The notes beneath the pieces are model-generated. The model did not search any database. It was not told where the DNA came from and saw only the letters and a list, made by a program, of their open reading frames with translations. A DNA stretch of 64,000 nucleotides, taken from assembly GCA_022780025.1 (NCBI GenBank), contig JALEXS010000031.1, positions 2,003-66,002 on the forward strand, written 5' to 3'. Source of the stretch: Mollicutes bacterium. GTDB taxonomy: Bacteria; Bacillota_I; Bacilli_A; RFN20; CAG-826. A program made the translations under genes and the position numbers. Positions within the stretch are counted from its first letter, which is position 1. The number at the start of each line of letters is the position of its first letter. Positions 1-64,000 of this stretch are shown here, piece after piece.

Positions 1-493
1 CTTTTGTACCAACGCTTCCATCATCACTCATAAGAATGTAGTTATCACTAATATCTTTAAATGCTTTTTCTAAAATTACTAAGTCTTTATTTCTAAAGCC
101 AACAATTGAAGTAACTTTTGCACCATGTTCGTGGAATGCTCTAGCAACTGGTAATGCAATAGCACAACCGACTCCACCACCTATAACTGCAACATTCTTT
201 TTGCCTTCAACTTCGCTAGGTTTACCTAATGGACCAACAAAGCTATAAAGTTCATCGCCGACTTCTTTGTGATTTAATTTTAATGTTGTAGCACCAACAA
301 TTTGGAAAATAATGCTAACAGTGCCTTTCTCTGGGTCAGTGCCAGCAACAGTAAGAGGTATTCTTTCTCCGCCTTCTTCGACAATTAAAATAATAAATTG
401 TCCGGCTTTAGCTTTTTTTGCAACAAATGGAGCTTCAATTTCCATATATGTTACTGTAGGATTTAATACTTCTTTTTTAACAATTTTAAACAT
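1..493 (-). CDS. Ferredoxin-NADP+ reductase / sulfide-dehydrogenase-like FAD/NAD(P)-binding subunit (NfnA/SudB/PyrK-like), 3' end cut by window edge
   Basis: Absent from the ORF track because it runs off the window. My translation from the ATG at 493-491 (minus) reads MFKIVKKEVLNPTVTYMEIEAPFVAKKAKAGQFIILIVEEGGERIPLTVAGTDPEKGTVSIIFQIVGATTLKL...VAVIGGGVGCAIALPVARAF. An AGGAGG RBS lies at 499-504. An FAD beta-barrel followed by a GGGxG NAD fold is typical of this family. The + ORF 312..506 is its antisense shadow. Confidence 0.7.
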   Translation of the reverse strand, partial: MFKIVKKEVLNPTVTYMEIEAPFVAKKAKAGQFIILIVEEGGERIPLTVAGTDPEKGTVSIIFQIVGATTLKLNHKEVGDELYSFVGPLGKPSEVEGKKNVAVIGGGVGCAIALPVARAFHEHGAKVTSIVGFRNKDLVILEKAFKDISDNYILMSDDGSVGTK

Positions 494-665
494 ATATTCC
501 TCCTAAAATTATCAAAATCATTATAGACTTAATAATAAAATTATTAAAGCAAAAACAAACTATAAATTGCTCTATTTTGTTTAAGTAAAAATATCATTCT
601 TTTTTTATTTTTTTAATTTATCAATTATTAAATTATTTTTTATTCAATATTAAGTGAATTAAAAA

Positions 666-1346
666 CTAGTTCTTTTTGAAAAAAACTATGCAGAATAAGG
701 CTAAAACTAAAGAAATTGGTATAAATAATGAATAGTTTAAATAGTTAATATCAACGTATTTATACAAAACATAGAAGATAACAAACCCAAAGATAAAAAA
801 TAAAATAATTGATAAAATTTCTAAACAAACTAATAAATTTTCTTTATTTTTGTCTTTTATATATTTTACTAAACTAGATGTTGCTAATTTCATCATTGCT
901 GTCATCATCGTTGTTGATAATGCATGTTTATTAATATTTGTAAAAGCATGAGATTGTAAGGCTCCAAAAAAGCTTAATAGACATCCTGCAACAATATTTA
1001 ATGTTCCATATTTTTCACTATCAATCGGAATAAATATGACAGATGTCAATATAATTAATCCTATTGAATATATGAAATATTCATATTTTATTTTTGTCAT
1101 ATCTGATATTTGATAAATGATCTCAGTGATAATAATCCCAGCAATAAAAGTTATAACAAATAAGAAATGAGCAAGTGCTCCTATATAATTATTTTCAAAT
1201 AAATCAGAAAAAGTATATATCAAGTTTCCTGTTTGCATTCCTGAGAATGCTCCTCTAATCATAAGCGAATACATTTCAATAAAGCCACCAATTAAAGCTA
1301 AGATGACTCCTTTTAATAAATGTATATTGAAATAGTCTTTTTCCAT
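666..1346 (-). CDS. YoaK/DUF1275-family integral membrane protein
   Basis: Track ORF 666..1382 starts at a TTG; the first ATG is at 1346 (MEKDYFNIHLLKGVILALIGGFIEMYSLMIRGAFSGMQTGNLI...). It has multiple hydrophobic helices and a GGF..Y....G.F...QTGN signature that I associate with DUF1275. Confidence 0.6.
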   Translation of the reverse strand: MEKDYFNIHLLKGVILALIGGFIEMYSLMIRGAFSGMQTGNLIYTFSDLFENNYIGALAHFLFVITFIAGIIITEIIYQISDMTKIKYEYFIYSIGLIILTSVIFIPIDSEKYGTLNIVAGCLLSFFGALQSHAFTNINKHALSTTMMTAMMKLATSSLVKYIKDKNKENLLVCLEILSIILFFIFGFVIFYVLYKYVDINYLNYSLFIPISLVLALFCIVFFKKN

Positions 1347-1614
1347 GGTTTTTATATTATTCTTCTTTATACAATGTTTCAATAATAACTTGATTACTTT
1401 TAAGTTCTTTTATAATTAAGTAAAGTTTTTTCATTGACGTTATTTTACTGTTTGATACATCTTAAACTAATAAAAATATGGTTATTTTTTTATTAAAATT
1501 AATGATTTAAAGTAATAATTTATTTCTTAATAATGTATTTTTTTATAATATTAAGTCTTAATCTATTAATTATTTTTAACGTTTATAAGCCTATAATATT
1601 TAAGGGGTTTTATT

Positions 1615-2919
1615 ATGGTTAAGAAATTGAAATTATTGCGGTTATTTCCAATTCTTTTTAGTGCTTCTTGTTCTACTAATAATGTAATTGATAATGAATT
1701 GCCATTACCAAAAGATTTGTTCAAAGAAATAATAGAAAAACAAAATTTTACAGTTAATATTAAAAGTTATATTACCGATGTAAATTATGATGTAAATAAA
1801 TATGTAACTGAAAATGCTATTTATTACAAAAGTAATACAACAAATGAACAATTTGGTTTTATAAATGATATTAAAAATAAGAATTATTATTCATTTAAAT
1901 TAGATGATAAAAACAAGATAATTCCTAGTTATGTATATTCTTTAGAAAATAGTAAATACCAGGATGATTTTTATAATTTAAATTCTTTGAAAGTAAATCA
2001 ATTACCTTTAAACACTTATAATAGTCAAGATAATTACTATAAAATTACTAATTATTCGATTTTAGAGACTTTTTCATTATATTCAGACTTATTTACTTCT
2101 AGTGAAGATTTCCTTACAATTTATCCTTTAACTGGCGGCTTAAAAATTTTATCTAAAGATAGCGCATTACTTGATATCACTTATAGTTATGAAAATAATT
2201 TAATTGGTAAAATTAGTTTTACTTTTACTGATATTAATAAAACTTCTATTCCTAATTTAAATGAGTTTTTAAATAATGGCGGTAAAGCTAAAGAAATGAG
2301 TAAAGATTTAACTAATATTCAATCTCTTATTAGTAAAAACAATTATACTTTAAGCGTTTCTTATGAAAATACATTATTTTATAATACATATTTTACTGAA
2401 AACTATATTTATAGGGAATACGGTCAATCAATATTAGATAATGAAGATTATAATTATGTAAATAATGGTGCATTTGCTATTAAAGATAAAAAATCCTTAA
2501 AAGATGGTCTTTATTCTTTTGAATATAAAGATAATAAGTTTAATAATATTGAAAAATTATCTATAAATACTACTTCTTTATTTGATCTAACGATTACACC
2601 TTCTTTTTTATCTTATTATGATGTAATTAAAACTTTCGAAGAAAATTCTGATCAATATTATAATTGTGATTATATTTCTATTGACGCTAATATTAATAAA
2701 TTAGCTGCTACTTTTGTTGGAATTAATAATCAAGATGGTGTTACTTTAATGGCTACTGGATTAACTATTAATGATAGTAGTATTTTAGAAAATAATATCG
2801 TAACTTTATATATTTTTTATAACTATAATAATCAAGATGTATATGATTACTATAGCTTTACTAATTTTGGTAAAACAAAAGTTAGTTTTATTGAAGATTA
2901 CTTAAATTCTATAGAATAA
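1615..2919 (+). CDS. Lipoprotein, unknown family (P1; paralogue of 7007..8332)
   Basis: Signal peptide plus lipobox FSAS|C (Cys19), with an AAGGGG RBS. Shares the blocks NEFLNNGGKAKE, GLYSFEYK and KVSFIEDYLNS with P4. Asn/Tyr-rich with no catalytic motif recognised. Confidence 0.85.
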   Translation: MVKKLKLLRLFPILFSASCSTNNVIDNELPLPKDLFKEIIEKQNFTVNIKSYITDVNYDVNKYVTENAIYYKSNTTNEQFGFINDIKNKNYYSFKLDDKNKIIPSYVYSLENSKYQDDFYNLNSLKVNQLPLNTYNSQDNYYKITNYSILETFSLYSDLFTSSEDFLTIYPLTGGLKILSKDSALLDITYSYENNLIGKISFTFTDINKTSIPNLNEFLNNGGKAKEMSKDLTNIQSLISKNNYTLSVSYENTLFYNTYFTENYIYREYGQSILDNEDYNYVNNGAFAIKDKKSLKDGLYSFEYKDNKFNNIEKLSINTTSLFDLTITPSFLSYYDVIKTFEENSDQYYNCDYISIDANINKLAATFVGINNQDGVTLMATGLTINDSSILENNIVTLYIFYNYNNQDVYDYYSFTNFGKTKVSFIEDYLNSIE

Positions 2920-2933
2920 GGAGATTAAATTAT

Positions 2934-5348
2934 ATGAAAAAAAGTAAAATTTTATTTTTAATTAGTGCATTAACATTTACTAGTCTTACTGCATGTCGAA
3001 ATAATGAAAATAATAATCAAAATAAAGATGATAAATTAACTGGCATTAGTTGTAGCGCTACTAAATTAGAATTAGTTATTGGTGAAACTACTAAAATTAC
3101 TACTTCATTTACTCCATCCACAACTAACGATTTATTAGAATATGAATCAAGTAATCCAAAAGTTTTAACAGTTGATGTAAATGGAGAAGTTACAGCTCAT
3201 AGCGAAGGACAAGCAACTATTACTATTTCTTGTGTTAATTATCCAGATATTAAAGATACTTTATCTTTCACTGTCAAAGGACAAGATGTTACTAAATTTG
3301 ATATTACTTTAGATGATTCTGTTAATAAAGTTACCGAAGGAAATACTACTTTATACGAATTAATTGTAGGTGAAAATTATCCAATAAATATCGATATTGA
3401 ACCAAAAGCCTTGCAGAACAGCACTATTTCTGTAGAATTTGATTTAGATAATTATTGTAGTTTTGATAGTAAAACAAATACTTTAACTCCACTTCAAAGT
3501 AAATCAAGACTTGAAGCTACTTTTAAATTAATGGGTACTAAAGCAACTACAAAGTTATATTTTAAAATTCAAACTAAGGGTGAAAGTGATTCAACTGAAA
3601 TTATTAATATGTTTAATAAATCAATTGATTTAGAAAAGAGTACTTCTATTAATGGTTATAGTTTTAGCTTTAAAGCTAATTATTATGATAATGGTGTATT
3701 AAAATCTAAAGACGAAAAAACTACGCTTAATGTTCATAAAGATAAAAATAAATTCTATATGAGTGGTAATAAACAAATTACTAATAAATCTGGTATGGAT
3801 AGTGTTACTAACGAATTAGAATATTTATATAAAGGCTATGGAACTGATGGATATTTCTATGATGTTGAAGTTTTAGAAAACGGAACTCATGTTTCAACAC
3901 CTAAAAAGAAATTAATTGTTAGTGAAGGATCTACTTCAAGTACTACTATTACTACTAATGATGCAATAACTAAATCTAAATATATTGAACATAATTCTAA
4001 GGTAGGTCTTAGTGCTATTGCTAAAGGTCAAATTAATGTTTTGCCTTACGATTATTTTATTCCTGGTAAGAGTCATCCTTATTATTTTGGTGGCGATGGT
4101 CTTAAACGTGCTACATTTAATAAAGTAGATAATAAAATAACAATTAAAACTTATCAAATAGAAGATAGAGCTGCAGTATATGTTAATAGTGGTGTTTACA
4201 CATTTAATAATGATGGTTTATTAATAGATTTAGTTATTAATAATAACGTTTATAACTACGCAGATTTTAATTTAGAAACAGGTAAACCTAATGAAAATGT
4301 TGATACAATCGCAACTTATGAGATTTCTTATTCTCAAAAAGTAGGTGAATTAACAAGTGAAACAACTAAACTTTTTGATACAAATTCTTTATATTTTACT
4401 GATTATACTCCTACTTTAGTTAATAAATCTAATGAGGAAGTTACTACTTATAATGTAAATGAAATATATACTTTATCTATAAAAGATTCTGCTCCAAAAT
4501 TTGCTACTACTGCAATTGATGATATTACTATTATTGAATCAAGTGATCCAACAGTAGCAAGTATTCAATCTAATAATAAATCTATTAAAATATTAAAAGA
4601 TGGTGAATCTACTTTAACAATTTATTCTTCTAAAGAAATTGAGAAAAAGATTAAGATTGTTACTAAAATTCCAGATCCTACATCAATTACTGCAAAAATT
4701 AATAATAAAAATGTTAGTGGTGAAATAGATGCAACTATTAATCAAGCAATTAAAAATATTACTTTTGAAGTTTTACCAAATGGAGCAAGTAATGATATTA
4801 ATGTTACTGTTTTAGATAATAAAGGAACAATAGTTAAAGAAAGTAACGGAAGTTATACATTTACTCCTACTTCTACTGGTAAAGTTATTTTAAAAGCTAA
4901 TTCAATTTCTAAGCCTGAAATTACTACTCAAATTACATTTAATGTTAGTGACGCTTCAGTTTCTACTTTAGATAAAATTGTTGGTAAAACTTATAGATTA
5001 GATGATCCAATAACTTATATTTTAGCTTCTTTAAAATTTGAAAGTAAAACTAAAGCTACATTTACTAGTGATTATAGTGGTGTAGAAGTTATTTATACAT
5101 TTACTCCTATTTATGATGAAGCTACTAATAAAATAAAAATTAGTAATGTTCAATGTAATAAAACTACTACTGAATTAGAAAATTTCTTATTAGATGAATC
5201 ATCATATAATTGTTTATTTGAAATTAAAAATAATTCATTAATTACAATTTCTATAGATTTATCTAAAGCTAGTTTAACTGTTGATTTATTTGAAGCGGAA
5301 TACGAAAATCCAACTTCAACTAATATTACTTTAACGGAGGTTAAATAA
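2934..5348 (+). CDS. Large surface lipoprotein with Big_2 (bacterial Ig-like) domains (P2)
   Basis: Lipobox LTA|C (Cys21) and a GGAG RBS. Big_2-like segments include LELVIGETTKITTSFTPSTTNDLLEYESSNPKVLTVDVNGEVTAHSEGQATITISC, with further copies near residues 520-660. Confidence 0.85.
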   Translation: MKKSKILFLISALTFTSLTACRNNENNNQNKDDKLTGISCSATKLELVIGETTKITTSFTPSTTNDLLEYESSNPKVLTVDVNGEVTAHSEGQATITISCVNYPDIKDTLSFTVKGQDVTKFDITLDDSVNKVTEGNTTLYELIVGENYPINIDIEPKALQNSTISVEFDLDNYCSFDSKTNTLTPLQSKSRLEATFKLMGTKATTKLYFKIQTKGESDSTEIINMFNKSIDLEKSTSINGYSFSFKANYYDNGVLKSKDEKTTLNVHKDKNKFYMSGNKQITNKSGMDSVTNELEYLYKGYGTDGYFYDVEVLENGTHVSTPKKKLIVSEGSTSSTTITTNDAITKSKYIEHNSKVGLSAIAKGQINVLPYDYFIPGKSHPYYFGGDGLKRATFNKVDNKITIKTYQIEDRAAVYVNSGVYTFNNDGLLIDLVINNNVYNYADFNLETGKPNENVDTIATYEISYSQKVGELTSETTKLFDTNSLYFTDYTPTLVNKSNEEVTTYNVNEIYTLSIKDSAPKFATTAIDDITIIESSDPTVASIQSNNKSIKILKDGESTLTIYSSKEIEKKIKIVTKIPDPTSITAKINNKNVSGEIDATINQAIKNITFEVLPNGASNDINVTVLDNKGTIVKESNGSYTFTPTSTGKVILKANSISKPEITTQITFNVSDASVSTLDKIVGKTYRLDDPITYILASLKFESKTKATFTSDYSGVEVIYTFTPIYDEATNKIKISNVQCNKTTTELENFLLDESSYNCLFEIKNNSLITISIDLSKASLTVDLFEAEYENPTSTNITLTEVK

Positions 5349-5349
5349 A

Positions 5350-7017
5350 ATGAAGATTAAAAACGCTTTAATTTTATGTTTACCTTTATTAATTACAAGT
5401 TGTTCTAATGATGACATTCCAAGTAAAATAGATTTTAATAGAGCAAGTAAAATATTGGAGAAAATTAATACTAAAAATATAAAATCATTCGATTTTATCG
5501 ATAGATCTTATAATTTTGATAGTTATAATAATTCTAAATATATAGTTACTGGTTCAGCTTCTAAAGCTTTAATTAATTATGAAGCTAGACATAAATATAA
5601 TCTTTATAACAATAATTTTATTTCTGATGATATTGAAATTGATGCTTTAATTGGTGTTGAAAGTGTTGAAGTAATTAATACTACAAATGCTAAAGGTCAA
5701 ATTTATCAAGAAGGTAATTATTTATATGATTATTTTATAGGTCCTAATAAAGATGATTCTTTTGTAAATTGTTATACAACTAGTAAGTATAGAACCTTAG
5801 ATATTTATTTTAATTATTTATCTTTAATTAATGATACTATAAATTTTTATCAAAATGTTAATGCTTTATATCCTACTGAAAGTGGATTTTCTACTCCTTT
5901 AACTAATATTACTAATGAAGATAATAAAGAAACTTACTTAATGTCTGTTTCTTATCCTGGTGATTCTACTTATATGGCTTTTACTTATGAATATGAAGTT
6001 ATAATAGATTCAAACACTAAATCTTTAGATACTTTAAAAGTTAAGTTAATTCAATATAAAGATACTATTAGTGGTGATTATGAAAATGAAGCTAGAACTT
6101 ATATTGAATATACTTTATCTAATTTTAAGTATGGTAAAAAAAGTAATTATGAAGGTGAATATAATGATTTTTCAATGATTAATGAAAGATCAATTTATAA
6201 TAAACCTGCTCAAATTGTTGATACTTCTAATATTAAAGATGGAAATTTAACTAGTGATGATAGTTTAAAGATTGCTCGAAATATATTTGCTTATGGTGAA
6301 AATATTAAACAATGTAATTATGAATTTATATATCATGATGCTTTCGATATTGTTAATGTAAATAATGGTATTGGAAATATGAAGTTTAAAGGAATTATTA
6401 CTTCATATAGTAATGATATTCAAATTAATAATGGATTTATGCAAAAGATTAATAATGACGATATTCCTACTGGAGATAAATCTAATTATCAAATATTTAC
6501 TATTGCTGATGATGATGGAGTTAAAAAAGGTGGTAAATTTGATAAATATATGACTAATTGTTTTGCATATTTATCTAAAGATAATGTAGTTAATACTGAT
6601 AATGTTACTGGTGATTTAAGAAGTTATACTGGTGCTAATCCTTTATTATTCCCTGAATTTAGAAATACTATTAAAACTTATCAACAATATAATTTAGGTA
6701 AAACAATTGATTCTAATGTTACAGTTGAAATAAGTGCTAGTGGTTATAAAAATGGAGATAATTTATCTATTACTACTTCTATTAGAAAATATGGATCTTT
6801 AGTTGATAATACTTATACTTTTACTTATGAAATTAATAAAGATGAAATTAAAAGTTGTAAGTTTGTTGTTAGTGGGCAACTTAATAGTGGAACTAAATAT
6901 ATTGACACTTATCAAGCAACATTTTTAAGTGGTAATAAAGATACTTATAAGGGTGAATATATGGATTTTTCTGATATATATACTCAAGTAGGAATGGAGG
7001 CTTTTTATGCGTTTTAA
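5350..7017 (+). CDS. Lipoprotein, unknown family (P3), two-lobe architecture
   Basis: Lipobox ITS|C (Cys18). Its ATG lies 1 nt after the P2 stop and has a GGAGG RBS. The two halves end in similar strands: YTLSNFKYGKKSNYEGEYNDFSMI and ATFLSGNKDTYKGEYMDFSDI. Confidence 0.85.
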   Translation: MKIKNALILCLPLLITSCSNDDIPSKIDFNRASKILEKINTKNIKSFDFIDRSYNFDSYNNSKYIVTGSASKALINYEARHKYNLYNNNFISDDIEIDALIGVESVEVINTTNAKGQIYQEGNYLYDYFIGPNKDDSFVNCYTTSKYRTLDIYFNYLSLINDTINFYQNVNALYPTESGFSTPLTNITNEDNKETYLMSVSYPGDSTYMAFTYEYEVIIDSNTKSLDTLKVKLIQYKDTISGDYENEARTYIEYTLSNFKYGKKSNYEGEYNDFSMINERSIYNKPAQIVDTSNIKDGNLTSDDSLKIARNIFAYGENIKQCNYEFIYHDAFDIVNVNNGIGNMKFKGIITSYSNDIQINNGFMQKINNDDIPTGDKSNYQIFTIADDDGVKKGGKFDKYMTNCFAYLSKDNVVNTDNVTGDLRSYTGANPLLFPEFRNTIKTYQQYNLGKTIDSNVTVEISASGYKNGDNLSITTSIRKYGSLVDNTYTFTYEINKDEIKSCKFVVSGQLNSGTKYIDTYQATFLSGNKDTYKGEYMDFSDIYTQVGMEAFYAF

Positions 7018-8332
7018 ATTCAAAAAGTCTTCTATTCTCATGTTTTTATTTTTATTTCCATTAATCTCTTGTGGGAATAATTCAAATAATAATAATTATA
7101 TAGAAGATACAATTTTAAAAGATGATTTGACAAAATTAAAGACTTCAAAAAGATATAAATTAGATATAGATTTTAATTTAATTACAGGTAAAGATTCTAA
7201 AGAATATCAAGAAACTTATATCTATTTAGAAAACGACTTGCTCTATAGTTATAAGATTAACGAAACTATTTCTACTATTGGATTTACTTCAAGCGATGAA
7301 GGAATATATTCTTATTCTATTATTGATAATACAATAGTTCCTGATGCTATTTTAAATTATGATATTTCTAATATTTATGATGAAAGTACAGGATTAAAAA
7401 ATTATTATAATTCAATTAGTTTAAAAACAGTTTCTTTTAAAAAGACTACTTATAATTTTAAATTAAATGATTTAGCTAATATTAATGCTTTTTTAAAAGC
7501 ATCAAGTTTAACTCCTACTACTGGTTTAACTAGTTTAATTACTAATTTTAGTGTTATTGATGATAATCATACATTAACTTTTAATATGGATTTTGGAGTT
7601 AATGGTTATATAAAACATACAATTAGTCAAATAAACGACTCTAATTTATCTATTCCTTTAATTAATGAATATAAAAATAATGGAGGAAAAGCTAAACAAG
7701 CTCTCCCAGAATTAAAAGAGTTAGTTTCTAATTTAGATAGTTTTAATTATTCTAGTGATTTAGGTGAAATTACTTATAAAAATAAAACTATTAAAGTAGG
7801 TAGAAAATATTTTACTAATAGTTATATTTATGATGATTATACCGATGAATTTATAAATTATTATAAGGAAGTAAATAATAAAGAACTTGTTCGTGGTGGT
7901 TATTTATCTTTTAGTAGTAATAAAAACGGTATTCAAAAAGGAGTTTATTCTTTTACTCCTAAATATGATGAAAAAAATAATCCTTATTTAGATTCAACTT
8001 GTTTAAGAAAAGAAACTGATAATATAGATTTGACTACAGTATATCCTTATTTTTCTAGATTATTATTTTATAAATATATTTCAAGTTTTGATAAATCTAG
8101 TACTTCTAATAATTTATATATGACAACTAGACAAAATATTGCTTATGATTTTGGTAAAAATATATTAGGAATTAAATCAAAAATACCTGATACAATGTTC
8201 ATTTTAGATAATAGTAAAGATAGTGATATTAATTTTGATTTCTTAATTAAATATGGTCAAGAAGTCTATACAATTAATGCATCAAAGTTTAATCAAACTA
8301 AAATTGATTTTATTGAAAATTATATAAAATAA
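7007..8332 (+). CDS. Lipoprotein, unknown family (P4; paralogue of 1615..2919)
   Basis: Lipobox LIS|C (Cys22). Overlaps P3 by 11 nt and has a GGAGG RBS. Shares the blocks NEYKNNGGKAKQ, GVYSFTPKYDEK and KIDFIENYIK with P1. Confidence 0.85.
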   Translation: MRFKFKKSSILMFLFLFPLISCGNNSNNNNYIEDTILKDDLTKLKTSKRYKLDIDFNLITGKDSKEYQETYIYLENDLLYSYKINETISTIGFTSSDEGIYSYSIIDNTIVPDAILNYDISNIYDESTGLKNYYNSISLKTVSFKKTTYNFKLNDLANINAFLKASSLTPTTGLTSLITNFSVIDDNHTLTFNMDFGVNGYIKHTISQINDSNLSIPLINEYKNNGGKAKQALPELKELVSNLDSFNYSSDLGEITYKNKTIKVGRKYFTNSYIYDDYTDEFINYYKEVNNKELVRGGYLSFSSNKNGIQKGVYSFTPKYDEKNNPYLDSTCLRKETDNIDLTTVYPYFSRLLFYKYISSFDKSSTSNNLYMTTRQNIAYDFGKNILGIKSKIPDTMFILDNSKDSDINFDFLIKYGQEVYTINASKFNQTKIDFIENYIK

Positions 8333-8333
8333 T

Positions 8334-10724
8334 TTATTTCTTATCGTTTTTAAGATTAATAGCAAAATTAGCAAGTCTTGCTACTGATGTTTTTAATGCG
8401 TCCTTATCAAGTTTATTATTATTTAAAGCATCGTATAAATCATTATAAATATTTTTACCACCAATCATAATGATATCATTACCAGCATTTATTACTTCAT
8501 AACCTATTGCTTGATCAGGTGCAACATCATTCCAATCAGTCATAATAATACCTTTAAAAGCTAAATCATTTCTTAAATATCCATCTAATAAATTCTTATT
8601 AGAATTTGTATAAATTCCATTAAGTTTATTATATGAAGTCATAATAGCTTTACTAGATCCATTTAAAATAGCAATTTTAAAACCTCTTAAATAGATTTCA
8701 TGAAGTGCTCTTTCACTAACATTACTAGTTGTTTTCATACGATTATTCTCTTGATTATTGCAACAGAAATGTTTAAAACATACAGTTTTATTAGAATTAT
8801 TACTACTTACACCATTACTTAAACTACTTGCCATTAATCCACTAATAAGAGGATCTTCACTATAATATTCGAAAGTTCTTCCACATAAAGGATTTTTAAT
8901 AATATTCATACCTGGAGCTAACCATATATCAATATTATATTTAATCATTTCATTTTTAACGTGTTCTCCTATTTTATAAATTAAAGGAAGATCAAAACTT
9001 TGGGCTTGCATTAATGCACTTGGAAAAGCTGTAGTATATAATTTTCTTCTCTTTTTAAGTGAAAAACTCATTATTTTATTAACAATTGCATAAAATAATT
9101 TTGATTCTATAAATTCTTTAGGTAAAACACTAACACCTTTATTCATACCATTTCTATAATGATAATATTCTTTAGCGAGTCTTAATCCAGCAGGACCATC
9201 AGCCATATATATAATAGGTATATTATATTTATTATAAGTAGTAGGATATTCACCAACAACTCCTGCACTTGAATATGTTTTAAAAGCAATTCTTCCTACT
9301 ACCATCTTACATAAATCTAAATCATTAATGTTATTAACAATATCTAAATTAATATCTTCTTTTTCTATTTCTTTATTAATTTTATTAAATGAATTAATTT
9401 CAATAATATCTAATGAATCATTAAATTTTTCATGAATTAAAGGTTTAATTTCATCAAATTCAATGGGTTTATCATTAATAATTGTATGTTTATCTAAAAT
9501 AATATCTTCTTTAATATATAAATTCTTAATAGGAGTTAAATTATCACTAGAATTACCAATACAAATTTCATAATATCCTTTATCAATTACAAAAGAATGA
9601 ATATCTTCATGATAAGAAGCTAAATTTTCTAAATTAATATTTAAAATTAATTCCTCTTCTTCATTGATATCTAATAATTTAGTCTTTTTAAAGCCAATTA
9701 AAGATTGAAATTCTTTATTATCAAAATTAATTGGTCTTGAATAAACTTGAATTACTTCTTTACCTTTATAATTTCCAATATTTTTAACATTAGATTTAAT
9801 AATTATTTCATTATTTTCAATATATAAATCGTTATTTATATTAAATTTTGTATAAGATAAACCATAGCCAAAAGGGAACATTGGTTTTATACCAAATGAA
9901 TCGTAATATCTATATCCTACATAAATTCCATCTTTATATTCTTCTATAGAATCATTACCATCTAAATAAGAATAATATTTAAAATTATTTAAATCTTCTA
10001 AGTGCTTAGGCCAAGAAAGAGTTAATTTACCACTAAAATTAGATTCACCTAATAATAATTCAGCTAAAGCATCTCCACCACTTTGTCCTGCTTGTCCATA
10101 AAGAACTACAGATTTTATATTGTATTTATCGATAAAATTAGTATCAATAGGAGCTCCGGCATTAATAATAACTATTACATTTTTATAATGTTCAGTAACA
10201 AATTTAAGATTATGTTCTTCAATATCAGTAAGATAATAATCTCCTTTAGTGTTTTTACGATCAAATCCTTCCCCTGCTTGTCTAGATATAACATAAATAC
10301 AAGTATCACTAATCGTTTTATTATAATCTTCGATAGTTAATTCTCTATCAATTGCATAATGTTCAGGAAATTTAGCAAAAATACTAAACATTACTTCATA
10401 ATTAAAAGGATTAACACCACGAGTGCTTTTTCTCATTAATTTTTTACGTTTTTTAATTTCGTTATTTAATTTATTAGCACATTCATCTAAATAATATTCG
10501 CTATTAATAATAAAGCCATGATTTTTAAGTCCTTCTTCGATAGATACACTATGAAATACATTTACTTCTCCAGAACCTGTTCCACCTTTAATAGTAAATC
10601 TTGCTCCACTACCAAATAAAGCAATATTAGTTTTATCCTTAATTGGTAATAAATTATCTTCATTCTTTAAAAGAACCATTCCTTCTATAGCAACTATTTT
10701 TGCTAAATTATCATTATTATTCAT
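8334..10724 (-). CDS. Glycoside hydrolase family 3 (beta-glucosidase/BglX-like) with reversed domain order
   Basis: The N-terminal half looks like the GH3 alpha/beta-sandwich plus Fn3-like region (VLLKNEDNLLPI..., VIVIINAGAPID, GESNFSGKLTLSWP, FPFGYGLSYTKF). The C-terminal half looks like the GH3 barrel (KHFCCNNQENNR, AIMTSYNKLNG, FKGIIMTDW carrying the nucleophile Asp). No signal peptide. Confidence 0.85.
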   Translation of the reverse strand: MNNNDNLAKIVAIEGMVLLKNEDNLLPIKDKTNIALFGSGARFTIKGGTGSGEVNVFHSVSIEEGLKNHGFIINSEYYLDECANKLNNEIKKRKKLMRKSTRGVNPFNYEVMFSIFAKFPEHYAIDRELTIEDYNKTISDTCIYVISRQAGEGFDRKNTKGDYYLTDIEEHNLKFVTEHYKNVIVIINAGAPIDTNFIDKYNIKSVVLYGQAGQSGGDALAELLLGESNFSGKLTLSWPKHLEDLNNFKYYSYLDGNDSIEEYKDGIYVGYRYYDSFGIKPMFPFGYGLSYTKFNINNDLYIENNEIIIKSNVKNIGNYKGKEVIQVYSRPINFDNKEFQSLIGFKKTKLLDINEEEELILNINLENLASYHEDIHSFVIDKGYYEICIGNSSDNLTPIKNLYIKEDIILDKHTIINDKPIEFDEIKPLIHEKFNDSLDIIEINSFNKINKEIEKEDINLDIVNNINDLDLCKMVVGRIAFKTYSSAGVVGEYPTTYNKYNIPIIYMADGPAGLRLAKEYYHYRNGMNKGVSVLPKEFIESKLFYAIVNKIMSFSLKKRRKLYTTAFPSALMQAQSFDLPLIYKIGEHVKNEMIKYNIDIWLAPGMNIIKNPLCGRTFEYYSEDPLISGLMASSLSNGVSSNNSNKTVCFKHFCCNNQENNRMKTTSNVSERALHEIYLRGFKIAILNGSSKAIMTSYNKLNGIYTNSNKNLLDGYLRNDLAFKGIIMTDWNDVAPDQAIGYEVINAGNDIIMIGGKNIYNDLYDALNNNKLDKDALKTSVARLANFAINLKNDKK

Positions 10725-10854
10725 ATATTAATTTTAAACAACTTCCTTATTATTACTTTATAAATTACTTATTTTAATACATATATCATTTCAAATTCCC
10801 GCTAATTTATTATAAAACCCTGCAGAAATCAACTATTTTTATAAATTTTATAAG

Positions 10855-11484
10855 TTATTCTGTTTCATCTTTAATAAAATTAGTAAAGACTCTTTGCTCT
10901 TTAATAGGTAAACCATATTCCTTTTTTCCTAAAGCAATTGACTTCATAAGAAAAACCATATTACGTGCTAGATATCGCATAGTTAATAATCCTTCTTCAT
11001 CATTAATAGCTTCACCTACTTTTCTACCATGAACACTATTCCAGTAAATGCTAGAAACAACAGGCATATTAGAAATAGTAAAATATTTATTTAACTCATC
11101 AAATGTTGCACTACATCCACCACGTCTAGCAACAACAACACTTGCTCCTACTTTCATTGATTTATCAAAATGTGAACTATAGAAAAGTCTATCTAATAAA
11201 GAAATAAGAGTACCATTAGCTGAAGCATAATAAACTGGACTAGCAATAATTAATCCGTCAGCTTCTTTAAATTTAATAGATAATTCATTAACAATATCAT
11301 CTACAACACATTTATCATGTGTATGACAATAATTACAAGCTAAACATCCTCTAATAGTTAAATTACCAACTTGAATATTTTCGAATTCAACACCTTCTTC
11401 AACAAAAACTTTTTCAATTTCTTTTAAAGCTAAAGTAGTATTCCCATTTATTCTAGGACTTCCATTCAATATTAAAACTTTCAT
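10855..11484 (-). CDS. Flavodoxin-like NAD(P)H-dependent FMN reductase / iron-sulfur flavoprotein family
   Basis: MKVLILNGSPRINGNTTLAL... is a flavodoxin-fold N-terminus. It is followed by the Cys cluster CLACNYCHTHDKC, typical of Isf-like flavoproteins. Confidence 0.65.
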   Translation of the reverse strand: MKVLILNGSPRINGNTTLALKEIEKVFVEEGVEFENIQVGNLTIRGCLACNYCHTHDKCVVDDIVNELSIKFKEADGLIIASPVYYASANGTLISLLDRLFYSSHFDKSMKVGASVVVARRGGCSATFDELNKYFTISNMPVVSSIYWNSVHGRKVGEAINDEEGLLTMRYLARNMVFLMKSIALGKKEYGLPIKEQRVFTNFIKDETE

Positions 11485-11537
11485 AATTTACCCCTTATAG
11501 ATAAATTATAAATTATTTATCACTAAATCTATATAAA

Positions 11538-12395
11538 TTAATCAACAATTTTATCATTAAAAACTTTAATTGCTTTAGCAACATCTTTTTCCATTGCTTC
11601 TTTAGCAGCAAAAGCTATTTCATGATAAAAAGTTAAATCTTCATTCTCTCTTATTAATTTGATAGCAGCATAGAGTCCTTCTCTAGCACTATATGAATAA
11701 TAGTTTATTTTTCTAACACCACATTCAATTGCTTTAACATAATCTTCTTTAGAAACACCACTTCCACCATGCATAACTATTGGAAGATTAGTAAGTTCTT
11801 TAATTTTAATAATTCTATCAAAATCAAGTTTAGGTTTTACTTTATAAATTCCATGAGCAGTTCCAAATGAGCACGCTAAAGCATCAATTTTAGTATCTTC
11901 TACAAATTTTTTAGCTAATTCTGGATCAGTATATAAATCCTCTTGCTTTCTTATTTTTTTAGAATCTAAAGATTCTCTACCACCTAAAACACCAATTTCA
12001 GCTTCAACACTTGCACCATATTTTTTGGCCATCTCAACACATTTTTTAGTATTATTCATATTAATATCATAAGGTAATAAAGAACCGTCATACATTACTG
12101 AAGTAAATCCAAGTTTTAATGCTTTTTCAATATATTCTAAATGTTCACCATGATCTAAATGAACACATACTGGAACTTTACTATTTTTTGCTACTAATAC
12201 CATAATTGGGCCAATTAATGATAAAGGTGCAATTGGTTCATGAAGTTCTGCATGCATTATTATTACTGGAACATTCTTTTTTTCAGCTGCATCTATTACA
12301 GCCCATAAATTTTCTAAAGTAGGAGTATTAAAAGATCCGACTGCACAATTATGTTCTTCTGCATACTTTAATACTTCATTCATTGTTACTAACAT
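11538..12395 (-). CDS. Class II ketose-bisphosphate aldolase family (FBA_II; tagatose/fructose-bisphosphate aldolase-like)
   Basis: EHNCAVGSFN, VPVCVHLDHG, SVMYDGS, FGTAHG and MHGGSG blocks match the class II aldolase TIM barrel. Length 285 aa. Confidence 0.85.
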   Translation of the reverse strand: MLVTMNEVLKYAEEHNCAVGSFNTPTLENLWAVIDAAEKKNVPVIIMHAELHEPIAPLSLIGPIMVLVAKNSKVPVCVHLDHGEHLEYIEKALKLGFTSVMYDGSLLPYDINMNNTKKCVEMAKKYGASVEAEIGVLGGRESLDSKKIRKQEDLYTDPELAKKFVEDTKIDALACSFGTAHGIYKVKPKLDFDRIIKIKELTNLPIVMHGGSGVSKEDYVKAIECGVRKINYYSYSAREGLYAAIKLIRENEDLTFYHEIAFAAKEAMEKDVAKAIKVFNDKIVD

Positions 12396-12396
12396 T

Positions 12397-13395
12397 TTAA
12401 TTCTCCTTTGTTAATGTTATATATTTATCTAAGTTTTCTATCATTTCAACTTTGATTTCAAATGTTTTAGTATCATTTGGTTTTATAAATTTAAGAGTGT
12501 TATTTTCTCTAGCATATTTTCTTCCATCAGGATAATTTGTTCCAGGTTCTAAACCTAATACATAATCTCTAATACCCATCATTTTCCACTCAGTAAATGA
12601 ATTCAAATTCTCCTTCTTATAAGAAATTTTCACGCCAAAGTCCAGTTTTTTATTAAAAACTGCTGCAAATGGATTATCGTTCATTTCGTAATAATAACAT
12701 CTTTCAATATAGTTTTTAGTAGGTTTTAATAATGTATTTGCTTTTTCTAATTCACTACTTGCAAGTTCATTTCTACCCCTAATGTTTTTATAATTTATAT
12801 GGAGTAATAAGTCTTCATCTAATAATGGATATCCTAAATTCATATGATATAAAACCATAAGAGGAACTTCACTATCTCCATTATTTTTAATTTCATCAAC
12901 GATTGTAAATGAATTATCTTTTAAGGATAAAGTAATTTTTCTATTTAAACTTAACTTATAAGAAAATATGTTTTCATCTAAAGTTAAAGTTTTAATAATT
13001 ATCTTATCATCAAGTATTTCATAACTACTATTTTCAGTTGGAGTATTAGAAATATTACCATGTAATCCTAATTCAACTCCATTATCAATAGAAGGTGAAC
13101 CAAAAGTAGTTAATCCACAAGTTGTTAAAAATCCAGCAGTAAATGATGATAAAAATCCATTATCTTTTTTATCATAATAACTACTATTAACATATCCACA
13201 AGGAGATAAATAATTTAAGTTATATCCTTTATAAGATAAATTAGAAATATCACCATTTCTATTTAATGAAATATCCATCTCTAATCCTAATCCATTTTTA
13301 GCATGATAAAATTTCATACCTTGAGCTTTAGATTCTAATAATTCATATTTTTGAACACCAAATAATTGATAATTATATCCAATATATTCATTCAT
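12397..13395 (-). CDS. Galactose-mutarotase-like (aldose 1-epimerase superfamily, DUF4432-type) protein
   Basis: 332 aa. FLTTCGLTTFGSP...GLHGNISNTP and the C-terminal GLEPGTN resemble the mutarotase-like fold as I recall it. Sits between the kinase and aldolase genes with 1-nt gaps. Confidence 0.5.
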   Translation of the reverse strand: MNEYIGYNYQLFGVQKYELLESKAQGMKFYHAKNGLGLEMDISLNRNGDISNLSYKGYNLNYLSPCGYVNSSYYDKKDNGFLSSFTAGFLTTCGLTTFGSPSIDNGVELGLHGNISNTPTENSSYEILDDKIIIKTLTLDENIFSYKLSLNRKITLSLKDNSFTIVDEIKNNGDSEVPLMVLYHMNLGYPLLDEDLLLHINYKNIRGRNELASSELEKANTLLKPTKNYIERCYYYEMNDNPFAAVFNKKLDFGVKISYKKENLNSFTEWKMMGIRDYVLGLEPGTNYPDGRKYARENNTLKFIKPNDTKTFEIKVEMIENLDKYITLTKEN

Positions 13396-13396
13396 A

Positions 13397-14854
13397 TTAA
13401 AAACTCTCCAATTTTATCTTTTTATTATTAATCTTTTTATATAATTTAAATAATTTCATATATTCTTTATGAGCTAATTTATCTGGATAATACGTTTTAC
13501 CAAATTTAACTAATTTTTTTATACCATCATCAATATTATTAAATTCTCCAATAGTAGTACCAACTATAATTGCACTACCTACAGTTCCTGCATTATGATT
13601 TAAAATTTTAGTAATAGGAATATTTAAAATATTTGTTTTAATTTGCAACCAATTTTCATTTTTACTTCCACCACCATTAGCATAAATATGATTAATTTTA
13701 ATACCACATTCCTTTAATATTTCAATATTAAGTAACATTTCATATGCAACACCTTCTAATATTCCTTGATAAATGTCTTTTAAAGTTGAAGATATATTTA
13801 ATCCATAAATATTACCTAAACTATATGAATTCATATAAGGGGTACCACTACCTAAAAAATGTGGACTAATTAATAATTTAGAAGGCATTTTTGTATTTAT
13901 TTCCTTATCAAATTTTGTCAATGGATTCTCTATATTGATACATAAATTATTAATAAACCATTCAATTAAGGCACCACCTGAAAATATCAAAGGATAAGAA
14001 ATATAAGCATTAGCAAAACTATAAGGAATAATACCAAATCCACCTTTATACATCTTATTATTAGTAGGTGTTTCTTTAAATAAAGGTATAAAACATTCAC
14101 ATGTTCCACATCCATCAATAGCGTCATTAAACTTAGTTAATCCACTACCAATAGCAACGCTAAATTGATCATGACTTACACTAATTATTTTAATATCCTT
14201 GCTAAAACCGAATATTTTTTTAATATTTCCTGCTATTGTTCCAGATTTTACAGGTATAGAAAATTTATTTTTATCTAAATTAAAAGCATCAAATAATTCA
14301 TCACTCCACTCTAATTTATTAATATCAAAAAGCATTGTTCTACTGGCTAAAGAGTAATCAATTTGTCTTATTCCAGTTAATTTATAAACGATAAAATCTT
14401 CAATTAACAATATTTTATTAATATTATTATATACATCACTATAATTATTTTTTATATATAATAACTTAGGTAATGAATACATTTCATGTGTCAATAAACC
14501 CGTTATTTTGCCAACACGTTCTTCTCCTATTTTTTTATTAATTTCATTAACTTCATCTTTACCTCTAACATCATTATATAAAATAGAAGGTAATAAAATA
14601 TTATCTTCTTTATCCAACAAAACAAAAGTTTCACCAAAACTAGTAACACCAATATACCCTAGATTATCATTATATTTTATTGCTTCATTTATAACTTTAA
14701 TAACTGCATCAAAAATAATATTTGCATCTATTTCATCATTAAATGCGGTCCTTTTAGAATTATATTTTTCGTAAAAAGTAATTAATTCATTAGTACCATC
14801 AAACAAAGTAATCTTTGTTCCCGTAGTTCCAATGTCTAATCCAGCATAAATCAT
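13397..14854 (-). CDS. FGGY-family carbohydrate kinase (xylulokinase/fuculokinase-like; substrate unknown)
   Basis: N-terminal MIYAGLDIGTTGTKITLFD is a sugar-kinase phosphate-1 motif. Also has GGGSKNENWLQIKTNILNIPI near the C-terminus. Length 485 aa. Lacks the DLGASSGR-type N-terminus of RhaB. Confidence 0.85.
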   Translation of the reverse strand: MIYAGLDIGTTGTKITLFDGTNELITFYEKYNSKRTAFNDEIDANIIFDAVIKVINEAIKYNDNLGYIGVTSFGETFVLLDKEDNILLPSILYNDVRGKDEVNEINKKIGEERVGKITGLLTHEMYSLPKLLYIKNNYSDVYNNINKILLIEDFIVYKLTGIRQIDYSLASRTMLFDINKLEWSDELFDAFNLDKNKFSIPVKSGTIAGNIKKIFGFSKDIKIISVSHDQFSVAIGSGLTKFNDAIDGCGTCECFIPLFKETPTNNKMYKGGFGIIPYSFANAYISYPLIFSGGALIEWFINNLCINIENPLTKFDKEINTKMPSKLLISPHFLGSGTPYMNSYSLGNIYGLNISSTLKDIYQGILEGVAYEMLLNIEILKECGIKINHIYANGGGSKNENWLQIKTNILNIPITKILNHNAGTVGSAIIVGTTIGEFNNIDDGIKKLVKFGKTYYPDKLAHKEYMKLFKLYKKINNKKIKLESF

Positions 14855-14856
14855 AA

Positions 14857-16260
14857 TTATTTATCGATATCTATTACTTCATAATGTAAATATGTTTTAA
14901 AAGCTTCATCTAATATATCTTTCATATTTCCAACACCGACAGTTGTATGATGTTTAAAACCATTACGAGCTAATTTAATTAATTTATTTTGTAAATCAGG
15001 AATTAAAGCTACTCCACCACAACCAAAGAACTCCTTTTCTATATTATCTTTAGTAAATTCGCCTAATGATTCATAAATATATAATTTGCCATCTTCAGTC
15101 TTACAATTAGAGAAAGTGAATTTAAAATCTTTAATTCTACCTTCATTACTTCCCCAACCAGAACCTGGATCAGTTTTAGCAAACATCTTATGTTCAGTAA
15201 CCATACCTTTCCCAGTCATTAAAGTTTGAGCAACAGGTCCACAATGGAATAAAATAACTTTATTTTCATCATCACCATAATTATTATTCCAATCTAAACA
15301 AGCTGTAGGTAATCCACTAGCTAAATTCATAGCTCTCATAGTAATTGCACTACATAAATCTATTTCACAACTTGCAACAATTCCACGATCATTTAATTCA
15401 CTTAATAATACACAAGGGCAAACTCTTAAAATAGTTTCAAGTTCATTCCAACATCTTAAAGTAATTGCATCTAAATGATAAGTTTCAATATATTCATCGA
15501 TTACAACGGATATTTTTGCTAAAGTTAATAAATTTTTATTAGGAACTAAACTACAATTTGTATAATTTTTAAGTCTTTCAGCTTTAGCTAAAACTAATTC
15601 ATTATCGTCTTCTAATTTTTCAACTTTGAAAATTAATTCACTTAAATCAAAAGATTCAACATTAATTCCATATCTTTGAAGAGTTACTTCATCAAATCTA
15701 ACTGTCTTAAATGCAGTAGTTCTAGCACCAATACAACCTAAATTAAATCTTCTCATTCCTTTAACTACTCGGCAAATAGCAGCAAATTCATCAAGATTTT
15801 CTTTAAATTTAGGACTTAATGGATCAACTACATGTGGTTTTAATACTGTAAAAGGAATTTTATATTGAGAAAATACATCAGTTACACTAAATTTACCACA
15901 AAATGCATCACGTCTATGTTTAAAATCCATCTTTCCCATTTCATCTGGATAAGCTTGCATTAAAATTGGAACATTGGCATCTTGTAAAGCAGTTGCAGCT
16001 CCATTTTCATCAATAAAAATAGGCATACATAAAATTACGCCATCATATTCACCTTCGTGAGATTTAAGCCAATCATGATACAATAAACCTTCATCTCTAG
16101 TTTCAACTGCTCCATATCTAGTAGCATTTTCATCCATAATAATATAGTCATATCCTGCTTCTTTAACTACTTTTTGCATGTCTTCACGAGCACCTTTAAT
16201 TAATTCAGCAGGCATAAAACCTCTATTACCAAAAAATAAAGCAAATGTTGTCTTTTTCAT
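14857..16260 (-). CDS. L-fucose/L-arabinose isomerase-family sugar isomerase (short, about 470-aa type)
   Basis: 467 aa. MKKTTFALFFGNRGFMPAELI... and the overall layout resemble the FucI-related isomerase family. GAGG RBS. Substrate not inferable. Confidence 0.65.
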   Translation of the reverse strand: MKKTTFALFFGNRGFMPAELIKGAREDMQKVVKEAGYDYIIMDENATRYGAVETRDEGLLYHDWLKSHEGEYDGVILCMPIFIDENGAATALQDANVPILMQAYPDEMGKMDFKHRRDAFCGKFSVTDVFSQYKIPFTVLKPHVVDPLSPKFKENLDEFAAICRVVKGMRRFNLGCIGARTTAFKTVRFDEVTLQRYGINVESFDLSELIFKVEKLEDDNELVLAKAERLKNYTNCSLVPNKNLLTLAKISVVIDEYIETYHLDAITLRCWNELETILRVCPCVLLSELNDRGIVASCEIDLCSAITMRAMNLASGLPTACLDWNNNYGDDENKVILFHCGPVAQTLMTGKGMVTEHKMFAKTDPGSGWGSNEGRIKDFKFTFSNCKTEDGKLYIYESLGEFTKDNIEKEFFGCGGVALIPDLQNKLIKLARNGFKHHTTVGVGNMKDILDEAFKTYLHYEVIDIDK

Positions 16261-16344
16261 ATTTTTACCTCTATATAAATTATAAAAATAATTTAATAGT
16301 GGTTAAATGTATATAAATACGAAATATAGTAAATTCGTACGGAT

Positions 16345-17184
16345 TTATTTAGAATATTTTTCCTTATATTTACTAGGTGTTAAGTATGTAAACTTTTTAA
16401 AAACTTTAGTGAAATAATTATAATCTTCTATACCTACTAAATTAGCAACATCTACTATTTTATATTTAGAATCTAATAATAATTTTTTAGCTAAATCTAT
16501 ACGATAATAAGTAATATATTTTGCTATCGGCATATTTAGATAAATTTTTGCATCTTCATATAATTTAGTTCTTCCACAACAAAAATACTTACAAATATTA
16601 TCAATATTAATATCTTTTTGAATATTATCATGAATAAAAACTTCTAATTTTTCTTTAAAATCATTTTTATTTAAATAAATATAATTCTCTAACATTAAAT
16701 AATTAGTTAAAGCTTCTAATATCTTAGCAGCACTTTTAAATTCATCATCTTTTTTATATTTAATATTATAAATTAATGATTTATATTTACTTAAATCATC
16801 ATTTGTATAACTTAATACATCTTTCATTTTCTCATAACGAGCTTTTTTATCTTTAATATCTGAACATTGTCCAATCATTACATAACCCAAAATAACACCA
16901 TTACTTTTTAAAACAGCTGTTGCTTCAATTAAAGAAGCATGACACTTAGATATCGCAATTGAATTATTCTTTTTACATTCTAAAAATGAATTTTTATTCG
17001 ATTCTATGCACTTATTTTTAAGTCCTAATTTATTTTGAATAACACTACATATCTTAGAATCCCCTAAAGGATAAGAACAAAGTTCATTAGAATCGTTATC
17101 AAAAATAACGATTCTCATATGAGTTAAATCATAAAAACTTTTTAAATAATCTAATAATTTATCTTTATCAAAAGTTAATTCCAT
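16345..17184 (-). CDS. PocR-sensor / AraC-family HTH transcriptional regulator
   Basis: The N-terminus is PocR-like (LKSFYDLTHMRIVIFDNDSNELCSYP...CSVIQ...C). The C-terminus is an AraC HTH (AKYITYYRIDLAKKLL...VANLVGIEDYNYFTKVFKKFTYLTPSKYK). Overlaps the upstream GH78-like gene by 10 nt. Confidence 0.8.
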   Translation of the reverse strand: MELTFDKDKLLDYLKSFYDLTHMRIVIFDNDSNELCSYPLGDSKICSVIQNKLGLKNKCIESNKNSFLECKKNNSIAISKCHASLIEATAVLKSNGVILGYVMIGQCSDIKDKKARYEKMKDVLSYTNDDLSKYKSLIYNIKYKKDDEFKSAAKILEALTNYLMLENYIYLNKNDFKEKLEVFIHDNIQKDINIDNICKYFCCGRTKLYEDAKIYLNMPIAKYITYYRIDLAKKLLLDSKYKIVDVANLVGIEDYNYFTKVFKKFTYLTPSKYKEKYSK

Positions 17185-19451
17185 ATAATTTTATAATCTT
17201 TAGGTAATATATAATTTAATTTATTACCTTTAGTTTCTAATATTAATTTATCTTTCTTAATAGGTATTATAACTTTAGCTTCATCATATAAACCTACTTT
17301 ATTTAAATATATATTTTTATTTTTATAATCAATAAAAGTTAAACCAAAATTAGCTTCTAAAATAATATTAACTATAAAACTAGTAAAACAATGATTTAAA
17401 CTAGCAAAAATAGAATCATGTTCCCATAAAGTACCATTAGTAATTGCCATTTTATAAAAATATTCAATAGATTCATTAAATACTTTATTATATAAACCAT
17501 ATTTATTTAAGATCATTAATCTTAATAAAATACCCATCAATACATTAGATTTATAAACATTAGGATATATTAATTTATCATCTCTATATTCACCAAAATT
17601 ATTAATCATCTTATTAAAATAATCTTCATTATCTTCTTTTTTAATAATATTAAAATATAAAGCATAATATTGACATGTTTCAGTAGTATGATCTGTAGGA
17701 ATTATATTATTATCTTTATCTCTAATAGAATTATCTATAAAGAATTCATTATTAAATGAATATTTATAGATAATTTCTTTAAGTTTTTTACCTTTATTAA
17801 TAAGATTATTATCATTTAATAAGATACCTGCTTTAATTAAAGCTTCACTATAAAGCATATTAGTAGGATAATTTATACCTTTAATAAACTCTATATCATT
17901 AGCTTTACTCCATTCAACAAAGATCCAACCTTTTAAATTTTCAAGTAATCCTAATTCGTTTTCAAAATCTTTAAAATAATCTAATATTCCTTTTATATTA
18001 TTAATACTACTATTTAATATAGATTTAGAACCACCTCTATTAATATAATTATAGATTTCTAAAATATACCATAATGACCAATTAGGAATAAATTCCTTAC
18101 TAGGAAAATCAGCAGGATAACACATTGGCATCATACCTTTAGGTAAATTATCTTTCTTACATTTACTATAATTATCTAAAAAAGCAGATTCTACTAAATT
18201 ATAACCAGTTAATATAGGTTCAGCTTGTCCACTAAAATAAGAGTCACATAACCAACCTGCTCTTTCTCTACTAGGACAATCAGTTAATAAATCAACAGCA
18301 TTTTGTTTAAAAGTATTAATAGCAGCATCAAATACTTTATTAATTTTCTCATTATTAAAATTATATTTAATACTACAATCTTTATTCTCATATTTAATAA
18401 CACCAAATTTAGAAATAGATACTTCACCTTCTAAACAAATAATACGAGCATATTTTAAAGTATAAGGTTCAAAACTTATTAAATTATAATCTCCTTCTTT
18501 AAGAGAATAAGTAATACAGTTATGAGTTGTGTTACGAGAAAAATCAATTCCGACTAAATCTTCTTTACCTTTTTCTTTAATATCAATTTCGTCAAAGATA
18601 ATATAAATTAAAGCATCTTTTTTAACTTTTAATTTTAATCTAATAAATCCAGTAAGCGATATTTTATTTGAAAACGTTGCAAAACTCCACTTTTTTAAAA
18701 GTTTTTTATGTTCATTATTTAATTTAAAATCTAATTGACTAGCTACTTTATTACTGTCAATTTCCCATTCATCTTTAGGGAATATTTTTAAATAATCTAA
18801 TACCTGATAACGATCTTCATAAATCTTTTTATTTTCATTTATGAAAGAAATTCCATTTTCAATTAATTGATATTCATTAAATTTTAATATTGGATAATTA
18901 ACAATTCTATCTTCGAATTTTAAATTTTTAATAACTACTCCATCATAATCTCTATAAGGTTCTAATGGTGTATTTAATAAGATATTTAATCTATCATCTA
19001 TATTATATGATTCACTAAAAGCTCTTTGATAAGCAAATCTAGTTACTTTTCTAATTCTAGTTTCATTATTAAATATAGTAAAATCTTTATCACTAGTTTT
19101 AATAACACCATCATATTCATTTTTTATTTCGCAAATAAAAAATGGTTTAGTATTTAATGCATAAAATGAATTACAATTAGATCCTGAAACTTCAATAACT
19201 ATAACATTACATGTTTCATTTAAATCAAATTTATAATTATCTACTCGATAATAATCATGAGCATCTCTACTAGGACCATACCCTTTTAATTTACCATTAA
19301 TAAAAATACGATAAAAATTATTAGCACATAAACTAAATTTATATGTACCTTTTTGATAAATTACAGTTTTAAAAATTAAAGAAGAATTTAATTCATCTTC
19401 TTTACCTTCTGCCCATATTGCTTTTGCTTTTAAAAAATAAGTTTTCTTCAT
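17175..19451 (-). CDS. GH78-like alpha-L-rhamnosidase-family six-hairpin glycosidase (putative)
   Basis: 758 aa, no signal peptide. N-terminal FYRIFINGKLKGYGPSR recalls the rhamnosidase N-domain. TDCPSRERAGWLCDSYF resembles the GH78 DCPxRER-GW-GD motif. Family call is by motif recall only. Confidence 0.5.
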   Translation of the reverse strand: MKKTYFLKAKAIWAEGKEDELNSSLIFKTVIYQKGTYKFSLCANNFYRIFINGKLKGYGPSRDAHDYYRVDNYKFDLNETCNVIVIEVSGSNCNSFYALNTKPFFICEIKNEYDGVIKTSDKDFTIFNNETRIRKVTRFAYQRAFSESYNIDDRLNILLNTPLEPYRDYDGVVIKNLKFEDRIVNYPILKFNEYQLIENGISFINENKKIYEDRYQVLDYLKIFPKDEWEIDSNKVASQLDFKLNNEHKKLLKKWSFATFSNKISLTGFIRLKLKVKKDALIYIIFDEIDIKEKGKEDLVGIDFSRNTTHNCITYSLKEGDYNLISFEPYTLKYARIICLEGEVSISKFGVIKYENKDCSIKYNFNNEKINKVFDAAINTFKQNAVDLLTDCPSRERAGWLCDSYFSGQAEPILTGYNLVESAFLDNYSKCKKDNLPKGMMPMCYPADFPSKEFIPNWSLWYILEIYNYINRGGSKSILNSSINNIKGILDYFKDFENELGLLENLKGWIFVEWSKANDIEFIKGINYPTNMLYSEALIKAGILLNDNNLINKGKKLKEIIYKYSFNNEFFIDNSIRDKDNNIIPTDHTTETCQYYALYFNIIKKEDNEDYFNKMINNFGEYRDDKLIYPNVYKSNVLMGILLRLMILNKYGLYNKVFNESIEYFYKMAITNGTLWEHDSIFASLNHCFTSFIVNIILEANFGLTFIDYKNKNIYLNKVGLYDEAKVIIPIKKDKLILETKGNKLNYILPKDYKIIWN

Positions 19452-20974
19452 AATGTCTGTGAAACCTTTAAAGTTTCTTTTTTATTCTTTAATTTAGAAT
19501 AGTCAATTAAAAAATAATACCTTTCATTATCTATATTAAAACATTTCTCATCTAATTCCAAGTTTCTTTTAGCAAGTAACATATCACCAACAAAATATAA
19601 ATTATTTTCTATATGAGTATTAAGTGTAAATTTAATATTTAAATTAGTATCTTTATCAACATTAATAATTAATTTATCTCCCTCTCTAATTAATCCTTTA
19701 TTAGAACATGAAAAACCTATTGTTTCTGGTAAATACACTGCAAATCTAAGATTATTTTTTATATTTTTAAAACTAATTCTTACTTTTTCTTTATTATAAA
19801 TATCACCTTTAATACTTATCTCTTCTTGGTTATTACCATATATCTTCATGTCTTCTAATATAGAAACTAATAACTCATTATCAATATTAAAACTACTATA
19901 TTTTTTAACAAATCTTAATCCTTCTCCTAGTCTCATAGTGCAACAGAAAAATGCTTCATATAAATAACATTTGATACTATCATTATTGTCAATTAAACAA
20001 GTATTACATCCTGCTCCACCATTATTTCTTTGAGCCATTCTAAATGAATTAAGATATATTCTATTTAATAATAGTAAATATTTATCATCTTTAGTTATTT
20101 GATAAAATTTACTAGTTAATATAAATGAATCAACTATACAACAAGGTTCAGTCCAAGTATCTTTACGATTAAACCAATTAATATTTGAATAATCTAAAGT
20201 CATTCCATAATTGATATATTTTTTAAATATATCAATAGCATAATTTAAATATTTTTCTTCTTTAGTTGCTTCATAAAATGTTAATACACCCCTAGCACAA
20301 GATAACGTAGCATGTGTTTGACATTTTAAATTAATAAAGTCTAAGTTAATAAATTTATCTATTACTTTAATTAATATTTCTTTTAATTTATCATCTCTTA
20401 ATAAATAATAAGCTTCACTCATTGCATCAAGCATTATAAAAGCACAACCAACATCACTACTAGTAAGCCATCCATCTCTTATAACACCTTCAATATGACC
20501 ACCAACTCCCCCTATTTCTCTAGTACTAATAGGATAATGCTCATAGAATTTAGCAATCTTATAAATAAATTTATTAACTACACTTTTAATAATTGAAAGA
20601 ATTTCATCACTTCTAGATATTTGATAATATTCAATTAAGCCTCTTAAATACCAAGAATTACCACTAACTTGTTGTTCATCTAAATATTCATCATTAACGA
20701 TATTTCCAAAATATCCATCTTCATTTATATGTTCTTTAAGATGAGAAATTATATCATCTAATTGATTAAGAACAGATTCTTGATCTTTATCATAACCAGA
20801 AAGAGCAAAATAAAGGCTTGTTAAAGATAAAATGCATCTACCTTCCCAATCTCCTGGCCAACTAGCACTATATTTCTTATTAAAAATATCAGGATAACGA
20901 TACATCTTAGCACTAAGTCTTTTACGATTTAATCTAATTCTTCTTAATAAATCGCCTTCTGCAATCTTTTTCAT
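19448..20974 (-). CDS. Cys-rich (alpha/alpha)6-type putative glycosidase, GH127/DUF1680-like
   Basis: 508 aa, cytoplasmic. Motifs WPGDWEGRCIL, TEPCCIVDS, GGAGCNTC and FFCCTMRLGEG recall the Cys/Zn site of GH127 beta-L-arabinofuranosidases. The assignment is tentative. Confidence 0.4.
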   Translation of the reverse strand: MKKIAEGDLLRRIRLNRKRLSAKMYRYPDIFNKKYSASWPGDWEGRCILSLTSLYFALSGYDKDQESVLNQLDDIISHLKEHINEDGYFGNIVNDEYLDEQQVSGNSWYLRGLIEYYQISRSDEILSIIKSVVNKFIYKIAKFYEHYPISTREIGGVGGHIEGVIRDGWLTSSDVGCAFIMLDAMSEAYYLLRDDKLKEILIKVIDKFINLDFINLKCQTHATLSCARGVLTFYEATKEEKYLNYAIDIFKKYINYGMTLDYSNINWFNRKDTWTEPCCIVDSFILTSKFYQITKDDKYLLLLNRIYLNSFRMAQRNNGGAGCNTCLIDNNDSIKCYLYEAFFCCTMRLGEGLRFVKKYSSFNIDNELLVSILEDMKIYGNNQEEISIKGDIYNKEKVRISFKNIKNNLRFAVYLPETIGFSCSNKGLIREGDKLIINVDKDTNLNIKFTLNTHIENNLYFVGDMLLAKRNLELDEKCFNIDNERYYFLIDYSKLKNKKETLKVSQTL

Positions 20975-20992
20975 AATCTCTCAACTTTCTTA

Positions 20993-21021
20993 TTTCTAGA
21001 GGGGAATATCCCCCCTAGAAA
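20993..21021 (-). terminator. GC-cored intercistronic stem-loop (12-bp stem, 1 mismatch, 5-nt loop)
   Basis: tttctagagggg-aatat-cccccctagaaa lies between the stop of 21048..23492 and the start of 19448..20974. No clear T-tract follows on the minus strand, so it is more likely an attenuator or RNA-stability element than a full terminator. Confidence 0.4.
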
Positions 21022-21047
21022 TAAATTATTATTATTTTATTTATTAA

Positions 21048-23492
21048 CTATTCACCAATTTTAACAAGTTCTACAGTTGTATAAGCGATATAGATCTTAG
21101 CATCGGTAACTGTAACGTCTGTTGGGACATAGAATGAGAAGTAATCACATGTTCTATCAGCAACCCAATTGATCTCAACTTTGTGATATCCTTCGCCAAC
21201 TTCAAGATCTAAAAATTTTTGACCATCAAAATGCATCATCCATTTAGCACCGTCATAATTTTGCATAAAGTAAACAACTGTAATTTTATATGTATTACCA
21301 TTTTCTACTTGGCTCTTGCTGTTACTATCAAGACATCTACACCATTCCATTGTGAAGTTAGTAGCATTCTTATATTCTAATAATGCTGCTGTAGCTTCAA
21401 ATCCTTCACCTTTTACATCACTTGGAACAGGAGCACCGTTAGTCATTTTAGCCATACCTTTATCTTGACTACCAAATGCACGTGCTTTATTAGTGAAAGA
21501 ATGTCCTACTTTATATCCGTTTTCTGTTTGATCTTCAGGAATAACAGGAGCAGTATAATCAAGTAATTCAACTGTCATATTACCCATGTAAATATCAAAT
21601 TCACTATTGCCATTAGGATAGAAGTTGATAATAATATCTCCAGCTTTAATAACGTATTCAAATGAAATACTCTTAATATTTCCTTCAATTACTTTTGTAT
21701 CAAATTCATTAATAGTTCCACTTTGGCCACCAGCACTCATTGGTAAAACTAAGAAACTATTATCATTAACACAATAATATCTATAGGAAATTCTTAATTT
21801 CATTCCAGCAATTAAGTTAGTAGAATTTAAACCTTCAAAAATATGTCCATCTCGTCCGGTTAAATGCATAATATTGGTTCCAAAACCTTCTTTGCCTTTT
21901 ATAGCATTTCTAATTGTTTCGTTTTCGATATTATCAACAATAAATGTTTCACCTTGACCAAAACTACTACCTTTTTCTTTCCAATCAAATGTAAATCCAC
22001 CAGGTGCTTTTAATTGGTCAGCGGTAGGAACTACTTTTGTAAATGAAGCAACATCAGTAGTTGTAATTTGGAAATTATCAATTGCAATTCTACATGGTGC
22101 ATCATTTGAAGGGAATCTAAAGAAGAAGAATCCAGCATTATTTTCTGTAGGATATGTTGTTTCAGCAAATTTATGTCTAAAATGAACTACTCCATCACTA
22201 GCTTTCTTTCCATTAGCAAATTGAACATTAGTTCCATCAAATCCATCATATCTTAATCCAAAATAAACATCACTTACTTTATCAGCTTCAATAATTTTGA
22301 AATCAAATTCAACTATATAATTCTTAGCTACACCTCTTGGTAAAGAATCATTTAATGTTAAATATAAAGCATTAGCAGCAGAGCCACATGTTTTACTAAA
22401 ATCAATAATTAAAGAGTTACCAGCAATAGCATCACTAGTTGCACTTAAATGAGATGCACCATTAGCATCACCAATTGCCTTATATAATGGAGATTTAATT
22501 CCATTAGCAAAGTTTTCTTTAAATGTTTTATTAGCAGTTTTCATGTTATCTAAAACATTATCTTCAGCAGTAACTTCAAAATATTCAGCAGTAACTGGAG
22601 TGACGTTAATTGTAAGAATTAATTCATCTGATTTTAATTCTTCACCTTCGCCTTCTTCAACGTAATAAGAAACTTTATGTTCACCAGCAATTTTACTATT
22701 AAATTTAGTATAATCAGCATTAATTGCTTTAGAATCAGTTGTATCAACAGCTTCCATTAAATTAGTAATATCAGTTTTTCCATCACCTGAAAGAGCTGTA
22801 ATTTTTGGTAAAGCTAAATCAACACCAGCTTGAACTGTAAAAGTAGTTTCACCTTCATAAACTAATTTAGGATCAACTTTAGGTAAAGCTTCAACAGTTA
22901 ATTTAACTGTGTCTTGTTTATTACCATCTTTAGTAGTAACAGTAATGTCTACTTGTCCTTCACTAATAGCAGTAATAACTGTTCCATCAACTTTAGCAAT
23001 CTTATCATTAGCTGATTTTAATTCATACTCTTTATTAGTAGCGTTTTCTGGACTAACTGCAATTTTAGCATTACTAGTTTCACCAACTTTAATAGTAGTT
23101 TTATCTAATGTTAATTTAACACCAGTAACACTAACTGTAGCTTCAACAACTGTTAAAGTAGCACTACTTGTTTTATTACCATCTTTAGTAGTAACTTTAA
23201 TTTCAGTTGTACCTTTTCCGATAGCAGTAATAGTATCACCACTAACTGTAGCAACTTTAGTATCACTTGAAGTGATAGTATATTCTTTATTAGTTGCTTC
23301 TTCTGGAGTAATAGTAACTTTAGCTTTTGTAGTTTCACCAACTTTAATAGTAGCACTTTCTAAAGCTATTTTAACATCAGTTACATTTACTTCCTTTTGT
23401 GCTGAATTATCACAACTTGTAATTGTTGTAACAACTCCTCCAAGCGTTAAAAATGATGCTAACGCTACGATTGGAATAAATTTCTTTTTCAT
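21048..23492 (-). CDS. Surface lipoprotein: 2 tandem Big_2 domains plus C-terminal beta-sandwich (CBM-like) region
   Basis: Lipobox ITS|C. There are two about 85-aa Big_2 repeats (IKVGETTKAKVTITPEEATNKEYTITSSDTKVATV... and IKVGETSNAKIAVSPENATNKEYELKSANDKIAKV...). The remaining 600 aa have no recognised catalytic motif. Confidence 0.8.
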   Translation of the reverse strand: MKKKFIPIVALASFLTLGGVVTTITSCDNSAQKEVNVTDVKIALESATIKVGETTKAKVTITPEEATNKEYTITSSDTKVATVSGDTITAIGKGTTEIKVTTKDGNKTSSATLTVVEATVSVTGVKLTLDKTTIKVGETSNAKIAVSPENATNKEYELKSANDKIAKVDGTVITAISEGQVDITVTTKDGNKQDTVKLTVEALPKVDPKLVYEGETTFTVQAGVDLALPKITALSGDGKTDITNLMEAVDTTDSKAINADYTKFNSKIAGEHKVSYYVEEGEGEELKSDELILTINVTPVTAEYFEVTAEDNVLDNMKTANKTFKENFANGIKSPLYKAIGDANGASHLSATSDAIAGNSLIIDFSKTCGSAANALYLTLNDSLPRGVAKNYIVEFDFKIIEADKVSDVYFGLRYDGFDGTNVQFANGKKASDGVVHFRHKFAETTYPTENNAGFFFFRFPSNDAPCRIAIDNFQITTTDVASFTKVVPTADQLKAPGGFTFDWKEKGSSFGQGETFIVDNIENETIRNAIKGKEGFGTNIMHLTGRDGHIFEGLNSTNLIAGMKLRISYRYYCVNDNSFLVLPMSAGGQSGTINEFDTKVIEGNIKSISFEYVIKAGDIIINFYPNGNSEFDIYMGNMTVELLDYTAPVIPEDQTENGYKVGHSFTNKARAFGSQDKGMAKMTNGAPVPSDVKGEGFEATAALLEYKNATNFTMEWCRCLDSNSKSQVENGNTYKITVVYFMQNYDGAKWMMHFDGQKFLDLEVGEGYHKVEINWVADRTCDYFSFYVPTDVTVTDAKIYIAYTTVELVKIGE

Positions 23493-23550
23493 ATTGTCCT
23501 CCTAAAATTTTATTCACATTTTTATTTCAATAGATTTCTCTATTAGTTAA

Positions 23551-26547
23551 TTATTTAAATAAATATTGTGGCATTCTTGCAGTTGATGTCTTATTATTCT
23601 CAACATTATGAGCAACATTAGATGCTTGAATTCTCTTTCTAGAATCTCTTTCAGCATCACCAACAATAATTGCCATATTTATACGTTTATTATTATCAAT
23701 AGACTCTTTGAACTCTGGAACCATAGTGAAAGGATATTTAATTTCACCACTATAACCATTACTAGTTTTAATAAGTTTACATTCTAATAAATCTTTATTA
23801 TCAACATATTTTGAATTACTTCTAACTTTAGCAATTGTATTGTAATTAGTTGATGCCCAAGTAGGAGCAAATGCAGTTTGAATAACTCCACCTTCTTCTT
23901 TATAAACTTGTAAATCAGCAGTAGGCATATTAGTAATAGTAGAAGCTAAAACTTCAACACAATCACCCATCCAGAAATCATTAACAGTTCTACAATCTAA
24001 TTTATCATCAAAGATATCAAATCCAATATAAATACCAGTATCATCCCAAGTCATCATTAATTTCTTAACTTCAAAAGTAGGATCTAATTGAGCTTTAGTC
24101 CATTCATTACCTAAAGCATCGGTATAACCTCTTATTTCAATATCAGTAGCACCAATATTACCCCATTCATCAATATTTCCATCGATTGTAATATTTCCAG
24201 TAGCTTTAGTAACATCAACTTCAGGTCCAACATCATCAATAACTTGGAATTCAATTGATTTATTATCAATTAAATTAATACTATCTTTATTTGTAGTACC
24301 TTGAGGAATAATACCACTTAAACCTTTAGTTAAATTATATTGATTATAATTACCACTAATTGTAATATCACTTGCATTAGATAAACTAAATATACAATTA
24401 TAAGCTTCTCCATTAGGTTGAGATGAACTTACATCATAGAATAAATTATCTTTAATAGTAGAATCACCGACACCTCTAAAAGAAATAGCACTATTTCCAT
24501 TATTATAGAAATAATTATTCTCAATAGTTGCTCCTTTAATAGTTCCATTAGGTGCTACAGCTCCATTTTTAGCAATAGCAAATATTGAAACATCACCATA
24601 TAAAGTTCCACCAGTTAAATAATTATTAGATATAAATTTATTATTTCTAATAGTTATATCTTGAGGTAAAGTTGCTTCATTAAATTTATCCATTGCAGTA
24701 CCTGCTTGAATAGATCCATGACCAACATTTTGGAATGTATTATTTTCAATAATAGCATTAGGAACTTGAACTAAAATACCTCTATTTCTTTTATTTCTAA
24801 TAATATTATTTTTAAAAGTAAGCATTGGAGTATCATAAAGGAAAGTAACTCTAGAAGCATTCCAAGTATTATAATTTCTAATTCTTTCTTTAACAGTGAC
24901 AAGCATCTTACCACTTTCTTCTTTAGCACTTACTACTGTATAAGTTCCATGTCCTTCAAAACTTTCTTCTTCATAAATTTGAATCTTATCACCCTCTTTA
25001 GGTAGATTCATTGAAGTAGTAACTCTAGAGAAAGTAAATACTTTATTTAAAGTATCGCAATCATCAACTTTATAATAGTAACCATGCTTAATATTTAAAG
25101 CATCATCATGAGAATATTCAATAATAGAATTAGTAACCTTAACTTCACCTTTCATCATTGAGAAATGTAAAGCATCAGCACAACTAGTCATTAAATTAAA
25201 TGTATTTTCTTCAATAACTTGATTATATTTATTTAAATAGAAATTATTAACATAACCACAAGTTAATCCCATACCATAAGCATGATTCAATGTAATAGAA
25301 TCAACATAAACATTTTCAGAGTTATCAATCGCTATACCTGAAACATCATATTGAGCAAATTGTAAAGTAGCTAAAGTACCAAGTTGAGATTCAACAATAC
25401 TATTTGTAAATGTAATAGTAGCAGTATATTGTTCATTAACTTCCTTAAATTCAATTGATTTAAATCCATCAACAACTAAATTACCATTTTGAATAGGAGT
25501 TTTAGTAGCTTTATGGAACTCTAAATAGCTTCTTAATTTCTTATTATTCTTAATAACTCTTTTAATAGTTTCATTAAATTCTTTATTAATCTTAACTTCT
25601 ATTTTTCTATTATCTATATCAAAAGATTCAATACTACCTGTAACATTAGCAGGTACTTCTTGAGTAAATCTTATATTATATAAAGATAAATTAGTACAAT
25701 TTGTAATAGTTAAATAACCTTTATAATTTAATTCATTTATCTTTATATTGATAATAGTATCATTACCTTCAAGCGTAACATTTCTTAATCCATCAAGAAT
25801 AAATGCTCTAGTTGTAGATACACTAGTTGTATCAATATCAACTTTACCTTTAGGTAATTTAATTTTAGTAGTTTTACCTTCATCACCATATTTTTTAGCT
25901 AAATAAATTGCAGCTTGAATACTATTTAAATTATTAATTTCAGTAGCACTACTAATAACACTTTTAATTTCTTCTAAAGTTAACTTAGTAACATCAATTA
26001 CTTTATCATAATTATCATCAGATTTACTTCCATAATATACTTCACTAGCTTCATCAATATTAACACCAATCTTATCTTGATCTTTAACACCAAATTTATC
26101 ACTAGTAGCAACTTTACTTTGATAAGGACTATCATAAAGAGCTTCACCTAATTCATTAGCATTAGTAGCATATGAATAATTTTCTTTAATAATCTTTAAA
26201 GATATAGAACTTTCTTTATTACCATCTTTAGTAATAACTTTTAAAGTAACATCCCCTTCTTTAATAGCACTTACTAATCCAGTATTTGAAATAGTAGCTA
26301 TATTATCATCACTACTAGAATAACTAACTTCTTGATTAGTAGCATCACTAGGACTAATTTTAGTATTTAATTGAAGAGTTTTACCTACATTTAAATAACT
26401 AACATTACTAGTTAAACTAACTGATTCAACTGATATTTCTTTCTTATCAATAGGATCATTTCCTTTATTACAACTAACTAAATTAGCACCTAAAGTAGTA
26501 AAAATTAAAGCACTACTAAGTAAAATAAGATTTGTCTTTCTTTTCAT
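23551..26547 (-). CDS. Surface lipoprotein: Big_2, right-handed parallel beta-helix (pectate-lyase fold) and C-terminal CBM9/DOMON-like domain
   Basis: Lipobox LVS|C. Beta-helix repeats include the conserved YSHDDALNIK (25087-25116) and NKRNRGIL (24772-24795). The C-terminus reads ITIDGNIDEWGN...MMTWDDTGIYIGFDIFDDKL. Paralogue of 26549..28771. Confidence 0.7.
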   Translation of the reverse strand: MKRKTNLILLSSALIFTTLGANLVSCNKGNDPIDKKEISVESVSLTSNVSYLNVGKTLQLNTKISPSDATNQEVSYSSSDDNIATISNTGLVSAIKEGDVTLKVITKDGNKESSISLKIIKENYSYATNANELGEALYDSPYQSKVATSDKFGVKDQDKIGVNIDEASEVYYGSKSDDNYDKVIDVTKLTLEEIKSVISSATEINNLNSIQAAIYLAKKYGDEGKTTKIKLPKGKVDIDTTSVSTTRAFILDGLRNVTLEGNDTIINIKINELNYKGYLTITNCTNLSLYNIRFTQEVPANVTGSIESFDIDNRKIEVKINKEFNETIKRVIKNNKKLRSYLEFHKATKTPIQNGNLVVDGFKSIEFKEVNEQYTATITFTNSIVESQLGTLATLQFAQYDVSGIAIDNSENVYVDSITLNHAYGMGLTCGYVNNFYLNKYNQVIEENTFNLMTSCADALHFSMMKGEVKVTNSIIEYSHDDALNIKHGYYYKVDDCDTLNKVFTFSRVTTSMNLPKEGDKIQIYEEESFEGHGTYTVVSAKEESGKMLVTVKERIRNYNTWNASRVTFLYDTPMLTFKNNIIRNKRNRGILVQVPNAIIENNTFQNVGHGSIQAGTAMDKFNEATLPQDITIRNNKFISNNYLTGGTLYGDVSIFAIAKNGAVAPNGTIKGATIENNYFYNNGNSAISFRGVGDSTIKDNLFYDVSSSQPNGEAYNCIFSLSNASDITISGNYNQYNLTKGLSGIIPQGTTNKDSINLIDNKSIEFQVIDDVGPEVDVTKATGNITIDGNIDEWGNIGATDIEIRGYTDALGNEWTKAQLDPTFEVKKLMMTWDDTGIYIGFDIFDDKLDCRTVNDFWMGDCVEVLASTITNMPTADLQVYKEEGGVIQTAFAPTWASTNYNTIAKVRSNSKYVDNKDLLECKLIKTSNGYSGEIKYPFTMVPEFKESIDNNKRINMAIIVGDAERDSRKRIQASNVAHNVENNKTSTARMPQYLFK

Positions 26548-26548
26548 A

Positions 26549-28771
26549 TTATATAACTCCTCTGATTGTGTTATTTTCTTTAATTAAATTGTTATTATTA
26601 CCACCATCTCTAACATAATTAAAACCAGAGATATTCCCACTAAAATAAGAAACATTATCTTTAATAGTTACATCATCACCATGATGGACATAGCAAGAAT
26701 AAGTACGACTATTACTATTAAATTCAAAATTATTATGAACATTTATATTACCAACACCATATAAAGCTAAGGTATTGCCAACACTCTTATAGAAGAAATT
26801 ATTATAAACCTCACAATCTTTTAAACTATTATTACTAGCGTTAGATGGACCTTTACTACCATAAGTAAATATTTGAACATCATCCCAACATTTTAAGAAT
26901 TTATTATTAAATATTTTAATATTTTTAGGAACGATAGCTTCTTTAAAAACATCATCAACACCTAATACTTGAATAGCACCCATATTGACATTTAAGAATG
27001 TACAATTACTAATAATAGAATCTCTACCTTGTAATAAAATACCTCTATTTCTTTTATTTTTAATAACACTATTAGTTAAACTAACTTTAGTAGCTTTTGT
27101 AGCATTGCCTAAATTATAACCAGTGTAATTTTTACTACCTCTATTAGGTACTTTTTTATCTAAAGTTAAATCAAAATTAGATCCAATTTTACTAACTTTT
27201 TCAACTTTATAAGTATCTTTATAACTCATATCTTCAGGATTATAAATTTCTACTTCATCACCAACATCAAAACCAATTGCAACTTCAGTTTGAGTTTGAC
27301 TAACAGAAACTACTTTATCTTCAATATTAGTTATTTTTGTATAAAAAGTTTTAACATTAATTGCATCATCATGACTTCCTTCTAGAATGCAATTACTAAA
27401 TTTAGCAACACCTTCTAAATTACAAGTATGCAAAATATCAGCAGTACAAGTAAGTAATCTATTTGTGCCTTCTTCTCTAACAAAATTAACTCTATTTAAA
27501 TAAATATTTTTACCATTATTAGTTCTAAGACCCATACCACCAACAGTATAAGTAGTGATATTTTCCATGAATGTATCGATACAATTTTGATAATAGAAAC
27601 CAAAACTTTCATATACTTGGAATCCAACAGCAACAACAGTTCCTTTTTTAGGAGTAACATATTTACAATATGGGAAATTCTTCTTTAAAGTAACTTTTAA
27701 TAATTTAGTACCACTATCATAAGTTAAATCAGTTAAGCCAGTACTTCCTGCATTATAGAATAAATTACCACTTCTATTAGGAACATAAGCTTGATATTCT
27801 TCATCAAAATAATATTCAGCATAACTTCCAGTTCTCTTTAAATAATATTTTTGATAAGTTTCATTACTTAAATCATATTCTTCATCTGGACTAACATAAA
27901 TATAAGCATAATTTTCATCTTCAGTAGAACTCATTACAGCTCCTGTAATAGTAGGAGATGGATTAATATCAAATGTAATATTATTTAAATGTAAATTAGA
28001 ACATCCATTAGCTTTAATAAAACCAACCCAACCTGTATAAACAAATTTAGTTCCTTCTTCACCAACTAAATAAACATTATTTAAATTATTAGCTAAGATT
28101 GTAGAACTCATATAATAAGTTCCTTTTTCAAATTTAATTATTTTAACACCTTCAACATCAGCTAAACTATTTAATAAAATAGTTAAATTACCTGCATTAT
28201 TATCACCAGTTAAAGTAACATTATAATCTTTAGCATTATATATAGTTCCATCAGTTGGTACTTTATATAATTCTTCATTTTGTAATAATTCTTTATCAAC
28301 ACCAACATTATTTTCTTCACTTAATCCCCATGAAGTTGATGTAGGATATTCATCATGTTTATATTCATCTTTATATAAATTATTTAAATATTCTTTATCA
28401 GCCACAACATTTTTCCTTTCTAAAATTAATAAAGAAATAGTATCTTTATAATTACCATCATTAGTAATTACACTTATTTCAATATTTCCAGTAATTTTAG
28501 GAAATACTGTATTATCTTTTATTTCGCAACTATTAATAGGATTAACTTCAAATCTATAAGATTGATCTTTAGCATCACTAGGATTTATCTCTACATTTAA
28601 GTTTGCTACTTCGTCAATATAAATAGATTCTTTATCACAAGTTAATTTAACACTTTCAACTTTAATAACTTCTTCAATAGGTGGATTATCATTAGTTTTA
28701 TTACCACAAGAAACTAAAGAACCTAGTGTTATTGATAAAAAAGTCTGCAAAACTAATACTTTTTTATTCAT
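26549..28771 (-). CDS. Surface lipoprotein: Big_2 plus right-handed parallel beta-helix (paralogue of 23551..26547)
   Basis: Lipobox LVS|C. Carries SHDDAINVK (27350-27376) and NKRNRGIL (27035-27058). A 25-nt stretch is identical with its paralogue at the NKRNRGIL site. Confidence 0.7.
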   Translation of the reverse strand: MNKKVLVLQTFLSITLGSLVSCGNKTNDNPPIEEVIKVESVKLTCDKESIYIDEVANLNVEINPSDAKDQSYRFEVNPINSCEIKDNTVFPKITGNIEISVITNDGNYKDTISLLILERKNVVADKEYLNNLYKDEYKHDEYPTSTSWGLSEENNVGVDKELLQNEELYKVPTDGTIYNAKDYNVTLTGDNNAGNLTILLNSLADVEGVKIIKFEKGTYYMSSTILANNLNNVYLVGEEGTKFVYTGWVGFIKANGCSNLHLNNITFDINPSPTITGAVMSSTEDENYAYIYVSPDEEYDLSNETYQKYYLKRTGSYAEYYFDEEYQAYVPNRSGNLFYNAGSTGLTDLTYDSGTKLLKVTLKKNFPYCKYVTPKKGTVVAVGFQVYESFGFYYQNCIDTFMENITTYTVGGMGLRTNNGKNIYLNRVNFVREEGTNRLLTCTADILHTCNLEGVAKFSNCILEGSHDDAINVKTFYTKITNIEDKVVSVSQTQTEVAIGFDVGDEVEIYNPEDMSYKDTYKVEKVSKIGSNFDLTLDKKVPNRGSKNYTGYNLGNATKATKVSLTNSVIKNKRNRGILLQGRDSIISNCTFLNVNMGAIQVLGVDDVFKEAIVPKNIKIFNNKFLKCWDDVQIFTYGSKGPSNASNNSLKDCEVYNNFFYKSVGNTLALYGVGNINVHNNFEFNSNSRTYSCYVHHGDDVTIKDNVSYFSGNISGFNYVRDGGNNNNLIKENNTIRGVI

Positions 28772-28773
28772 AT

Positions 28774-30519
28774 TTATTTATACCTCTGAAGCATTGTGTT
28801 ATAGATATCTTCTAATTTATTACCATGAAATTTCTTAATAGTAGATAAATAGCTATTCCAATTACTATCATTATTAATGTCAATATTGCCTTCAATAAAG
28901 CTAGCTTCATAATATGTAATTTGACTATCTAAACTTGCTTTAATTGTAGTAATTTCTTCATATTCTTTACTAGTAAACTTATATTCTTGAGGTTCTGGTG
29001 TCTTTAAATAAGGAGTATAAATTTCAGATTGTTCATTTAATTTAGTAATAACTTTATCATTCATTTTACCTACAAAATCATTACTCCAATATAAAGCACT
29101 AGCACTACCAACATTAGGAGTAATAGTTGCTCTATATTCTTCTTGATTACCAGTAAATGAACTAGGTACATTAAATGTCCAACTTGTATGAGCTTCATCA
29201 TCCCAAGTCCAATCTTCATTTTCTACACCATAAGATATTAATTGAGTTCCAAGTTCGCTATACATAATATCTAATAATCTAGCGACTTCTCTTTTATAAA
29301 TAGACTTAGTAGGAATAGTAGCACCATCAGCTCTAAAATAACCTAAACCTAATTGTTTTAATGGTCCATTATAATAAGATGAAGTTAAAGGACTAACAGT
29401 GACATATTCTTCATCATAAGTATATTTACTACCGTCTTCTTTAAAATTATTAGGATCTTCTTTTTGAGAAGTAATTAAATAAGGAGCAGCAGCAACAAAT
29501 GAACCTAATATTTTACCATTAGCAGCCATTGTGGTATCTGTTTTATTAGCTGAAGTATTTTTATCAATTAATCCAGCATCCCACATACTATTAGCAGTTT
29601 TTAAATATTTCTTATAAGCTTCAGTAATACAAACAAAAGTAAATTTAGAACCATCATCTTCTATTTCCATACCATTAGTTACATAACCATAACTTTGTAA
29701 TATGAAGTTTCTAAAATATTCATATTGCTTACTAGAAACTGGAATTTCATTATCACTACGACCATCATTATTAGCATCATAATTTTTAAAATCAGTTAAA
29801 ATACCAACGTAATCATCGATAGTTTTTATCTTACTAGCATCATCAATATTATGAGTTTTAGCATAACTTTTTGGATATCCATTATAAACATTTTTAATCC
29901 AAACATTATTAATAAACATCTTATAGGTTAAGTCTCTAGCTACATCTTTAGCACTTAAAGAACAATACATTAGCCCATTAGATAAAGTAGCAGTTTTCTT
30001 AGCATCTTCTTTAGATCTATCAATATTGAAATTATTATCTAATAATTTCTTATAATTAGGCATATAGTTATCAATTAATGAACCTACTTCACCAGTAGAA
30101 TCTTTATAACCTGCTTTATTAAAAGGAGTTAATGCATCAAAATTATTTTCAGCATATTGAACTTGTTCAGCTATAGGATTATTAAATAAGAATAAATCGG
30201 GTGTATTTTTAGGATTAGACCAAACAGCAGCACGTTGATTGTTATAAGCACTAGTATCTGGAGTAGTAAATCTAAAATTAATATTAGTAATCTTACTTAA
30301 ATATTTAAACATCTTTTGATCTTTATATTCAGGATTACCACTACTTTTTGGTGCAAATATATGAATAGTAATTGGTTCTTTTACTATTTGATAAGGATTT
30401 TCACTAGTTCCATTAGGTAAAAAATTATCTAAATTATAATCAACAGTTTTATTACCACAACTAACTAAACAACCACCAATTAATGTAAATAACGATAAAA
30501 ATAAAGTGCTCTTTCTCAT
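28774..30519 (-). CDS. ABC transporter extracellular solute-binding lipoprotein, large LplA-type
   Basis: The track ORF extends to 30597. The ATG at 30519 (MRKSTLFLSLFTLIGGCLVS|CGNK) has an AGGAGG RBS and removes the overlap with the permease gene. About 580 aa, directly downstream of LplB/LplC-type permeases. Confidence 0.8.
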   Translation of the reverse strand: MRKSTLFLSLFTLIGGCLVSCGNKTVDYNLDNFLPNGTSENPYQIVKEPITIHIFAPKSSGNPEYKDQKMFKYLSKITNINFRFTTPDTSAYNNQRAAVWSNPKNTPDLFLFNNPIAEQVQYAENNFDALTPFNKAGYKDSTGEVGSLIDNYMPNYKKLLDNNFNIDRSKEDAKKTATLSNGLMYCSLSAKDVARDLTYKMFINNVWIKNVYNGYPKSYAKTHNIDDASKIKTIDDYVGILTDFKNYDANNDGRSDNEIPVSSKQYEYFRNFILQSYGYVTNGMEIEDDGSKFTFVCITEAYKKYLKTANSMWDAGLIDKNTSANKTDTTMAANGKILGSFVAAAPYLITSQKEDPNNFKEDGSKYTYDEEYVTVSPLTSSYYNGPLKQLGLGYFRADGATIPTKSIYKREVARLLDIMYSELGTQLISYGVENEDWTWDDEAHTSWTFNVPSSFTGNQEEYRATITPNVGSASALYWSNDFVGKMNDKVITKLNEQSEIYTPYLKTPEPQEYKFTSKEYEEITTIKASLDSQITYYEASFIEGNIDINNDSNWNSYLSTIKKFHGNKLEDIYNTMLQRYK

Positions 30520-30529
30520 AAATACCTCC

Positions 30530-31399
30530 TTAGCCTTTAACTCCTCCCATAACAACACCTTTTTCAAAGTATTTTTGGAAGAATGGATATATAACAAGTA
30601 ATGGAAGAGAACTAATTACAATAGTGACATATTTTAATTGTTCAGCTTTATTAGGATCTCCATTACCTAATGATGAATTATTTGAAACTAACATATCTTG
30701 TAATACTCTTTGAAGTGGATATAAATTAGTTGATTGAACATAAAGTAAGGAATTAAAATAACTATTCCAATAACCAACAATTGCATATAAAACCATAACA
30801 AAGATAATAGGTCTACAAAGTGGTAATATAATCTTTAAGAATATTTGGAAATCACCACATCCATCAATTCGAGCAGCTTCTTGTAATTCACCTGGAATTG
30901 ATGTCGACATATAAGTTCTAATAACAATAATATTAAATACACTAACACAACCTGGAATAATAATAGCCCACATTGTATCGAGCATATTTAAATTTGAAAT
31001 TAATAAATAAGTAGGTATCATACCACCACTTATAAACATAGTTAAAGTTAAGAAAATATTTAAAAATCTTCTACCTTTAAAATCTTTTCTACTAAGAGGA
31101 TAAGCACATAACATTTGAAGACTTACTTGAATAACAGTTCCTAAGAATGTATAAAGTAAAGAATTTAAAAATCCTCTCATTAAACTTTCTTCTTTAAAAA
31201 TATCTTTATAACCATCTAAAGTAAAACCAACTGGAATTAGTCCTACTTCTCCTGCAACTACACTATCAGGACTAGAAAAGCTACAAGCTAAAACATTAAT
31301 TAATGGAATTAAGAAAAGTAAAGCAATTAATAACATAATAACTGTTATTACTACATCAAATACTTTATCTCTATTAATTCTTCTACTAAACCTTACCAT
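30530..31399 (-). CDS. Carbohydrate ABC transporter permease (LplC/YtcP-like)
   Basis: Six TM segments with the EAA loop LQEAARIDGCGDFQIFLKIILP. Confidence 0.85.
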   Translation of the reverse strand: MVRFSRRINRDKVFDVVITVIMLLIALLFLIPLINVLACSFSSPDSVVAGEVGLIPVGFTLDGYKDIFKEESLMRGFLNSLLYTFLGTVIQVSLQMLCAYPLSRKDFKGRRFLNIFLTLTMFISGGMIPTYLLISNLNMLDTMWAIIIPGCVSVFNIIVIRTYMSTSIPGELQEAARIDGCGDFQIFLKIILPLCRPIIFVMVLYAIVGYWNSYFNSLLYVQSTNLYPLQRVLQDMLVSNNSSLGNGDPNKAEQLKYVTIVISSLPLLVIYPFFQKYFEKGVVMGGVKG

Positions 31400-32376
31400 A
31401 ATGAATTATCACTCACTTTCTTTGAAATAAAGTTTGCACTTACTAAAATAATGATATTAATAACACTATTAAATAAGCCAATTGCAGTAGCATAACTATA
31501 TTGAGGAATTCCACCATAAGTAGGGAACGAGACTCTGTAAACATAAGTAGAAATAATTTCACTACTAACACTATTTCCAGCAGTATACATTAAATAAACT
31601 TTTTCAAAGCCAACATTAAGAATATTACCAATAGACATAATTAACATAATGATTGCTAAAGGAACAATTGAAGGGAAATTAACTGCAAATATTCTTCTAA
31701 ATCTACCAGCACCATCAATTTTTGCTGCATCATGAAGATTAGGATCAACATTTGCTAAACTGCCCATATAAACAATTGACCACCATCCTAAACCTTGCCA
31801 TAATCCACTAATAACATAGATTGAAGCAAAAGCTTTTGGATTAGTCATTGCACTAGTTGAATCAAATCCAAGGCTAACTAACATTTTAGTTAATACACCG
31901 GTATCAGCTCTAAATAAAATGAATAATATACCAACTAAAACAACAGTAGAAATAAAATAAGGTGCATACATTATTATTTGAACTGTCTTTTTAGCCCATT
32001 TATATTTAACTTCATTTAAAAATAAAGCATATATAATAGGTAGGGTTGAATTGAATATAATACTTAAAATACTTAAAACTAATGTATTTTTAACTAATGT
32101 CCAGAAGTTTGGTGAAGTAACGAATGTATAAAAATATTTAAATCCATTCATACTAGTCCAAGGACTTCCCCATATACCTTGAATTGCATTATAATCTTTA
32201 AAAGAAATAATAAGACCTTCTAATGGCATATAATGGAATACAAAGATATATATTATTGTTGGTAAAGCCATTAAAAATAGAGTTAATCCCCATTTAGACC
32301 AAAGGCTTCTTGGTTTAGGTTTTCTGATTAATTCTTCTTTTGAAAAGTTGAACTCTTTTTCTTTAATATTTGTCAT
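31393..32376 (-). CDS. Carbohydrate ABC transporter permease (LplB/YteP-like)
   Basis: TM-rich, with the EAA loop LHDAAKIDGAGRFRRIFAVNFP. First gene of the 24-kb minus-strand gene run. Confidence 0.85.
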   Translation of the reverse strand: MTNIKEKEFNFSKEELIRKPKPRSLWSKWGLTLFLMALPTIIYIFVFHYMPLEGLIISFKDYNAIQGIWGSPWTSMNGFKYFYTFVTSPNFWTLVKNTLVLSILSIIFNSTLPIIYALFLNEVKYKWAKKTVQIIMYAPYFISTVVLVGILFILFRADTGVLTKMLVSLGFDSTSAMTNPKAFASIYVISGLWQGLGWWSIVYMGSLANVDPNLHDAAKIDGAGRFRRIFAVNFPSIVPLAIIMLIMSIGNILNVGFEKVYLMYTAGNSVSSEIISTYVYRVSFPTYGGIPQYSYATAIGLFNSVINIIILVSANFISKKVSDNSLW

Positions 32377-32383
32377 AACTACC

Positions 32384-32397
32384 TGTAAGCGCTTTCA
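32384..32397. promoter_or_regulatory. Catabolite-responsive element (cre, CcpA-type operator)
   Basis: TGTAAGCGCTTTCA matches the cre consensus TGWAANCGNTNWCA at all 14 positions. It lies 8 nt upstream of the ATG of the first PUL gene (32376, minus), next to a TATAAT on that strand. Confidence 0.65.
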
Positions 32398-32481
32398 TTA
32401 TAATAATTCTATTATTCTATGAGAATAAATAATCTAATATAAAATATATACTTTTTTGACATTTTGTTTTATTATATAAAT

Positions 32482-33354
32482 ATGAAAATTGATCAAAAAA
32501 ACGAAGTTTTTACTAAAGACGTGTATTATAGCTATTTATCTAATTCAATTGATTTTTCAATAAATCCTCTTGTTGTAGGCTTTGAAAAATGTCGACCAAC
32601 AAAGCAAGAAATTGTCTCAAATAAAACGTGCTATATCATTCACTATGTATTAAGTGGTGAAGGAACTTTAACCTTCAAAGATAAGAACTATAATATTACT
32701 AAAAATAATTTATTTATATTACCTCCACATTCTAATGCTTCTTATAAGCAAAATAGAAACAACCCATGGAGCTATATTTGGATTGAACTTAACGGTATAT
32801 CTATGAAATCTTTCCTAGATAAAATACAATTTGATACTGACAACTTCTTGTATCACGATAATGATAAATTATATTTAAAAAATTGTCTAATAAATATGAT
32901 TCTTGATGATGATAAAGCCACTCAAAAAAGCGAATACTACGTTATTCTCGGTTATATTTTTAAAATTTTTTCTTTTTTAATAAAATATTATCCTAAAGAA
33001 GTTGAGAATTATTCTTCAAAACAAGAGATAGTAGTTCATAAAATTTGTGAGTATTTAGATAGAAAATTTGATGATCCAAATATCAATTTAGATGAGATAG
33101 CAAAAAAGTTTTATTTCACTCAATCTTATTTAACTAGATTATTTAAAAAAGAAATGGGAATTACTCCAATTCAATATATTGATGAATTAAGAATGAAAAA
33201 AGCAATTGAATTATTAAGCCATAAAACTTTTACAATTGAACAAATTGCAGAGACTTTAGGATATAGTAATCAATTTTATTTTACTAAAAGATTTAAAAAA
33301 TATTATGGTATGCCACCGTCAAAATATAAACAAAAAAATCTAGTAGATTTATAA
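32482..33354 (+). CDS. AraC-family transcriptional regulator (cupin sensor plus HTH)
   Basis: The track start at 32464 is a TTG; the first ATG is at 32482 (MKIDQKN...). The C-terminal HTH reads SYLTRLFKKEMGITPIQYIDELRMKKAIELL...YSNQFYFTKRFKKYYGMPPSKYK. Divergent from the PUL. Confidence 0.85.
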   Translation: MKIDQKNEVFTKDVYYSYLSNSIDFSINPLVVGFEKCRPTKQEIVSNKTCYIIHYVLSGEGTLTFKDKNYNITKNNLFILPPHSNASYKQNRNNPWSYIWIELNGISMKSFLDKIQFDTDNFLYHDNDKLYLKNCLINMILDDDKATQKSEYYVILGYIFKIFSFLIKYYPKEVENYSSKQEIVVHKICEYLDRKFDDPNINLDEIAKKFYFTQSYLTRLFKKEMGITPIQYIDELRMKKAIELLSHKTFTIEQIAETLGYSNQFYFTKRFKKYYGMPPSKYKQKNLVDL

Positions 33355-33357
33355 ATT

Positions 33358-34737
33358 TTACTCTTTTTTATCTTCTTTTGTTTCTTCGTCTTTTATATCA
33401 TTTATTGCTTTTTCTCTTTCAGTATTATTAAAGCTAGATGAATCAAAATAAGGTTTATCTTCAATAATTATAGTTTTAGTTTCTTCTTTTGTTTCTTCTT
33501 TAATAACAACTGGCTCTTGATAATGATCTAAATCAATAATTTTAGTTTTACTAGATAATTCAGTTAATGTTTGTTTATTTTTATTAGATATTAATAAGAA
33601 TAAATTAATAATAGGTATTATTAAAAATAAAGTAGATATATTAAATAAAGATAAATTAAAATTACCTACACTAAATATAGGGAATAACCATCCTGAATTA
33701 ACTCCACTAGCAAAGAAATTAGATATAACCATAATAGGAAAATAAGATATAAATAATAAGATACTTCTTATTATTATTTCTTTTTTACTAACATCAAGTC
33801 CTTCTTGATTAATAACATATCCTTTAAATAATTTTAGTCCAACAGTTCGACCATTTTTAATAAATATAATAGGTAAAACAATACCTAGAATAAATGTAAT
33901 TATATAGATTAAAATACTACTAACATCAATTGTAATAGCACATTCTCTATATAATTTCATATAAGGTTTATAATTAGTTTGATATCGATCACTTTTAAAT
34001 AATAAAGTAGCTGCTTCATTAAACACTTCTTTATATTGACTAGCTAAATAATTATAAGATTTAAGACCTTCATCTCCCCCATCATTATTAATAATATACA
34101 TTAGTAAAGTATGAGCATAATCAAGTTTTAAACTAGGAAGTAAACTGTCATCACCTTCATAATAATTCCATTCAGCACCTAAAGAATGATTCTTTAATAC
34201 CTTTTTATAATTACTAACATAAGTATCTCCACTAGCTAAAGTTAAAATATTATTATTTTCATTATATTTTTTAGCATATGTTGTATAAAAAGTAGCTAAA
34301 TAATCATTACTAAAACTTGCACTAGTTACATTATATTTATCTTTATATTCATAAGGATTATCTTCTTTAGCAATAAATTTTTTATCCCATTCAGTCTTAT
34401 TTAAATCATAAGTATACATAATGTTACTTATAGCATAACGAATAAATAAATCTTCTTGTTCTATAGGAGTTTCATAATTTTTAATTCCATTATTATCTAC
34501 TTTATATTCATACAATTTAGCTTCTTCACATATTTCATACATATTTATACGATATTGATCAATATCATGTATCTTTTTTTGATAAGATGGAATATTTTGA
34601 ATAATAGCATTACTAGCAAATAATAAGCATATTGAAATAAGAACAAGAATTAATCCATCAATTAAAGAAGCAAATATTCTTTTTGATGTAAATAATAATC
34701 CTTGATTACGATATTTTGAGATAAATGATTTTTCCAT
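33358..34737 (-). CDS. RDD-family membrane protein with a large extracytoplasmic loop and acidic C-terminal tail
   Basis: An RDD-like N-terminus (KRIFASLIDGLILVL) is followed by a TM segment, an about 230-aa hydrophilic loop, 3-4 further TM segments and a K/E-rich tail. Last gene of the rhaA-rhaD-ATPase operon. Confidence 0.55.
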   Translation of the reverse strand: MEKSFISKYRNQGLLFTSKRIFASLIDGLILVLISICLLFASNAIIQNIPSYQKKIHDIDQYRINMYEICEEAKLYEYKVDNNGIKNYETPIEQEDLFIRYAISNIMYTYDLNKTEWDKKFIAKEDNPYEYKDKYNVTSASFSNDYLATFYTTYAKKYNENNNILTLASGDTYVSNYKKVLKNHSLGAEWNYYEGDDSLLPSLKLDYAHTLLMYIINNDGGDEGLKSYNYLASQYKEVFNEAATLLFKSDRYQTNYKPYMKLYRECAITIDVSSILIYIITFILGIVLPIIFIKNGRTVGLKLFKGYVINQEGLDVSKKEIIIRSILLFISYFPIMVISNFFASGVNSGWLFPIFSVGNFNLSLFNISTLFLIIPIINLFLLISNKNKQTLTELSSKTKIIDLDHYQEPVVIKEETKEETKTIIIEDKPYFDSSSFNNTEREKAINDIKDEETKEDKKE

Positions 34738-34745
34738 TAATTAAA

Positions 34746-36464
34746 CTACAATATAATTTTAGTAGAAACTGCATCAAATATATGAGCTTTAGATAAATCT
34801 AATACTAATTTTATATTCTCCTCTTGATTAATAATACGTTTTGCTGCAATTTTTGCAACTAAATCTTCATCATCAAAATCAACGTGGACAAAATATTCAT
34901 GACCTAAAAGTTCTGCAACATTTACTTTACCATCAATAACTTCAGATAATTTACCATCAGTAAATGCTTTATTTTCTTCATAAATATCTTCAGGTCTAAT
35001 GCCAAATACAACATCAAATTTATTATTTTTAATAAATTCTTCATATTTAATAATAGCATCTTTTAAGAAAGATAATCTTTCATTAGATTTAGTAACATGT
35101 TCTAATTCATGTTCTATTTTTTCGATATCTAATTTATTTTTATCATTATTTTCTAATGTTTTAAGATGATTAATCTTTTCAATTAATAAATTTCTTTCTA
35201 CAAAATTAGCTAATAATTCTTCTTTTTCTTTCTTATAACTTTCTAATTCAGTTTTATAGAATGATAAAGTCTTTTCTTTAGCTTCTTTTCCTAAATTAAT
35301 TTCATAATTATTATCAAATTTAATAATTCCATCACTGATTTTACCTTTTAATAAATTCATAGCAGGACTACCAATAAATGTAGCAACAAATAAATTAGCT
35401 GGATGATTATAAATTTCAATTGGAGCACCAATTTGTTGAATATAACCTTTAGACATAACTACGATTCTAGTAGCCATTGTCATAGCTTCAGTTTGATCGT
35501 GAGTAACGTAAATTGTAGTCGCTTTTAATTGATTATGAAGTCTAATAATTTCGCTTCTCATTTGAACACGTAATTTAGCATCAAGATTACTTAAAGGTTC
35601 ATCCATTAAAAATACTTTTGCATTTCTAACAATTGCTCTTCCTAAAGCAACTCTTTGACATTGTCCACCACTAAGAGCTTTCGGTTTTCTATCTAAATAT
35701 TCTCTAATTTGTAATATATCAGCAGCATTTAAAACTCTTTCTCTAATTACTTCTTTTGGTAAATGTTTATTTTTATAAACATCAACTGGAGTAACTTTTA
35801 AATATTCAATTTTTGCCTTTATTTCTTCTAAATCCTTGTCAATCTCAGGTATTTTTTCAGATTCTGAGGTTTTACAATCTTCTTTAAATAATAATAAATT
35901 CTTATATTCTCTTTCTAAATCTTTAATTAAACCTTTATTAATCGCTTGTAAAGGTTTGCCTTCTTTATCATATTGTAAGGTTGGAACTTTTCTAATTCTT
36001 AAACCAAATGACATGTTTCCACTGACACTCATATGTGGATAAAGAGCATAGCTTTGAAAGACCATAGCAATATCTCTATTTTTTGGTTCTAAGTCATTAG
36101 CATATACTCCATCAATATATAAATCACCAGCAGTGATATTTTCTAAACCAGCAATCATTCTTAAAGTTGTAGATTTGCCACAACCAGATGGGCCAACAAA
36201 TACAATAAATTCATGTTTTTTAATTTCTAAATTAAAATCATAAACTGCTTGAACATGATTATCATATATTTTATTGATATGTTGTAAGGAAATAAAACTT
36301 CCTTTTGGAGCAATTTTTCTTTCTCTTTTATGTTTCTTTTCATAAGCGTTCATAGCATTATGAACTCTTATACGTTGTTCTTCTAAAGCTTTTGCTTTAA
36401 TTTTTTCATCTTTCTTTTGTTCCTTAATTTTATTAAGTTCTTCTTTCCTTAAATCTTTATCCAT
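34746..36464 (-). CDS. MsmX/MalK/UgpC-type sugar ABC transporter ATPase with N-terminal extension and two coiled-coil-like insertions
   Basis: Has Walker [11 protein letters not shown]-loop [10 protein letters not shown], signature LSGGQCQR, Walker [10 protein letters not shown] and H-loop VTHDQ. The extras are a K/E-rich 55-aa N-terminus, an about 75-aa insert after FGLRIRKVP (about 35760-35984) and an about 85-aa insert in the C-terminal regulatory domain. Confidence 0.9.
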
Positions 36465-36473
36465 AAAAAACTC

Positions 36474-37304
36474 CTAATCTTTTAAAGCATCTTCATTTAA
36501 TTTAACATTAAAATCTTTAGCTAAATCAATAAAATTTTGTGTTGTAATGGTTTGTCTTTTCTTTAATCCACCATTCATAGAAATAACTTTTACTAATATT
36601 TCAGCAGATTTTTCAACAGTATCAGCTAATCCAAAAGTTATATCAAATGTTGGACCTGTAACAAATAAACCATGATGTGCCCATATAGCAACATTATATT
36701 TTTCCATTAATTTAGAAGTTGCAACAGCAATATCTTTTCCACCTGGAACCATCCAAGGTACAACACCAACTCCTTCAGGGAAAACAACTGGACATTCAGT
36801 AGCCATTTCCCAAAGTTCTCTTGTAAATATTTTATCTTCTAAAGGTAATACAAAAGTTAAAGCAATAATATTTGTTGCATGGCAATGATAAACAATTCTA
36901 AATTCACCATTTGTTCTTCTTTTTACAACTTCAAGATTCATTAAATGAGAAGGAAGTTCACTTGTAGGTCTACCACCTTCAATTAATCCCCAAACAATTT
37001 TAAATTTACTACCTGTTTCATCTAATTTTATAATACAAATGTTACTTTCTGGAAATTCTTTAACATTCATCATGAATCTACCGCTACCTGTAACTAAAAA
37101 ATATTCATTTTTTAAAGTAGGTACAGTAGTTCCAATATCTAACCAAGGTTTATCTTCATTTAAATTTTCTTTAATAGAAGCAATTTCTTCATCTTTTATT
37201 CTATAAGAAAGGTTACCACCATTTCTTTCATGCCATCCTTTTTTATAGCCATTATCACAAAGATTAATAAATTGTTTTACAAATAAAGCGTCTAATACTT
37301 TCAT
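36474..37304 (-). CDS. rhaD: Rhamnulose-1-phosphate aldolase
   Basis: Collinear with E. coli RhaD as I recall it: GWHERNGGNLSYR, VTGSGRF, PTSELPSHL, YHCHATNIIALT, VVFPEGVGVVPWMVPG, HGLFVTGPT, TVEKSAEILVKV. Confidence 0.93.
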   Translation of the reverse strand: MKVLDALFVKQFINLCDNGYKKGWHERNGGNLSYRIKDEEIASIKENLNEDKPWLDIGTTVPTLKNEYFLVTGSGRFMMNVKEFPESNICIIKLDETGSKFKIVWGLIEGGRPTSELPSHLMNLEVVKRRTNGEFRIVYHCHATNIIALTFVLPLEDKIFTRELWEMATECPVVFPEGVGVVPWMVPGGKDIAVATSKLMEKYNVAIWAHHGLFVTGPTFDITFGLADTVEKSAEILVKVISMNGGLKKRQTITTQNFIDLAKDFNVKLNEDALKD

Positions 37305-37306
37305 AA

Positions 37307-38560
37307 TTATCCTCTTTTACTTAAAACTTTGTTTTCATAATCTTTAATTTCAGAAAGATATTCACTTCCAACAGGAATATTATTAATAAAACAATAATAA
37401 TCATAAACAACACCAAATGGCATAGATTTCATTTCTTCAGTAAGAACCATTCTATCAGTATATTTCATATCTTTTTCTAATTCATTAATAGTATCAACTG
37501 GTTCAAGCATTGCTTTTAATAAAGCTTTTTGTGTTGATCTAATACCAACTACCCAAGCTGCAATTCTATTAATAGAAGCATCAAAATAATCTAAACCAAT
37601 TGAAGTTTTTTCAATTAAATTACTTCTTACTAAACTTCTAGCAATTTCATTTAATTCATCATCAAATATAACAACATGATCACTATCCCATCTTACTGGT
37701 CTAGAAACATGAAGTAATAAATGTGGAACATATAATAAAACACTACTTATCTTATCACTTATATATTCAGTTGGATGGAAGTGCCCAGAATCAAGAGTTA
37801 AAGCTGTCTGGTTTTTAGTAGCATAACCTAAATAGAATTCATTGCTACCTACTGTATAAGATTCAAGACCAATTCCAAAAACTTTAGATTCTACGCTATC
37901 AATATTATATTTAGGATCAATCTTTTCTTCTAAAATTTTATCTAAACTATCTTCTAATCTCTTTCTTGGAGATAATCTATCATATGGTATATCTTTCATT
38001 CCATCTGGAATCCAAATATTGGTAACACAAGGAATTCCTAATTCTTTACCAAAATATTCACCAATTTTTCTACTTCTTTTGCAATGTTCAATCCAGAAGT
38101 TTCTTACTTTATCATCCGCACTTGATAAAGTAAATCCACTACTTGCCATTGGATGAGAAAAACATGTAGGGTTAAAATCTAATCCTATATTATGTTCTTT
38201 AGCAAATTCTACCCATTTAGCAAAATGCTTAGGTTCTATTTGATCTAAATCTATTTTTTCATCAGTATCTGCATAAATTGCATGAAGATTTAAATTAAAT
38301 TTACCTGGTACTAATTTTAAAACTTCAGTTATATCTTCTTTAAGTTCTTTTACATTACGAGCTCTACCTGGGTAATTACCAGTAGTTTGAATTCCACCAC
38401 TTAAATCGCTATTAAATAAAAAGCCGCGAACATCATCACCTTGCCAACAATGCATAGAAATTCTAACATTTGCTAATCTTTCTAATGCTTTATCAGTGTC
38501 AACACCAATTTTAGCGTATTCTTTTTTAGCTAATTCATATTCTTTTCTTAAATCTCTCAT
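37307..38560 (-). CDS. rhaA: L-rhamnose isomerase
   Basis: Collinear with E. coli RhaA as I recall it: MHCWQGDDV, GGIQTTGNYPG, NLHAIY, NIWIPDGMKD, GSNEFYLGYA, LDSGHFHPTE, LLHVSRPVRWDSDHVV, FDASINRIAAWV. Confidence 0.95.
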   Translation of the reverse strand: MRDLRKEYELAKKEYAKIGVDTDKALERLANVRISMHCWQGDDVRGFLFNSDLSGGIQTTGNYPGRARNVKELKEDITEVLKLVPGKFNLNLHAIYADTDEKIDLDQIEPKHFAKWVEFAKEHNIGLDFNPTCFSHPMASSGFTLSSADDKVRNFWIEHCKRSRKIGEYFGKELGIPCVTNIWIPDGMKDIPYDRLSPRKRLEDSLDKILEEKIDPKYNIDSVESKVFGIGLESYTVGSNEFYLGYATKNQTALTLDSGHFHPTEYISDKISSVLLYVPHLLLHVSRPVRWDSDHVVIFDDELNEIARSLVRSNLIEKTSIGLDYFDASINRIAAWVVGIRSTQKALLKAMLEPVDTINELEKDMKYTDRMVLTEEMKSMPFGVVYDYYCFINNIPVGSEYLSEIKDYENKVLSKRG

Positions 38561-38736
38561 AAAATATATGCTCCTTATATAAAGTCATTTTTATTATAAT
38601 TTTATATACTTTCTAATGCTAGAGTTTGACTGAATTTTGAAAATTAATCATGAATTTAATCAAAATAAGCAAACTTGAGCAAAATTTGTTTGAAAAAATA
38701 CATATATATAATTAAATTATATATAGAGGATGAAAT

Positions 38737-39498
38737 ATGTATAACTTAGAAAGAGAAGATAAAATCATTAATATATTAAAAAAACAAAATTCGATATCAG
38801 TTTTAGAATTATCTCAATTATTATTTGTATCTACTTCTACAATTAGAAGAGACTTAACAAATATGGAGAAAAAAGGTTTAGTTACTCGTACTTTTGGTGG
38901 TGTTTATCTTACTAAGAATACATTTAATAAAGAAACTCCTTTTAAATATAGAGAAGAAAGCAATGTTATAGAAAAAAGGAAACTATGTCAAAAAGTTTTA
39001 CCTTTTATTAAAGATAATATGTCTTTATTTTTAGATAGTTCTACTACTGTTTTACAACTTGTTAATTATTTAAATAATTTTAAAAATTTAACTATTATTA
39101 CTAATGGTTTTGAAATCACTAATGAAATTTTAAATAATACTAAACATGAAGTTATTCTTACTGGCGGAATTATTCAATCTAATTCTAATAGTTTATTAGG
39201 AACCATCACTAATACTACTTTAAATAATCTTCATGCTGATTTAGCAATTATGAGTGCTACAGGAATCGATCTTCATTTTGGAATTAGTGAATCAACTCTA
39301 GATCAATCTGAAGCTAAAAAGATAATGAATAAAAATTCTGATATGTGTATTTATTTATTAGACAATACAAAATTTAATAAGAAAGGTATAAACAAGACAT
39401 TAGACATTAAAGAAGTTGACATTATTATTACTAATAAATTACCAGAAAACGACTTTTTAAAATATTTTAAACAAAATAATATAAACATAATTTATTAA
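38737..39498 (+). CDS. DeoR/GlpR-family transcriptional regulator
   Basis: An N-terminal wHTH (REDKIINILKKQNSISVLELSQLLFVSTSTIRRDLTNMEKKGLVTRTFGG) plus a DeoR-C sugar-phosphate sensor domain. Divergent from rhaA. Confidence 0.85.
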   Translation: MYNLEREDKIINILKKQNSISVLELSQLLFVSTSTIRRDLTNMEKKGLVTRTFGGVYLTKNTFNKETPFKYREESNVIEKRKLCQKVLPFIKDNMSLFLDSSTTVLQLVNYLNNFKNLTIITNGFEITNEILNNTKHEVILTGGIIQSNSNSLLGTITNTTLNNLHADLAIMSATGIDLHFGISESTLDQSEAKKIMNKNSDMCIYLLDNTKFNKKGINKTLDIKEVDIIITNKLPENDFLKYFKQNNINIIY

Positions 39499-39502
39499 AA
39501 AT

Positions 39503-39546
39503 AGTGCGTTTTTGCAGGCTTTTTTGTAAAAAACATGCACTTTTTA
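39503..39546 (+). terminator. Putative rho-independent terminator of the DeoR gene
   Basis: agtgcgttttt...aaaaacatgcact forms an about 11-bp stem with a 2-nt bulge and is followed by TTTTT. It starts 5 nt after the stop codon. Confidence 0.45.
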
Positions 39547-39654
39547 TAAAAAAATAATATTTAGTTTCTTCTATGATTTTAAAATAAAAACAGGTGTAAC
39601 AGTAGGTGTTTTTAATCTTAAAGTTCTGAGTTTTGATGGTATTATTTAGTCTAT

Positions 39655-39685
39655 AAAAAAAGTATTTCTATTATTTAAGAAATAC
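39655..39685 (-). terminator. Putative rho-independent terminator ending the mannoside operon
   Basis: Read on the minus strand: GTATTTCT-loop(8)-AGAAATAC followed by T7. It lies 34 nt downstream of the ATPase stop (39719). Confidence 0.55.
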
Positions 39686-39718
39686 CATTCATTATATATA
39701 AATAAATTTATATATTTT

Positions 39719-41128
39719 TTATTTAATTACATTTGTTGTTTCAATATCAAAGACGTGAGCTTTTTCAAGTTTTAAAGAAACATAAAATTCTTTTTGATTT
39801 TTTGAATCTATTTCTTTATTAGTTTTTAAGTTTAATGCTTGATTATTAATAGTTCCATAGATAATAGTTTCAGTTCCTAATAATTCACTAATTTCTGATT
39901 TTATAGTTAAAACATTTTTACCTTTATTATCATCAACTAATAAAACATCTTCTGGTCTAATACCTAAAACTATATCTTTATTAATATAATCTTTTAATCT
40001 ATCTTTTAAAGTAGGTGTTAACTCAATAAATGTATCAGTTTCTGTAGCTAATTCTTTAGCATTATCATCGTCACATTCTTCGATTTTATAAATCATAAAA
40101 CGCTCACCATCGAATTTTCCTTTAATAAAATTCATGGCAGGAGCTCCAATAAATCCAGCAACAAAAATATTAATTGGATTGTTATATAATTCTTTTGGCG
40201 TACCAATTTGTTGAATATATCCATCTTTCATTACCACCATTCTATCAGCCATTGTCATAGCTTCTGTTTGATCATGAGTAACATAAATTGTTGTAGCTCC
40301 TACTGTTTTATGAATTTTAGTTATTTCACTTCTCATTTGTACACGAAGCTTAGCATCTAAGTTACTTAAAGGTTCATCCATTAAAAATACTTTCGGATTT
40401 CTAACAATTGCTCTACCTAGGGCAACACGTTGTCTTTGACCACCACTTAAAGCAGCAGGTTTTCTTTTTAAATATGGTTTAAGTCCTAATATTTCAGCAG
40501 CATATTGAACCTTCTCATCAATCTGTTCTTTAGGCATTCTTACCATTTTAAATTTGTATGTTGAAGGAGTCTTTTGTAGCTCTAAAATCTTCTCTTCATT
40601 TTTCTTAATTTCTTCGTTATTTTTTGAAATACCCTCTAAAAGTTCATCCTTTTTTAAGTTTTTCTCTTTTCCTTTTTCAATATTTCTAATATTTTTTAAA
40701 GCAATTTTATTCTTCTTTTTTAATAAACTATTATCATATTTAAGTGAAGCTATTAAGTTCTTATCAACAACTAAAATATGATTATTATTTTCATCTAATA
40801 TTTCAACAGGAAACTTACGCATCTTTAATCCAAAAGCTAAATTTTCATAAACACTCATATGAGGATATAAAGCATAATTTTGGAAAACCATTGCCATATT
40901 ACGATCAACAGGAGCAATATCATTAACTAAAACGTTATCTAAATAAATTTCACCACTTGTTATACTTTCAAGTCCTGCAACCATTCTTAAAGTAGTAGAT
41001 TTACCACATCCACTAGGTCCAACAAAAACAATAAATTCTTTATCATTAACTTCTAAATTAAAATCAAAGACTGCTTGAACATTGTTGTCATATATTTTAT
41101 TAACATTTTTAAATACTAAATTACTCAT
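39719..41128 (-). CDS. MsmX/MalK/UgpC-type sugar ABC transporter ATPase with an about 90-aa helical insertion
   Basis: Has Walker [37 protein letters not shown] and VTHDQ. A K/N/E-rich insert follows FGLKMRKFP (about 40535-40810), the same site as in 34746..36464. Confidence 0.9.
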   Translation of the reverse strand: MSNLVFKNVNKIYDNNVQAVFDFNLEVNDKEFIVFVGPSGCGKSTTLRMVAGLESITSGEIYLDNVLVNDIAPVDRNMAMVFQNYALYPHMSVYENLAFGLKMRKFPVEILDENNNHILVVDKNLIASLKYDNSLLKKKNKIALKNIRNIEKGKEKNLKKDELLEGISKNNEEIKKNEEKILELQKTPSTYKFKMVRMPKEQIDEKVQYAAEILGLKPYLKRKPAALSGGQRQRVALGRAIVRNPKVFLMDEPLSNLDAKLRVQMRSEITKIHKTVGATTIYVTHDQTEAMTMADRMVVMKDGYIQQIGTPKELYNNPINIFVAGFIGAPAMNFIKGKFDGERFMIYKIEECDDDNAKELATETDTFIELTPTLKDRLKDYINKDIVLGIRPEDVLLVDDNKGKNVLTIKSEISELLGTETIIYGTINNQALNLKTNKEIDSKNQKEFYVSLKLEKAHVFDIETTNVIK

Positions 41129-41130
41129 AA

Positions 41131-42078
41131 TTAACCCTTATTTGCTTTTGTAATAATTATTTTTCCAAATCCTTTGAGTATTACTTTTTTAGCTTTAGAA
41201 GTAATAATAAAAGACTCACCATACTTAACTTCATAATTATCATTAATAATTAATTTATCCATTAATGAAGTAACTATTTCAAATTCATTATCATTATTAA
41301 ATTCATATTCACCATTAATATCTAAATAAATAGAATTAAAATATTTATTATTCGCTACTAAATTAGAATCACTACTATTTATATTAATAACTTTTTCTTT
41401 ATAATTACCAACACTAACTACATCTAAAGCTTTATTAATATGTAATTCTCTAGGTAATCCATCTAAACCAAGTCTATTATAATCATAGAATCTATAAGTA
41501 ATATCACTAGATTGTTGAATTTCTAATAAGATAATACCTTTACCAATACCGTGTATAGTTCCAGGATTAACTACATAAACATCACCAACATTAACATCTA
41601 CTTCATTAATTAAATCTTCAAAATGATTATTATTAATATATTCCTTAATTTCTTCTTTATTTTTAGCTTTATTACCTAATATTAATTTAGCACCTTCTTC
41701 TTTTCTTAATATTAACCAGCATTCAAATTTACCTAGTGAATTCTCATTTTTTAAAGCATATTCATCATCTGGATGAACTTGAATTGATAATTTATCATTA
41801 GTAGCTATTAATTTAATAAGAATAGGAAATTTATCACCACTTAAATTAGCAAATAATTCTTTATTATTTTTAAATACTTCATCTAAAGTTTTTCCTTTAT
41901 ATAAACCATTTAAAATAATAGAAGAAAATGAACTATAGCCAGAACAAGACCACATCTCACCGATAGAATCATTATCAGTTATTTTTAATTCATTTTTAAA
42001 ATAATTACTACCCCAAATAGTTTCCTTTAAAGGTCCACTTAATAATAAAATTTCTTGATCATTTACTAATTTTTCCAT
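41131..42078 (-). CDS. manA: Mannose-6-phosphate isomerase, class I (Firmicute 315-aa type)
   Basis: ETIWGS, GEMWSCSG, FPILIKLIATNDKLSIQVHPDDEYA, GKFECWLIL, GTIHGIGKGIILLEIQQSSDITYRFYDYNR. Collinear with B. subtilis ManA as I recall it. Confidence 0.9.
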   Translation of the reverse strand: MEKLVNDQEILLLSGPLKETIWGSNYFKNELKITDNDSIGEMWSCSGYSSFSSIILNGLYKGKTLDEVFKNNKELFANLSGDKFPILIKLIATNDKLSIQVHPDDEYALKNENSLGKFECWLILRKEEGAKLILGNKAKNKEEIKEYINNNHFEDLINEVDVNVGDVYVVNPGTIHGIGKGIILLEIQQSSDITYRFYDYNRLGLDGLPRELHINKALDVVSVGNYKEKVININSSDSNLVANNKYFNSIYLDINGEYEFNNDNEFEIVTSLMDKLIINDNYEVKYGESFIITSKAKKVILKGFGKIIITKANKG

Positions 42079-42081
42079 AAT

Positions 42082-43704
42082 TTACACCAATATTTTGTCG
42101 GTATGTTCGACATTTTCACTTATTAATCTTATAAACTCATCAGCAGTTACAATTTCAACATGTTCATCTAATTGCTCAACAAGTTTTATAACATCATTAT
42201 ATTCCATTGACCAAGGATGTAAATTAATTGCTGTATAAGCTTCAATGGAATGTATATCTGTTGAATAAGAATTAATTCTTTTGGCAATTACGCTAGTATC
42301 TGCATTCCATAAAGTTTCTCTAATAGATACAAATGGTTTATCATTACCCCAATAAATACTACCATGACCACCAGCATAACGATCACCATAACAATAGATA
42401 CCGCCTTTTAAAGCATCAATTTTGCCATACTGTTCACAAATTTCTTTACTTGGTCCACTATCTAATATTTGAACAACAGATAAATCTGTTTGTTTCAAAT
42501 ATGAATCTAAACGTTTAGTAAAAGATTTTAAAGCATCTTCTGGAAATACTCTTGGATTTAAATAACCTTGACCAGATACACTACAAACATAGAAATCATT
42601 AACATCTCGATGATCATATACATAATTTAATATATTACGACCTAGATCAATTAAAGAAGGTTGAATACTCCAACCCATCTTGAAATTTCCTCTAGTAGCT
42701 GCTAAATATTTCTTATTAAAAGGAAAAGTATTATACCAAGTTTGAACATTATCTCCATCACTCATCATGATAGTAACATAATGTTTTCCATCTTCAGCTT
42801 TAATATTTTTATCATCCTTTATAACATTTTTAAATCTAGTCTCACCAAAAAAGCTTTTAGAAGCAAAAACAGACATATTTCTAGCCCAATCACTAGGAAT
42901 AGTAAATTGACCATTCATTGAAGAAATATTAACATCGGTTGGCTCATCATTAGGAACCCAACCAAATATAGGACAATCTTTTTTAGCCCAATCATGGACA
43001 TTTTTTCTAAAAGTTACAATGTCTGGATCACTCATATCTTTTGGATAAAAGAAGAAATATTTTCCAGCAATACCATAATCTGTTAAAAATTCTTGAGTAG
43101 AAGTAGGATCTTGTTGAAATAAAGCAGTATTATTAAATTCATCTTTATAAATTTTAAAACAACTTCTTTCACTCATTGTTCTAGCATCAAGTCCTAATTC
43201 AAAACCAAGTGCTTTAACATATTGTTCATATTCTATATCGACAGGTAAATAATCTTTAATTCCTGCAATACTTCTAGCAACATTTAAATTACCATATTGT
43301 TTAATATCATAAAGAACATATTTATTAGAAAATTTAGATTTAAAATTAGTTAACATTTCATCTAATGTCGTATCAACAAATGTAACACCATAATTATCTT
43401 TTAAATCATTAAGCCAAACATCATTAGTTTCAAATTGATAATAATATTCTCCACCAATTCTTGAAAAAAATCCTTGAATTGCAGTAGCCATTACTAATTG
43501 ATTTTTATTTAAACCAACTGAATCATCTTTAGTAAAATTTCTAAAAACTTTTAATACCTTATTTTCGTTGATTTTAGGTTCAAAATAATAACTAAAAGGT
43601 GTCTTATCATCATCAATAATCTTATTATTTTGACAAGATATAGTTAAAAAACTAAATAATGAGCTTAATATTAATAAACATTTATTTTTATAATTCATTT
43701 TCAT
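42082..43704 (-). CDS. Lipoprotein, GxGYxYP-like putative glycoside hydrolase family (paralogue A)
   Basis: Lipobox TIS|C. Shares three blocks with the paralogues at 43701..46580 and 54301..55794: MMSDGDNVQTW, VSGQGYLNP (42553-42573) and NLHPWSMEYNDVIKLVEQLDEHVEIVTADEFIRLI. Confidence 0.55.
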   Translation of the reverse strand: MKMNYKNKCLLILSSLFSFLTISCQNNKIIDDDKTPFSYYFEPKINENKVLKVFRNFTKDDSVGLNKNQLVMATAIQGFFSRIGGEYYYQFETNDVWLNDLKDNYGVTFVDTTLDEMLTNFKSKFSNKYVLYDIKQYGNLNVARSIAGIKDYLPVDIEYEQYVKALGFELGLDARTMSERSCFKIYKDEFNNTALFQQDPTSTQEFLTDYGIAGKYFFFYPKDMSDPDIVTFRKNVHDWAKKDCPIFGWVPNDEPTDVNISSMNGQFTIPSDWARNMSVFASKSFFGETRFKNVIKDDKNIKAEDGKHYVTIMMSDGDNVQTWYNTFPFNKKYLAATRGNFKMGWSIQPSLIDLGRNILNYVYDHRDVNDFYVCSVSGQGYLNPRVFPEDALKSFTKRLDSYLKQTDLSVVQILDSGPSKEICEQYGKIDALKGGIYCYGDRYAGGHGSIYWGNDKPFVSIRETLWNADTSVIAKRINSYSTDIHSIEAYTAINLHPWSMEYNDVIKLVEQLDEHVEIVTADEFIRLISENVEHTDKILV

Positions 43705-46580
43705 TTACCAATTGTTGTAAAGTTACTTAATTTACAAGCTTCACCAACACCATTATTTCTTCCACCATCTCTAGCTTCAAATATAATAGTTACTTCTTTA
43801 TTACTCCAATTAACTTCACTATCTAAAGTATTAAGATTAATATTTTGTTTAATATTATTTAAACTTTCTCTAGCAACATTCCAATCAAATAAAACGTAAT
43901 ATCTACCATCAGCATATAAAGAAATTTTCATTTTAGCTCCGGTATCATTATCACTTGTTGCTACCCAAGATAAATTAATATCACTAGATTCAGGTAAAAC
44001 ATAATTTTTAGCCATCCAAATATTAGTATTACCATTACGTTTTTCATCGCCACCACCATCAGAACAATCAATTTGTAATGAATTAGTAGGTTTTAAACTT
44101 TCTCTATCAATAACATCCCACCAATAATATTGAGATGTCTTATATTGTTCACCAAGCATCCAATCTTCAGTACTATTAGTAAATGTATTGTTATAAGGAT
44201 TAACTGTACTTAAATCAATTTTAGGATCAACAGTTCTAGCTTTAAAGCTAACTTGATCAAGCCTAATACCAGCATCACTATCAGCTAAAACTTCAATAGA
44301 TAATTCACACTTTTTACCCTTATAATCTTTAAAATATTGACTTAAAGGTATTGCAAAACATTGCCAACCATCACCATAAACGATTTGAGATTCAGTACCT
44401 CTAACACCTTTAAGAGTAGCTTTATTAATAATAACTTTACTTTCTTCTCCTACTTTTAAAGTAGCTTTAAAAGAACTAGATTGAACTTCAGTTAAACTAT
44501 CACAACGAGCATTAAATGATAACCAATAATTATCAATTTCAGGTAAAGTAAATGACTTTTTAGTAGCTACACTACCTTTATTAATAGATATATTACCTTT
44601 ATAAATAGCACCAACATTACTACATGCCTTATCAGTTGAATTATAAGTAATACTACTACCTTCCCAGTCCTCTTGCCATAATAAGAAATCATTATATAAA
44701 GGATCAACAGGGATTAAACTAGGATTTTGTCTTAAATAATCTTCATTAATACTAACACCATTCTTTTCAGGTATTTTAAAACTAGTAGTATTTGATTTAT
44801 CAACTATATTATCAGTCATCATCTTAATAATACGATCAACACTACATACTTCAATATCATCATTAAGCATATTAACAATAGTTCTAATATCATCATAAGA
44901 ATGAGACCAAGGATGAACGTTTATAATAGAATAACCATTAATTGAAGTAATATCTTTTTCATAAGTATTTAATCTAGCAGCAATATAAGCAGGGGTAGTT
45001 TCCCATAAAGAATCTCTAGGACCAACAAAAGGTTTACCATCAATCCAAATTACGCCACCTTGTACACTACCAAAATATTTACTACCATCATAAACGATTC
45101 CACCCTCGACTTGTTTACTAGAAGCATAGCCTTTTAAAACATTAACTAAATCATTTTGAGAATTTCCACCAATAACAGTAACATTTCTTAAATCAGCTTT
45201 CTTCATATAAATATCTAATTTTTCAGTGAAATCTTTAAAATATTCACCATTATTTTGACTAGCAAAATTACCAGCATTTATATAGCCTTGTCCTGATACA
45301 GGAGCACAGAAATAATCATATCCATTACTCATAGAATTATAAACTTCATCTAAAACATCAGGTGCTAAATCAGCTAAAGCAGGTGTAATAGACCAAGTAA
45401 CTGGGAAATTATCTTTATCTCTACCAGCTGCATTCATATAATTAGTTGCAAATCCAGCAGTATTTTGCCAATAAGTAGCATTATCACCATCACTAACTAC
45501 AAAAGCTACATAATGTTTCCCTTGTTCTGCTTTTTTATCATAATCTTTATTAGGTTGACTAAATTTATCATGTTTAAATAAATCAGCAGCATGGAAAGTT
45601 AAATTACAAGTATAATCAGTAGGTACTAAAAATTGTCCATATTGAGAAAAGAAAGCAACATCTCTATCTTCACTATATGCATAACCAAAAATAGGACTAT
45701 TTGCATCTAAAAATGAATGTAAATTCTTCTTAAATGAATTAGAAACACTACTAACATCATCATAATAAACATGGAAATATTTATTACAAATACCATAATC
45801 TTTAATAAATTTATTAGTTTTACCAGTATTATCATTATAATTTTGATGAATTAATCCTGAAGTTGATAATTCAGGCATAACAATATTAAATAACCATCTA
45901 TAAGTTAAAGCAGCATTATCTAAATTAAATTTTTCAGTTAAACCTAATTCTTGATAAAAACTTACATCATCTTTACTAACAGGTAAAAATCCTGTAATAG
46001 CAGCTAAAGTAGCTGCAGTATTAACAGAAACATCTCCAGGTCTATAAACAATATATCCAGGAGTAGCAAATCCATCTTTATTTTTCTCGGTATAAGCATT
46101 AACACCAACTAAATTATTATAACTATCTAAAGAAATTTGACTTCCCCAAGTATTATTTTTAACATAATCACTCCAAGAAGCAACATAATCTAAAACTGCT
46201 TCTTTTAAAGTAGTACTTTCATATTTAAAGCCATATTTATCACTAGCTTTCTTTATATAATATTGATCAGTATTTACACCATTAGTAACATAATTTGAAT
46301 CAACATAATATTTAACTTCTTTTCTAGCAAAAAGACCTTCAATAGCTTGAGCAGTATATAAACGATCACCATCATTAGTTACATCACTTATTACTTTGAC
46401 TGTACTATCTTTACTTAATTTAGTGTTCTTATAATAAGAAAAAGATTCAGTTGGAGTTGGTGTAGGAGGATTATCATCAGGTCCAGGTTTAACTGGTCCA
46501 TCTTTTTTACCACAACCAATTAATGGAATAGCCATTAAAAAAGATAATAAATAAACAAATTTCTTCGACTTTTTTTGCAT
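43701..46580 (-). CDS. Lipoprotein, GxGYxYP-like putative glycoside hydrolase (paralogue B) with an about 350-aa C-terminal beta-sandwich/CBM-like extension
   Basis: Lipobox LIG|C followed by a Pro-rich linker (GPVKPGPDDNPPTPTPTES). Carries VVSDGDNATYW, VSGQGYINA (45273-45293) and NVHPWSHSYDDIRTIVNMLNDDIEVCSVDRIIKMM. The C-terminal 350 aa hold two CBM-like modules. Confidence 0.55.
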   Translation of the reverse strand: MQKKSKKFVYLLSFLMAIPLIGCGKKDGPVKPGPDDNPPTPTPTESFSYYKNTKLSKDSTVKVISDVTNDGDRLYTAQAIEGLFARKEVKYYVDSNYVTNGVNTDQYYIKKASDKYGFKYESTTLKEAVLDYVASWSDYVKNNTWGSQISLDSYNNLVGVNAYTEKNKDGFATPGYIVYRPGDVSVNTAATLAAITGFLPVSKDDVSFYQELGLTEKFNLDNAALTYRWLFNIVMPELSTSGLIHQNYNDNTGKTNKFIKDYGICNKYFHVYYDDVSSVSNSFKKNLHSFLDANSPIFGYAYSEDRDVAFFSQYGQFLVPTDYTCNLTFHAADLFKHDKFSQPNKDYDKKAEQGKHYVAFVVSDGDNATYWQNTAGFATNYMNAAGRDKDNFPVTWSITPALADLAPDVLDEVYNSMSNGYDYFCAPVSGQGYINAGNFASQNNGEYFKDFTEKLDIYMKKADLRNVTVIGGNSQNDLVNVLKGYASSKQVEGGIVYDGSKYFGSVQGGVIWIDGKPFVGPRDSLWETTPAYIAARLNTYEKDITSINGYSIINVHPWSHSYDDIRTIVNMLNDDIEVCSVDRIIKMMTDNIVDKSNTTSFKIPEKNGVSINEDYLRQNPSLIPVDPLYNDFLLWQEDWEGSSITYNSTDKACSNVGAIYKGNISINKGSVATKKSFTLPEIDNYWLSFNARCDSLTEVQSSSFKATLKVGEESKVIINKATLKGVRGTESQIVYGDGWQCFAIPLSQYFKDYKGKKCELSIEVLADSDAGIRLDQVSFKARTVDPKIDLSTVNPYNNTFTNSTEDWMLGEQYKTSQYYWWDVIDRESLKPTNSLQIDCSDGGGDEKRNGNTNIWMAKNYVLPESSDINLSWVATSDNDTGAKMKISLYADGRYYVLFDWNVARESLNNIKQNINLNTLDSEVNWSNKEVTIIFEARDGGRNNGVGEACKLSNFTTIGK

Positions 46581-46592
46581 AATTTTTACTCC

Positions 46593-47510
46593 TTATTTCA
46601 TACCAGCAATATTATTTTGTTTTAAGAAATATTTTTGGAACGTGATATAAACTATAATAATTGGTATTGTAATTAATATCATTCCAGCAGATCTAACGAA
46701 TCCATCAGCATAGCTTCCTAAGCCTGGATAAAATTTATACATTATTAACTGCAAAGTTTTAACTGGACTACCACTACTTTGCATAATCATTGGCCATAAA
46801 TATTCATTCCAAGTCGAAACAACAGTTAAGATAACATATGTAATAATAACAGGTTTTGACATTGGAACTATTATTCTAAAGATTTTTTTAAATTCATTAC
46901 AACCATCCATTTGTGCACTTTCAAGTACAGAATCAGGAATAGTAGACATATATTGTTTTAATAAGAATATTCCGAAAACATTAACAATTCCTGGTAAAAT
47001 AAGTCCCCATATTGAGGCATTTATTCCAAGTCTTAAAGCAATTATATAATTAGGAATCATTAATACTTCCCCTGGAACCATCATTGTTGCAAGTAATAAA
47101 TTAGCAACTATCTTTTTACCTTTAAATTCTAATTTAGTTAACGTATAAGCAACAATAATAGCTATGAATAAACTAATACAAGTAAAGCATACAGTATGGA
47201 TAATAGTATTTAATAAAGCAGTCCAAAATTCACTAACTTGAACAGCAGATATATAGTTTTTAAGTGTAAAATGTTCAGGCCAAAGATATAAAACATCTGA
47301 ATTTGGAATAGTTTCTGGTGATTGCCAAGAATCAACTATTTTTAAATAAAATGGGAATATTTGACAAAAAGCAATCAAACTTAAAAAGATATAAGCAAAT
47401 ATTTTAAAAGATAAGCTACCATTAATTCCTTTTCTTTTTTTAAATGTTCTACTAGAAATTTCGTTAGCTACATCAAAGTCAATTCTTTGAATTTTCTTAG
47501 TATTATTCAA
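46593..47510 (-). CDS. Carbohydrate ABC transporter permease (MalG-like)
   Basis: Six TM segments with the EAA loop LESAQMDGCNEFKKIFRIIVP. Confidence 0.85.
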   Translation of the reverse strand: MNNTKKIQRIDFDVANEISSRTFKKRKGINGSLSFKIFAYIFLSLIAFCQIFPFYLKIVDSWQSPETIPNSDVLYLWPEHFTLKNYISAVQVSEFWTALLNTIIHTVCFTCISLFIAIIVAYTLTKLEFKGKKIVANLLLATMMVPGEVLMIPNYIIALRLGINASIWGLILPGIVNVFGIFLLKQYMSTIPDSVLESAQMDGCNEFKKIFRIIVPMSKPVIITYVILTVVSTWNEYLWPMIMQSSGSPVKTLQLIMYKFYPGLGSYADGFVRSAGMILITIPIIIVYITFQKYFLKQNNIAGMK

Positions 47511-48432
47511 TTGACTTTACCTCCTTTCCTGAAATTAATTTTTGAATGAAAGTAAAGATTAAGATAATTAAAAATAATATAGTTGCATAAGCACATGCTC
47601 TACCAATATTTCCGTCTTTAAATGCAGTATCATAAATATATAACATTTCAGATTCAGTACCATATCCACCTTGAGTAATAAGCTGCATTGGTCCCATAAT
47701 TTTAAATCCATCAATAATTGATAAAATAAGATTTAAAACAACTGCATTTTTCATTAAAGGTAATGTTATTTTAATAAATATTTTAAAAGGTGATCTTATT
47801 TCTAATACTGCTGCTTCTTTATAAGTATCAGGAATAGAAATTAAAGATGAATAATAAATTAACATTTTTGTAGCAAAACCTAATAAAAATGGCATTATCA
47901 TTAAAGAAATTAAAGCAAAATTCTTATCAGTTAACCATTGAATAGGTTCTCCACCAAAAGCCATTACAATTTTATTAGCTAAAGATGAGTTTTGAGATCC
48001 AAATACCATCTTAGTAACATCACTTCCAACAACTCCAGATACTAAAGAAGGCCAAAATAACATTCCTAAAAATAATTTCTTACCTTTTTTAATAGAATTA
48101 ATTAAGAAAGCACATAATAAAGCCATGAAATTATTTCCAATAGTCATTACTACTGTCCAAATCAATGTGACTTTCATTGCTTCCCAGAAGTTTTTATCAA
48201 ATTTAGCTGAAGTAAATCCAAATATTCTTTGATAATTAACAAAAGTAAAACTAATCGTACCACCATTAGCTAATTTAGCTAATGTAACATTAGTAAAAGA
48301 GAATATAAAAGCAGCTATAAAAGCTATAACAAACCATAATGTCCACCAGGCCATTGGAAAAGCTAATAAGCCAGTTGCTTTTAACTCGTTTTCATGTTTA
48401 TGAATATGTCTAGTTTTTAATGAAAATTCCAT
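47503..48432 (-). CDS. Carbohydrate ABC transporter permease (MalF-like)
   Basis: TM-rich, with a degenerate EAA loop (YKEAAVLEIRSPFKIFIKITLP). Overlaps the next permease gene by 8 nt. Confidence 0.8.
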   Translation of the reverse strand: MEFSLKTRHIHKHENELKATGLLAFPMAWWTLWFVIAFIAAFIFSFTNVTLAKLANGGTISFTFVNYQRIFGFTSAKFDKNFWEAMKVTLIWTVVMTIGNNFMALLCAFLINSIKKGKKLFLGMLFWPSLVSGVVGSDVTKMVFGSQNSSLANKIVMAFGGEPIQWLTDKNFALISLMIMPFLLGFATKMLIYYSSLISIPDTYKEAAVLEIRSPFKIFIKITLPLMKNAVVLNLILSIIDGFKIMGPMQLITQGGYGTESEMLYIYDTAFKDGNIGRACAYATILFLIILIFTFIQKLISGKEVKSIE

Positions 48433-48434
48433 TT

Positions 48435-49751
48435 TTATTCATCTAAATCACTTAATTTTTCATCTAATGCTGCTTGTAATGAATATAAATATTGAGTATC
48501 TCTTTCTCCATTTATTAATCCTGTTACAAATTCAGCAGTTTGTTTTTCAATTGCTGGCCAAGCTGCACTACCTGGACGAGCAACTGCATTATTTAATTGT
48601 TCAACAAATACTTTCCATTCAGAAGTTTTATAGAAATCATCATTTAAAGCTTCTTTAGTAGTAGGCATTAAATATTGAACACTATTATGTGCTAATTGAA
48701 CTTCTTTATTAGTTGTTAAGAATTTCATAAAATCAGCAGCTAATGCATGTTTTTTTGATTTTTTAGTCATAACTAAAGAATATAAACCTAATATTGATTG
48801 ATTATCACCTTTATCTTTATTAGGCATAATTGTAGCATAATCAAAGTCGATATCTTTTCCATTATTCATTCTAGAATAATCTAAAAGTTTCCATGGACCC
48901 ATTTCAATAAAAGCAACTTTACCAGTTTCAAATTTTGATTCACTAAAAACTTTTGGTGTGTATCCGCCATCACCTAATTGTTTTATTTTCTTAGCAGCTT
49001 CAAAATTAGCTTCACTAGTTAAGGTCATTTTAGTTAAATCTTCGTTAATAATAGTTCCACCTTCTCTAGTTGTCATACCTAAATAATACATTGCACCCAT
49101 AGATTCAGCACCAGTTCCAGCAGGTACTGTAGTTAAATATAATGTATCATTTCCAGTTAATTTATTTTCTTGATTATAAGCTTTAATTTTATCACCTAAA
49201 GCAATATATTCTGTCCAATTAGTAGGTAAATCTTCATTAGTTATATCTTTATTTAAAACTTTCTTTAATAAACCTTTATTATAAACACGAGTTAAAACAT
49301 TAGCACTCATTGGCATTGCATATAAATCATTTTTATATAAATTTGGTTTATAAACAGTATCTAAGAATAAATCTTTTGTTTCATTTAATTTATAAGTAGA
49401 TAAATTTTGAATAGCGTTATCATAAGCTAATCTTTGAACGTAAACGTGATCAATATAAGCTACATCTGGGAATTCTTTACCCATTAAAGCCATATTGTAA
49501 CTTAAATAAAAATCAGGTGTACTTTGGAAAGCAATACTAATATTAACACCTTCATGCATTGATTCGTATTTAGCTTTTGCATCTTTAATGACGTTTTCAA
49601 CAGTTGGTGATCCGCCTGGCCACCATATCTTTAAAGTACCTTCAATCTTATCATCTTGAGGTCCATCACTACCCCCACTACAACTAAATAAAGCTGTTCC
49701 TGAGAGAATAAAGCTGCAAATCGCCACTATTTTTGTTAATTTTGAATTCAT
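48435..49751 (-). CDS. ABC transporter sugar-binding lipoprotein (family 1 SBP)
   Basis: Lipobox LFS|C with an AAGGAGG RBS. 438 aa with a typical SBP_bac_1 layout (LKIWWPGGSP..., ...MPTTKEAL...). Confidence 0.85.
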   Translation of the reverse strand: MNSKLTKIVAICSFILSGTALFSCSGGSDGPQDDKIEGTLKIWWPGGSPTVENVIKDAKAKYESMHEGVNISIAFQSTPDFYLSYNMALMGKEFPDVAYIDHVYVQRLAYDNAIQNLSTYKLNETKDLFLDTVYKPNLYKNDLYAMPMSANVLTRVYNKGLLKKVLNKDITNEDLPTNWTEYIALGDKIKAYNQENKLTGNDTLYLTTVPAGTGAESMGAMYYLGMTTREGGTIINEDLTKMTLTSEANFEAAKKIKQLGDGGYTPKVFSESKFETGKVAFIEMGPWKLLDYSRMNNGKDIDFDYATIMPNKDKGDNQSILGLYSLVMTKKSKKHALAADFMKFLTTNKEVQLAHNSVQYLMPTTKEALNDDFYKTSEWKVFVEQLNNAVARPGSAAWPAIEKQTAEFVTGLINGERDTQYLYSLQAALDEKLSDLDE

Positions 49752-49768
49752 ATTGCCTCCTTTTTAAC

Positions 49769-49800
49769 TATCAAAGGCTTAATAATTTAAGCCTTTGATA
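49769..49800 (-). terminator. Perfect 14-bp inverted repeat (intercistronic hairpin)
   Basis: tatcaaaggcttaa-taat-ttaagcctttgata lies between the 1105-aa lipoprotein stop (49816) and the SBP start (49751). No T-tract follows on the minus strand and the SBP RBS comes immediately after. A processing, stability or partial-termination element is more likely than a full terminator. Confidence 0.45.
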
Positions 49801-49815
49801 ATCTAATTTTAATAC

Positions 49816-52800
49816 TTATTTTTGACTAATTTGAGTAATAACACAATGTGTTGCATTGTTAGCTAAAGTAATTCTTATACTAACTTTTTTTCCAACATAT
49901 TTACTTAAATTATAAGTGAATATTTGAACATCGTCAGTATCAACATGAACTGTATCAGTATCAACACCATTTGCTTTAATTACTTCTTCATTTGTACCAT
50001 CAACTATAACTAATTTAATATCTGGATAAGTTTCACCATCTCTATGGAAAACTCTAGCACCAAAACTAAATTCATCATTATGACTTCCAATTACGAATTC
50101 TTGATGTAAATAAGTTGCTGTGCCTTTAATATCAGCACCTTCACCAACACCAGCATCAGTATCGCCTTGAATTAACCATCCACCATTTAATATTTCATCT
50201 TTATTCATCCAGCTAGTTTTATTAGTAGGATTACCAGTAAACGAAATATTTTGTATAACAGCGTGTGTTCCTGTTGTAATACCAAGTTCAACTTTAACAG
50301 TTTTACCAATATAAGCACTTAAATCATAAGAACAATATTGAGTATCATCAGTATCTACAAAGAAATAAGATTCAGTTTGTCCAATACCTTTAATAGTTTC
50401 AGTTACACCATCACTAGTAATTCTTAATTCAAATTTAGGATAAGTTTCACCATCTCTATGGAAAACTCTAGCACCAAACTTAAATATAAATGAAGAGTGT
50501 TTAATTTCTCTATTTTCTAATTTAATAGCTGACCAATTTGATCCATCAACTTTTAAATCAACACCTTCTCCAGTTCCTTCCCAATATGCTCCATCAATTG
50601 TCCATGAAACACCATTAACACCATTTAAAATTTCTTCTTTATTATTCCAAGTATTTGTTTCAACATTTGCATCTGGAGAATAAACTTTTAATGAATAAAC
50701 AGAACTAACTTCACTACCTTTAGCTTTAGCAATAATCTTATAATCACCTAAAGTAGCATCAGCACTAATTTTTACTGTAGCAATTGAGCCAATACCAGTA
50801 ACTGTGACTCCTTGTCCTTCCTTATCTACACTAAATTCAACAAATGAATTTGAAGCATCCCAAGGTTGTACAAATGCATTAAAGCTAAATTCTTTATTTC
50901 TTAAATATTCACCACTATTCTTCTTTAACATAACTGAAGTTGCAGCAATTTGATCTTTAATAAATTTAATCTTAGTGACAACACCGTGATTTCCTCTATC
51001 AATACCAATTTGTAATGTAACGGATTTGCCTATAAATTCAGATAAATCATAAGCGAAATTAACGCCATCACCTTCTTCGTTATTAACTAATACTTTATCT
51101 TCAGTAGAGCCAATAGCTTTAATAACTTTTTCAGTTTCATTTTCAATAACTTTTACCATAAATTCAGGTAAAATTTCAGTTGCTGGTCTAAATGTTCTAG
51201 CTCTAAATGTTAATATTGGAGCGTCTGCTGTAATTTTTCTATTTGTTAATTCTAAAGCAGCATAACCACTAGCACCTGCATGAATATCAGCACCTTCACC
51301 AACACCTAAATCACAATTTGTGTTTCCATCGCCAGGACCAACTATAGACCATTTGTATCCTGATACACCATATAATATATCATTCTTATTATTCCATTCA
51401 TTGACAGTTACATTGAGTTTGACTGTAATTAAATATTGAGCTTTATATTCAGGATTTGCAACGCTTTCAGCCCAAACACTATAGTTTCCTTCAGGAGTTG
51501 TCTCTGATATATTGACTTGTCCATTATTATCTATAGTAATACCTTTATTAACTGAATCTGGATCTACATAATATCTAATAGCACCATTAGTTACATTATC
51601 TGGAGTAACTTTTGCTAATAAATTAAATGAATCACCAGGTTTATGTGTACCACTATTTTTACTAATAGTAATACCAGTAGGATCTACTTGTCCTTCAAAA
51701 TTTAATTTCTTAATACTTAATTCAGCATTAGCATCTTTAGTAGGTACTCTATGTTCAAGAACCATAGCACCGTTTTTGCCTTTAATAGAATCAGCTAATT
51801 CTAATTTAATTGTTGATTCTTCATTTGGTCCACTAAATCCTTTCCAGCCACCATTATCAGTACCAGTAAGAATGTGTTTTGTACCATCTTCTAAAACAAA
51901 TAATACTCTATATTCACCTTGAGCTTTACTACCTGTTGAACCTAATTTTATATTAAATGTTTTAGCTTTTTGTGGAACTTGTAATTTAGCCCACATCATA
52001 CCAGAAGCTTTTGTTGCATCAACACCACTATTGCTATCTACTCTATTTTCAATATCAATACCATAAGGTCTAGTAGGTTCACCCATATAGAAGATTTTTT
52101 GATTACTATCAATACCTTCATCTCCTCTTCTTGAGTTAGCTTGCATCATGACTAAATTCCAATCATCATAACGCTTAAATTGAGCATCAGTAGCATGATC
52201 ACTATCTAAATCCCAAGATGATAAAGTAGAAACTTCTTTCTTATCATATTCACTTTGTAAAATACCATCATATAAAGTCTTTGCAACTTCAACTTTAACT
52301 TTAGTTTCTACATCTTTTTGAGCGTGTGACTTAATAGTTACAAGAGCTTCACCATCATTAACGATTTCATAAGTACCATCAGTTTTTAATTTAAAAACAT
52401 TTTCATTATTACTTTCAACTGTAAAAGCAGGATCAGAAGCTTCTAATGGATTAACTTGAATATTGAAATTATATAAAGTTGGCCAATATGTTAAGTTTCT
52501 AGGAGCTTGAAGTCCGCCTACAACATTACCTTTTAATAATTCTTCGCCTCTTTTAAGTTGGCTGCCACTCATATCCCAGTTGGTACCTTTAGCAGTTTTA
52601 AAGATATAATCATATTCAGTAGATTCACTCTTTAATAATCCATTAACTGCAATATCTGATACAGGTATATATGACTCAACTACGATATTAACATAATTAA
52701 CGATATTACTTTCATCAGTTGTACTAACTTTTAAAGCAACATTACCTTCAGTTTTTGCACCGAGCATTATTTTTGCAGGAGATTGAGCCGCTTCAACAGT

Positions 52801-53133
52801 TACTCCAGTTTCATTATCTAATTTAAATGCACCATTAACAATTCTACCAACTTCCCATCTAAGTGTCTTATTTGAAGCATTATTAGGTAAGACAGTAAAT
52901 GGAATTTGAAGTGTTTCTCCTTGAGCACCTTTTAAATTAAATGGCTTTTCAAGACTTCCTTCACCACTTTCATCATCAATTGATAAAATTACTTTTGTTA
53001 CTTTAGTAACTTCTACTATTGGTGGATTAGGATCTGGTTTGTCAGGCCCAGGTGTATCAGCATTTTTACATCCAAATAAGCCAAAAGATAAGGCAATAGT
53101 TGGAACAAGTAGAAGTAATCTCTTTCTTTTCAT
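49816..53133 (-). CDS. Giant surface lipoprotein: Big_2-like domains plus three copies of an about 140-aa CBM-like module (SusE/F-like glycan-binding candidate)
   Basis: Lipobox LFG|C followed by a Pro-rich linker. The three modules share W-N-K-x-E/D-IL-x-G..., GEG-x-D..., F-x-ARxF-x-R/P...YP-x-F/I and LS-x-Y/F-IGK-x-V. Examples are FGARVFHRDGETYPKFELRI, FGARVFHRDGETYPDIKLVI and FRARTFRPATEILPEFMVKV. Confidence 0.8.
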   Translation of the reverse strand: MKRKRLLLLVPTIALSFGLFGCKNADTPGPDKPDPNPPIVEVTKVTKVILSIDDESGEGSLEKPFNLKGAQGETLQIPFTVLPNNASNKTLRWEVGRIVNGAFKLDNETGVTVEAAQSPAKIMLGAKTEGNVALKVSTTDESNIVNYVNIVVESYIPVSDIAVNGLLKSESTEYDYIFKTAKGTNWDMSGSQLKRGEELLKGNVVGGLQAPRNLTYWPTLYNFNIQVNPLEASDPAFTVESNNENVFKLKTDGTYEIVNDGEALVTIKSHAQKDVETKVKVEVAKTLYDGILQSEYDKKEVSTLSSWDLDSDHATDAQFKRYDDWNLVMMQANSRRGDEGIDSNQKIFYMGEPTRPYGIDIENRVDSNSGVDATKASGMMWAKLQVPQKAKTFNIKLGSTGSKAQGEYRVLFVLEDGTKHILTGTDNGGWKGFSGPNEESTIKLELADSIKGKNGAMVLEHRVPTKDANAELSIKKLNFEGQVDPTGITISKNSGTHKPGDSFNLLAKVTPDNVTNGAIRYYVDPDSVNKGITIDNNGQVNISETTPEGNYSVWAESVANPEYKAQYLITVKLNVTVNEWNNKNDILYGVSGYKWSIVGPGDGNTNCDLGVGEGADIHAGASGYAALELTNRKITADAPILTFRARTFRPATEILPEFMVKVIENETEKVIKAIGSTEDKVLVNNEEGDGVNFAYDLSEFIGKSVTLQIGIDRGNHGVVTKIKFIKDQIAATSVMLKKNSGEYLRNKEFSFNAFVQPWDASNSFVEFSVDKEGQGVTVTGIGSIATVKISADATLGDYKIIAKAKGSEVSSVYSLKVYSPDANVETNTWNNKEEILNGVNGVSWTIDGAYWEGTGEGVDLKVDGSNWSAIKLENREIKHSSFIFKFGARVFHRDGETYPKFELRITSDGVTETIKGIGQTESYFFVDTDDTQYCSYDLSAYIGKTVKVELGITTGTHAVIQNISFTGNPTNKTSWMNKDEILNGGWLIQGDTDAGVGEGADIKGTATYLHQEFVIGSHNDEFSFGARVFHRDGETYPDIKLVIVDGTNEEVIKANGVDTDTVHVDTDDVQIFTYNLSKYVGKKVSIRITLANNATHCVITQISQK
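50024..50478. repeat. 41-nt exact direct repeat inside the 1105-aa gene (copies at 50024-50064 and 50438-50478, 414 nt apart)
   Basis: ggataagtttcaccatctctatggaaaactctagcaccaaa occurs twice. It encodes the FGARVFHRDGETYP core of modules 2 and 3, marking a recent tandem domain duplication or gene conversion. Confidence 0.9.
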
Positions 53134-53155
53134 ATTTTCTCCTTTCCTTTAAATC

Positions 53156-53196
53156 GTAAACATAATTTTTTGTCAAATTATGGTCGTTATGTTTAC
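53156..53196 (-). promoter_or_regulatory. 5'-UTR inverted repeat (10-bp arms, 21-nt spacer) upstream of the 1105-aa gene
   Basis: gtaaacataa (53156-53165) pairs with ttatgtttac (53187-53196). It lies between the putative promoter and operator and the GGAAAGGAG RBS. Confidence 0.35.
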
Positions 53197-53197
53197 T

Positions 53198-53211
53198 GAA
53201 AAACGGTTTTC
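53198..53211. promoter_or_regulatory. LacI-family-type operator candidate (GAAAAA-CG-GTTTTC)
   Basis: A 14-bp quasi-palindrome centred on CG, just downstream of the predicted -10. Its 13-mer GAAAAACGGTTTT recurs in inverted orientation at 55859-55871. Confidence 0.55.
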
Positions 53212-53220
53212 TACAAGGTC

Positions 53221-53249
53221 ATTATAATTGAAAGCGCTTCCAATAACAA
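53221..53249 (-). promoter_or_regulatory. Sigma-A-type promoter of the mannoside operon with an embedded cre site
   Basis: Read on the minus strand: -35 TTGTTA (53249-53244), a 17-nt spacer, then -10 TATAAT (53226-53221). The spacer contains TGGAAGCGCTTTCA (plus-strand TGAAAGCGCTTCCA, 53229-53242), which matches the cre consensus at 13 of 14 positions. Confidence 0.55.
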
Positions 53250-53315
53250 TACAAAATTATATTTTTTTAAAATTTATTTTTGAAAATTTATAAGCAAATA
53301 AGAAAAAATATTTAA

Positions 53316-54317
53316 TTATTTATTAGGTTTTCTAATTGAACTATGAATTCTTAATTTTGATTTAATTAAGACACAATGCATAACATCTTTTGATTCAATT
53401 TGATTTATAAGCATTTCAACAGCTTTACTACCAATTAATTTATAATCTTGTTTAGCATAAGATAATTTAGGAGTAAAAATATAATCAGTTTGAGATTTAC
53501 CTAAAGCAAATACACCAACGTCTTCTCCTACTTTTAATTTCTTTTTATTAATAGCTTTATATAATCCAGCAGCTAAAAATGAATTACATGTAATAAAAGC
53601 AACATTCTTCTCAGCTTTTTCTATTCCTAACTTATAACCTTCTTCAATAGTACCTTCTAGATCAGTAATATATTTATCACTAGGATCAATATGTTTTTCA
53701 TTACATACATCAAAGAAGCCATCTTTACGATCTTGAACAATAGTTAATTTACTATCAGCATTTAATAAATAAACTTTATCATAATTATTTAAAAGTAATT
53801 CAGTTACTTCTCTAGTTAAATTATAATTATCAACATCAATATAATCATATCTTATATTTTTACTAGGTCTACCAATAATAACGCACTCAATCGAATTATT
53901 TTGAATTTCACTCAATCTAGAGTCATCTATATTTGGTGCTAATAATATCGCTCCATCAATAGGAGCTTTTCCAAATCTAAGATTATTAATTAAGTCATTT
54001 TCATTATCGTTAGATAATAATAATATTGAATATCCCTTTTTACTTGCTTTAGATAAAGCACTTATAACTAATTCACCATAAAAGTTATGGTCTTCCATAT
54101 GTTCTTTTTTCTCAAGTAATATCGCAATAATATTAGATTTATGTTTACCAGTGGATAAAGATGATGCATAAAAATTAGGAACATAATCTAATTCCTTACA
54201 AGCTTTTAATACTCTTTCTTTTAATTCATCACTAACTAATTTTTTACCAGATAAGACATTAGAAACTGTTGATTTAGCAACACCAGCTTGTTTAGCAACA
54301 TCAATTATTTTTGTCAT
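53316..54317 (-). CDS. LacI/GalR-family transcriptional regulator
   Basis: N-terminal HTH MTKIIDVAKQAGVAKSTVSNVLSGKKLVSDELKERVLKACKELDYVPN plus a periplasmic-binding-protein-like sensor. Overlaps the upstream GxGYxYP-like gene by 17 nt. Confidence 0.9.
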   Translation of the reverse strand: MTKIIDVAKQAGVAKSTVSNVLSGKKLVSDELKERVLKACKELDYVPNFYASSLSTGKHKSNIIAILLEKKEHMEDHNFYGELVISALSKASKKGYSILLLSNDNENDLINNLRFGKAPIDGAILLAPNIDDSRLSEIQNNSIECVIIGRPSKNIRYDYIDVDNYNLTREVTELLLNNYDKVYLLNADSKLTIVQDRKDGFFDVCNEKHIDPSDKYITDLEGTIEEGYKLGIEKAEKNVAFITCNSFLAAGLYKAINKKKLKVGEDVGVFALGKSQTDYIFTPKLSYAKQDYKLIGSKAVEMLINQIESKDVMHCVLIKSKLRIHSSIRKPNK

Positions 54318-55794
54318 ACTTTTCCACCATATTTTCCTTAATTAATTCAATAAGTTCATCAGCATAAACTAATTCTATATCATCATGCAAATGACTAATA
54401 ACATAATCTAAATCATTAATAGATATTGACCAAGGATGAACATTTAATACAGTATATCCATCTTGACTATGAATATTTGGTTTCATTGAATTAATTTTAT
54501 TAATATATTCATCTAAGAATGATTTTGGGGTATTACCAGTAGTTGCATATGGACACCATAATGAATATCTAACTGATACAAATGGTTTACCATTCGAAAA
54601 TATTATTTTTCCATTACCACTACTATATCTATCAGGATCAATCTCCCAAATTCCTCCTATTATTTTATCATTTTTACTATAATATTGTAAACGTGAACTG
54701 ACAAATTCATTAGATGTAAAGGTATCTAATCCATCTAATAAACAAACAACTCTTTGATCAGATTTTTCCATTCCTTTCATTGATTTATCAATAAATTCTT
54801 TAATAAATTTATCAGGAAAACTTAAAATATTTGCATAACCAATTCCAGATACTGATGCAATAAAGTAGTCATTTTTAGGTGTATTATAAATATTTTCGAT
54901 AACTTCTTTAGAAATATTGATTAAAGAAGGTGAAATTGTCCAAGTAATTTTATAATTTAAAGGACTTTTTAATCTATTACCAAATGTTGATGTAGTTTGA
55001 AAATCTCTTTCTAACCATTGAATATTATCTCCATCTGATACAACAATAGCTAAATAATGTTTATTTTTTCTAATTTCAGTTCTTTTAGTCTTTTGTTTTA
55101 TCTTATTTTTATTAGATTCTATAAAATAACTATGATTACTACTCCAATCACTAGGAAGAGCATAATGTCCATATTTAGAAATATGTTTAATAAAACTTAT
55201 TTCATCATCATTCCATCCATAAATTGGACTAACAGGTTTAAGCCATCTTAAAATTTCTTCTCTAAAAGATAAATCTTCACTATTTTCACTAGTATAAATA
55301 CAAGCTAATCTATTTTTAATAGAATAATCTCTAAGCATTAAATGAAAATTATCTTTTTTAACTACTTGATGAACTAAAGCATTATTATTTAATTTATCTT
55401 TAACAGAATTAAATACTATTTTTTGTCTATAAGCATTACTACCTTTAAAATTATCTAAGTTATAAATAACTTTTAAATCAATAATTGATAAAACTTTATC
55501 AATTATTTTATTAGGAACTGCTAAAAAATCATATTTAGCACATAACATCGCAGCTAAATTAATTGATACATCACTAGAATCTAAGTTATAAGTAATAATA
55601 TTACTAAATTCATTTTTATATTTTATAATTAAATCATAGATACTAATTTCTTTATGTTCTTCATGAAGATAAGATAAATAATTATCAATATCTATAAATA
55701 CTTTAATATTTTTTCTATTTAAAATACCTTGAGTAAATACACAAAGAGCTTGTTCTTCTAATGAATAACTATTCCATTTAAGTAAATAAACCAT
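54301..55794 (-). CDS. Cytoplasmic GxGYxYP-like putative glycoside hydrolase (paralogue C)
   Basis: No signal peptide. Carries VVSDGDNIQWL, VSGIGYANI (54826-54846) and NVHPWSISINDLDYVISHLHDDIELVYADELIELI. Co-transcribed with the LacI gene. Confidence 0.55.
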   Translation of the reverse strand: MVYLLKWNSYSLEEQALCVFTQGILNRKNIKVFIDIDNYLSYLHEEHKEISIYDLIIKYKNEFSNIITYNLDSSDVSINLAAMLCAKYDFLAVPNKIIDKVLSIIDLKVIYNLDNFKGSNAYRQKIVFNSVKDKLNNNALVHQVVKKDNFHLMLRDYSIKNRLACIYTSENSEDLSFREEILRWLKPVSPIYGWNDDEISFIKHISKYGHYALPSDWSSNHSYFIESNKNKIKQKTKRTEIRKNKHYLAIVVSDGDNIQWLERDFQTTSTFGNRLKSPLNYKITWTISPSLINISKEVIENIYNTPKNDYFIASVSGIGYANILSFPDKFIKEFIDKSMKGMEKSDQRVVCLLDGLDTFTSNEFVSSRLQYYSKNDKIIGGIWEIDPDRYSSGNGKIIFSNGKPFVSVRYSLWCPYATTGNTPKSFLDEYINKINSMKPNIHSQDGYTVLNVHPWSISINDLDYVISHLHDDIELVYADELIELIKENMVEKYDKNN

Positions 55795-55858
55795 AAATAC
55801 TCCTAAAAATTATCACTTTTTACTATATAATACAAAAAATAAAAATATTTTAATATAA

Positions 55859-55871
55859 AAAACCGTTTTTC
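55859..55871. promoter_or_regulatory. Second copy of the operator-like 13-mer (reverse complement GAAAAACGGTTTT)
   Basis: AAAACCGTTTTTC lies in the divergent intergenic region. It abuts the predicted -35 of the GH38 promoter and is about 65 nt upstream of the ATG at 55794 (minus). Confidence 0.55.
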
Positions 55872-55900
55872 TTTACATCTTTGTATTTTTTCTGTAATAT
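55872..55900 (+). promoter_or_regulatory. Sigma-A-type promoter of the GH38 gene
   Basis: -35 TTTACA (55872-55877), a 17-nt spacer, then -10 TAATAT (55895-55900). GAGG RBS at 55914-55917 and ATG at 55926. Confidence 0.5.
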
Positions 55901-55925
55901 TAAATTAATACTTGAGGTAACAACA

Positions 55926-58754
55926 ATGAAAACAATACACGTTATTAGCGGCACACATTGGGACCGTGAGTGGCGCCATACTGCCGAACAATCAAAATTA
56001 AGACTAGTTGATTTAATGGATAATATTATCAACATCTTAGAAAAGAAAAAGACTTATAAATTTTTCTGTGTCGATGGAGGAACTATTGTTATTGAAGATT
56101 ATTTAACAATTAGACCAGAAAATAAAGAACGTATTAAAAAATTAATTAAAGATAAAAAAATGTTTATTGTTAATTGGTATACATTACCAGAAACTAATAC
56201 AGTTGCTCCAGAATCTTTAATAAGAAATTTATTATTAGGTAAAAAAATGGGTAAAGAATATGGAGGTACTATAAAAAGTGGTTATACAGCTACAAGTTAT
56301 GGACAACCTTCTCAACTTCCTCAACTTTATAATGGATTTGGTATTACTGATGCTATATTTTATCGTGGAACAAATAAACATGTTTTAACTCCATTATTTA
56401 CTTGGGTAAGTCCAGATGGATCTAGTTTAGATACTTTAAGAACTTTTGATGAAGTTACAAGAACTAACTGGTTCTTCTATATCCATGGACCAGCTGTCCT
56501 TGGTAAAGGTCAAAAAGATTTATCTTATAAATATGATAAGACTCAATTACCTGTTCACATGGCTGATATATATTCTTATGAAAAAGCATTTACTTTATTA
56601 CATGAAGATTTTGATTATATTCATGATAAAAAAGTTCAAAAAAATGCTTTAGATGCTTTAATTAAACAAGCTGAACCATATGCCATTGGAGATGAAATAT
56701 TAGCATTAAATATGGAAGATAATGATGAACCATATCGTTATTTACCTGAATTAATTAAAGATTTAAATAAGATTTATCCAGATGTTGAGATTATTCAAGA
56801 TACTTTAGATGATTATATGGCTAATATTAGAAGTAAAAAAGATTATAAGAAAGCTACTCATCATGGTGAATTACGTTATACAACAATGGAATATAATAAT
56901 TTCAATGCTTTACTTGGTGCAACTCACTCATCAAGAATTAAAATTAAATTATTAAATGATGATTGTGAAAATAATTTAATTAATGTTGCTGAACCTTTAT
57001 CTTCTTATGCTAAATGTTTTGGTAAAGAATATCCTACTAATAACTTAAATAGAGCTTGGAGATATTTACTTAAATGTCATGCCCACGATTCTATTTGTGG
57101 AGCTGCTGTTGATAGAGCTCATGAAGATATGCTATATAACTTCTCTTTAGCTAAAACTGTTGCTGAAGAATGTACAAATAGAGCTACTATTAATTTATTT
57201 TCTAAAATCAATACTAAAAAGAATTTCTTAGAAAATGATTATGTAATGACTTTTTATAATACTTTACCATTTGAAAGAAAAGGAATTTATGAAGTAGTTT
57301 TTGATACTCCTAAAGGAAATGGATCTAAAGTTGATATTGGCGTAGATGGAGCTAGTTCAGGTGAAGAATTCTACGATATAGTCGATAATAACGGCAATAA
57401 AGTTCCACATGTAGAACTTTATAATGATGATATTTCTATTGGTGTTGAGCGTGAAATGGATACTAAAGCTATTAAATTTAAAGCTAATAGAAAACGTATT
57501 TTAATTGAAGCTAATATACCTCAAAATGGTTATAAAACTTATGCATTAAGATTTAGAAAACCTGAGTTTGCTTATCATCCTGAAATTATTGATAATCGTA
57601 AATTAATTGCTAGAGATAATGGAATTTTAGAAAATGAATATTTAAAAGTTACCTTAAATTCTAATGGCACTATCAATATTTTAAATAAAGAAAATAATCA
57701 TTTAATGAATAATTTAATGTATTATAGCGATAAAGGTGAAACAGGTAGTGCTCATATTTCTACAGAACCAAAAAGAAATAGAACATATACTTCTTTAGGT
57801 GGTACTTCTACTATTACTATGCTTGAATCTAATGAATTAAGAGGTTCATTTAAAATAGATTTAGTAATGACTATTCCTGCTGCTGCTACTATTTCAGGAG
57901 ATGATCGTACTCGTGAAATGAAAGAATTACCTATTTCTACTATTTTAACTTTAGAAAAAGGTTCTAAATATTTAAAAGTTAAGACTACTTTAAATAATGA
58001 ATGTAGAGATCATAAACTTGTAGTTAATTTCCCATCTTATATAGAAAAGGCTGATTGGGTCGATGTAGAATCTGCTTGGGATGTTGCTCATAGAACAATT
58101 AAATGGCGTGATCATAAAGATAATTTCGAAGGATTTACTCCATTCCAACCTATGCAAAACTTTGTAGATGTTAGTGATAATAATCTTGGATTAGCTATCT
58201 TAACTAAGGGCTTAAGAGAATATGAAATTGCAGATGATACACTCCGTACTATTAAAATTACTTTAATTAGAACTCAAAGAGCTTATATGACTGCTAATAG
58301 TTCTATGAATGTTGAAGAATTAGATAAATATACAGGTCAACATTCGTTTGGTACTTTAACTTATGAATATGCTATTTATCCTCATAAAGGTAATTATAGA
58401 GATGGTAATGTTTTAAGCGAAGCTTATAACCATAAAGTACCTGTCAAAGCAATTCAAGGTGTTGTAATGGATGGTATTTTAAACGATACAGATTCATTTA
58501 TTAAAATTAATCAAGAAAATAAAATATATATATCAGGTATTAAAGAAAGTGAAGATAAATCTGGTATTATAGTTAGATTTTGGAATCTTACAAATGAAAC
58601 TTTAAATACTAATATTAAAACTTTATTACCTATTAAAGAAGTAAAACATGTTAATTTAGATGAAACTAATGAAACTGCTATTGCTATTAATAATGGTTCA
58701 TTTGATTTTGAAATGAGACCTCATAAAATTGAAACATTCTTATTTAAATTATAA
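55926..58754 (+). CDS. Glycoside hydrolase family 38 alpha-mannosidase (cytoplasmic)
   Basis: The track ORF starts at 55881; the RBS-supported ATG is at 55926 (MKTIHVISGTHWDREWRHTAEQ...). HxHWDREW is the GH38 N-terminal metal-site motif. Also has HAHDSICG. Length 942 aa, no signal peptide. Confidence 0.9.
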   Translation: MKTIHVISGTHWDREWRHTAEQSKLRLVDLMDNIINILEKKKTYKFFCVDGGTIVIEDYLTIRPENKERIKKLIKDKKMFIVNWYTLPETNTVAPESLIRNLLLGKKMGKEYGGTIKSGYTATSYGQPSQLPQLYNGFGITDAIFYRGTNKHVLTPLFTWVSPDGSSLDTLRTFDEVTRTNWFFYIHGPAVLGKGQKDLSYKYDKTQLPVHMADIYSYEKAFTLLHEDFDYIHDKKVQKNALDALIKQAEPYAIGDEILALNMEDNDEPYRYLPELIKDLNKIYPDVEIIQDTLDDYMANIRSKKDYKKATHHGELRYTTMEYNNFNALLGATHSSRIKIKLLNDDCENNLINVAEPLSSYAKCFGKEYPTNNLNRAWRYLLKCHAHDSICGAAVDRAHEDMLYNFSLAKTVAEECTNRATINLFSKINTKKNFLENDYVMTFYNTLPFERKGIYEVVFDTPKGNGSKVDIGVDGASSGEEFYDIVDNNGNKVPHVELYNDDISIGVEREMDTKAIKFKANRKRILIEANIPQNGYKTYALRFRKPEFAYHPEIIDNRKLIARDNGILENEYLKVTLNSNGTINILNKENNHLMNNLMYYSDKGETGSAHISTEPKRNRTYTSLGGTSTITMLESNELRGSFKIDLVMTIPAAATISGDDRTREMKELPISTILTLEKGSKYLKVKTTLNNECRDHKLVVNFPSYIEKADWVDVESAWDVAHRTIKWRDHKDNFEGFTPFQPMQNFVDVSDNNLGLAILTKGLREYEIADDTLRTIKITLIRTQRAYMTANSSMNVEELDKYTGQHSFGTLTYEYAIYPHKGNYRDGNVLSEAYNHKVPVKAIQGVVMDGILNDTDSFIKINQENKIYISGIKESEDKSGIIVRFWNLTNETLNTNIKTLLPIKEVKHVNLDETNETAIAINNGSFDFEMRPHKIETFLFKL

Positions 58755-58756
58755 TT

Positions 58757-59752
58757 ATGAAATTTGAAATTAAAGATTTAGGAATTTTTAATGAAAATTC
58801 TGGATTAATTAAACTTAAAAAGTGCTCTGATGGAATATTTGAAGAAGGTAAAAATGGAGTCACCTCTATTTATTCTACAGGAGATAAAAAAGTCGAATTT
58901 ATTAGTTTTAATGAAGGTAGCTTAGCTTATGTTACTTCTTCTATTGGTTATCCTGCTTATTACAAAATTAAGCCTATTAAAATTGAAGCACCTATAAAAG
59001 CTGTTTTAATGGATTTAGATGGAACTAGTGTTAAAAGTGAAGAATTTTGGATTTATATTATTGAAAAAACCGTCCAATCTTTATTAAAAAATGAAAATTT
59101 CCATTTCAGTAAAGAAGATTTACCATATGTTTCAGGACATTCTGTTTCGGAACATTTAAAATATTGTATTGATAAATATGTACCAAATGCAACTTTAGAA
59201 GAAGCTAGAAATTATTACTTTTATCATACTCACTTTGAAATGAATGAAATAATGGAAGGCAGAGGAAAGGAAAATGCTTTTACTCCTTCTAAACATTTAA
59301 AAGAATTCTTACTAGGTTTAAAAGAATTAAATATTAAAATAGGATTAGTAACTAGTGGATTATATGAAAAAGCATGGCCTGAAATATTAAGTGCTTTTAA
59401 TACATTAAAAATGGGTGATCCTAAAGATTTTTATGATTGTTCTATTAGTGCTGGATATCCTTTAAAGAAAGGTAGTGTTGGTACATTAGGTGAATTATCA
59501 CCTAAACCACATCCATGGCTATATGCAGAAACTGCTACTATCGGTTTAAATATTCCAGAAAGTGAACGTAATCATATAATTGGCATAGAAGATTCAGCAG
59601 CTGGAGTATGTTCAATTAGATTAGCTGGATTTAATTGTATCGGCTTTGATGGAGGTAACATTATCTCATCTGGGACAAAAGATTTATGCTCATATTATTT
59701 TTCTGATTTATTAGATATCTTAGATTTTATCAAAAAAATAAACTCAAAATAA
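58757..59752 (+). CDS. HAD-superfamily hydrolase (subfamily IA, beta-phosphoglucomutase/phosphatase-like) with an about 80-aa N-terminal extension
   Basis: HAD motif I is LMDLDGTSV, motif II is LVTSG and motifs III/IV are KPHP...IGIEDSAAGVCSIRLAGF. Its ATG lies 2 nt after the GH38 stop. Confidence 0.75.
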   Translation: MKFEIKDLGIFNENSGLIKLKKCSDGIFEEGKNGVTSIYSTGDKKVEFISFNEGSLAYVTSSIGYPAYYKIKPIKIEAPIKAVLMDLDGTSVKSEEFWIYIIEKTVQSLLKNENFHFSKEDLPYVSGHSVSEHLKYCIDKYVPNATLEEARNYYFYHTHFEMNEIMEGRGKENAFTPSKHLKEFLLGLKELNIKIGLVTSGLYEKAWPEILSAFNTLKMGDPKDFYDCSISAGYPLKKGSVGTLGELSPKPHPWLYAETATIGLNIPESERNHIIGIEDSAAGVCSIRLAGFNCIGFDGGNIISSGTKDLCSYYFSDLLDILDFIKKINSK

Positions 59753-59873
59753 TCAACTTTTTATATAAAAAGGCTGCAAAACTTAATTATTTTCTCAAAA
59801 TTTATTATTAGAATTATTAAGCTCTTACAATGTCTTTTTCCGACCGATGGAATGTTTTTATATTTCTATCAAT

Positions 59874-60428
59874 TCACCATATAATACTTTTTATTATATT
59901 TTCTGTTGCCTCTATTTGAGCTATATTTCCACATTTTTTCATTCTTATTTTTAGCTCATCAATTAAATTTTTTAAAGTTCTTTTAGATGTGAACATAACT
60001 AAAAATAAATGTTCTTCATTTTGTTTAGTTATAATTTTCAAATACGGTGTGTCTTTATCTCCACTAAAAATATTTTCATTACCACTATTTTCCCCGATTG
60101 AATTACGATTAGACCATATGATCTCAATACTTTTAATATCTTTATAAGAAACTGAAGTATAGTATTGCACTTTGTTTTTTTTACTATAAAAATCACTATA
60201 AATATAAATATTAGTTTTATTCAAAATAATCGTAAAACGCAAAATTTTTAAAAGATTATATAGTAAAAAAATAAAAACAATTAAATAAATGCTTATTTTA
60301 ATAATTCCATCAATTATGCCTCTAATATTTAATCCCTTAATGCATTTAAAAAAATCAATACAATTTTTAATAAGTTCAATAAAAGCAAGTATTTCTAAAA
60401 TAAATACTAAAAAAATGCTATTATACAT
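59874..60428 (-). CDS. Small membrane protein, candidate immunity protein for the orphan RHS toxin (2 TM plus PH-like C-terminal domain)
   Basis: Two N-terminal hydrophobic helices precede a soluble domain (IYIYSD...YKDIKSIEIIW...YLKIITKQNEEHLFLVMF...LKNLIDELK). Sits immediately downstream of the toxin tip and has the same architecture as 62700..63119. Confidence 0.5.
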   Translation of the reverse strand: MYNSIFLVFILEILAFIELIKNCIDFFKCIKGLNIRGIIDGIIKISIYLIVFIFLLYNLLKILRFTIILNKTNIYIYSDFYSKKNKVQYYTSVSYKDIKSIEIIWSNRNSIGENSGNENIFSGDKDTPYLKIITKQNEEHLFLVMFTSKRTLKNLIDELKIRMKKCGNIAQIEATENIIKSIIW

Positions 60429-60462
60429 GGTATTTTATCAGGTAAATATAATTTCTTTTTCA

Positions 60463-60968
60463 TTAAAAATAATCCAAAGGTCTTCGATTATAAAAATCAA
60501 CAAGTAAATCATTAGCGTTTATTGCATTCATGAGGCCTGAACACAAAATTCCAGTAAACGTTCCAGCTAAATTATATGTAAAAATTTTAGAAAATGTTTT
60601 AAAAGAAATACTGCTAATTATACCACGAATGAACTTTGTGCTAATTTGTTTACTGATTGCTTTATAACTACCTTTACCACTCGTTAAACCCGGAATTTTA
60701 ATTAATTCAAAAAATTTAAAAGCTAATGCTGATATTGCCCCATTAACAAAAGAAGCAAAAAGTATTTCGTCTTTTGTATAATTTTTGCCTTCCCATTTAT
60801 TTTGAAGATGCATGCTAATTCCAGTCGATAAAAATCCAGTCAAAAACGAAACAAATATTGGACCAAAAAAGGTATAATAGAAAGTCCATCTCCTATGGCG
60901 CCTCCTAACAAGTTACCTACAAATTGTGCATCAGACCAACTAAATTCCTTTGTAAAAGAATAAGATAT
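60463..60968 (-). pseudogene. Disrupted C-terminal toxin domain of the orphan RHS module (in-frame TAA plus 1-nt frameshift in a T-run)
   Basis: After the TAA at 60969-60971 the same frame continues as ISYSFTKEFSWSDAQFVGNLLGGAIGDGLSIIPF. Adding one T at the run 60865-60870 joins it to track ORF 60463..60843 (FGPIFVSFLTGFLSTGISMHLQNKW...RRPLDYF). It is glycine-rich and hydrophobic like the intact tip at 63119-63700. Confidence 0.55.
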
Positions 60969-61955
60969 TTACTCTGATAAAACATACGATACACCTCCAA
61001 CTATCATTCCAATAAGTGAAGAAACTCCAAAGCCGATTAAAAGTGGAATCAAAGACAAATACCCAAACGGATCGTATAAATTAATCGGATAATTAGAACA
61101 ATAAACATAAAAATTTAAATTATTTATATTTTGTGGATCAAAATAGTTTATGTTATCAGAACTTATAAATCTGCCAGTTTCAGGATCGTAATATCTTGAA
61201 ATTAGATAATAAAAGCGTGTTTCTTCATCGTAGTAATATCCTTTGTATCTAAATGGGTTAATTTTTCCTATTGTATTAGCATCTGATCCAGTAATCGATA
61301 TTAACTTTCCATAGGCATCAAGATTATATTTGACTATTAATGCTCCGTAAGAATCAGTAATACCTAAGATATTACCTAAAACATCTCTAACATAGTAATA
61401 AATTGATGTTTTATCTTTAATAAATCCGTATAGAATATCATTTTCATCGTATAAAAAATCTAGCTCATAATCATTAGTTTTATCATTTATTAATTTATTA
61501 CCTTCATATATAAAATTATGACCTATTCCATATGTGTCTACTTTTCTAGTTCTAATTCCAGAATCATCATATTCATAATCATAATGCTGTGAATTAGTAA
61601 TAAATCTAATTAATCTTTTACCTTCAAACACTAATCTATTATTTCTATAAGTATTTGGTAATAATACATTTGTTGAATTATAAGTAATTGTATCTTCTCC
61701 GATTGATATTAATCTATCTTTTATAGCTGTATCATAAGATAAATTAACTCCGTTCTTTAAAATAATATTACCGTTTTTATCATAAGTATATATTTTATTA
61801 ATAAAAATTTTATTAATAAAAATATGTTTATTAATTATATTGTTAATATAAAAATTACTTATATTATTGATATAAGTGTTAGTCAAACAATGAAAGTTTA
61901 AATTGATTTGTTTATTAAAAGATCTAAGTTCGTTATTCATATCAAAATTTAGCAA
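60969..61955 (-). CDS. Orphan RHS/YD-repeat module (core C-terminus with DPxG boundary)
   Basis: YD repeats (YDYEYDDSGIRTRK, FIYEGNKLI, DFLYDENDILYGF, YYYVRDVLGNILGITD, YNLDAYGKLI) precede the RHS core end NPFRYKGYYYDEETRFYYLISRYYDPETGRFISSD and the boundary LYDPFGY. The track start is a TTG; the first ATG is at 61940. Confidence 0.8.
   Translation of the reverse strand: MLNFDMNNELRSFNKQINLNFHCLTNTYINNISNFYINNIINKHIFINKIFINKIYTYDKNGNIILKNGVNLSYDTAIKDRLISIGEDTITYNSTNVLLPNTYRNNRLVFEGKRLIRFITNSQHYDYEYDDSGIRTRKVDTYGIGHNFIYEGNKLINDKTNDYELDFLYDENDILYGFIKDKTSIYYYVRDVLGNILGITDSYGALIVKYNLDAYGKLISITGSDANTIGKINPFRYKGYYYDEETRFYYLISRYYDPETGRFISSDNINYFDPQNINNLNFYVYCSNYPINLYDPFGYLSLIPLLIGFGVSSLIGMIVGGVSYVLSE
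61155..61340. repeat. About 190-bp RHS-core 3' homology block, copy 1 (copy 2 at 63815-64000)
   Basis: Aligned by eye, the copies are roughly 85-90% identical (not computed). Both include ...caggatc(g/a)taatatcttgaaat...aaatgggttaat(t/c)tttcctattgtattagc...gtaatcgatatta.... Confidence 0.8.
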
Positions 61956-62089
61956 AAAGATTATGTCATTTATTTTCTTGTTTAATTATAAAATTATTAG
62001 TATTAAAATACTATACAATTTAATATTACAGAAAAGGCAAGTCTACCCATAGAGTAAACCTACCTAGTTTTGCTTGTGAAAGTAATTTG

Positions 62090-62553
62090 CTATTTTACAA
62101 TAATATTTTTAAATTTATTTTTTAATTTTAGATAATCTTTATAGAATATTTTAAATTGAATTTTTTCACCAGAATTGAATTTAAAGATAATTAATCCTGC
62201 CACTTGTTGTTTATAGATTAGTGCTATCGGAAATGCATACCATTTACATTCATAATATTCACAAGAACTTACTTGATCTATTAGATACGTATGATTAAGA
62301 AATTCAATTTCACTATCTCTTAAAATAAATTCTTTTGTGCTTTTTTTATTTACTAAAAAAAGATAACTACAGTAAAAATCATCAAAGATAAGCAAACTAT
62401 ATATGAAATTAGAATTCCTTTATATACAATCGGTTCTTGTCTAACTATTAATGAGATGATTAATAATAACGTTGTAAAAAACAACCCTATATTTGGCAAT
62501 AATACGGCACCGACTATAGATTCGAATAATTTCAATTTAATTTTAACCATCAA
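62090..62553 (-). pseudogene. Split immunity-type gene (2 TM part 62353..62553 plus soluble part 62090..62395), separated by a 1-nt frameshift in a T7 run
   Basis: The 66-aa ORF (two TM helices) ends ...VVIFF* at the T7 run (plus-strand A7, 62355-62361). One extra T would read VVIFFLVNKKSTKEFILRDSEIEF..., the 101-aa ORF frame. The joined product would have the same 2 TM plus soluble-domain layout as the other two immunity candidates. Confidence 0.5.
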
Positions 62554-62587
62554 GAATCTCCTTTATCATAGTATTATTCTTATTAGT

Positions 62588-62692
62588 TTAATAATTAACG
62601 TCTGCTTTATTGATATTAACATATGTATCAACTAAATCATTAATGCTTAAATTAATTTGTTTAGTAAATGATTTTAATCCGTTATTCTTCAT
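62588..62692 (-). pseudogene. 34-codon stub homologous to the N-terminus of the orphan RHS ORF (module-junction remnant)
   Basis: My translation is MKNNGLKSFTKQINLSINDLVDTYVNINKADVNY*, compared with the orphan's MNNELRSFNKQINLNFHCLTNTYINNISN. It is absent from the ORF track because it is too short. Confidence 0.4.
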
Positions 62693-62699
62693 ATTTCTT

Positions 62700-63119
62700 T
62701 TAATTTATACTTAACATTTTACTATAATATTTACAAATTTCTTCTTTTATTTTTTTTCTTCTATCTAAATATAGAACTGAATCATTGCTAAATAAAATAG
62801 CATAAACTGGACCACAATAAATATTCGATTTCTTAATTTCTGTAACATTTTTCCACTCATAACTTTTGATTTCTTTTTTAAAAAGATAAACGTGTATCCC
62901 TTTTTCATCAAAAGATACAAATTGAAAGACATAACTAAAGCCAAGAAGTAAATATAGTGCAACTATCGATATGTAGGAAATAAATGTCAATAAAGCAACT
63001 TCAAAATGTCCAAGAAACATCGCAAAAGGGCACAAAGGCAATAATAAAGACATACCTAAAATAAAGCAAATAATCTGATATCTATTTTTTAAATACCTTT
63101 TTTTCATAAAGAATACCAT
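62700..63119 (-). CDS. Small membrane protein, candidate immunity protein of the main RHS toxin (2-3 TM plus PH-like C-terminal domain)
   Basis: Its ATG overlaps the toxin stop in TAATG (63117-63121). Hydrophobic helices precede FDEKGIHVYLFKKEIKSYEWKNVTEIKK...VLYLDRRKKIKEEI. Confidence 0.55.
   Translation of the reverse strand: MVFFMKKRYLKNRYQIICFILGMSLLLPLCPFAMFLGHFEVALLTFISYISIVALYLLLGFSYVFQFVSFDEKGIHVYLFKKEIKSYEWKNVTEIKKSNIYCGPVYAILFSNDSVLYLDRRKKIKEEICKYYSKMLSIN

Positions 63120-64000: not shown

Follow-up and report, generated by a model that had tools for sequence, protein, structure and literature searches.

The alpha-1,3-galactosidases of family GH110 are used for blood group B conversion and also occur in marine carrageenan pathways. 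To our knowledge all characterised GH110 enzymes are exo-acting alpha-1,3-galactosidases that release one galactose, and a literature search found no non-galactosidase GH110 activity. Galactose release one residue at a time would not by itself yield importable oligosaccharides from a polymer. Solved members include PdGH110B (7jw4, 7jwf, 9beu) and PdGH110A (9beh, 9bev) of Pseudoalteromonas distincta, exo-alpha-1,3-galactosidases that belong to the lambda-carrageenan pathway, and AgaBb of Bifidobacterium bifidum (8yk1-3), AmGH110 of Akkermansia (8pvs) and PpaGal of Pedobacter (9i4f), which are blood-group-B alpha-1,3-galactosidases of the subfamily A/B type. Here we describe two adjacent genes, A and B, within a 64,000-nucleotide stretch of DNA from a Mollicutes bacterium (the window), whose products we are confident in calling GH110-family hydrolases. 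Judged from their sequences, they are lipid-anchored cell-surface enzymes that form a deep uncharacterised GH110 branch with a clan GH-N-like beta-helix. To the reading as a whole, a pair of surface hydrolases of this branch working in a glycan-harvesting system by the mechanism proposed below, we give a probability of about 70%.

Genes A (23551..26547) and B (26549..28771) lie in tandem on the minus strand with a gap of 1 nt, and encode lipoproteins of 998 and 740 aa. Both products begin with an N-terminal signal peptide and a lipobox (LVSC in each, giving Cys26 in A and Cys22 in B), and they align with one another by BLASTP at 28% identity over 755 columns (E 4e-62); the two adjacent paralogous beta-helix lipoproteins reported by the first-pass annotation are thus real. 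In A the signal peptide is followed by a Big_2 Ig-like domain (residues 40-120; 26188..26430, minus strand; PF02368 E 2.3e-17, with a Foldseek match to the Big_2 structure 7quz), a GH110-type catalytic region made up of a right-handed beta-helix with inserted beta domains (residues ~205-760; 24268..25935, minus strand), and a CBM9-like beta-sandwich (residues ~775-998; 23554..24225, minus strand). In B a degenerate Ig-like domain precedes the GH110-type catalytic region (residues ~200-708; 26648..28174, minus strand), which was delimited by phmmer and a canonical-GH110 profile, and there is no CBM9. The annotation had given each protein one Big_2 domain, and this holds for A by a clear Pfam match; B has no Pfam Big_2 match of its own, but its residues 37-118 align with the Big_2 of A, and PF02368 is recorded on B homologues. 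The CBM9-like C-terminus of A is supported by its fold (Foldseek matches to 1i82 and 7nwn at TMt 0.77-0.78 and E 4e-7) and by PF06452 on many homologues, but not by a Pfam match at E<=0.1 on A itself.

The beta-helices had been left without a family, with the suggestion that they may define a new one. Scanned against Pfam and NCBIfam, the two proteins gave nothing but Big_2 and a sub-threshold Beta_helix match; neither collection contains a GH110 model, which accounts for their having been left unplaced in the first reading. By sequence, fold and catalytic residues they belong to GH110, an existing family, and the new-family suggestion falls with this. A phmmer search of the PDB with A matched, among beta-helix proteins, GH110 only (E 1e-21 for 7jw4 to 3e-12), and with B every beta-helix match was again GH110 (E 4e-13 for 9i4f to 1e-8, also including 9beh, 7jw4, 8yk1 and 8pvs). 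In fact, each solved GH110 structure was matched by both proteins and other GH or PL families, beta-helix ones included, went unmatched by sequence; no GH28 chain appeared at E<=1 for either. A profile of 48 A homologues matched GH110 chains at E 2.8e-33 to 1.8e-25, and a profile built from canonical GH110 only (4 solved plus 4 close representatives) matched A at E 1.5e-49 (HMM positions 51-534 of 536) and B at E 6.4e-39 (positions 53-534 of 536), a coverage of 90% for both. On our own profile these scores lie within the criteria usually applied by dbCAN (E<1e-15 and coverage >0.35), and the assignment itself is routine, in that a dbCAN or HHpred run should find it. The Foldseek comparison that the first-pass annotation had proposed for the beta-helix core was run on an AF2 model of A (pLDDT 91.9) and ranked GH110 first and GH28 next: the top 15 PDB matches were all GH110 (E 1e-28 to 4e-25, TMt 0.53-0.77), with TMt at least 0.73 for both Pseudoalteromonas enzymes and PpaGal, and 0.75 at E 1e-28. 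The next fold was GH28 2uve (E 2.6e-9, TMt 0.33), and this fold-level match together with the missing sequence match led us to reject membership of GH28, a family marked by the NTD, DD, HG and RIK motif set. A phage tailspike origin was also rejected, with PDB tailspikes and lyases at E 4e-7 or worse and a best BFVD match of 4e-10 at TM 0.2-0.3.

The candidate active-site signature proposed for the two proteins turns out to correspond to the GH110 catalytic motifs, with ADxLH as putative base, SHDDA as putative acid plus base, and RNRG carrying the predicted subsite arginines. The motifs SHDDA[LI]N[IV]K and [LV]Px[DN]IxIxNNKF occur in both proteins as described. Two others needed correction: ADxLH is shared, but the Cys assigned to it falls in different columns (S-C-A-D-A-L-H in A, C-T-A-D-I-L-H in B), and NKRNRGIL is shared, but the K said to precede it is R in A (RNKRNRGILVQ). 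The roles of Asp321, Asp344, Asp345, Asn348, Arg451, Arg453, Trp486, Glu488, Arg265 and Asn85 in known enzymes were taken from PMC7939477 and the AgaBb paper. In PdGH110B, Asp344 is the general acid and D344N is inactive, Asp321 and Asp345 serve as base, and Arg451 and Arg453 belong to the +1 and -1 subsites respectively (PMC7939477); the D-to-N difference between 7jwf and 7jw4 sits exactly at the column of the first D in SHDDA. All coordinates that follow are on the minus strand. In A, Asp458 of ADALH (25174..25176) corresponds to Asp321 and is a candidate general base, Asp481-Asp482 of SHDDA (25102..25107) to Asp344 (acid) and Asp345 (base), and Arg587-Asn-Arg589 of RNRG (24781..24789) to Arg451 and Arg453. 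In B the equivalents are Asp445 of ADILH (27437-27439; base equivalent by alignment), the acid and base pair Asp468-Asp469 of SHDDA (27365..27370) and Arg574-Asn-Arg576 of RNRG (27044..27052). Across 125 aligned cores Asp458, Asp481, Asn485 and Glu624 (A numbering) are invariant, Asp482 is kept in 124 and Arg589 in 122. By homology with PdGH110B and AgaBb we infer a single-displacement (inverting) hydrolysis, in which the glycosidic oxygen would be protonated by Asp481 in A or Asp468 in B, and the attacking water would be activated by Asp458 and Asp482 in A or by Asp445 and Asp469 in B. The -1 sugar would be held, in A, by Asn485, Arg589 and Glu624, and the +1 sugar by Arg587.

The -1 subsite has been partly rebuilt. 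Asn348, Arg453 and Glu488 of the known GH110 subsite are retained in A and B, whereas Arg265 is replaced by Tyr and Trp486 by Phe, A has a shortened Asn85 loop and B has none, and a conserved Lys (Lys487 in A) has been added, by insertion or substitution, after the NI/NV of the DD motif. The Arg in question binds O2 and O3 of galactose and is conserved across characterised GH110 enzymes (Arg270 in the AgaBb paper). Its place is taken in A by Tyr400 (25348..25350, minus strand), which is invariant in the A alignment, and that of the Trp platform by Phe622 in the segment Phe622-Asn623-Glu624 (24676..24684, minus strand), where Glu624 equals Glu488; the versions in B are Tyr389 (VYESFG) and Phe610/Glu612 (DDVFKEA). 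The Arg265 column holds Arg in 8/8 canonical GH110 sequences and Tyr in 101 of the 117 others. In a maximum likelihood tree of the 125 cores, obtained by a quick search with anchors that are fragments taken from HMMER output, a branch with 98% SH-aLRT support splits off the Arg/Trp clade (4 characterised anchors and 4 relatives) and leaves A and B outside it. The A clade (n=25, 99%) and the B clade (n=36, 99%) are sisters within a clade of 69 (98%) inside the Tyr-bearing remainder. This remainder, 117 of the 125 cores, would have a differently built sugar pocket, and the clade with the Tyr/Phe/Lys signature comprises 93 cluster representatives at E<=1e-30, none of them characterised.

Because part of the conserved -1 subsite is replaced, we refrain from classing A and B with the known alpha-1,3-galactosidases, and sugar specificity is not transferable to them from the known enzymes. 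The Arg265 and Trp486 replacements, the lost Asn85 loop and the added Lys lead us to expect a specificity that probably differs from that of the characterised alpha-1,3-galactosidases, which act on blood group B, the alpha-Gal epitope or lambda-carrageenan. That the specificity might be a different one had already been suggested in the first-pass annotation, and the comparison of these residues leaves room for it. There is about an even chance that the -1 sugar is alpha-D-Gal or a derivative of it, and the target is most likely an alpha-linked D-galacto-configured residue in another glycan context. Although speculative, the Tyr/Phe/Lys clade may represent a new GH110 specificity, perhaps endo-acting or directed at a substituted or non-galactose alpha-linked sugar, with A and B as an obligate pair, possibly a heterodimer resembling the homodimer of PdGH110B, where part of one chain extends into the active site of the other. 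In uncultured gut Bacilli, Christensenellales and Oscillospiraceae with small genomes, this pair would then depolymerise a rhamnose-containing glycan at the cell surface. The added Lys and a GH28-like layout prompted us to consider an alpha-D-galacturonidase or rhamnogalacturonan hydrolase, a reading weakened by the genome, in which GalK and GalT are present and UxaC was not found (95% completeness); with UxaC absent, the genome lends no support to the use of hexuronates through the usual isomerase route.

Compared with the known systems, A and B share with PdGH110A and PdGH110B the beta-helix catalytic domain, the Asp triad, and the equivalents of Asn348, Arg451, Arg453 and Glu488, at 20-23% identity. 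They differ from both in the Tyr, Phe, loop and Lys changes, in being lipoproteins with Big_2 (and in A a CBM9-like domain), and in belonging to a rhamnose-linked locus of a gut Firmicute as opposed to a marine carrageenan locus. With AgaBb, AmGH110 and PpaGal they have the GH110 fold and triad in common and, by analogy, may share the trimming of gut or cell-surface glycans; AgaBb is also built of several domains, with binding modules at the C-terminus, and is located at the surface. On the other hand, the characterised enzymes have the Arg and Trp -1 subsite and fall in one clade (98%), with A and B placed in its Tyr-bearing sister group, and the accompanying genes are mucin O-glycan enzymes in the former case but an LplABC importer with GH78-like and GH127-like proteins in the latter. 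The GH28 (rhamno)galacturonases (exo and endo, e.g. 2uve) resemble A and B at the level of the clan fold and in an analogous layout of Asp, Asp-Asp, His-Gly and a basic residue; their inverting mechanism on alpha-D-galacto-configured sugars resembles the one proposed for A and B, and they also stand beside rhamnosidases in pectin loci. A and B match no GH28 chain by sequence, and the present host genome lacks UxaC.

The surrounding genes had been called a PUL, a term that does not fit, as this is an LplABC-type ABC-transporter locus of Gram-positive-type or wall-less Bacilli and not a Bacteroidetes-style PUL. Two ABC permease genes (BPD_transp_1; 30530..32376, minus strand) are the first of the operon, followed by an LplA-type solute-binding lipoprotein (SBP) of the importer (28774..30597, minus strand), whose start is probably an internal ATG at 30519 (MRKSTLF...LVSC). 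A divergent AraC-family regulator (32464..33354, plus strand) is conserved beside the cassette. Downstream of A lies a third lipoprotein of 814 aa (21048..23492, minus strand) in which two Big_2 domains and another Ig-like domain are combined with three CBM-like jelly-rolls. Then come the usual downstream partners, a GH78-like protein of 758 aa and a GH127-like protein of 508 aa (17175..20974, minus strand), both cytoplasmic and with weak family scores (1e-18 and 1e-6). Lipoboxes are present on A, B, the third lipoprotein and the SBP, and the GH3, GH78-like and GH127-like proteins have no lipobox and no N-terminal hydrophobic segment, in agreement with the earlier observation that they lack signal peptides. 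The third lipoprotein was considered as a hidden enzyme and rejected: its AF2 model (pLDDT 87.9) gave in Foldseek only Ig and CBM-like jelly-roll domains, with weak matches to Cry and Vip3 C-terminal domains, CBM22 and S-layer proteins, and it is probably a non-catalytic surface glycan binder. A and B accordingly remain, as had been proposed, the sole candidate extracellular enzymes of the locus.

The order SBP-B-A-third lipoprotein was found in 53/53 and 55/56 informative loci from ~60 species, the third lipoprotein following A in 55 of the 56, and over 50 genomes of gut Firmicutes share the cassette order. The relatives are all of gut origin, and the locus occurs in uncultured small-genome bacteria of humans and animals, among them MAGs recovered from Hadza and Nepali people who eat a fibre-rich diet. 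Together with the multi-CBM-like lipoprotein, A and B would act outside the cell on a rhamnose-containing glycan of dietary or microbial origin, trimming or cutting it, the resulting fragments would be imported by the LplABC-type transporter, and breakdown would be completed in the cytoplasm by the GH78-like, GH127-like and GH3 enzymes, the first two of which probably process the imported oligosaccharide. We infer the rhamnose link from neighbouring genes with weak family scores, and the window also holds rhaA and a candidate rhaD, which encodes a class II aldolase.

The most serious alternative is that A and B are ordinary GH110 exo-alpha-1,3-galactosidases that remove terminal Gal-alpha-1,3-Gal (alpha-Gal epitope or blood group B) from glycans of the diet or of host mucin, as their counterparts in Bacteroides, Bifidobacterium and Akkermansia do. 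Their family membership with an intact catalytic triad, the gut origin of every relative and the Leloir genes GalK and GalT would all suit such a role, yet Tyr stands in place of the Arg that binds O2 and O3 of galactose and Phe in place of the Trp platform, the Asn85 loop has been lost, and both proteins fall outside the clade of characterised enzymes. Their neighbours (GH78-like, GH127-like, rhaA and candidate rhaD) suggest rhamnose or plant-type glycans and not the mucin enzymes GH95, GH109, GH33 and GH20, and an invariably kept pair of paralogues at 28% identity suggests two different bonds; on balance we consider this alternative unlikely.

Much less probable again is a new CAZy family of polysaccharide lyases or tailspike-like depolymerases with a GH110 likeness at the level of fold only. 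An identity of just 18-23% to solved GH110, the failure of Pfam and NCBIfam to name a family and the position of A and B as the only extracellular enzyme candidates might invite it, but sequence significance is reached against GH110 alone (to 1e-49 at 90% profile coverage), intermediates form a continuum between the clades, the catalytic triad is conserved, and lyases, GH28 and tailspikes score at least 17 orders of magnitude worse in Foldseek. Least likely of all, to the point of being hardly credible, are non-catalytic adhesins or glycan binders on a beta-helix scaffold. Big_2 and CBM9-like modules on a lipid anchor are indeed seen in surface binding proteins, but the catalytic-site residues are invariant or nearly so over 125 cores and all kept in both paralogues, as fits purifying selection on catalysis, and the locus already encodes a multi-CBM-like protein that is probably devoted to binding. 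On the preferred reading, a surface pair of GH110-branch hydrolases, one sub-branch outside the characterised clade consists of an invariably paired couple, anchored at the surface, that heads a conserved sugar-harvesting locus. Identification of the substrate would reveal the diet of these poorly known gut bacteria and might bring a further activity into a family that is of interest to biotechnology.

A smaller observation concerns the 25-nt stretch common to the two genes (24772-24796 in A and 27035-27059 in B), which contains the RNRG codons of both. The identity noted earlier is exact, and the stretch is the longest word that genes A and B have in common. Its codons, for NKRNRGIL, are those that the organism prefers, and it can be put down to a conserved protein under strong codon bias: gene-wide the codon is shared at 169 of the 222 identical A/B residues (151 expected from codon usage), and the chance that all 8 NKRNRGIL codons agree, the residues being identical, is ~0.04. 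Gene conversion was rejected as the source, since residue conservation and strong codon bias suffice.

The two ORFs of the first-pass annotation were confirmed in coordinates and length: A, encoding a 998-aa lipoprotein (23551..26547, minus strand), and B, encoding a 740-aa lipoprotein (26549..28771, minus strand), are separated by a gap of 1 base and belong to a long operon on the minus strand; the G+C content of the window is ~25%. Both proteins carry an N-terminal signal peptide and a lipobox (…LVSC), its Cys being residue 26 in A and 22 in B, and the two are indeed paralogues, with 28% identity over 755 columns (E 4e-62). The motifs they had been said to share are present, although two strings were slightly miswritten: the first reads SCADALH in A and CTADILH in B, and A carries RNKRNRGILVQ. 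The reported 25-nt identity encoding NKRNRGIL (24772-24796 and 27035-27059) is exact, is the longest word common to both genes and is written in the organism's preferred codons. Recent DNA exchange was considered as its source and rejected: given identical residues, the probability of 8 identical codons in this stretch is ~0.04, and over the whole alignment the same codon is used at 169 of 222 identical residues versus 151 expected. We therefore attribute the identity to a conserved peptide.

The annotation had found no assignable family for the pair and suggested that they might define a new one. Pfam and NCBIfam searches returned nothing beyond Big_2 and a sub-threshold Beta_helix match. Searched with phmmer against PDB sequences, however, A matched every solved member of glycoside hydrolase family GH110, led by PdGH110B (7jw4/7jwf, E 1e-21) and followed by 8pvs, 9i4f, 9beh/9bev and 8yk1-3; B matched the same set (E 4e-13 to 1e-8), and neither matched any other beta-helix family. 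With a profile of 48 A homologues the GH110 E-value improved to 2.8e-33 and the match spanned the whole catalytic domain. As a stand-in for dbCAN we built a canonical GH110 profile from fragments of four solved enzymes and four close representatives, which recovered A at 1.5e-49 and B at 6.4e-39 (positions 51-534 of 536). An AlphaFold2 model of A (pLDDT 91.9, pTM 0.84) gave a concordant picture in Foldseek: the best 15 PDB matches were all GH110 (E 1e-28 to 4e-25), with target-normalised TM-scores of at least 0.73 for the two Pseudoalteromonas enzymes and PpaGal, and of 0.53-0.70 for AgaBb and AmGH110, which are multidomain proteins. A GH28 exo-polygalacturonase came next, at 2.6e-9; PDB entries for lyases and tailspikes scored 4e-7 or worse, and the best match in a viral structure library reached 4e-10 with TM-scores of 0.2-0.3. 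The C-terminal 220 residues of the predicted A model resemble the CBM9 modules 1i82 and 7nwn (TM 0.77-0.78), and PF06452 is present on many A homologues.

The shared motifs map onto GH110 residues whose roles have been described for PdGH110B (PMC7939477) and for AgaBb (AgaBb paper). In ADxLH, Asp458 of A and Asp445 of B align with the base candidate Asp321 of PdGH110B. The first Asp of SHDDA (Asp481 in A, Asp468 in B) aligns with Asp344, the general acid, whose D344N variant is inactive (PMC7939477); the difference between 7jwf and 7jw4 falls at exactly this column. The second Asp (Asp482 and Asp469) aligns with Asp345, a second base candidate, and the Asn that follows SHDDA with Asn348. In RNRG, Arg587 of A corresponds to Arg451 of the +1 subsite and Arg589 to Arg453 of the -1 subsite, while Glu624 aligns with Glu488. 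Across 125 aligned catalytic cores Asp458, Asp481, Asn485 and Glu624 never vary; 124 cores retain Asp482 and 122 retain Arg589. By sequence and predicted fold, then, A and B belong to GH110, an existing CAZy family whose catalytic residues they conserve. The earlier interpretation of the pair as extracellular enzymes, with these motifs as their active site, is supported; the claim that no family could be assigned is refuted. Our literature search found no GH110 activity other than exo-alpha-1,3-galactosidase, and for this reason we regard A and B as an uncharacterised variant inside a known family and not as a new family.

How far the variant departs from its characterised relatives is visible first in overall identity, which is 18-23% between A or B and the solved enzymes versus 25-41% among the solved enzymes themselves. 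The Arg that binds galactose O2/O3 (AgaBb Arg270, PdGH110B Arg265) and is described as conserved in all characterised GH110 (AgaBb paper) is replaced by Tyr400 in A, where it is invariant in the clade, and by Tyr389 in B. The stacking platform Trp486 of PdGH110B is Phe in both paralogues, and the loop of 15-20 residues bearing Asn85 is shortened in A and absent from B. The His of the canonical NIHG motif has its position occupied or adjoined by Lys in both proteins, being retained after Lys in A (Lys487-His488) and replaced in B.

At E<=1e-3, <=1e-10 and <=1e-30, an exhaustive HMMER search over 1.84 billion cluster representatives yielded 1705, 498 and 93 relatives, respectively, with E-values declining gradually and no gap among them. 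We built a maximum-likelihood tree (quick search, SH-aLRT supports), whose PDB anchors were fragments transcribed from HMMER output with lengths matching the reported coordinates. Arg and Trp are present in all four characterised anchors and in four relatives, which together share one side of a 98% branch, and outside this group 101 of 117 sequences have Tyr. The clades of A (25 representatives, 99%) and of B (36, 99%) are sisters inside a 69-member clade (98%), with Tyr/Trp forms branching between it and the canonical enzymes. As judged from sequence, A and B thus lie outside the characterised alpha-1,3-galactosidase clades and have a partly rebuilt -1 subsite.

On the observed base of family, fold, conserved catalytic residues, export and lipidation signals and conserved synteny, we propose that A and B would act at the cell surface, beside a CBM-rich binder, by inverting hydrolysis in which Asp481 (A) or Asp468 (B) serves as acid and the remaining two Asp as base. 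Products would be imported through the Lpl-type transporter and trimmed in the cytoplasm by GH78-like, GH127-like and GH3 enzymes. For the -1 sugar, the simplest reading is an alpha-linked D-galacto-configured residue, since the family chemistry applies, A and B retain counterparts of Asn348, Arg453 and Glu488, and the genome (G000) encodes galactokinase and Gal-1-P uridylyltransferase of the Leloir pathway (G000:C55:23478-23624 and G000:C33:25892-26344). A galacturonic acid reading is weakened because the uronate isomerase UxaC was not detectable in this genome, which is 95% complete. We expect the target to differ from blood-group B, the alpha-Gal epitope and lambda-carrageenan, because both paralogues, and their clades as a whole, have replaced the Arg, Trp and Asn85 elements; loss of the pocket-closing loop may allow the site to accommodate a substituted sugar or even to act in endo mode.

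The surroundings had been described as a PUL. Our data instead show an ABC-importer locus of an uncultured Bacilli bacterium (genome 1.43 Mb), not a Bacteroidetes PUL, the closest public relative being a Hadza human-gut MAG (94% identity). A divergent AraC regulator is followed by two LplB/C-type permeases, a large LplA-type binding lipoprotein (SBP; 28774-30597, minus strand), B, A and a third lipoprotein, and further on by GH127-like and GH78-like proteins (both lacking a signal peptide), a PocR/AraC regulator, an isomerase/kinase/aldolase cassette and GH3; further upstream sit rhaA and a candidate rhaD, which encodes a class II aldolase. The SBP ORF as listed starts at TTG and overlaps the upstream permease gene by 68 nt, but its signal peptide and lipobox (MRKSTLFLSLFTLIGGCLVSC) start 26 codons later, at ATG 30519, from which there is no overlap. 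The third lipoprotein (814 aa; 21048-23492, minus strand) comprises three CBM-like jelly-rolls and three Ig-type domains, two of them Big_2; its predicted structure (pLDDT 87.9) shows these Ig domains and jelly-rolls, no recognisable catalytic fold, and weak matches to C-terminal domains of Cry and Vip3 proteins, CBM22 and S-layer proteins. From this model its most plausible role is that of a surface glycan binder, and it looks like a SusE/F-type binder in a Gram-positive-type locus. A 198-aa antisense ORF within its Big_2 region (22909-23505, plus strand) would give a low-complexity product in which Val, Leu, Ser and Thr abound; this ORF is almost certainly an artefact, mirroring the repeats in the sequence that codes for the Ig domains.

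All 53 loci with sufficient upstream sequence, and 55 of the 56 with sufficient downstream sequence, share the order SBP-B-A-third lipoprotein; they come from ~60 species-level genomes labelled as uncultured Mollicutes, Bacilli, Candidatus Enteromonas, Onthovivens, Scatosoma/Christensenellales, Oscillospiraceae and Acholeplasmataceae. Within the genus, 3 of 25 genomes have the cassette (the window's own included, where A and B are the only GH110-type genes), as does 1 of 16 further genomes in the order, and both paralogues are present each time. Yet Christensenellales and Oscillospiraceae have it too. Its distribution is that of a patchy accessory module, and horizontal transfer has probably spread it among gut Firmicutes. 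The Bacilli-type locus also appears, in the same gene order and with 62-68% identity to A, in records labelled 'Bacteroides uniformis', 'Prevotella sp. CAG:755' and 'Lachnospiraceae bacterium' ('cleanbin' isolates); mis-binning or mislabelling probably explains these, rather than transfer into Bacteroidota. The window holds another uncharacterised glycan locus at 42082-46580 (minus strand), where two adjoining GxGYxYP-family putative glycoside hydrolases (540 and 959 aa) have as neighbours a type I phosphomannose isomerase and a second MalK-type ATPase.

Follow-up and report, generated by a model that had tools for sequence, protein, structure and literature searches.

Three GxGYxYP paralogues in a putative LacI-controlled mannoside locus of a low-GC gut bacterium

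The locus occupies ∼20 kb (39719–59752) of the window, the 64-kb stretch of DNA that was analysed, which comes from a low-GC gut 'Mollicutes/Bacilli' MAG. All of the genes of the original prediction were found where it had placed them: three GxGYxYP genes, a GH38 α-mannosidase, a HAD hydrolase, ManA, a LacI regulator, a full ABC importer and a 1105-aa lipoprotein. The GH38, ManA, HAD, LacI, solute-binding protein (SBP) and ABC ATPase assignments were all confirmed by Pfam. Other carbohydrate loci adjoin in the window, namely rhamnose and fucose catabolism, GH3, GH78-like and a second ABC system.

The last gene of a long operon on the minus strand is an MsmX/UgpC-like ABC ATPase (469 aa, 39719..41128; Pfam ABC_tran and OB_MalK; NCBIfam UgpC subfamily, 463 bits), which carries an insertion of ∼90 aa inside the nucleotide-binding domain. 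On the same strand lie ManA, a class I mannose-6-phosphate isomerase (315 aa, 41131..42078; PMI_typeI_cat and MPI_cupin; NCBIfam TIGR00218 at 163 bits against a cut-off of 116), the 540-aa (42082..43704) and 959-aa (43701..46580) GxGYxYP lipoproteins, and two ABC permeases. The first permease (305 aa, 46593..47510) has BPD_transp_1 in the precomputed annotation of an identical gene and is conserved with the locus. The second (309 aa, 47503..48432) is a membrane protein by sequence, kept beside the SBP gene in 39 loci, and owes its name to where it lies and to being conserved with the permeases of related loci, rather than to a Pfam scan of its gene. The SBP is itself a lipoprotein (438 aa, 48435..49751, minus strand; Pfam SBP_bac_8/1), whose PDB relatives are all distant (E ≥ 2e-12). 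A putative terminator-like hairpin with a 14-bp stem (49769..49800) separates it from the 1105-aa surface lipoprotein (49816..53133, minus strand). LacI (333 aa, 53316..54317; Pfam LacI and Peripla_BP_3) and the 497-aa GxGYxYP protein (54301..55794) follow on the minus strand, and GH38 (55881..58754) and HAD (58757..59752) are on the plus strand. A Pfam scan of the locus detected no glycosidase besides GH38 and the GxGYxYP candidates and no known endo-acting family, as had been predicted.

Membership of the GxGYxYP family, which had been suggested from a short motif, was established by Pfam for all three paralogues (PF14323, E 1e-40 to 1e-52). Against a cut-off of 27 bits, GxGYxYP_C matched the 540-aa protein at 178 bits (E 2.8e-52), the 959-aa protein at 138 bits (E 5.5e-40) and the 497-aa protein at 141 bits (E 8.5e-41). 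The 540-aa protein also matched all three models of the N-terminal domain, whose three α/β repeats precede the barrel, giving four GxGYxYP domains, the 959-aa protein the second and third and the 497-aa protein the third only. Pairwise identity is 33–35%. Alignment agreed with the motif blocks described from the sequence, SDGDN (D316, D318, N319), S-G-x-G-Y and HPWS being common to the three proteins. E254 is shared as well. The GxGY blocks read SGQGYLNP, SGQGYINA and SGIGYANI; the trailing Y-P of G-x-G-Y-x-Y-P is lost in the paralogues, and BT2193 of the same family itself reads GSSYIFP. Among 60 aligned sequences collected through word and HMM searches, E254, D316 and D318 were invariant and N319 at least 90% conserved. 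None of the four residues differed among the three paralogues or within 98 sequences from the loci; for SDGDN the result from the loci is partly circular, as the motif formed part of one search pattern. G378 and G380 are conserved, as is Y381, which never varies in the 98 sequences.

The sole PDB relative found was BT2193 (3SGG, E 9e-43 with the 540-aa protein). An AF2 model of the 540-aa protein (pLDDT 93.9) matched 3SGG in Foldseek over 531 alignment columns (E 7.7e-36, TM 0.81/0.85), and this was the only significant structural match. E254/D316/D318 align with E272/D331/D333 of BT2193, the triad with which GxGYxYP was proposed as a novel glycoside hydrolase in 2014 (Rigden et al., 2014, PMC4071793), and N319 corresponds to its Asn334. 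This triad is the SDGDN block of the original prediction; the glycosidase hypothesis for a mannose-containing glycan is reasonable but not new. The same study described genomic contexts including α-mannan PUL69, GH92 and GH38, suggested that the family fills gaps in the breakdown of yeast mannan or of the N-glycan core, and stated that assays of members from α-mannan PULs had detected no activity (PMC4071793). The earlier statement that the family has no demonstrated activity still holds, as no later characterisation was found in the PDB (to April 2026), NCBIfam, which has no GxGYxYP model, or the literature searched.

The C-terminal domain is a seven-stranded β/α barrel of the allantoinase, CE4 deacetylase and GH38–GH57 fold class (PMC4071793), and non-glycosidase chemistry is therefore possible. 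The GxGYxYP proteins of a mannose-glycan locus might handle a phosphodiester or phosphate, acetyl or pyruvyl decoration, or cleave a mannosyl-phosphate linkage, leaving all glycosidic cleavage to GH38 (GH125 elsewhere). The fusion of some clostridial members to a PTP-like phytase domain and the failed glycosidase assays would fit such a role (PMC4071793), as would the GH38 and HAD genes described below. Against it, the catalytic residues of CE4 and of allantoinase are all missing from BT2193 (Rigden et al., PMC4071793), and the conserved cleft has an aromatic lining and three acidic residues with the arrangement of a GH9 active site. Extracellular cutting of a polymer also cannot be explained by a cytoplasmic, exo-acting GH38, and no further extracellular enzyme is encoded in the locus. 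We regard this alternative as improbable.

The predicted localisation of the paralogues, two lipoproteins and one cytoplasmic protein, agreed with their N-terminal signals. The 540-aa (...FLTISC), 959-aa (lipobox LIGC), 1105-aa and SBP proteins each have a basic-hydrophobic N-terminus ending in Cys. The 497-aa reading frame starts at the first possible start codon, has no signal peptide and, as predicted, overlaps lacI, the overlap being 17 nt; ∼14 orthologues of it are likewise without a signal peptide. The paralogues represent three separate orthogroups (Gx540, Gx959 and Gx497), two of lipoproteins and one without a signal peptide, with conserved localisation, and all three are conserved across Bacillota genomes of 27–59% GC. 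Gx959 orthologues occur in 18 loci, being 48–72% identical in other species, with one near-identical copy (95%, L003). The claim of two extra CBM-like modules in the 959-aa protein was borne out in part: two extra C-terminal modules (about residues 600–959) are present and conserved in orthologues, but their likeness to CBMs was not confirmed, as they have no Pfam or PDB match and profile comparison gave only a faint resemblance to the repeated module of the 1105-aa lipoprotein (hhalign, probability 24%).

The 1105-aa protein had been called a glycan-binding-type lipoprotein. Pfam detected only Big_2 and a weak MAM-like match in its repeated β-sandwich modules. An AF2 model of residues 145–500 (pLDDT 93.3) is all-β, and its best Foldseek matches were mostly CBM/Ig-like β-sandwiches (CBM11, CBM4, CBM22, CBM16, Big_2-CBM56 and SGBP-B), with further matches to accessory modules of multidomain enzymes. 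The conserved core thus models as non-catalytic Ig/CBM-like β-sandwiches, consistent with the predicted call, and the protein probably binds glycan. As no other extracellular catalytic candidate exists, the surface GxGYxYP proteins are the likely cutters.

All four domains of GH38 (N-terminal, middle and two C-terminal) exceeded their Pfam cut-offs, at 92.9, 42.2, 62.6 and 52.7 bits, and the enzyme is predicted to be cytoplasmic; it probably starts at ATG 55926 and not at TTG 55881. The closest solved structures, from Enterococcus and Streptococcus pyogenes, are 5KBP/3LVT (E 8e-87) and 2WYH (E 1e-77). The sole NCBIfam match was the MngB model (NF007331, E 2e-120), at 403 bits against an equivalog cut-off of 1138, and assignment as a mannosylglycerate hydrolase was rejected. 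The founding member of this nearest clade, MngB, acts on a 6-phospho-mannoside, which would favour phosphate chemistry at the locus, although the score is far under the equivalog cut-off. The HAD-IA hydrolase (331 aa, with a ∼75-aa N-terminal extension) is tightly coupled to GH38. Of the Pfam models it passes just two general ones, HAD_2 and Hydrolase, and it has no PDB match. Similarity to the β-phosphoglucomutase family is weak, and that identity was rejected (TIGR02009, 28.8 against 153; TIGR01990, 25.6 against 189). HAD orthologues are at least 67% identical and adjoin GH38 in four of five look-ups. The strong conservation of this phosphatase-type gene and its linkage to the cytoplasmic paralogue also favour the phosphate reading.

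To assess the association in related genomes, the neighbours of 75 other homologue loci were compared. GH38, GH125, ManA or hexokinase was present within 10 kb in 26 of these; the remaining 49 had no mannose gene in that range, many contigs being short and many homologues being of other subtypes. Ten loci had the GH38 type of the window, six had a second GH38 type (plus one unclustered GH38 reading frame) and six had GH125, while ManA was present in 11 and hexokinase in three. A GH127-like protein was seen in four variant loci and other families each in at most one neighbour cluster. The α-mannosidases GH38 and GH125 are the sole glycosidase families that recur at all often beside the homologues. 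The paralogues matched neither a characterised CAZy family nor a non-glycosidase family, and the GH38/ManA association was present; the original prediction had named the reverse of each beforehand as grounds for abandoning it.

The substrate might be high-mannose N-glycan, from glycoproteins of the host or the diet, rather than fungal mannan, with a surface GxGYxYP enzyme as a new type of endoglycosidase that releases the glycan and the cytoplasmic paralogue handling the Man-β-1,4-GlcNAc core, which GH38 cannot cleave. The N-glycan pathway of Streptococcus pneumoniae reportedly consists of an ABC importer with cytoplasmic GH38 and GH125, and the streptococcal and enterococcal origin of the nearest GH38 structures is in keeping with this. 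Weak barrel-level Foldseek matches of the 540-aa model to the GH18 endo-β-N-acetylglucosaminidases Endo H and BT1285 point the same way (probability 0.6–0.85, TM 0.23/0.4), but are not significant (E > 0.03). β-Linkages of the N-glycan core were also favoured by Rigden et al. (PMC4071793). However, GH18, GH85, GH20 and GH130 were not found beside any of the 75 homologues, among the labelled gene clusters and the top 25 Pfam families listed for unlabelled neighbours of at least 380 aa, and GH2 occurred once. The regulon members, moreover, are confined to mannose catabolism. An N-glycan substrate is considered rather unlikely.

A 14-bp palindrome with a central CG, GAAAAACGGTTTTC, is present in both promoter regions of the locus, at 53198..53211, 77 nt upstream of the long operon, and at 55858..55871 (GAAAAACGGTTTTT on the minus strand) in the divergent Gx497/GH38 intergenic region. 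Counting both strands, the window contains four matches at up to two mismatches, against 0.67 expected. The 12-bp core occurs in 49 copies in 28 related loci (1.27 Mb searched), where by our own 4^12 arithmetic about 0.15 would be expected. Nearly all copies are intergenic, 20–230 nt upstream of the first genes of operons, and the downstream genes are almost always GxGYxYP, GH38–HAD, ABC, lipoprotein or ManA. The copy between Gx497 and GH38 has the same position in L020, L024, L025 and L067, and lacI adjoins the cytoplasmic GxGYxYP gene in related loci. The presence of the palindrome in both promoter regions and of its core at related operon starts points to a single LacI regulon containing all of these genes. 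A second element, TGAAAGCGCTTCCA (53229..53242), with one mismatch to TGWAANCGNTNWCA, is possibly a cre-like site for CcpA catabolite control; this is tentative, as matches in the window are no commoner than chance.

The window is packed with carbohydrate loci, and the GxGYxYP genes could lie beside GH38, HAD and ManA by circumstance while serving a different pathway. Synteny and the shared operator both contradict this. Many species-level genomes, from gut Bacillota whose GC differs widely (27–59%), carry the same set of genes. The association was also recovered when the search was started from HAD: four of five orthologues sit in HAD–GH38 <> GxGYxYP (cytoplasmic)–LacI–ABC–GxGYxYP loci. One putative operator precedes all of the gene groups, and coincidence is very hard to credit.

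These data suggest, with a probability of roughly 0.55, a Gram-positive-type polysaccharide utilisation locus that is controlled by LacI, relies on an ABC importer and serves the use of a mannose-rich glycan, cleaved by the GxGYxYP proteins. The 1105-aa lipoprotein would hold the glycan at the cell surface, and the 959- and 540-aa lipoproteins would cut it to oligosaccharides, through the inter-domain cleft and the triad proposed for BT2193. Fragments would be imported by the SBP, the two permeases and the MsmX-like ATPase, and depolymerisation completed in the cytoplasm by the 497-aa protein and GH38. HAD may act on a phosphorylated intermediate or decoration, and mannose-6-phosphate would enter glycolysis via ManA. 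LacI at GAAAAACGGTTTTC would repress all three transcription units until an inducer, presumably a manno-oligosaccharide, appears. Fungal-type α-mannan would be the first candidate substrate, followed by high-mannose N-glycan and then other mannosylated glycoconjugates; the assignment of endo and exo action to particular paralogues is likewise conjectural. Counting against a glycosidase pathway are the absence of a mannose kinase from the locus, the unexplained role of HAD and the 49 loci without a mannose gene.

A more far-reaching reading, which we think doubtful, makes these proteins the founders of a new family of glycoside hydrolases (or of enzymes cleaving glycan phosphodiesters), in a widespread Bacillota regulon for surface endo- and internal cleavage of fungal-type, possibly phosphorylated, α-mannan. 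The coupled MngB-like GH38 and HAD would handle phospho-mannosyl products, and if so, mannose-6-phosphate would reach ManA without a kinase. Returning to the favoured reading, the three proteins belong to a known family within a well-defined mannoside regulon, and would cleave its glycan. As it recurs in many gut bacteria, the locus offers a clean system for testing, and is not novel in kind.

Among known systems, the B. thetaiotaomicron MAN-PUL1-3, which Cuskin et al. are said to have described in 2015, combine a surface binding protein, surface cleavage, oligosaccharide import and internal exo-mannosidases. The locus shares this order of functions, surface cleavage being presumed here, but lacks GH76, GH92, GH99, GH125 and SusC/D and imports into the cytoplasm by an ABC importer; it is not a Bacteroides-type α-mannan PUL. 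GH76, GH92 and GH99 are absent from the whole window, and GH125 and a single GH92 occur in some related loci only. With the S. pneumoniae and S. pyogenes systems it shares a cytoplasmic GH38 of the same clade and an ABC oligosaccharide importer, with GH125 in some related loci. It differs in having no GH85 or GH18 endoglycosidase, GH92, GH20 or ROK kinase. As Pfam detected no GH18, GH85, GlcNAc or β-mannoside enzymes in the locus, it was not classed as a Firmicute N-glycan locus, and to our knowledge GxGYxYP proteins and HAD form no part of the streptococcal N-glycan/mannoside systems. Unlike E. coli MngB, GH38 has no PTS in its locus, and a small-solute substrate is unlikely because of the extracellular binding and presumed cleavage apparatus.

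The closest comparison is with the GxGYxYP family itself. BT2193 (PF14323, PF16216, PF20957 and PF20958) is about 24% identical and has the same two-domain fold, the same Glu/Asp/Asp and Asn cleft residues and the same G-x-G-Y block. The company is also alike: PUL69 (BT3853–BT3862) has two GxGYxYP genes (Rigden et al., 2014, PMC4071793) and includes BT3857/BT3859, and GH92 and, in Caldithrix, GH38 accompany the family. No earlier description of split-localisation paralogues or of a LacI-operator link to GH38, HAD and ManA was found in the literature. The three orthogroups, the recurring α-mannosidase neighbours and the conserved operator are additions of the present analysis. Whereas the GxGYxYP proteins of SusC/D PULs belong to a different import system, those described here come from an ABC-importer locus of a monoderm-type bacterium, two being lipoproteins and one cytoplasmic. 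They form three orthogroup-level paralogues of split localisation, linked through a putative LacI operator to GH38, HAD and ManA.

The mannoside-type utilisation locus (39719-59752) was found to contain exactly the genes named in the original prediction, and its long ORFs were intact under genetic code 11 in DNA of ∼25 % GC. On the minus strand, the gene for the 497-aa GxGYxYP protein (Gx497; 54301-55794, Pfam) overlaps that of a LacI-family regulator (53316-54317, Pfam LacI) by 17 nt, and a 182-bp gap separates the latter from the gene for a 1105-aa lipoprotein (49816-53133). These are followed on the same strand by a solute-binding lipoprotein (SBP; 48435-49751, Pfam SBP_bac_8), two permeases (47503-48432 and 46593-47510), the 959-aa GxGYxYP lipoprotein (Gx959; 43701-46580), the 540-aa GxGYxYP lipoprotein (Gx540; 42082-43704, Pfam), whose gene overlaps that of Gx959 by 4 nt, ManA (41131-42078, Pfam PMI type I) and an MsmX-like ATPase (39719-41128, Pfam ABC_tran and OB_MalK). 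Divergent from the minus-strand genes, the plus strand carries GH38 (55881-58754, four Pfam domains), for which ATG 55926 is the probable true start, and a HAD hydrolase (58757-59752, Pfam HAD_2). Lipoprotein-type N-termini were present on the SBP and on the 540-, 959- and 1105-aa proteins; the 497-aa protein lacks one, and there is no possible start codon further upstream. A DeoR regulator and rhamnose catabolism genes lie on the upstream flank, and six minus-strand ORFs (101-328 aa), none with a Pfam family, lie directly downstream (59874-63865). As the genes on both flanks belong to other functions, the boundaries originally drawn are sound.

Some further features of the locus were recorded. 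A hairpin with a 14-bp stem (49769-49800), located between the 1105-aa lipoprotein and SBP genes, could act as an attenuator within the operon or stabilise the mRNA. The MsmX/UgpC-like ATPases at 39719-41128 and 34746-36464 both carry an insertion of ∼90-100 residues within the nucleotide-binding domain, the 137-position ABC_tran profile being stretched across 233 and 216 residues respectively. Solved relatives of the SBP were uninformative on specificity, as the matches were distant and to binders of many different sugars. A scan for sigma-70 promoters was likewise uninformative, as it gave more matches in shuffled sequences than in the real AT-rich DNA.

The family guess made from motifs was borne out, with all three paralogues matching GxGYxYP_C in Pfam (E-values 2.8e-52, 5.5e-40 and 8.5e-41 for the 540-, 959- and 497-aa proteins respectively) in addition to N-terminal GxGYxYP domains; in Pfam none scored confidently to a characterised CAZy family or to a non-glycosidase family. 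NCBIfam offered no model that covers them. Identity between the paralogues is 33-35 %, and all three have E254, SDGDN, S-G-x-G-Y and HPWS in common. The sole solved relative among PDB sequences was BT2193 of Bacteroides thetaiotaomicron (3SGG), which was detected at E 9e-43 with a single sequence and at 7e-106 with a 60-sequence profile. The AlphaFold2 model of Gx540 (pLDDT 93.9, pTM 0.89) likewise had 3SGG as its only significant Foldseek match in the PDB (to April 2026; E 7.7e-36, TM 0.81, 531 alignment columns), and every other match had E > 5e-3. A likeness to GH18 endoglycosidases was not significant (E > 0.03, TM 0.23). The single-sequence, profile and Foldseek searches for characterised relatives thus yielded 3SGG alone.

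The SDGDN block corresponds to D331, D333 and N334 of BT2193, and E254 to E272; by this alignment, E254, D316 and D318 are the putative Glu/Asp/Asp triad that Rigden et al. (2014) put forward. All three were invariant in the 60-sequence alignment, and E254, D316, D318, N319, Y381, H496, W466 and W498 were invariant in 98 sequences from related loci, a result that is partly circular for SDGDN because this block stood in one of the two search patterns. With 2595 clusters (50 % identity) at E <= 1e-10 among 1.84 billion representatives, GxGYxYP is a family of modest size that is enriched in gut metagenomes. The two extra C-terminal modules of Gx959 had no match in Pfam or the PDB and are kept among its orthologues; against the repeat module of the 1105-aa protein they gave a weak hhalign match (probability 24 %).

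When GTDB was scanned with a single genome for each species, 76 loci were obtained, of which 75 belong to other species. They were mapped by tblastn and ORF clustering; the genomes concerned range from 27 to 59 % GC. Two architectures recurred. In type A, which resembles the locus studied here, a cytoplasmic GxGYxYP protein (∼490-500 aa) and LacI are followed by a large Big_2 lipoprotein, the SBP, two permeases, GxGYxYP proteins of ∼980 and ∼540 aa and, variably, ManA and the ATPase, with GH38-HAD divergent or, in one locus (L008), within the same operon. In type B (L020, L024, L025, L033, L058 and L067), HAD-GH38 is divergent from a cytoplasmic GxGYxYP protein, LacI, the SBP, two permeases, a GxGYxYP protein of ∼760-880 aa and a MAM-like lipoprotein. 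The three paralogues fell into three orthogroups: those of Gx959 (18 loci, 48-72 % identity in other species) and Gx540 (∼18 loci, 41-72 %) consist of lipoproteins, while none of the Gx497 orthogroup (∼14 loci, 36-54 %) has a signal peptide. The outside/inside split of the paralogues is therefore old and has been maintained.

The predicted association with mannose genes was recovered in related genomes, GH38, GH125, ManA or hexokinase lying within 10 kb in 26 of the 75 loci (representatives confirmed by Pfam). Pfam scans of 147 cluster representatives of further neighbours (ORFs >= 380 aa) listed a GH127-like protein in four variant loci and every other glycosidase family at most once (GH92, GH78, GH2 and a GH28-like protein); GH18, GH85, GH20 and GH130 were absent from the families listed, these being the top 25 of each scan. 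With HAD as an independent anchor, four of five orthologues looked up stood in the HAD-GH38 arrangement divergent from cytoplasmic GxGYxYP-LacI-ABC-GxGYxYP, and one did not.

Variants of these loci were also observed. In four (L029, L031, L034 and L040) a GxGYxYP lipoprotein of ∼880-910 aa adjoins the GH127-like protein, which suggests that some members of the family target a different glycan; a ricin-lectin repeat lipoprotein is also adjacent in three of the four, its place in L031 being taken by an unclassified 1023-aa protein. In five loci from Acutalibacteraceae and related Clostridia MAGs (L050, L051, L056, L061 and L068), GH125 and a patatin-like gene are immediately followed downstream by a single secreted GxGYxYP gene, with a second-type GH38 nearby in two (L050 and L056) and no ABC importer within 10 kb in any. 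The lipoprotein/ABC locus was also carried by L024, L025, L032 and L067, labelled Prevotella sp. CAG:755, Faecalibacterium prausnitzii, Akkermansia muciniphila and Bacteroidaceae bacterium. Because their close relatives otherwise come from Bacilli and Clostridia MAGs and all four are bins of one study ('cleanbin' isolate names, H076xx-L1 samples), we suspect the taxon names of at least the three non-Bacillota.

An imperfect palindrome, GAAAAACGGTTTTC, is present in both promoter regions of the locus: the copy at 53198-53211 precedes the long operon by 77 nt, and that at 55858-55871 lies in the gap separating Gx497 from the divergently transcribed GH38 gene. The only other match in the window, with two mismatches, was located elsewhere; by chance, 0.67 matches in all would be expected. 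The 12-mer core AAAAACGGTTTT occurred 49 times in 28 of 78 loci (1.27 Mb in total), against ∼0.15 expected (bases x 2 strands / 4^12). With few exceptions the copies fall between genes, 20-230 nt ahead of the gene that opens an operon, this being a large lipoprotein, an SBP, the divergent cytoplasmic GxGYxYP/GH38 pair, a MAM-like lipoprotein, a permease or ManA. We read GAAAAACGGTTTTC as a putative operator to which the LacI repressor of the locus would bind, and which would unite GxGYxYP, GH38-HAD, the importer, the binding proteins and mannose catabolism as one predicted regulon. A cre-like site at 53229-53242, statistically not distinctive, hints at catabolite control.

Elsewhere in the window, a neighbouring glycan locus (17175-32376) encodes a GH78-like rhamnosidase (758 aa), a 508-aa GH127/GH88-like protein, two Big_2 lipoproteins (814 aa, and 998 aa with a beta-helix), two proteins without a Pfam family (740 and 607 aa), two permeases and an AraC regulator, and is accompanied by a perfect cre site, TGTAAGCGCTTTCA (32384-32397). 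Four consecutive plus-strand ORFs at 1615-8332 (434, 804, 555 and 441 aa), with a Pfam match (Big_2) in the 804-aa ORF only, may be another uncharacterised surface system.

The best-conserved part of the 1105-aa lipoprotein (residues 145-500) gave a confident all-beta model (pLDDT 93.3) resembling Ig-like and carbohydrate-binding beta-sandwich modules (CBM11, CBM4, CBM22, CBM16 and Big_2-CBM56) and a Bacteroides surface glycan-binding protein. The earlier label of a glycan-binding type therefore stands, and a hidden catalytic domain was rejected on the basis of this model. The two GxGYxYP lipoproteins are the sole candidates in the locus for surface cleavage.

The HAD hydrolase is the best-conserved gene of the cassette, far above its neighbours (identity is 67 % or higher throughout the best 120 of 5081 homologues), and it abuts or overlaps the stop codon of GH38 in each of the cassettes observed. 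It has an N-terminal extension of ∼75 aa with no family match, scored far under the cut-off in NCBIfam and found no match in the PDB search; its homologues are named 'HAD family phosphatase' or 'beta-phosphoglucomutase' at source. A scheme in which the cytoplasmic GxGYxYP protein is a phosphorylase acting with HAD as a beta-phosphomutase is thought unlikely because this paralogue retains the three acidic residues of the secreted ones. GH38 showed MngB-like affinity in NCBIfam, well below the equivalog cut-off, and mannosylglycerate was ruled out as the substrate on this score and on the surface binding and cleavage apparatus of the locus. The GH38 family is reported to act on xanthan too (PMC12827396); xanthan was ruled out here as the locus is without PL8, GH88, GH5/9 and GH3.

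In the proposed pathway, the binding lipoprotein would capture the glycan, the two GxGYxYP lipoproteins would cleave it at the surface and the ABC system would import the products, which the third paralogue and GH38 would trim in the cytoplasm; ManA would convert mannose-6-phosphate to fructose-6-phosphate, and LacI would de-repress the system on sensing a product. Since the assignable genes of the regulon are those of mannose metabolism only, with alpha-mannosidases as the partner glycosidases, the simplest choice of substrate is a glycan that consists mostly of mannose. Fungal-type alpha-mannan is ranked first; high-mannose N-glycans are possible, as an endoglycosidase and GlcNAc genes can sit elsewhere in the genome. 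The conserved HAD, the MngB-like affinity of GH38 and the phytase-like domain to which some members of the family are reported to be fused (PMC4071793) leave room for a phosphorylated substrate or intermediate.

From sequence and context, GxGYxYP as the predicted glycosidase of a mannose locus is plausible. The original prediction withstood both computational comparisons, of family and of gene neighbourhood, but it is not novel and re-derives a published hypothesis (PMC4071793). A GxGYxYP crystal structure has existed since 2011, and in 2014 Rigden et al. solved and analysed BT2193, proposed that these proteins form a new family of glycoside hydrolases with this triad, pointed out GH92 and GH38 neighbours and two members in the alpha-mannan-responsive PUL69, and suggested that the family may supply bonds which the known pathways for mannan and N-glycans lack; mannan-PUL members were assayed and no activity was found (PMC4071793). 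The open-access papers and preprints searched yielded, after 2014, only one passing mention for GxGYxYP, PF14323, 3SGG or BT3857/BT3859/BT2193/BT2200. As the idea is already published, the gain is incremental rather than conceptual. The locus and its relatives offer a compact and unusually clean context for assigning an activity, with GxGYxYP proteins as the only candidate extracellular enzymes and downstream chemistry confined to mannose, and the predicted operator and repressor are a handle for finding the inducer. Were an activity assigned, CAZy would gain a family and the use of mannose-rich glycans by many uncultured gut Clostridia and Bacilli would be explained. Four features were, as far as we could find, not described before: the monoderm, ABC-type form of the locus, the division of its paralogues into three conserved orthogroups whose localisation is split, the tight GH38-HAD-LacI-GxGYxYP cassette and the conserved operator.
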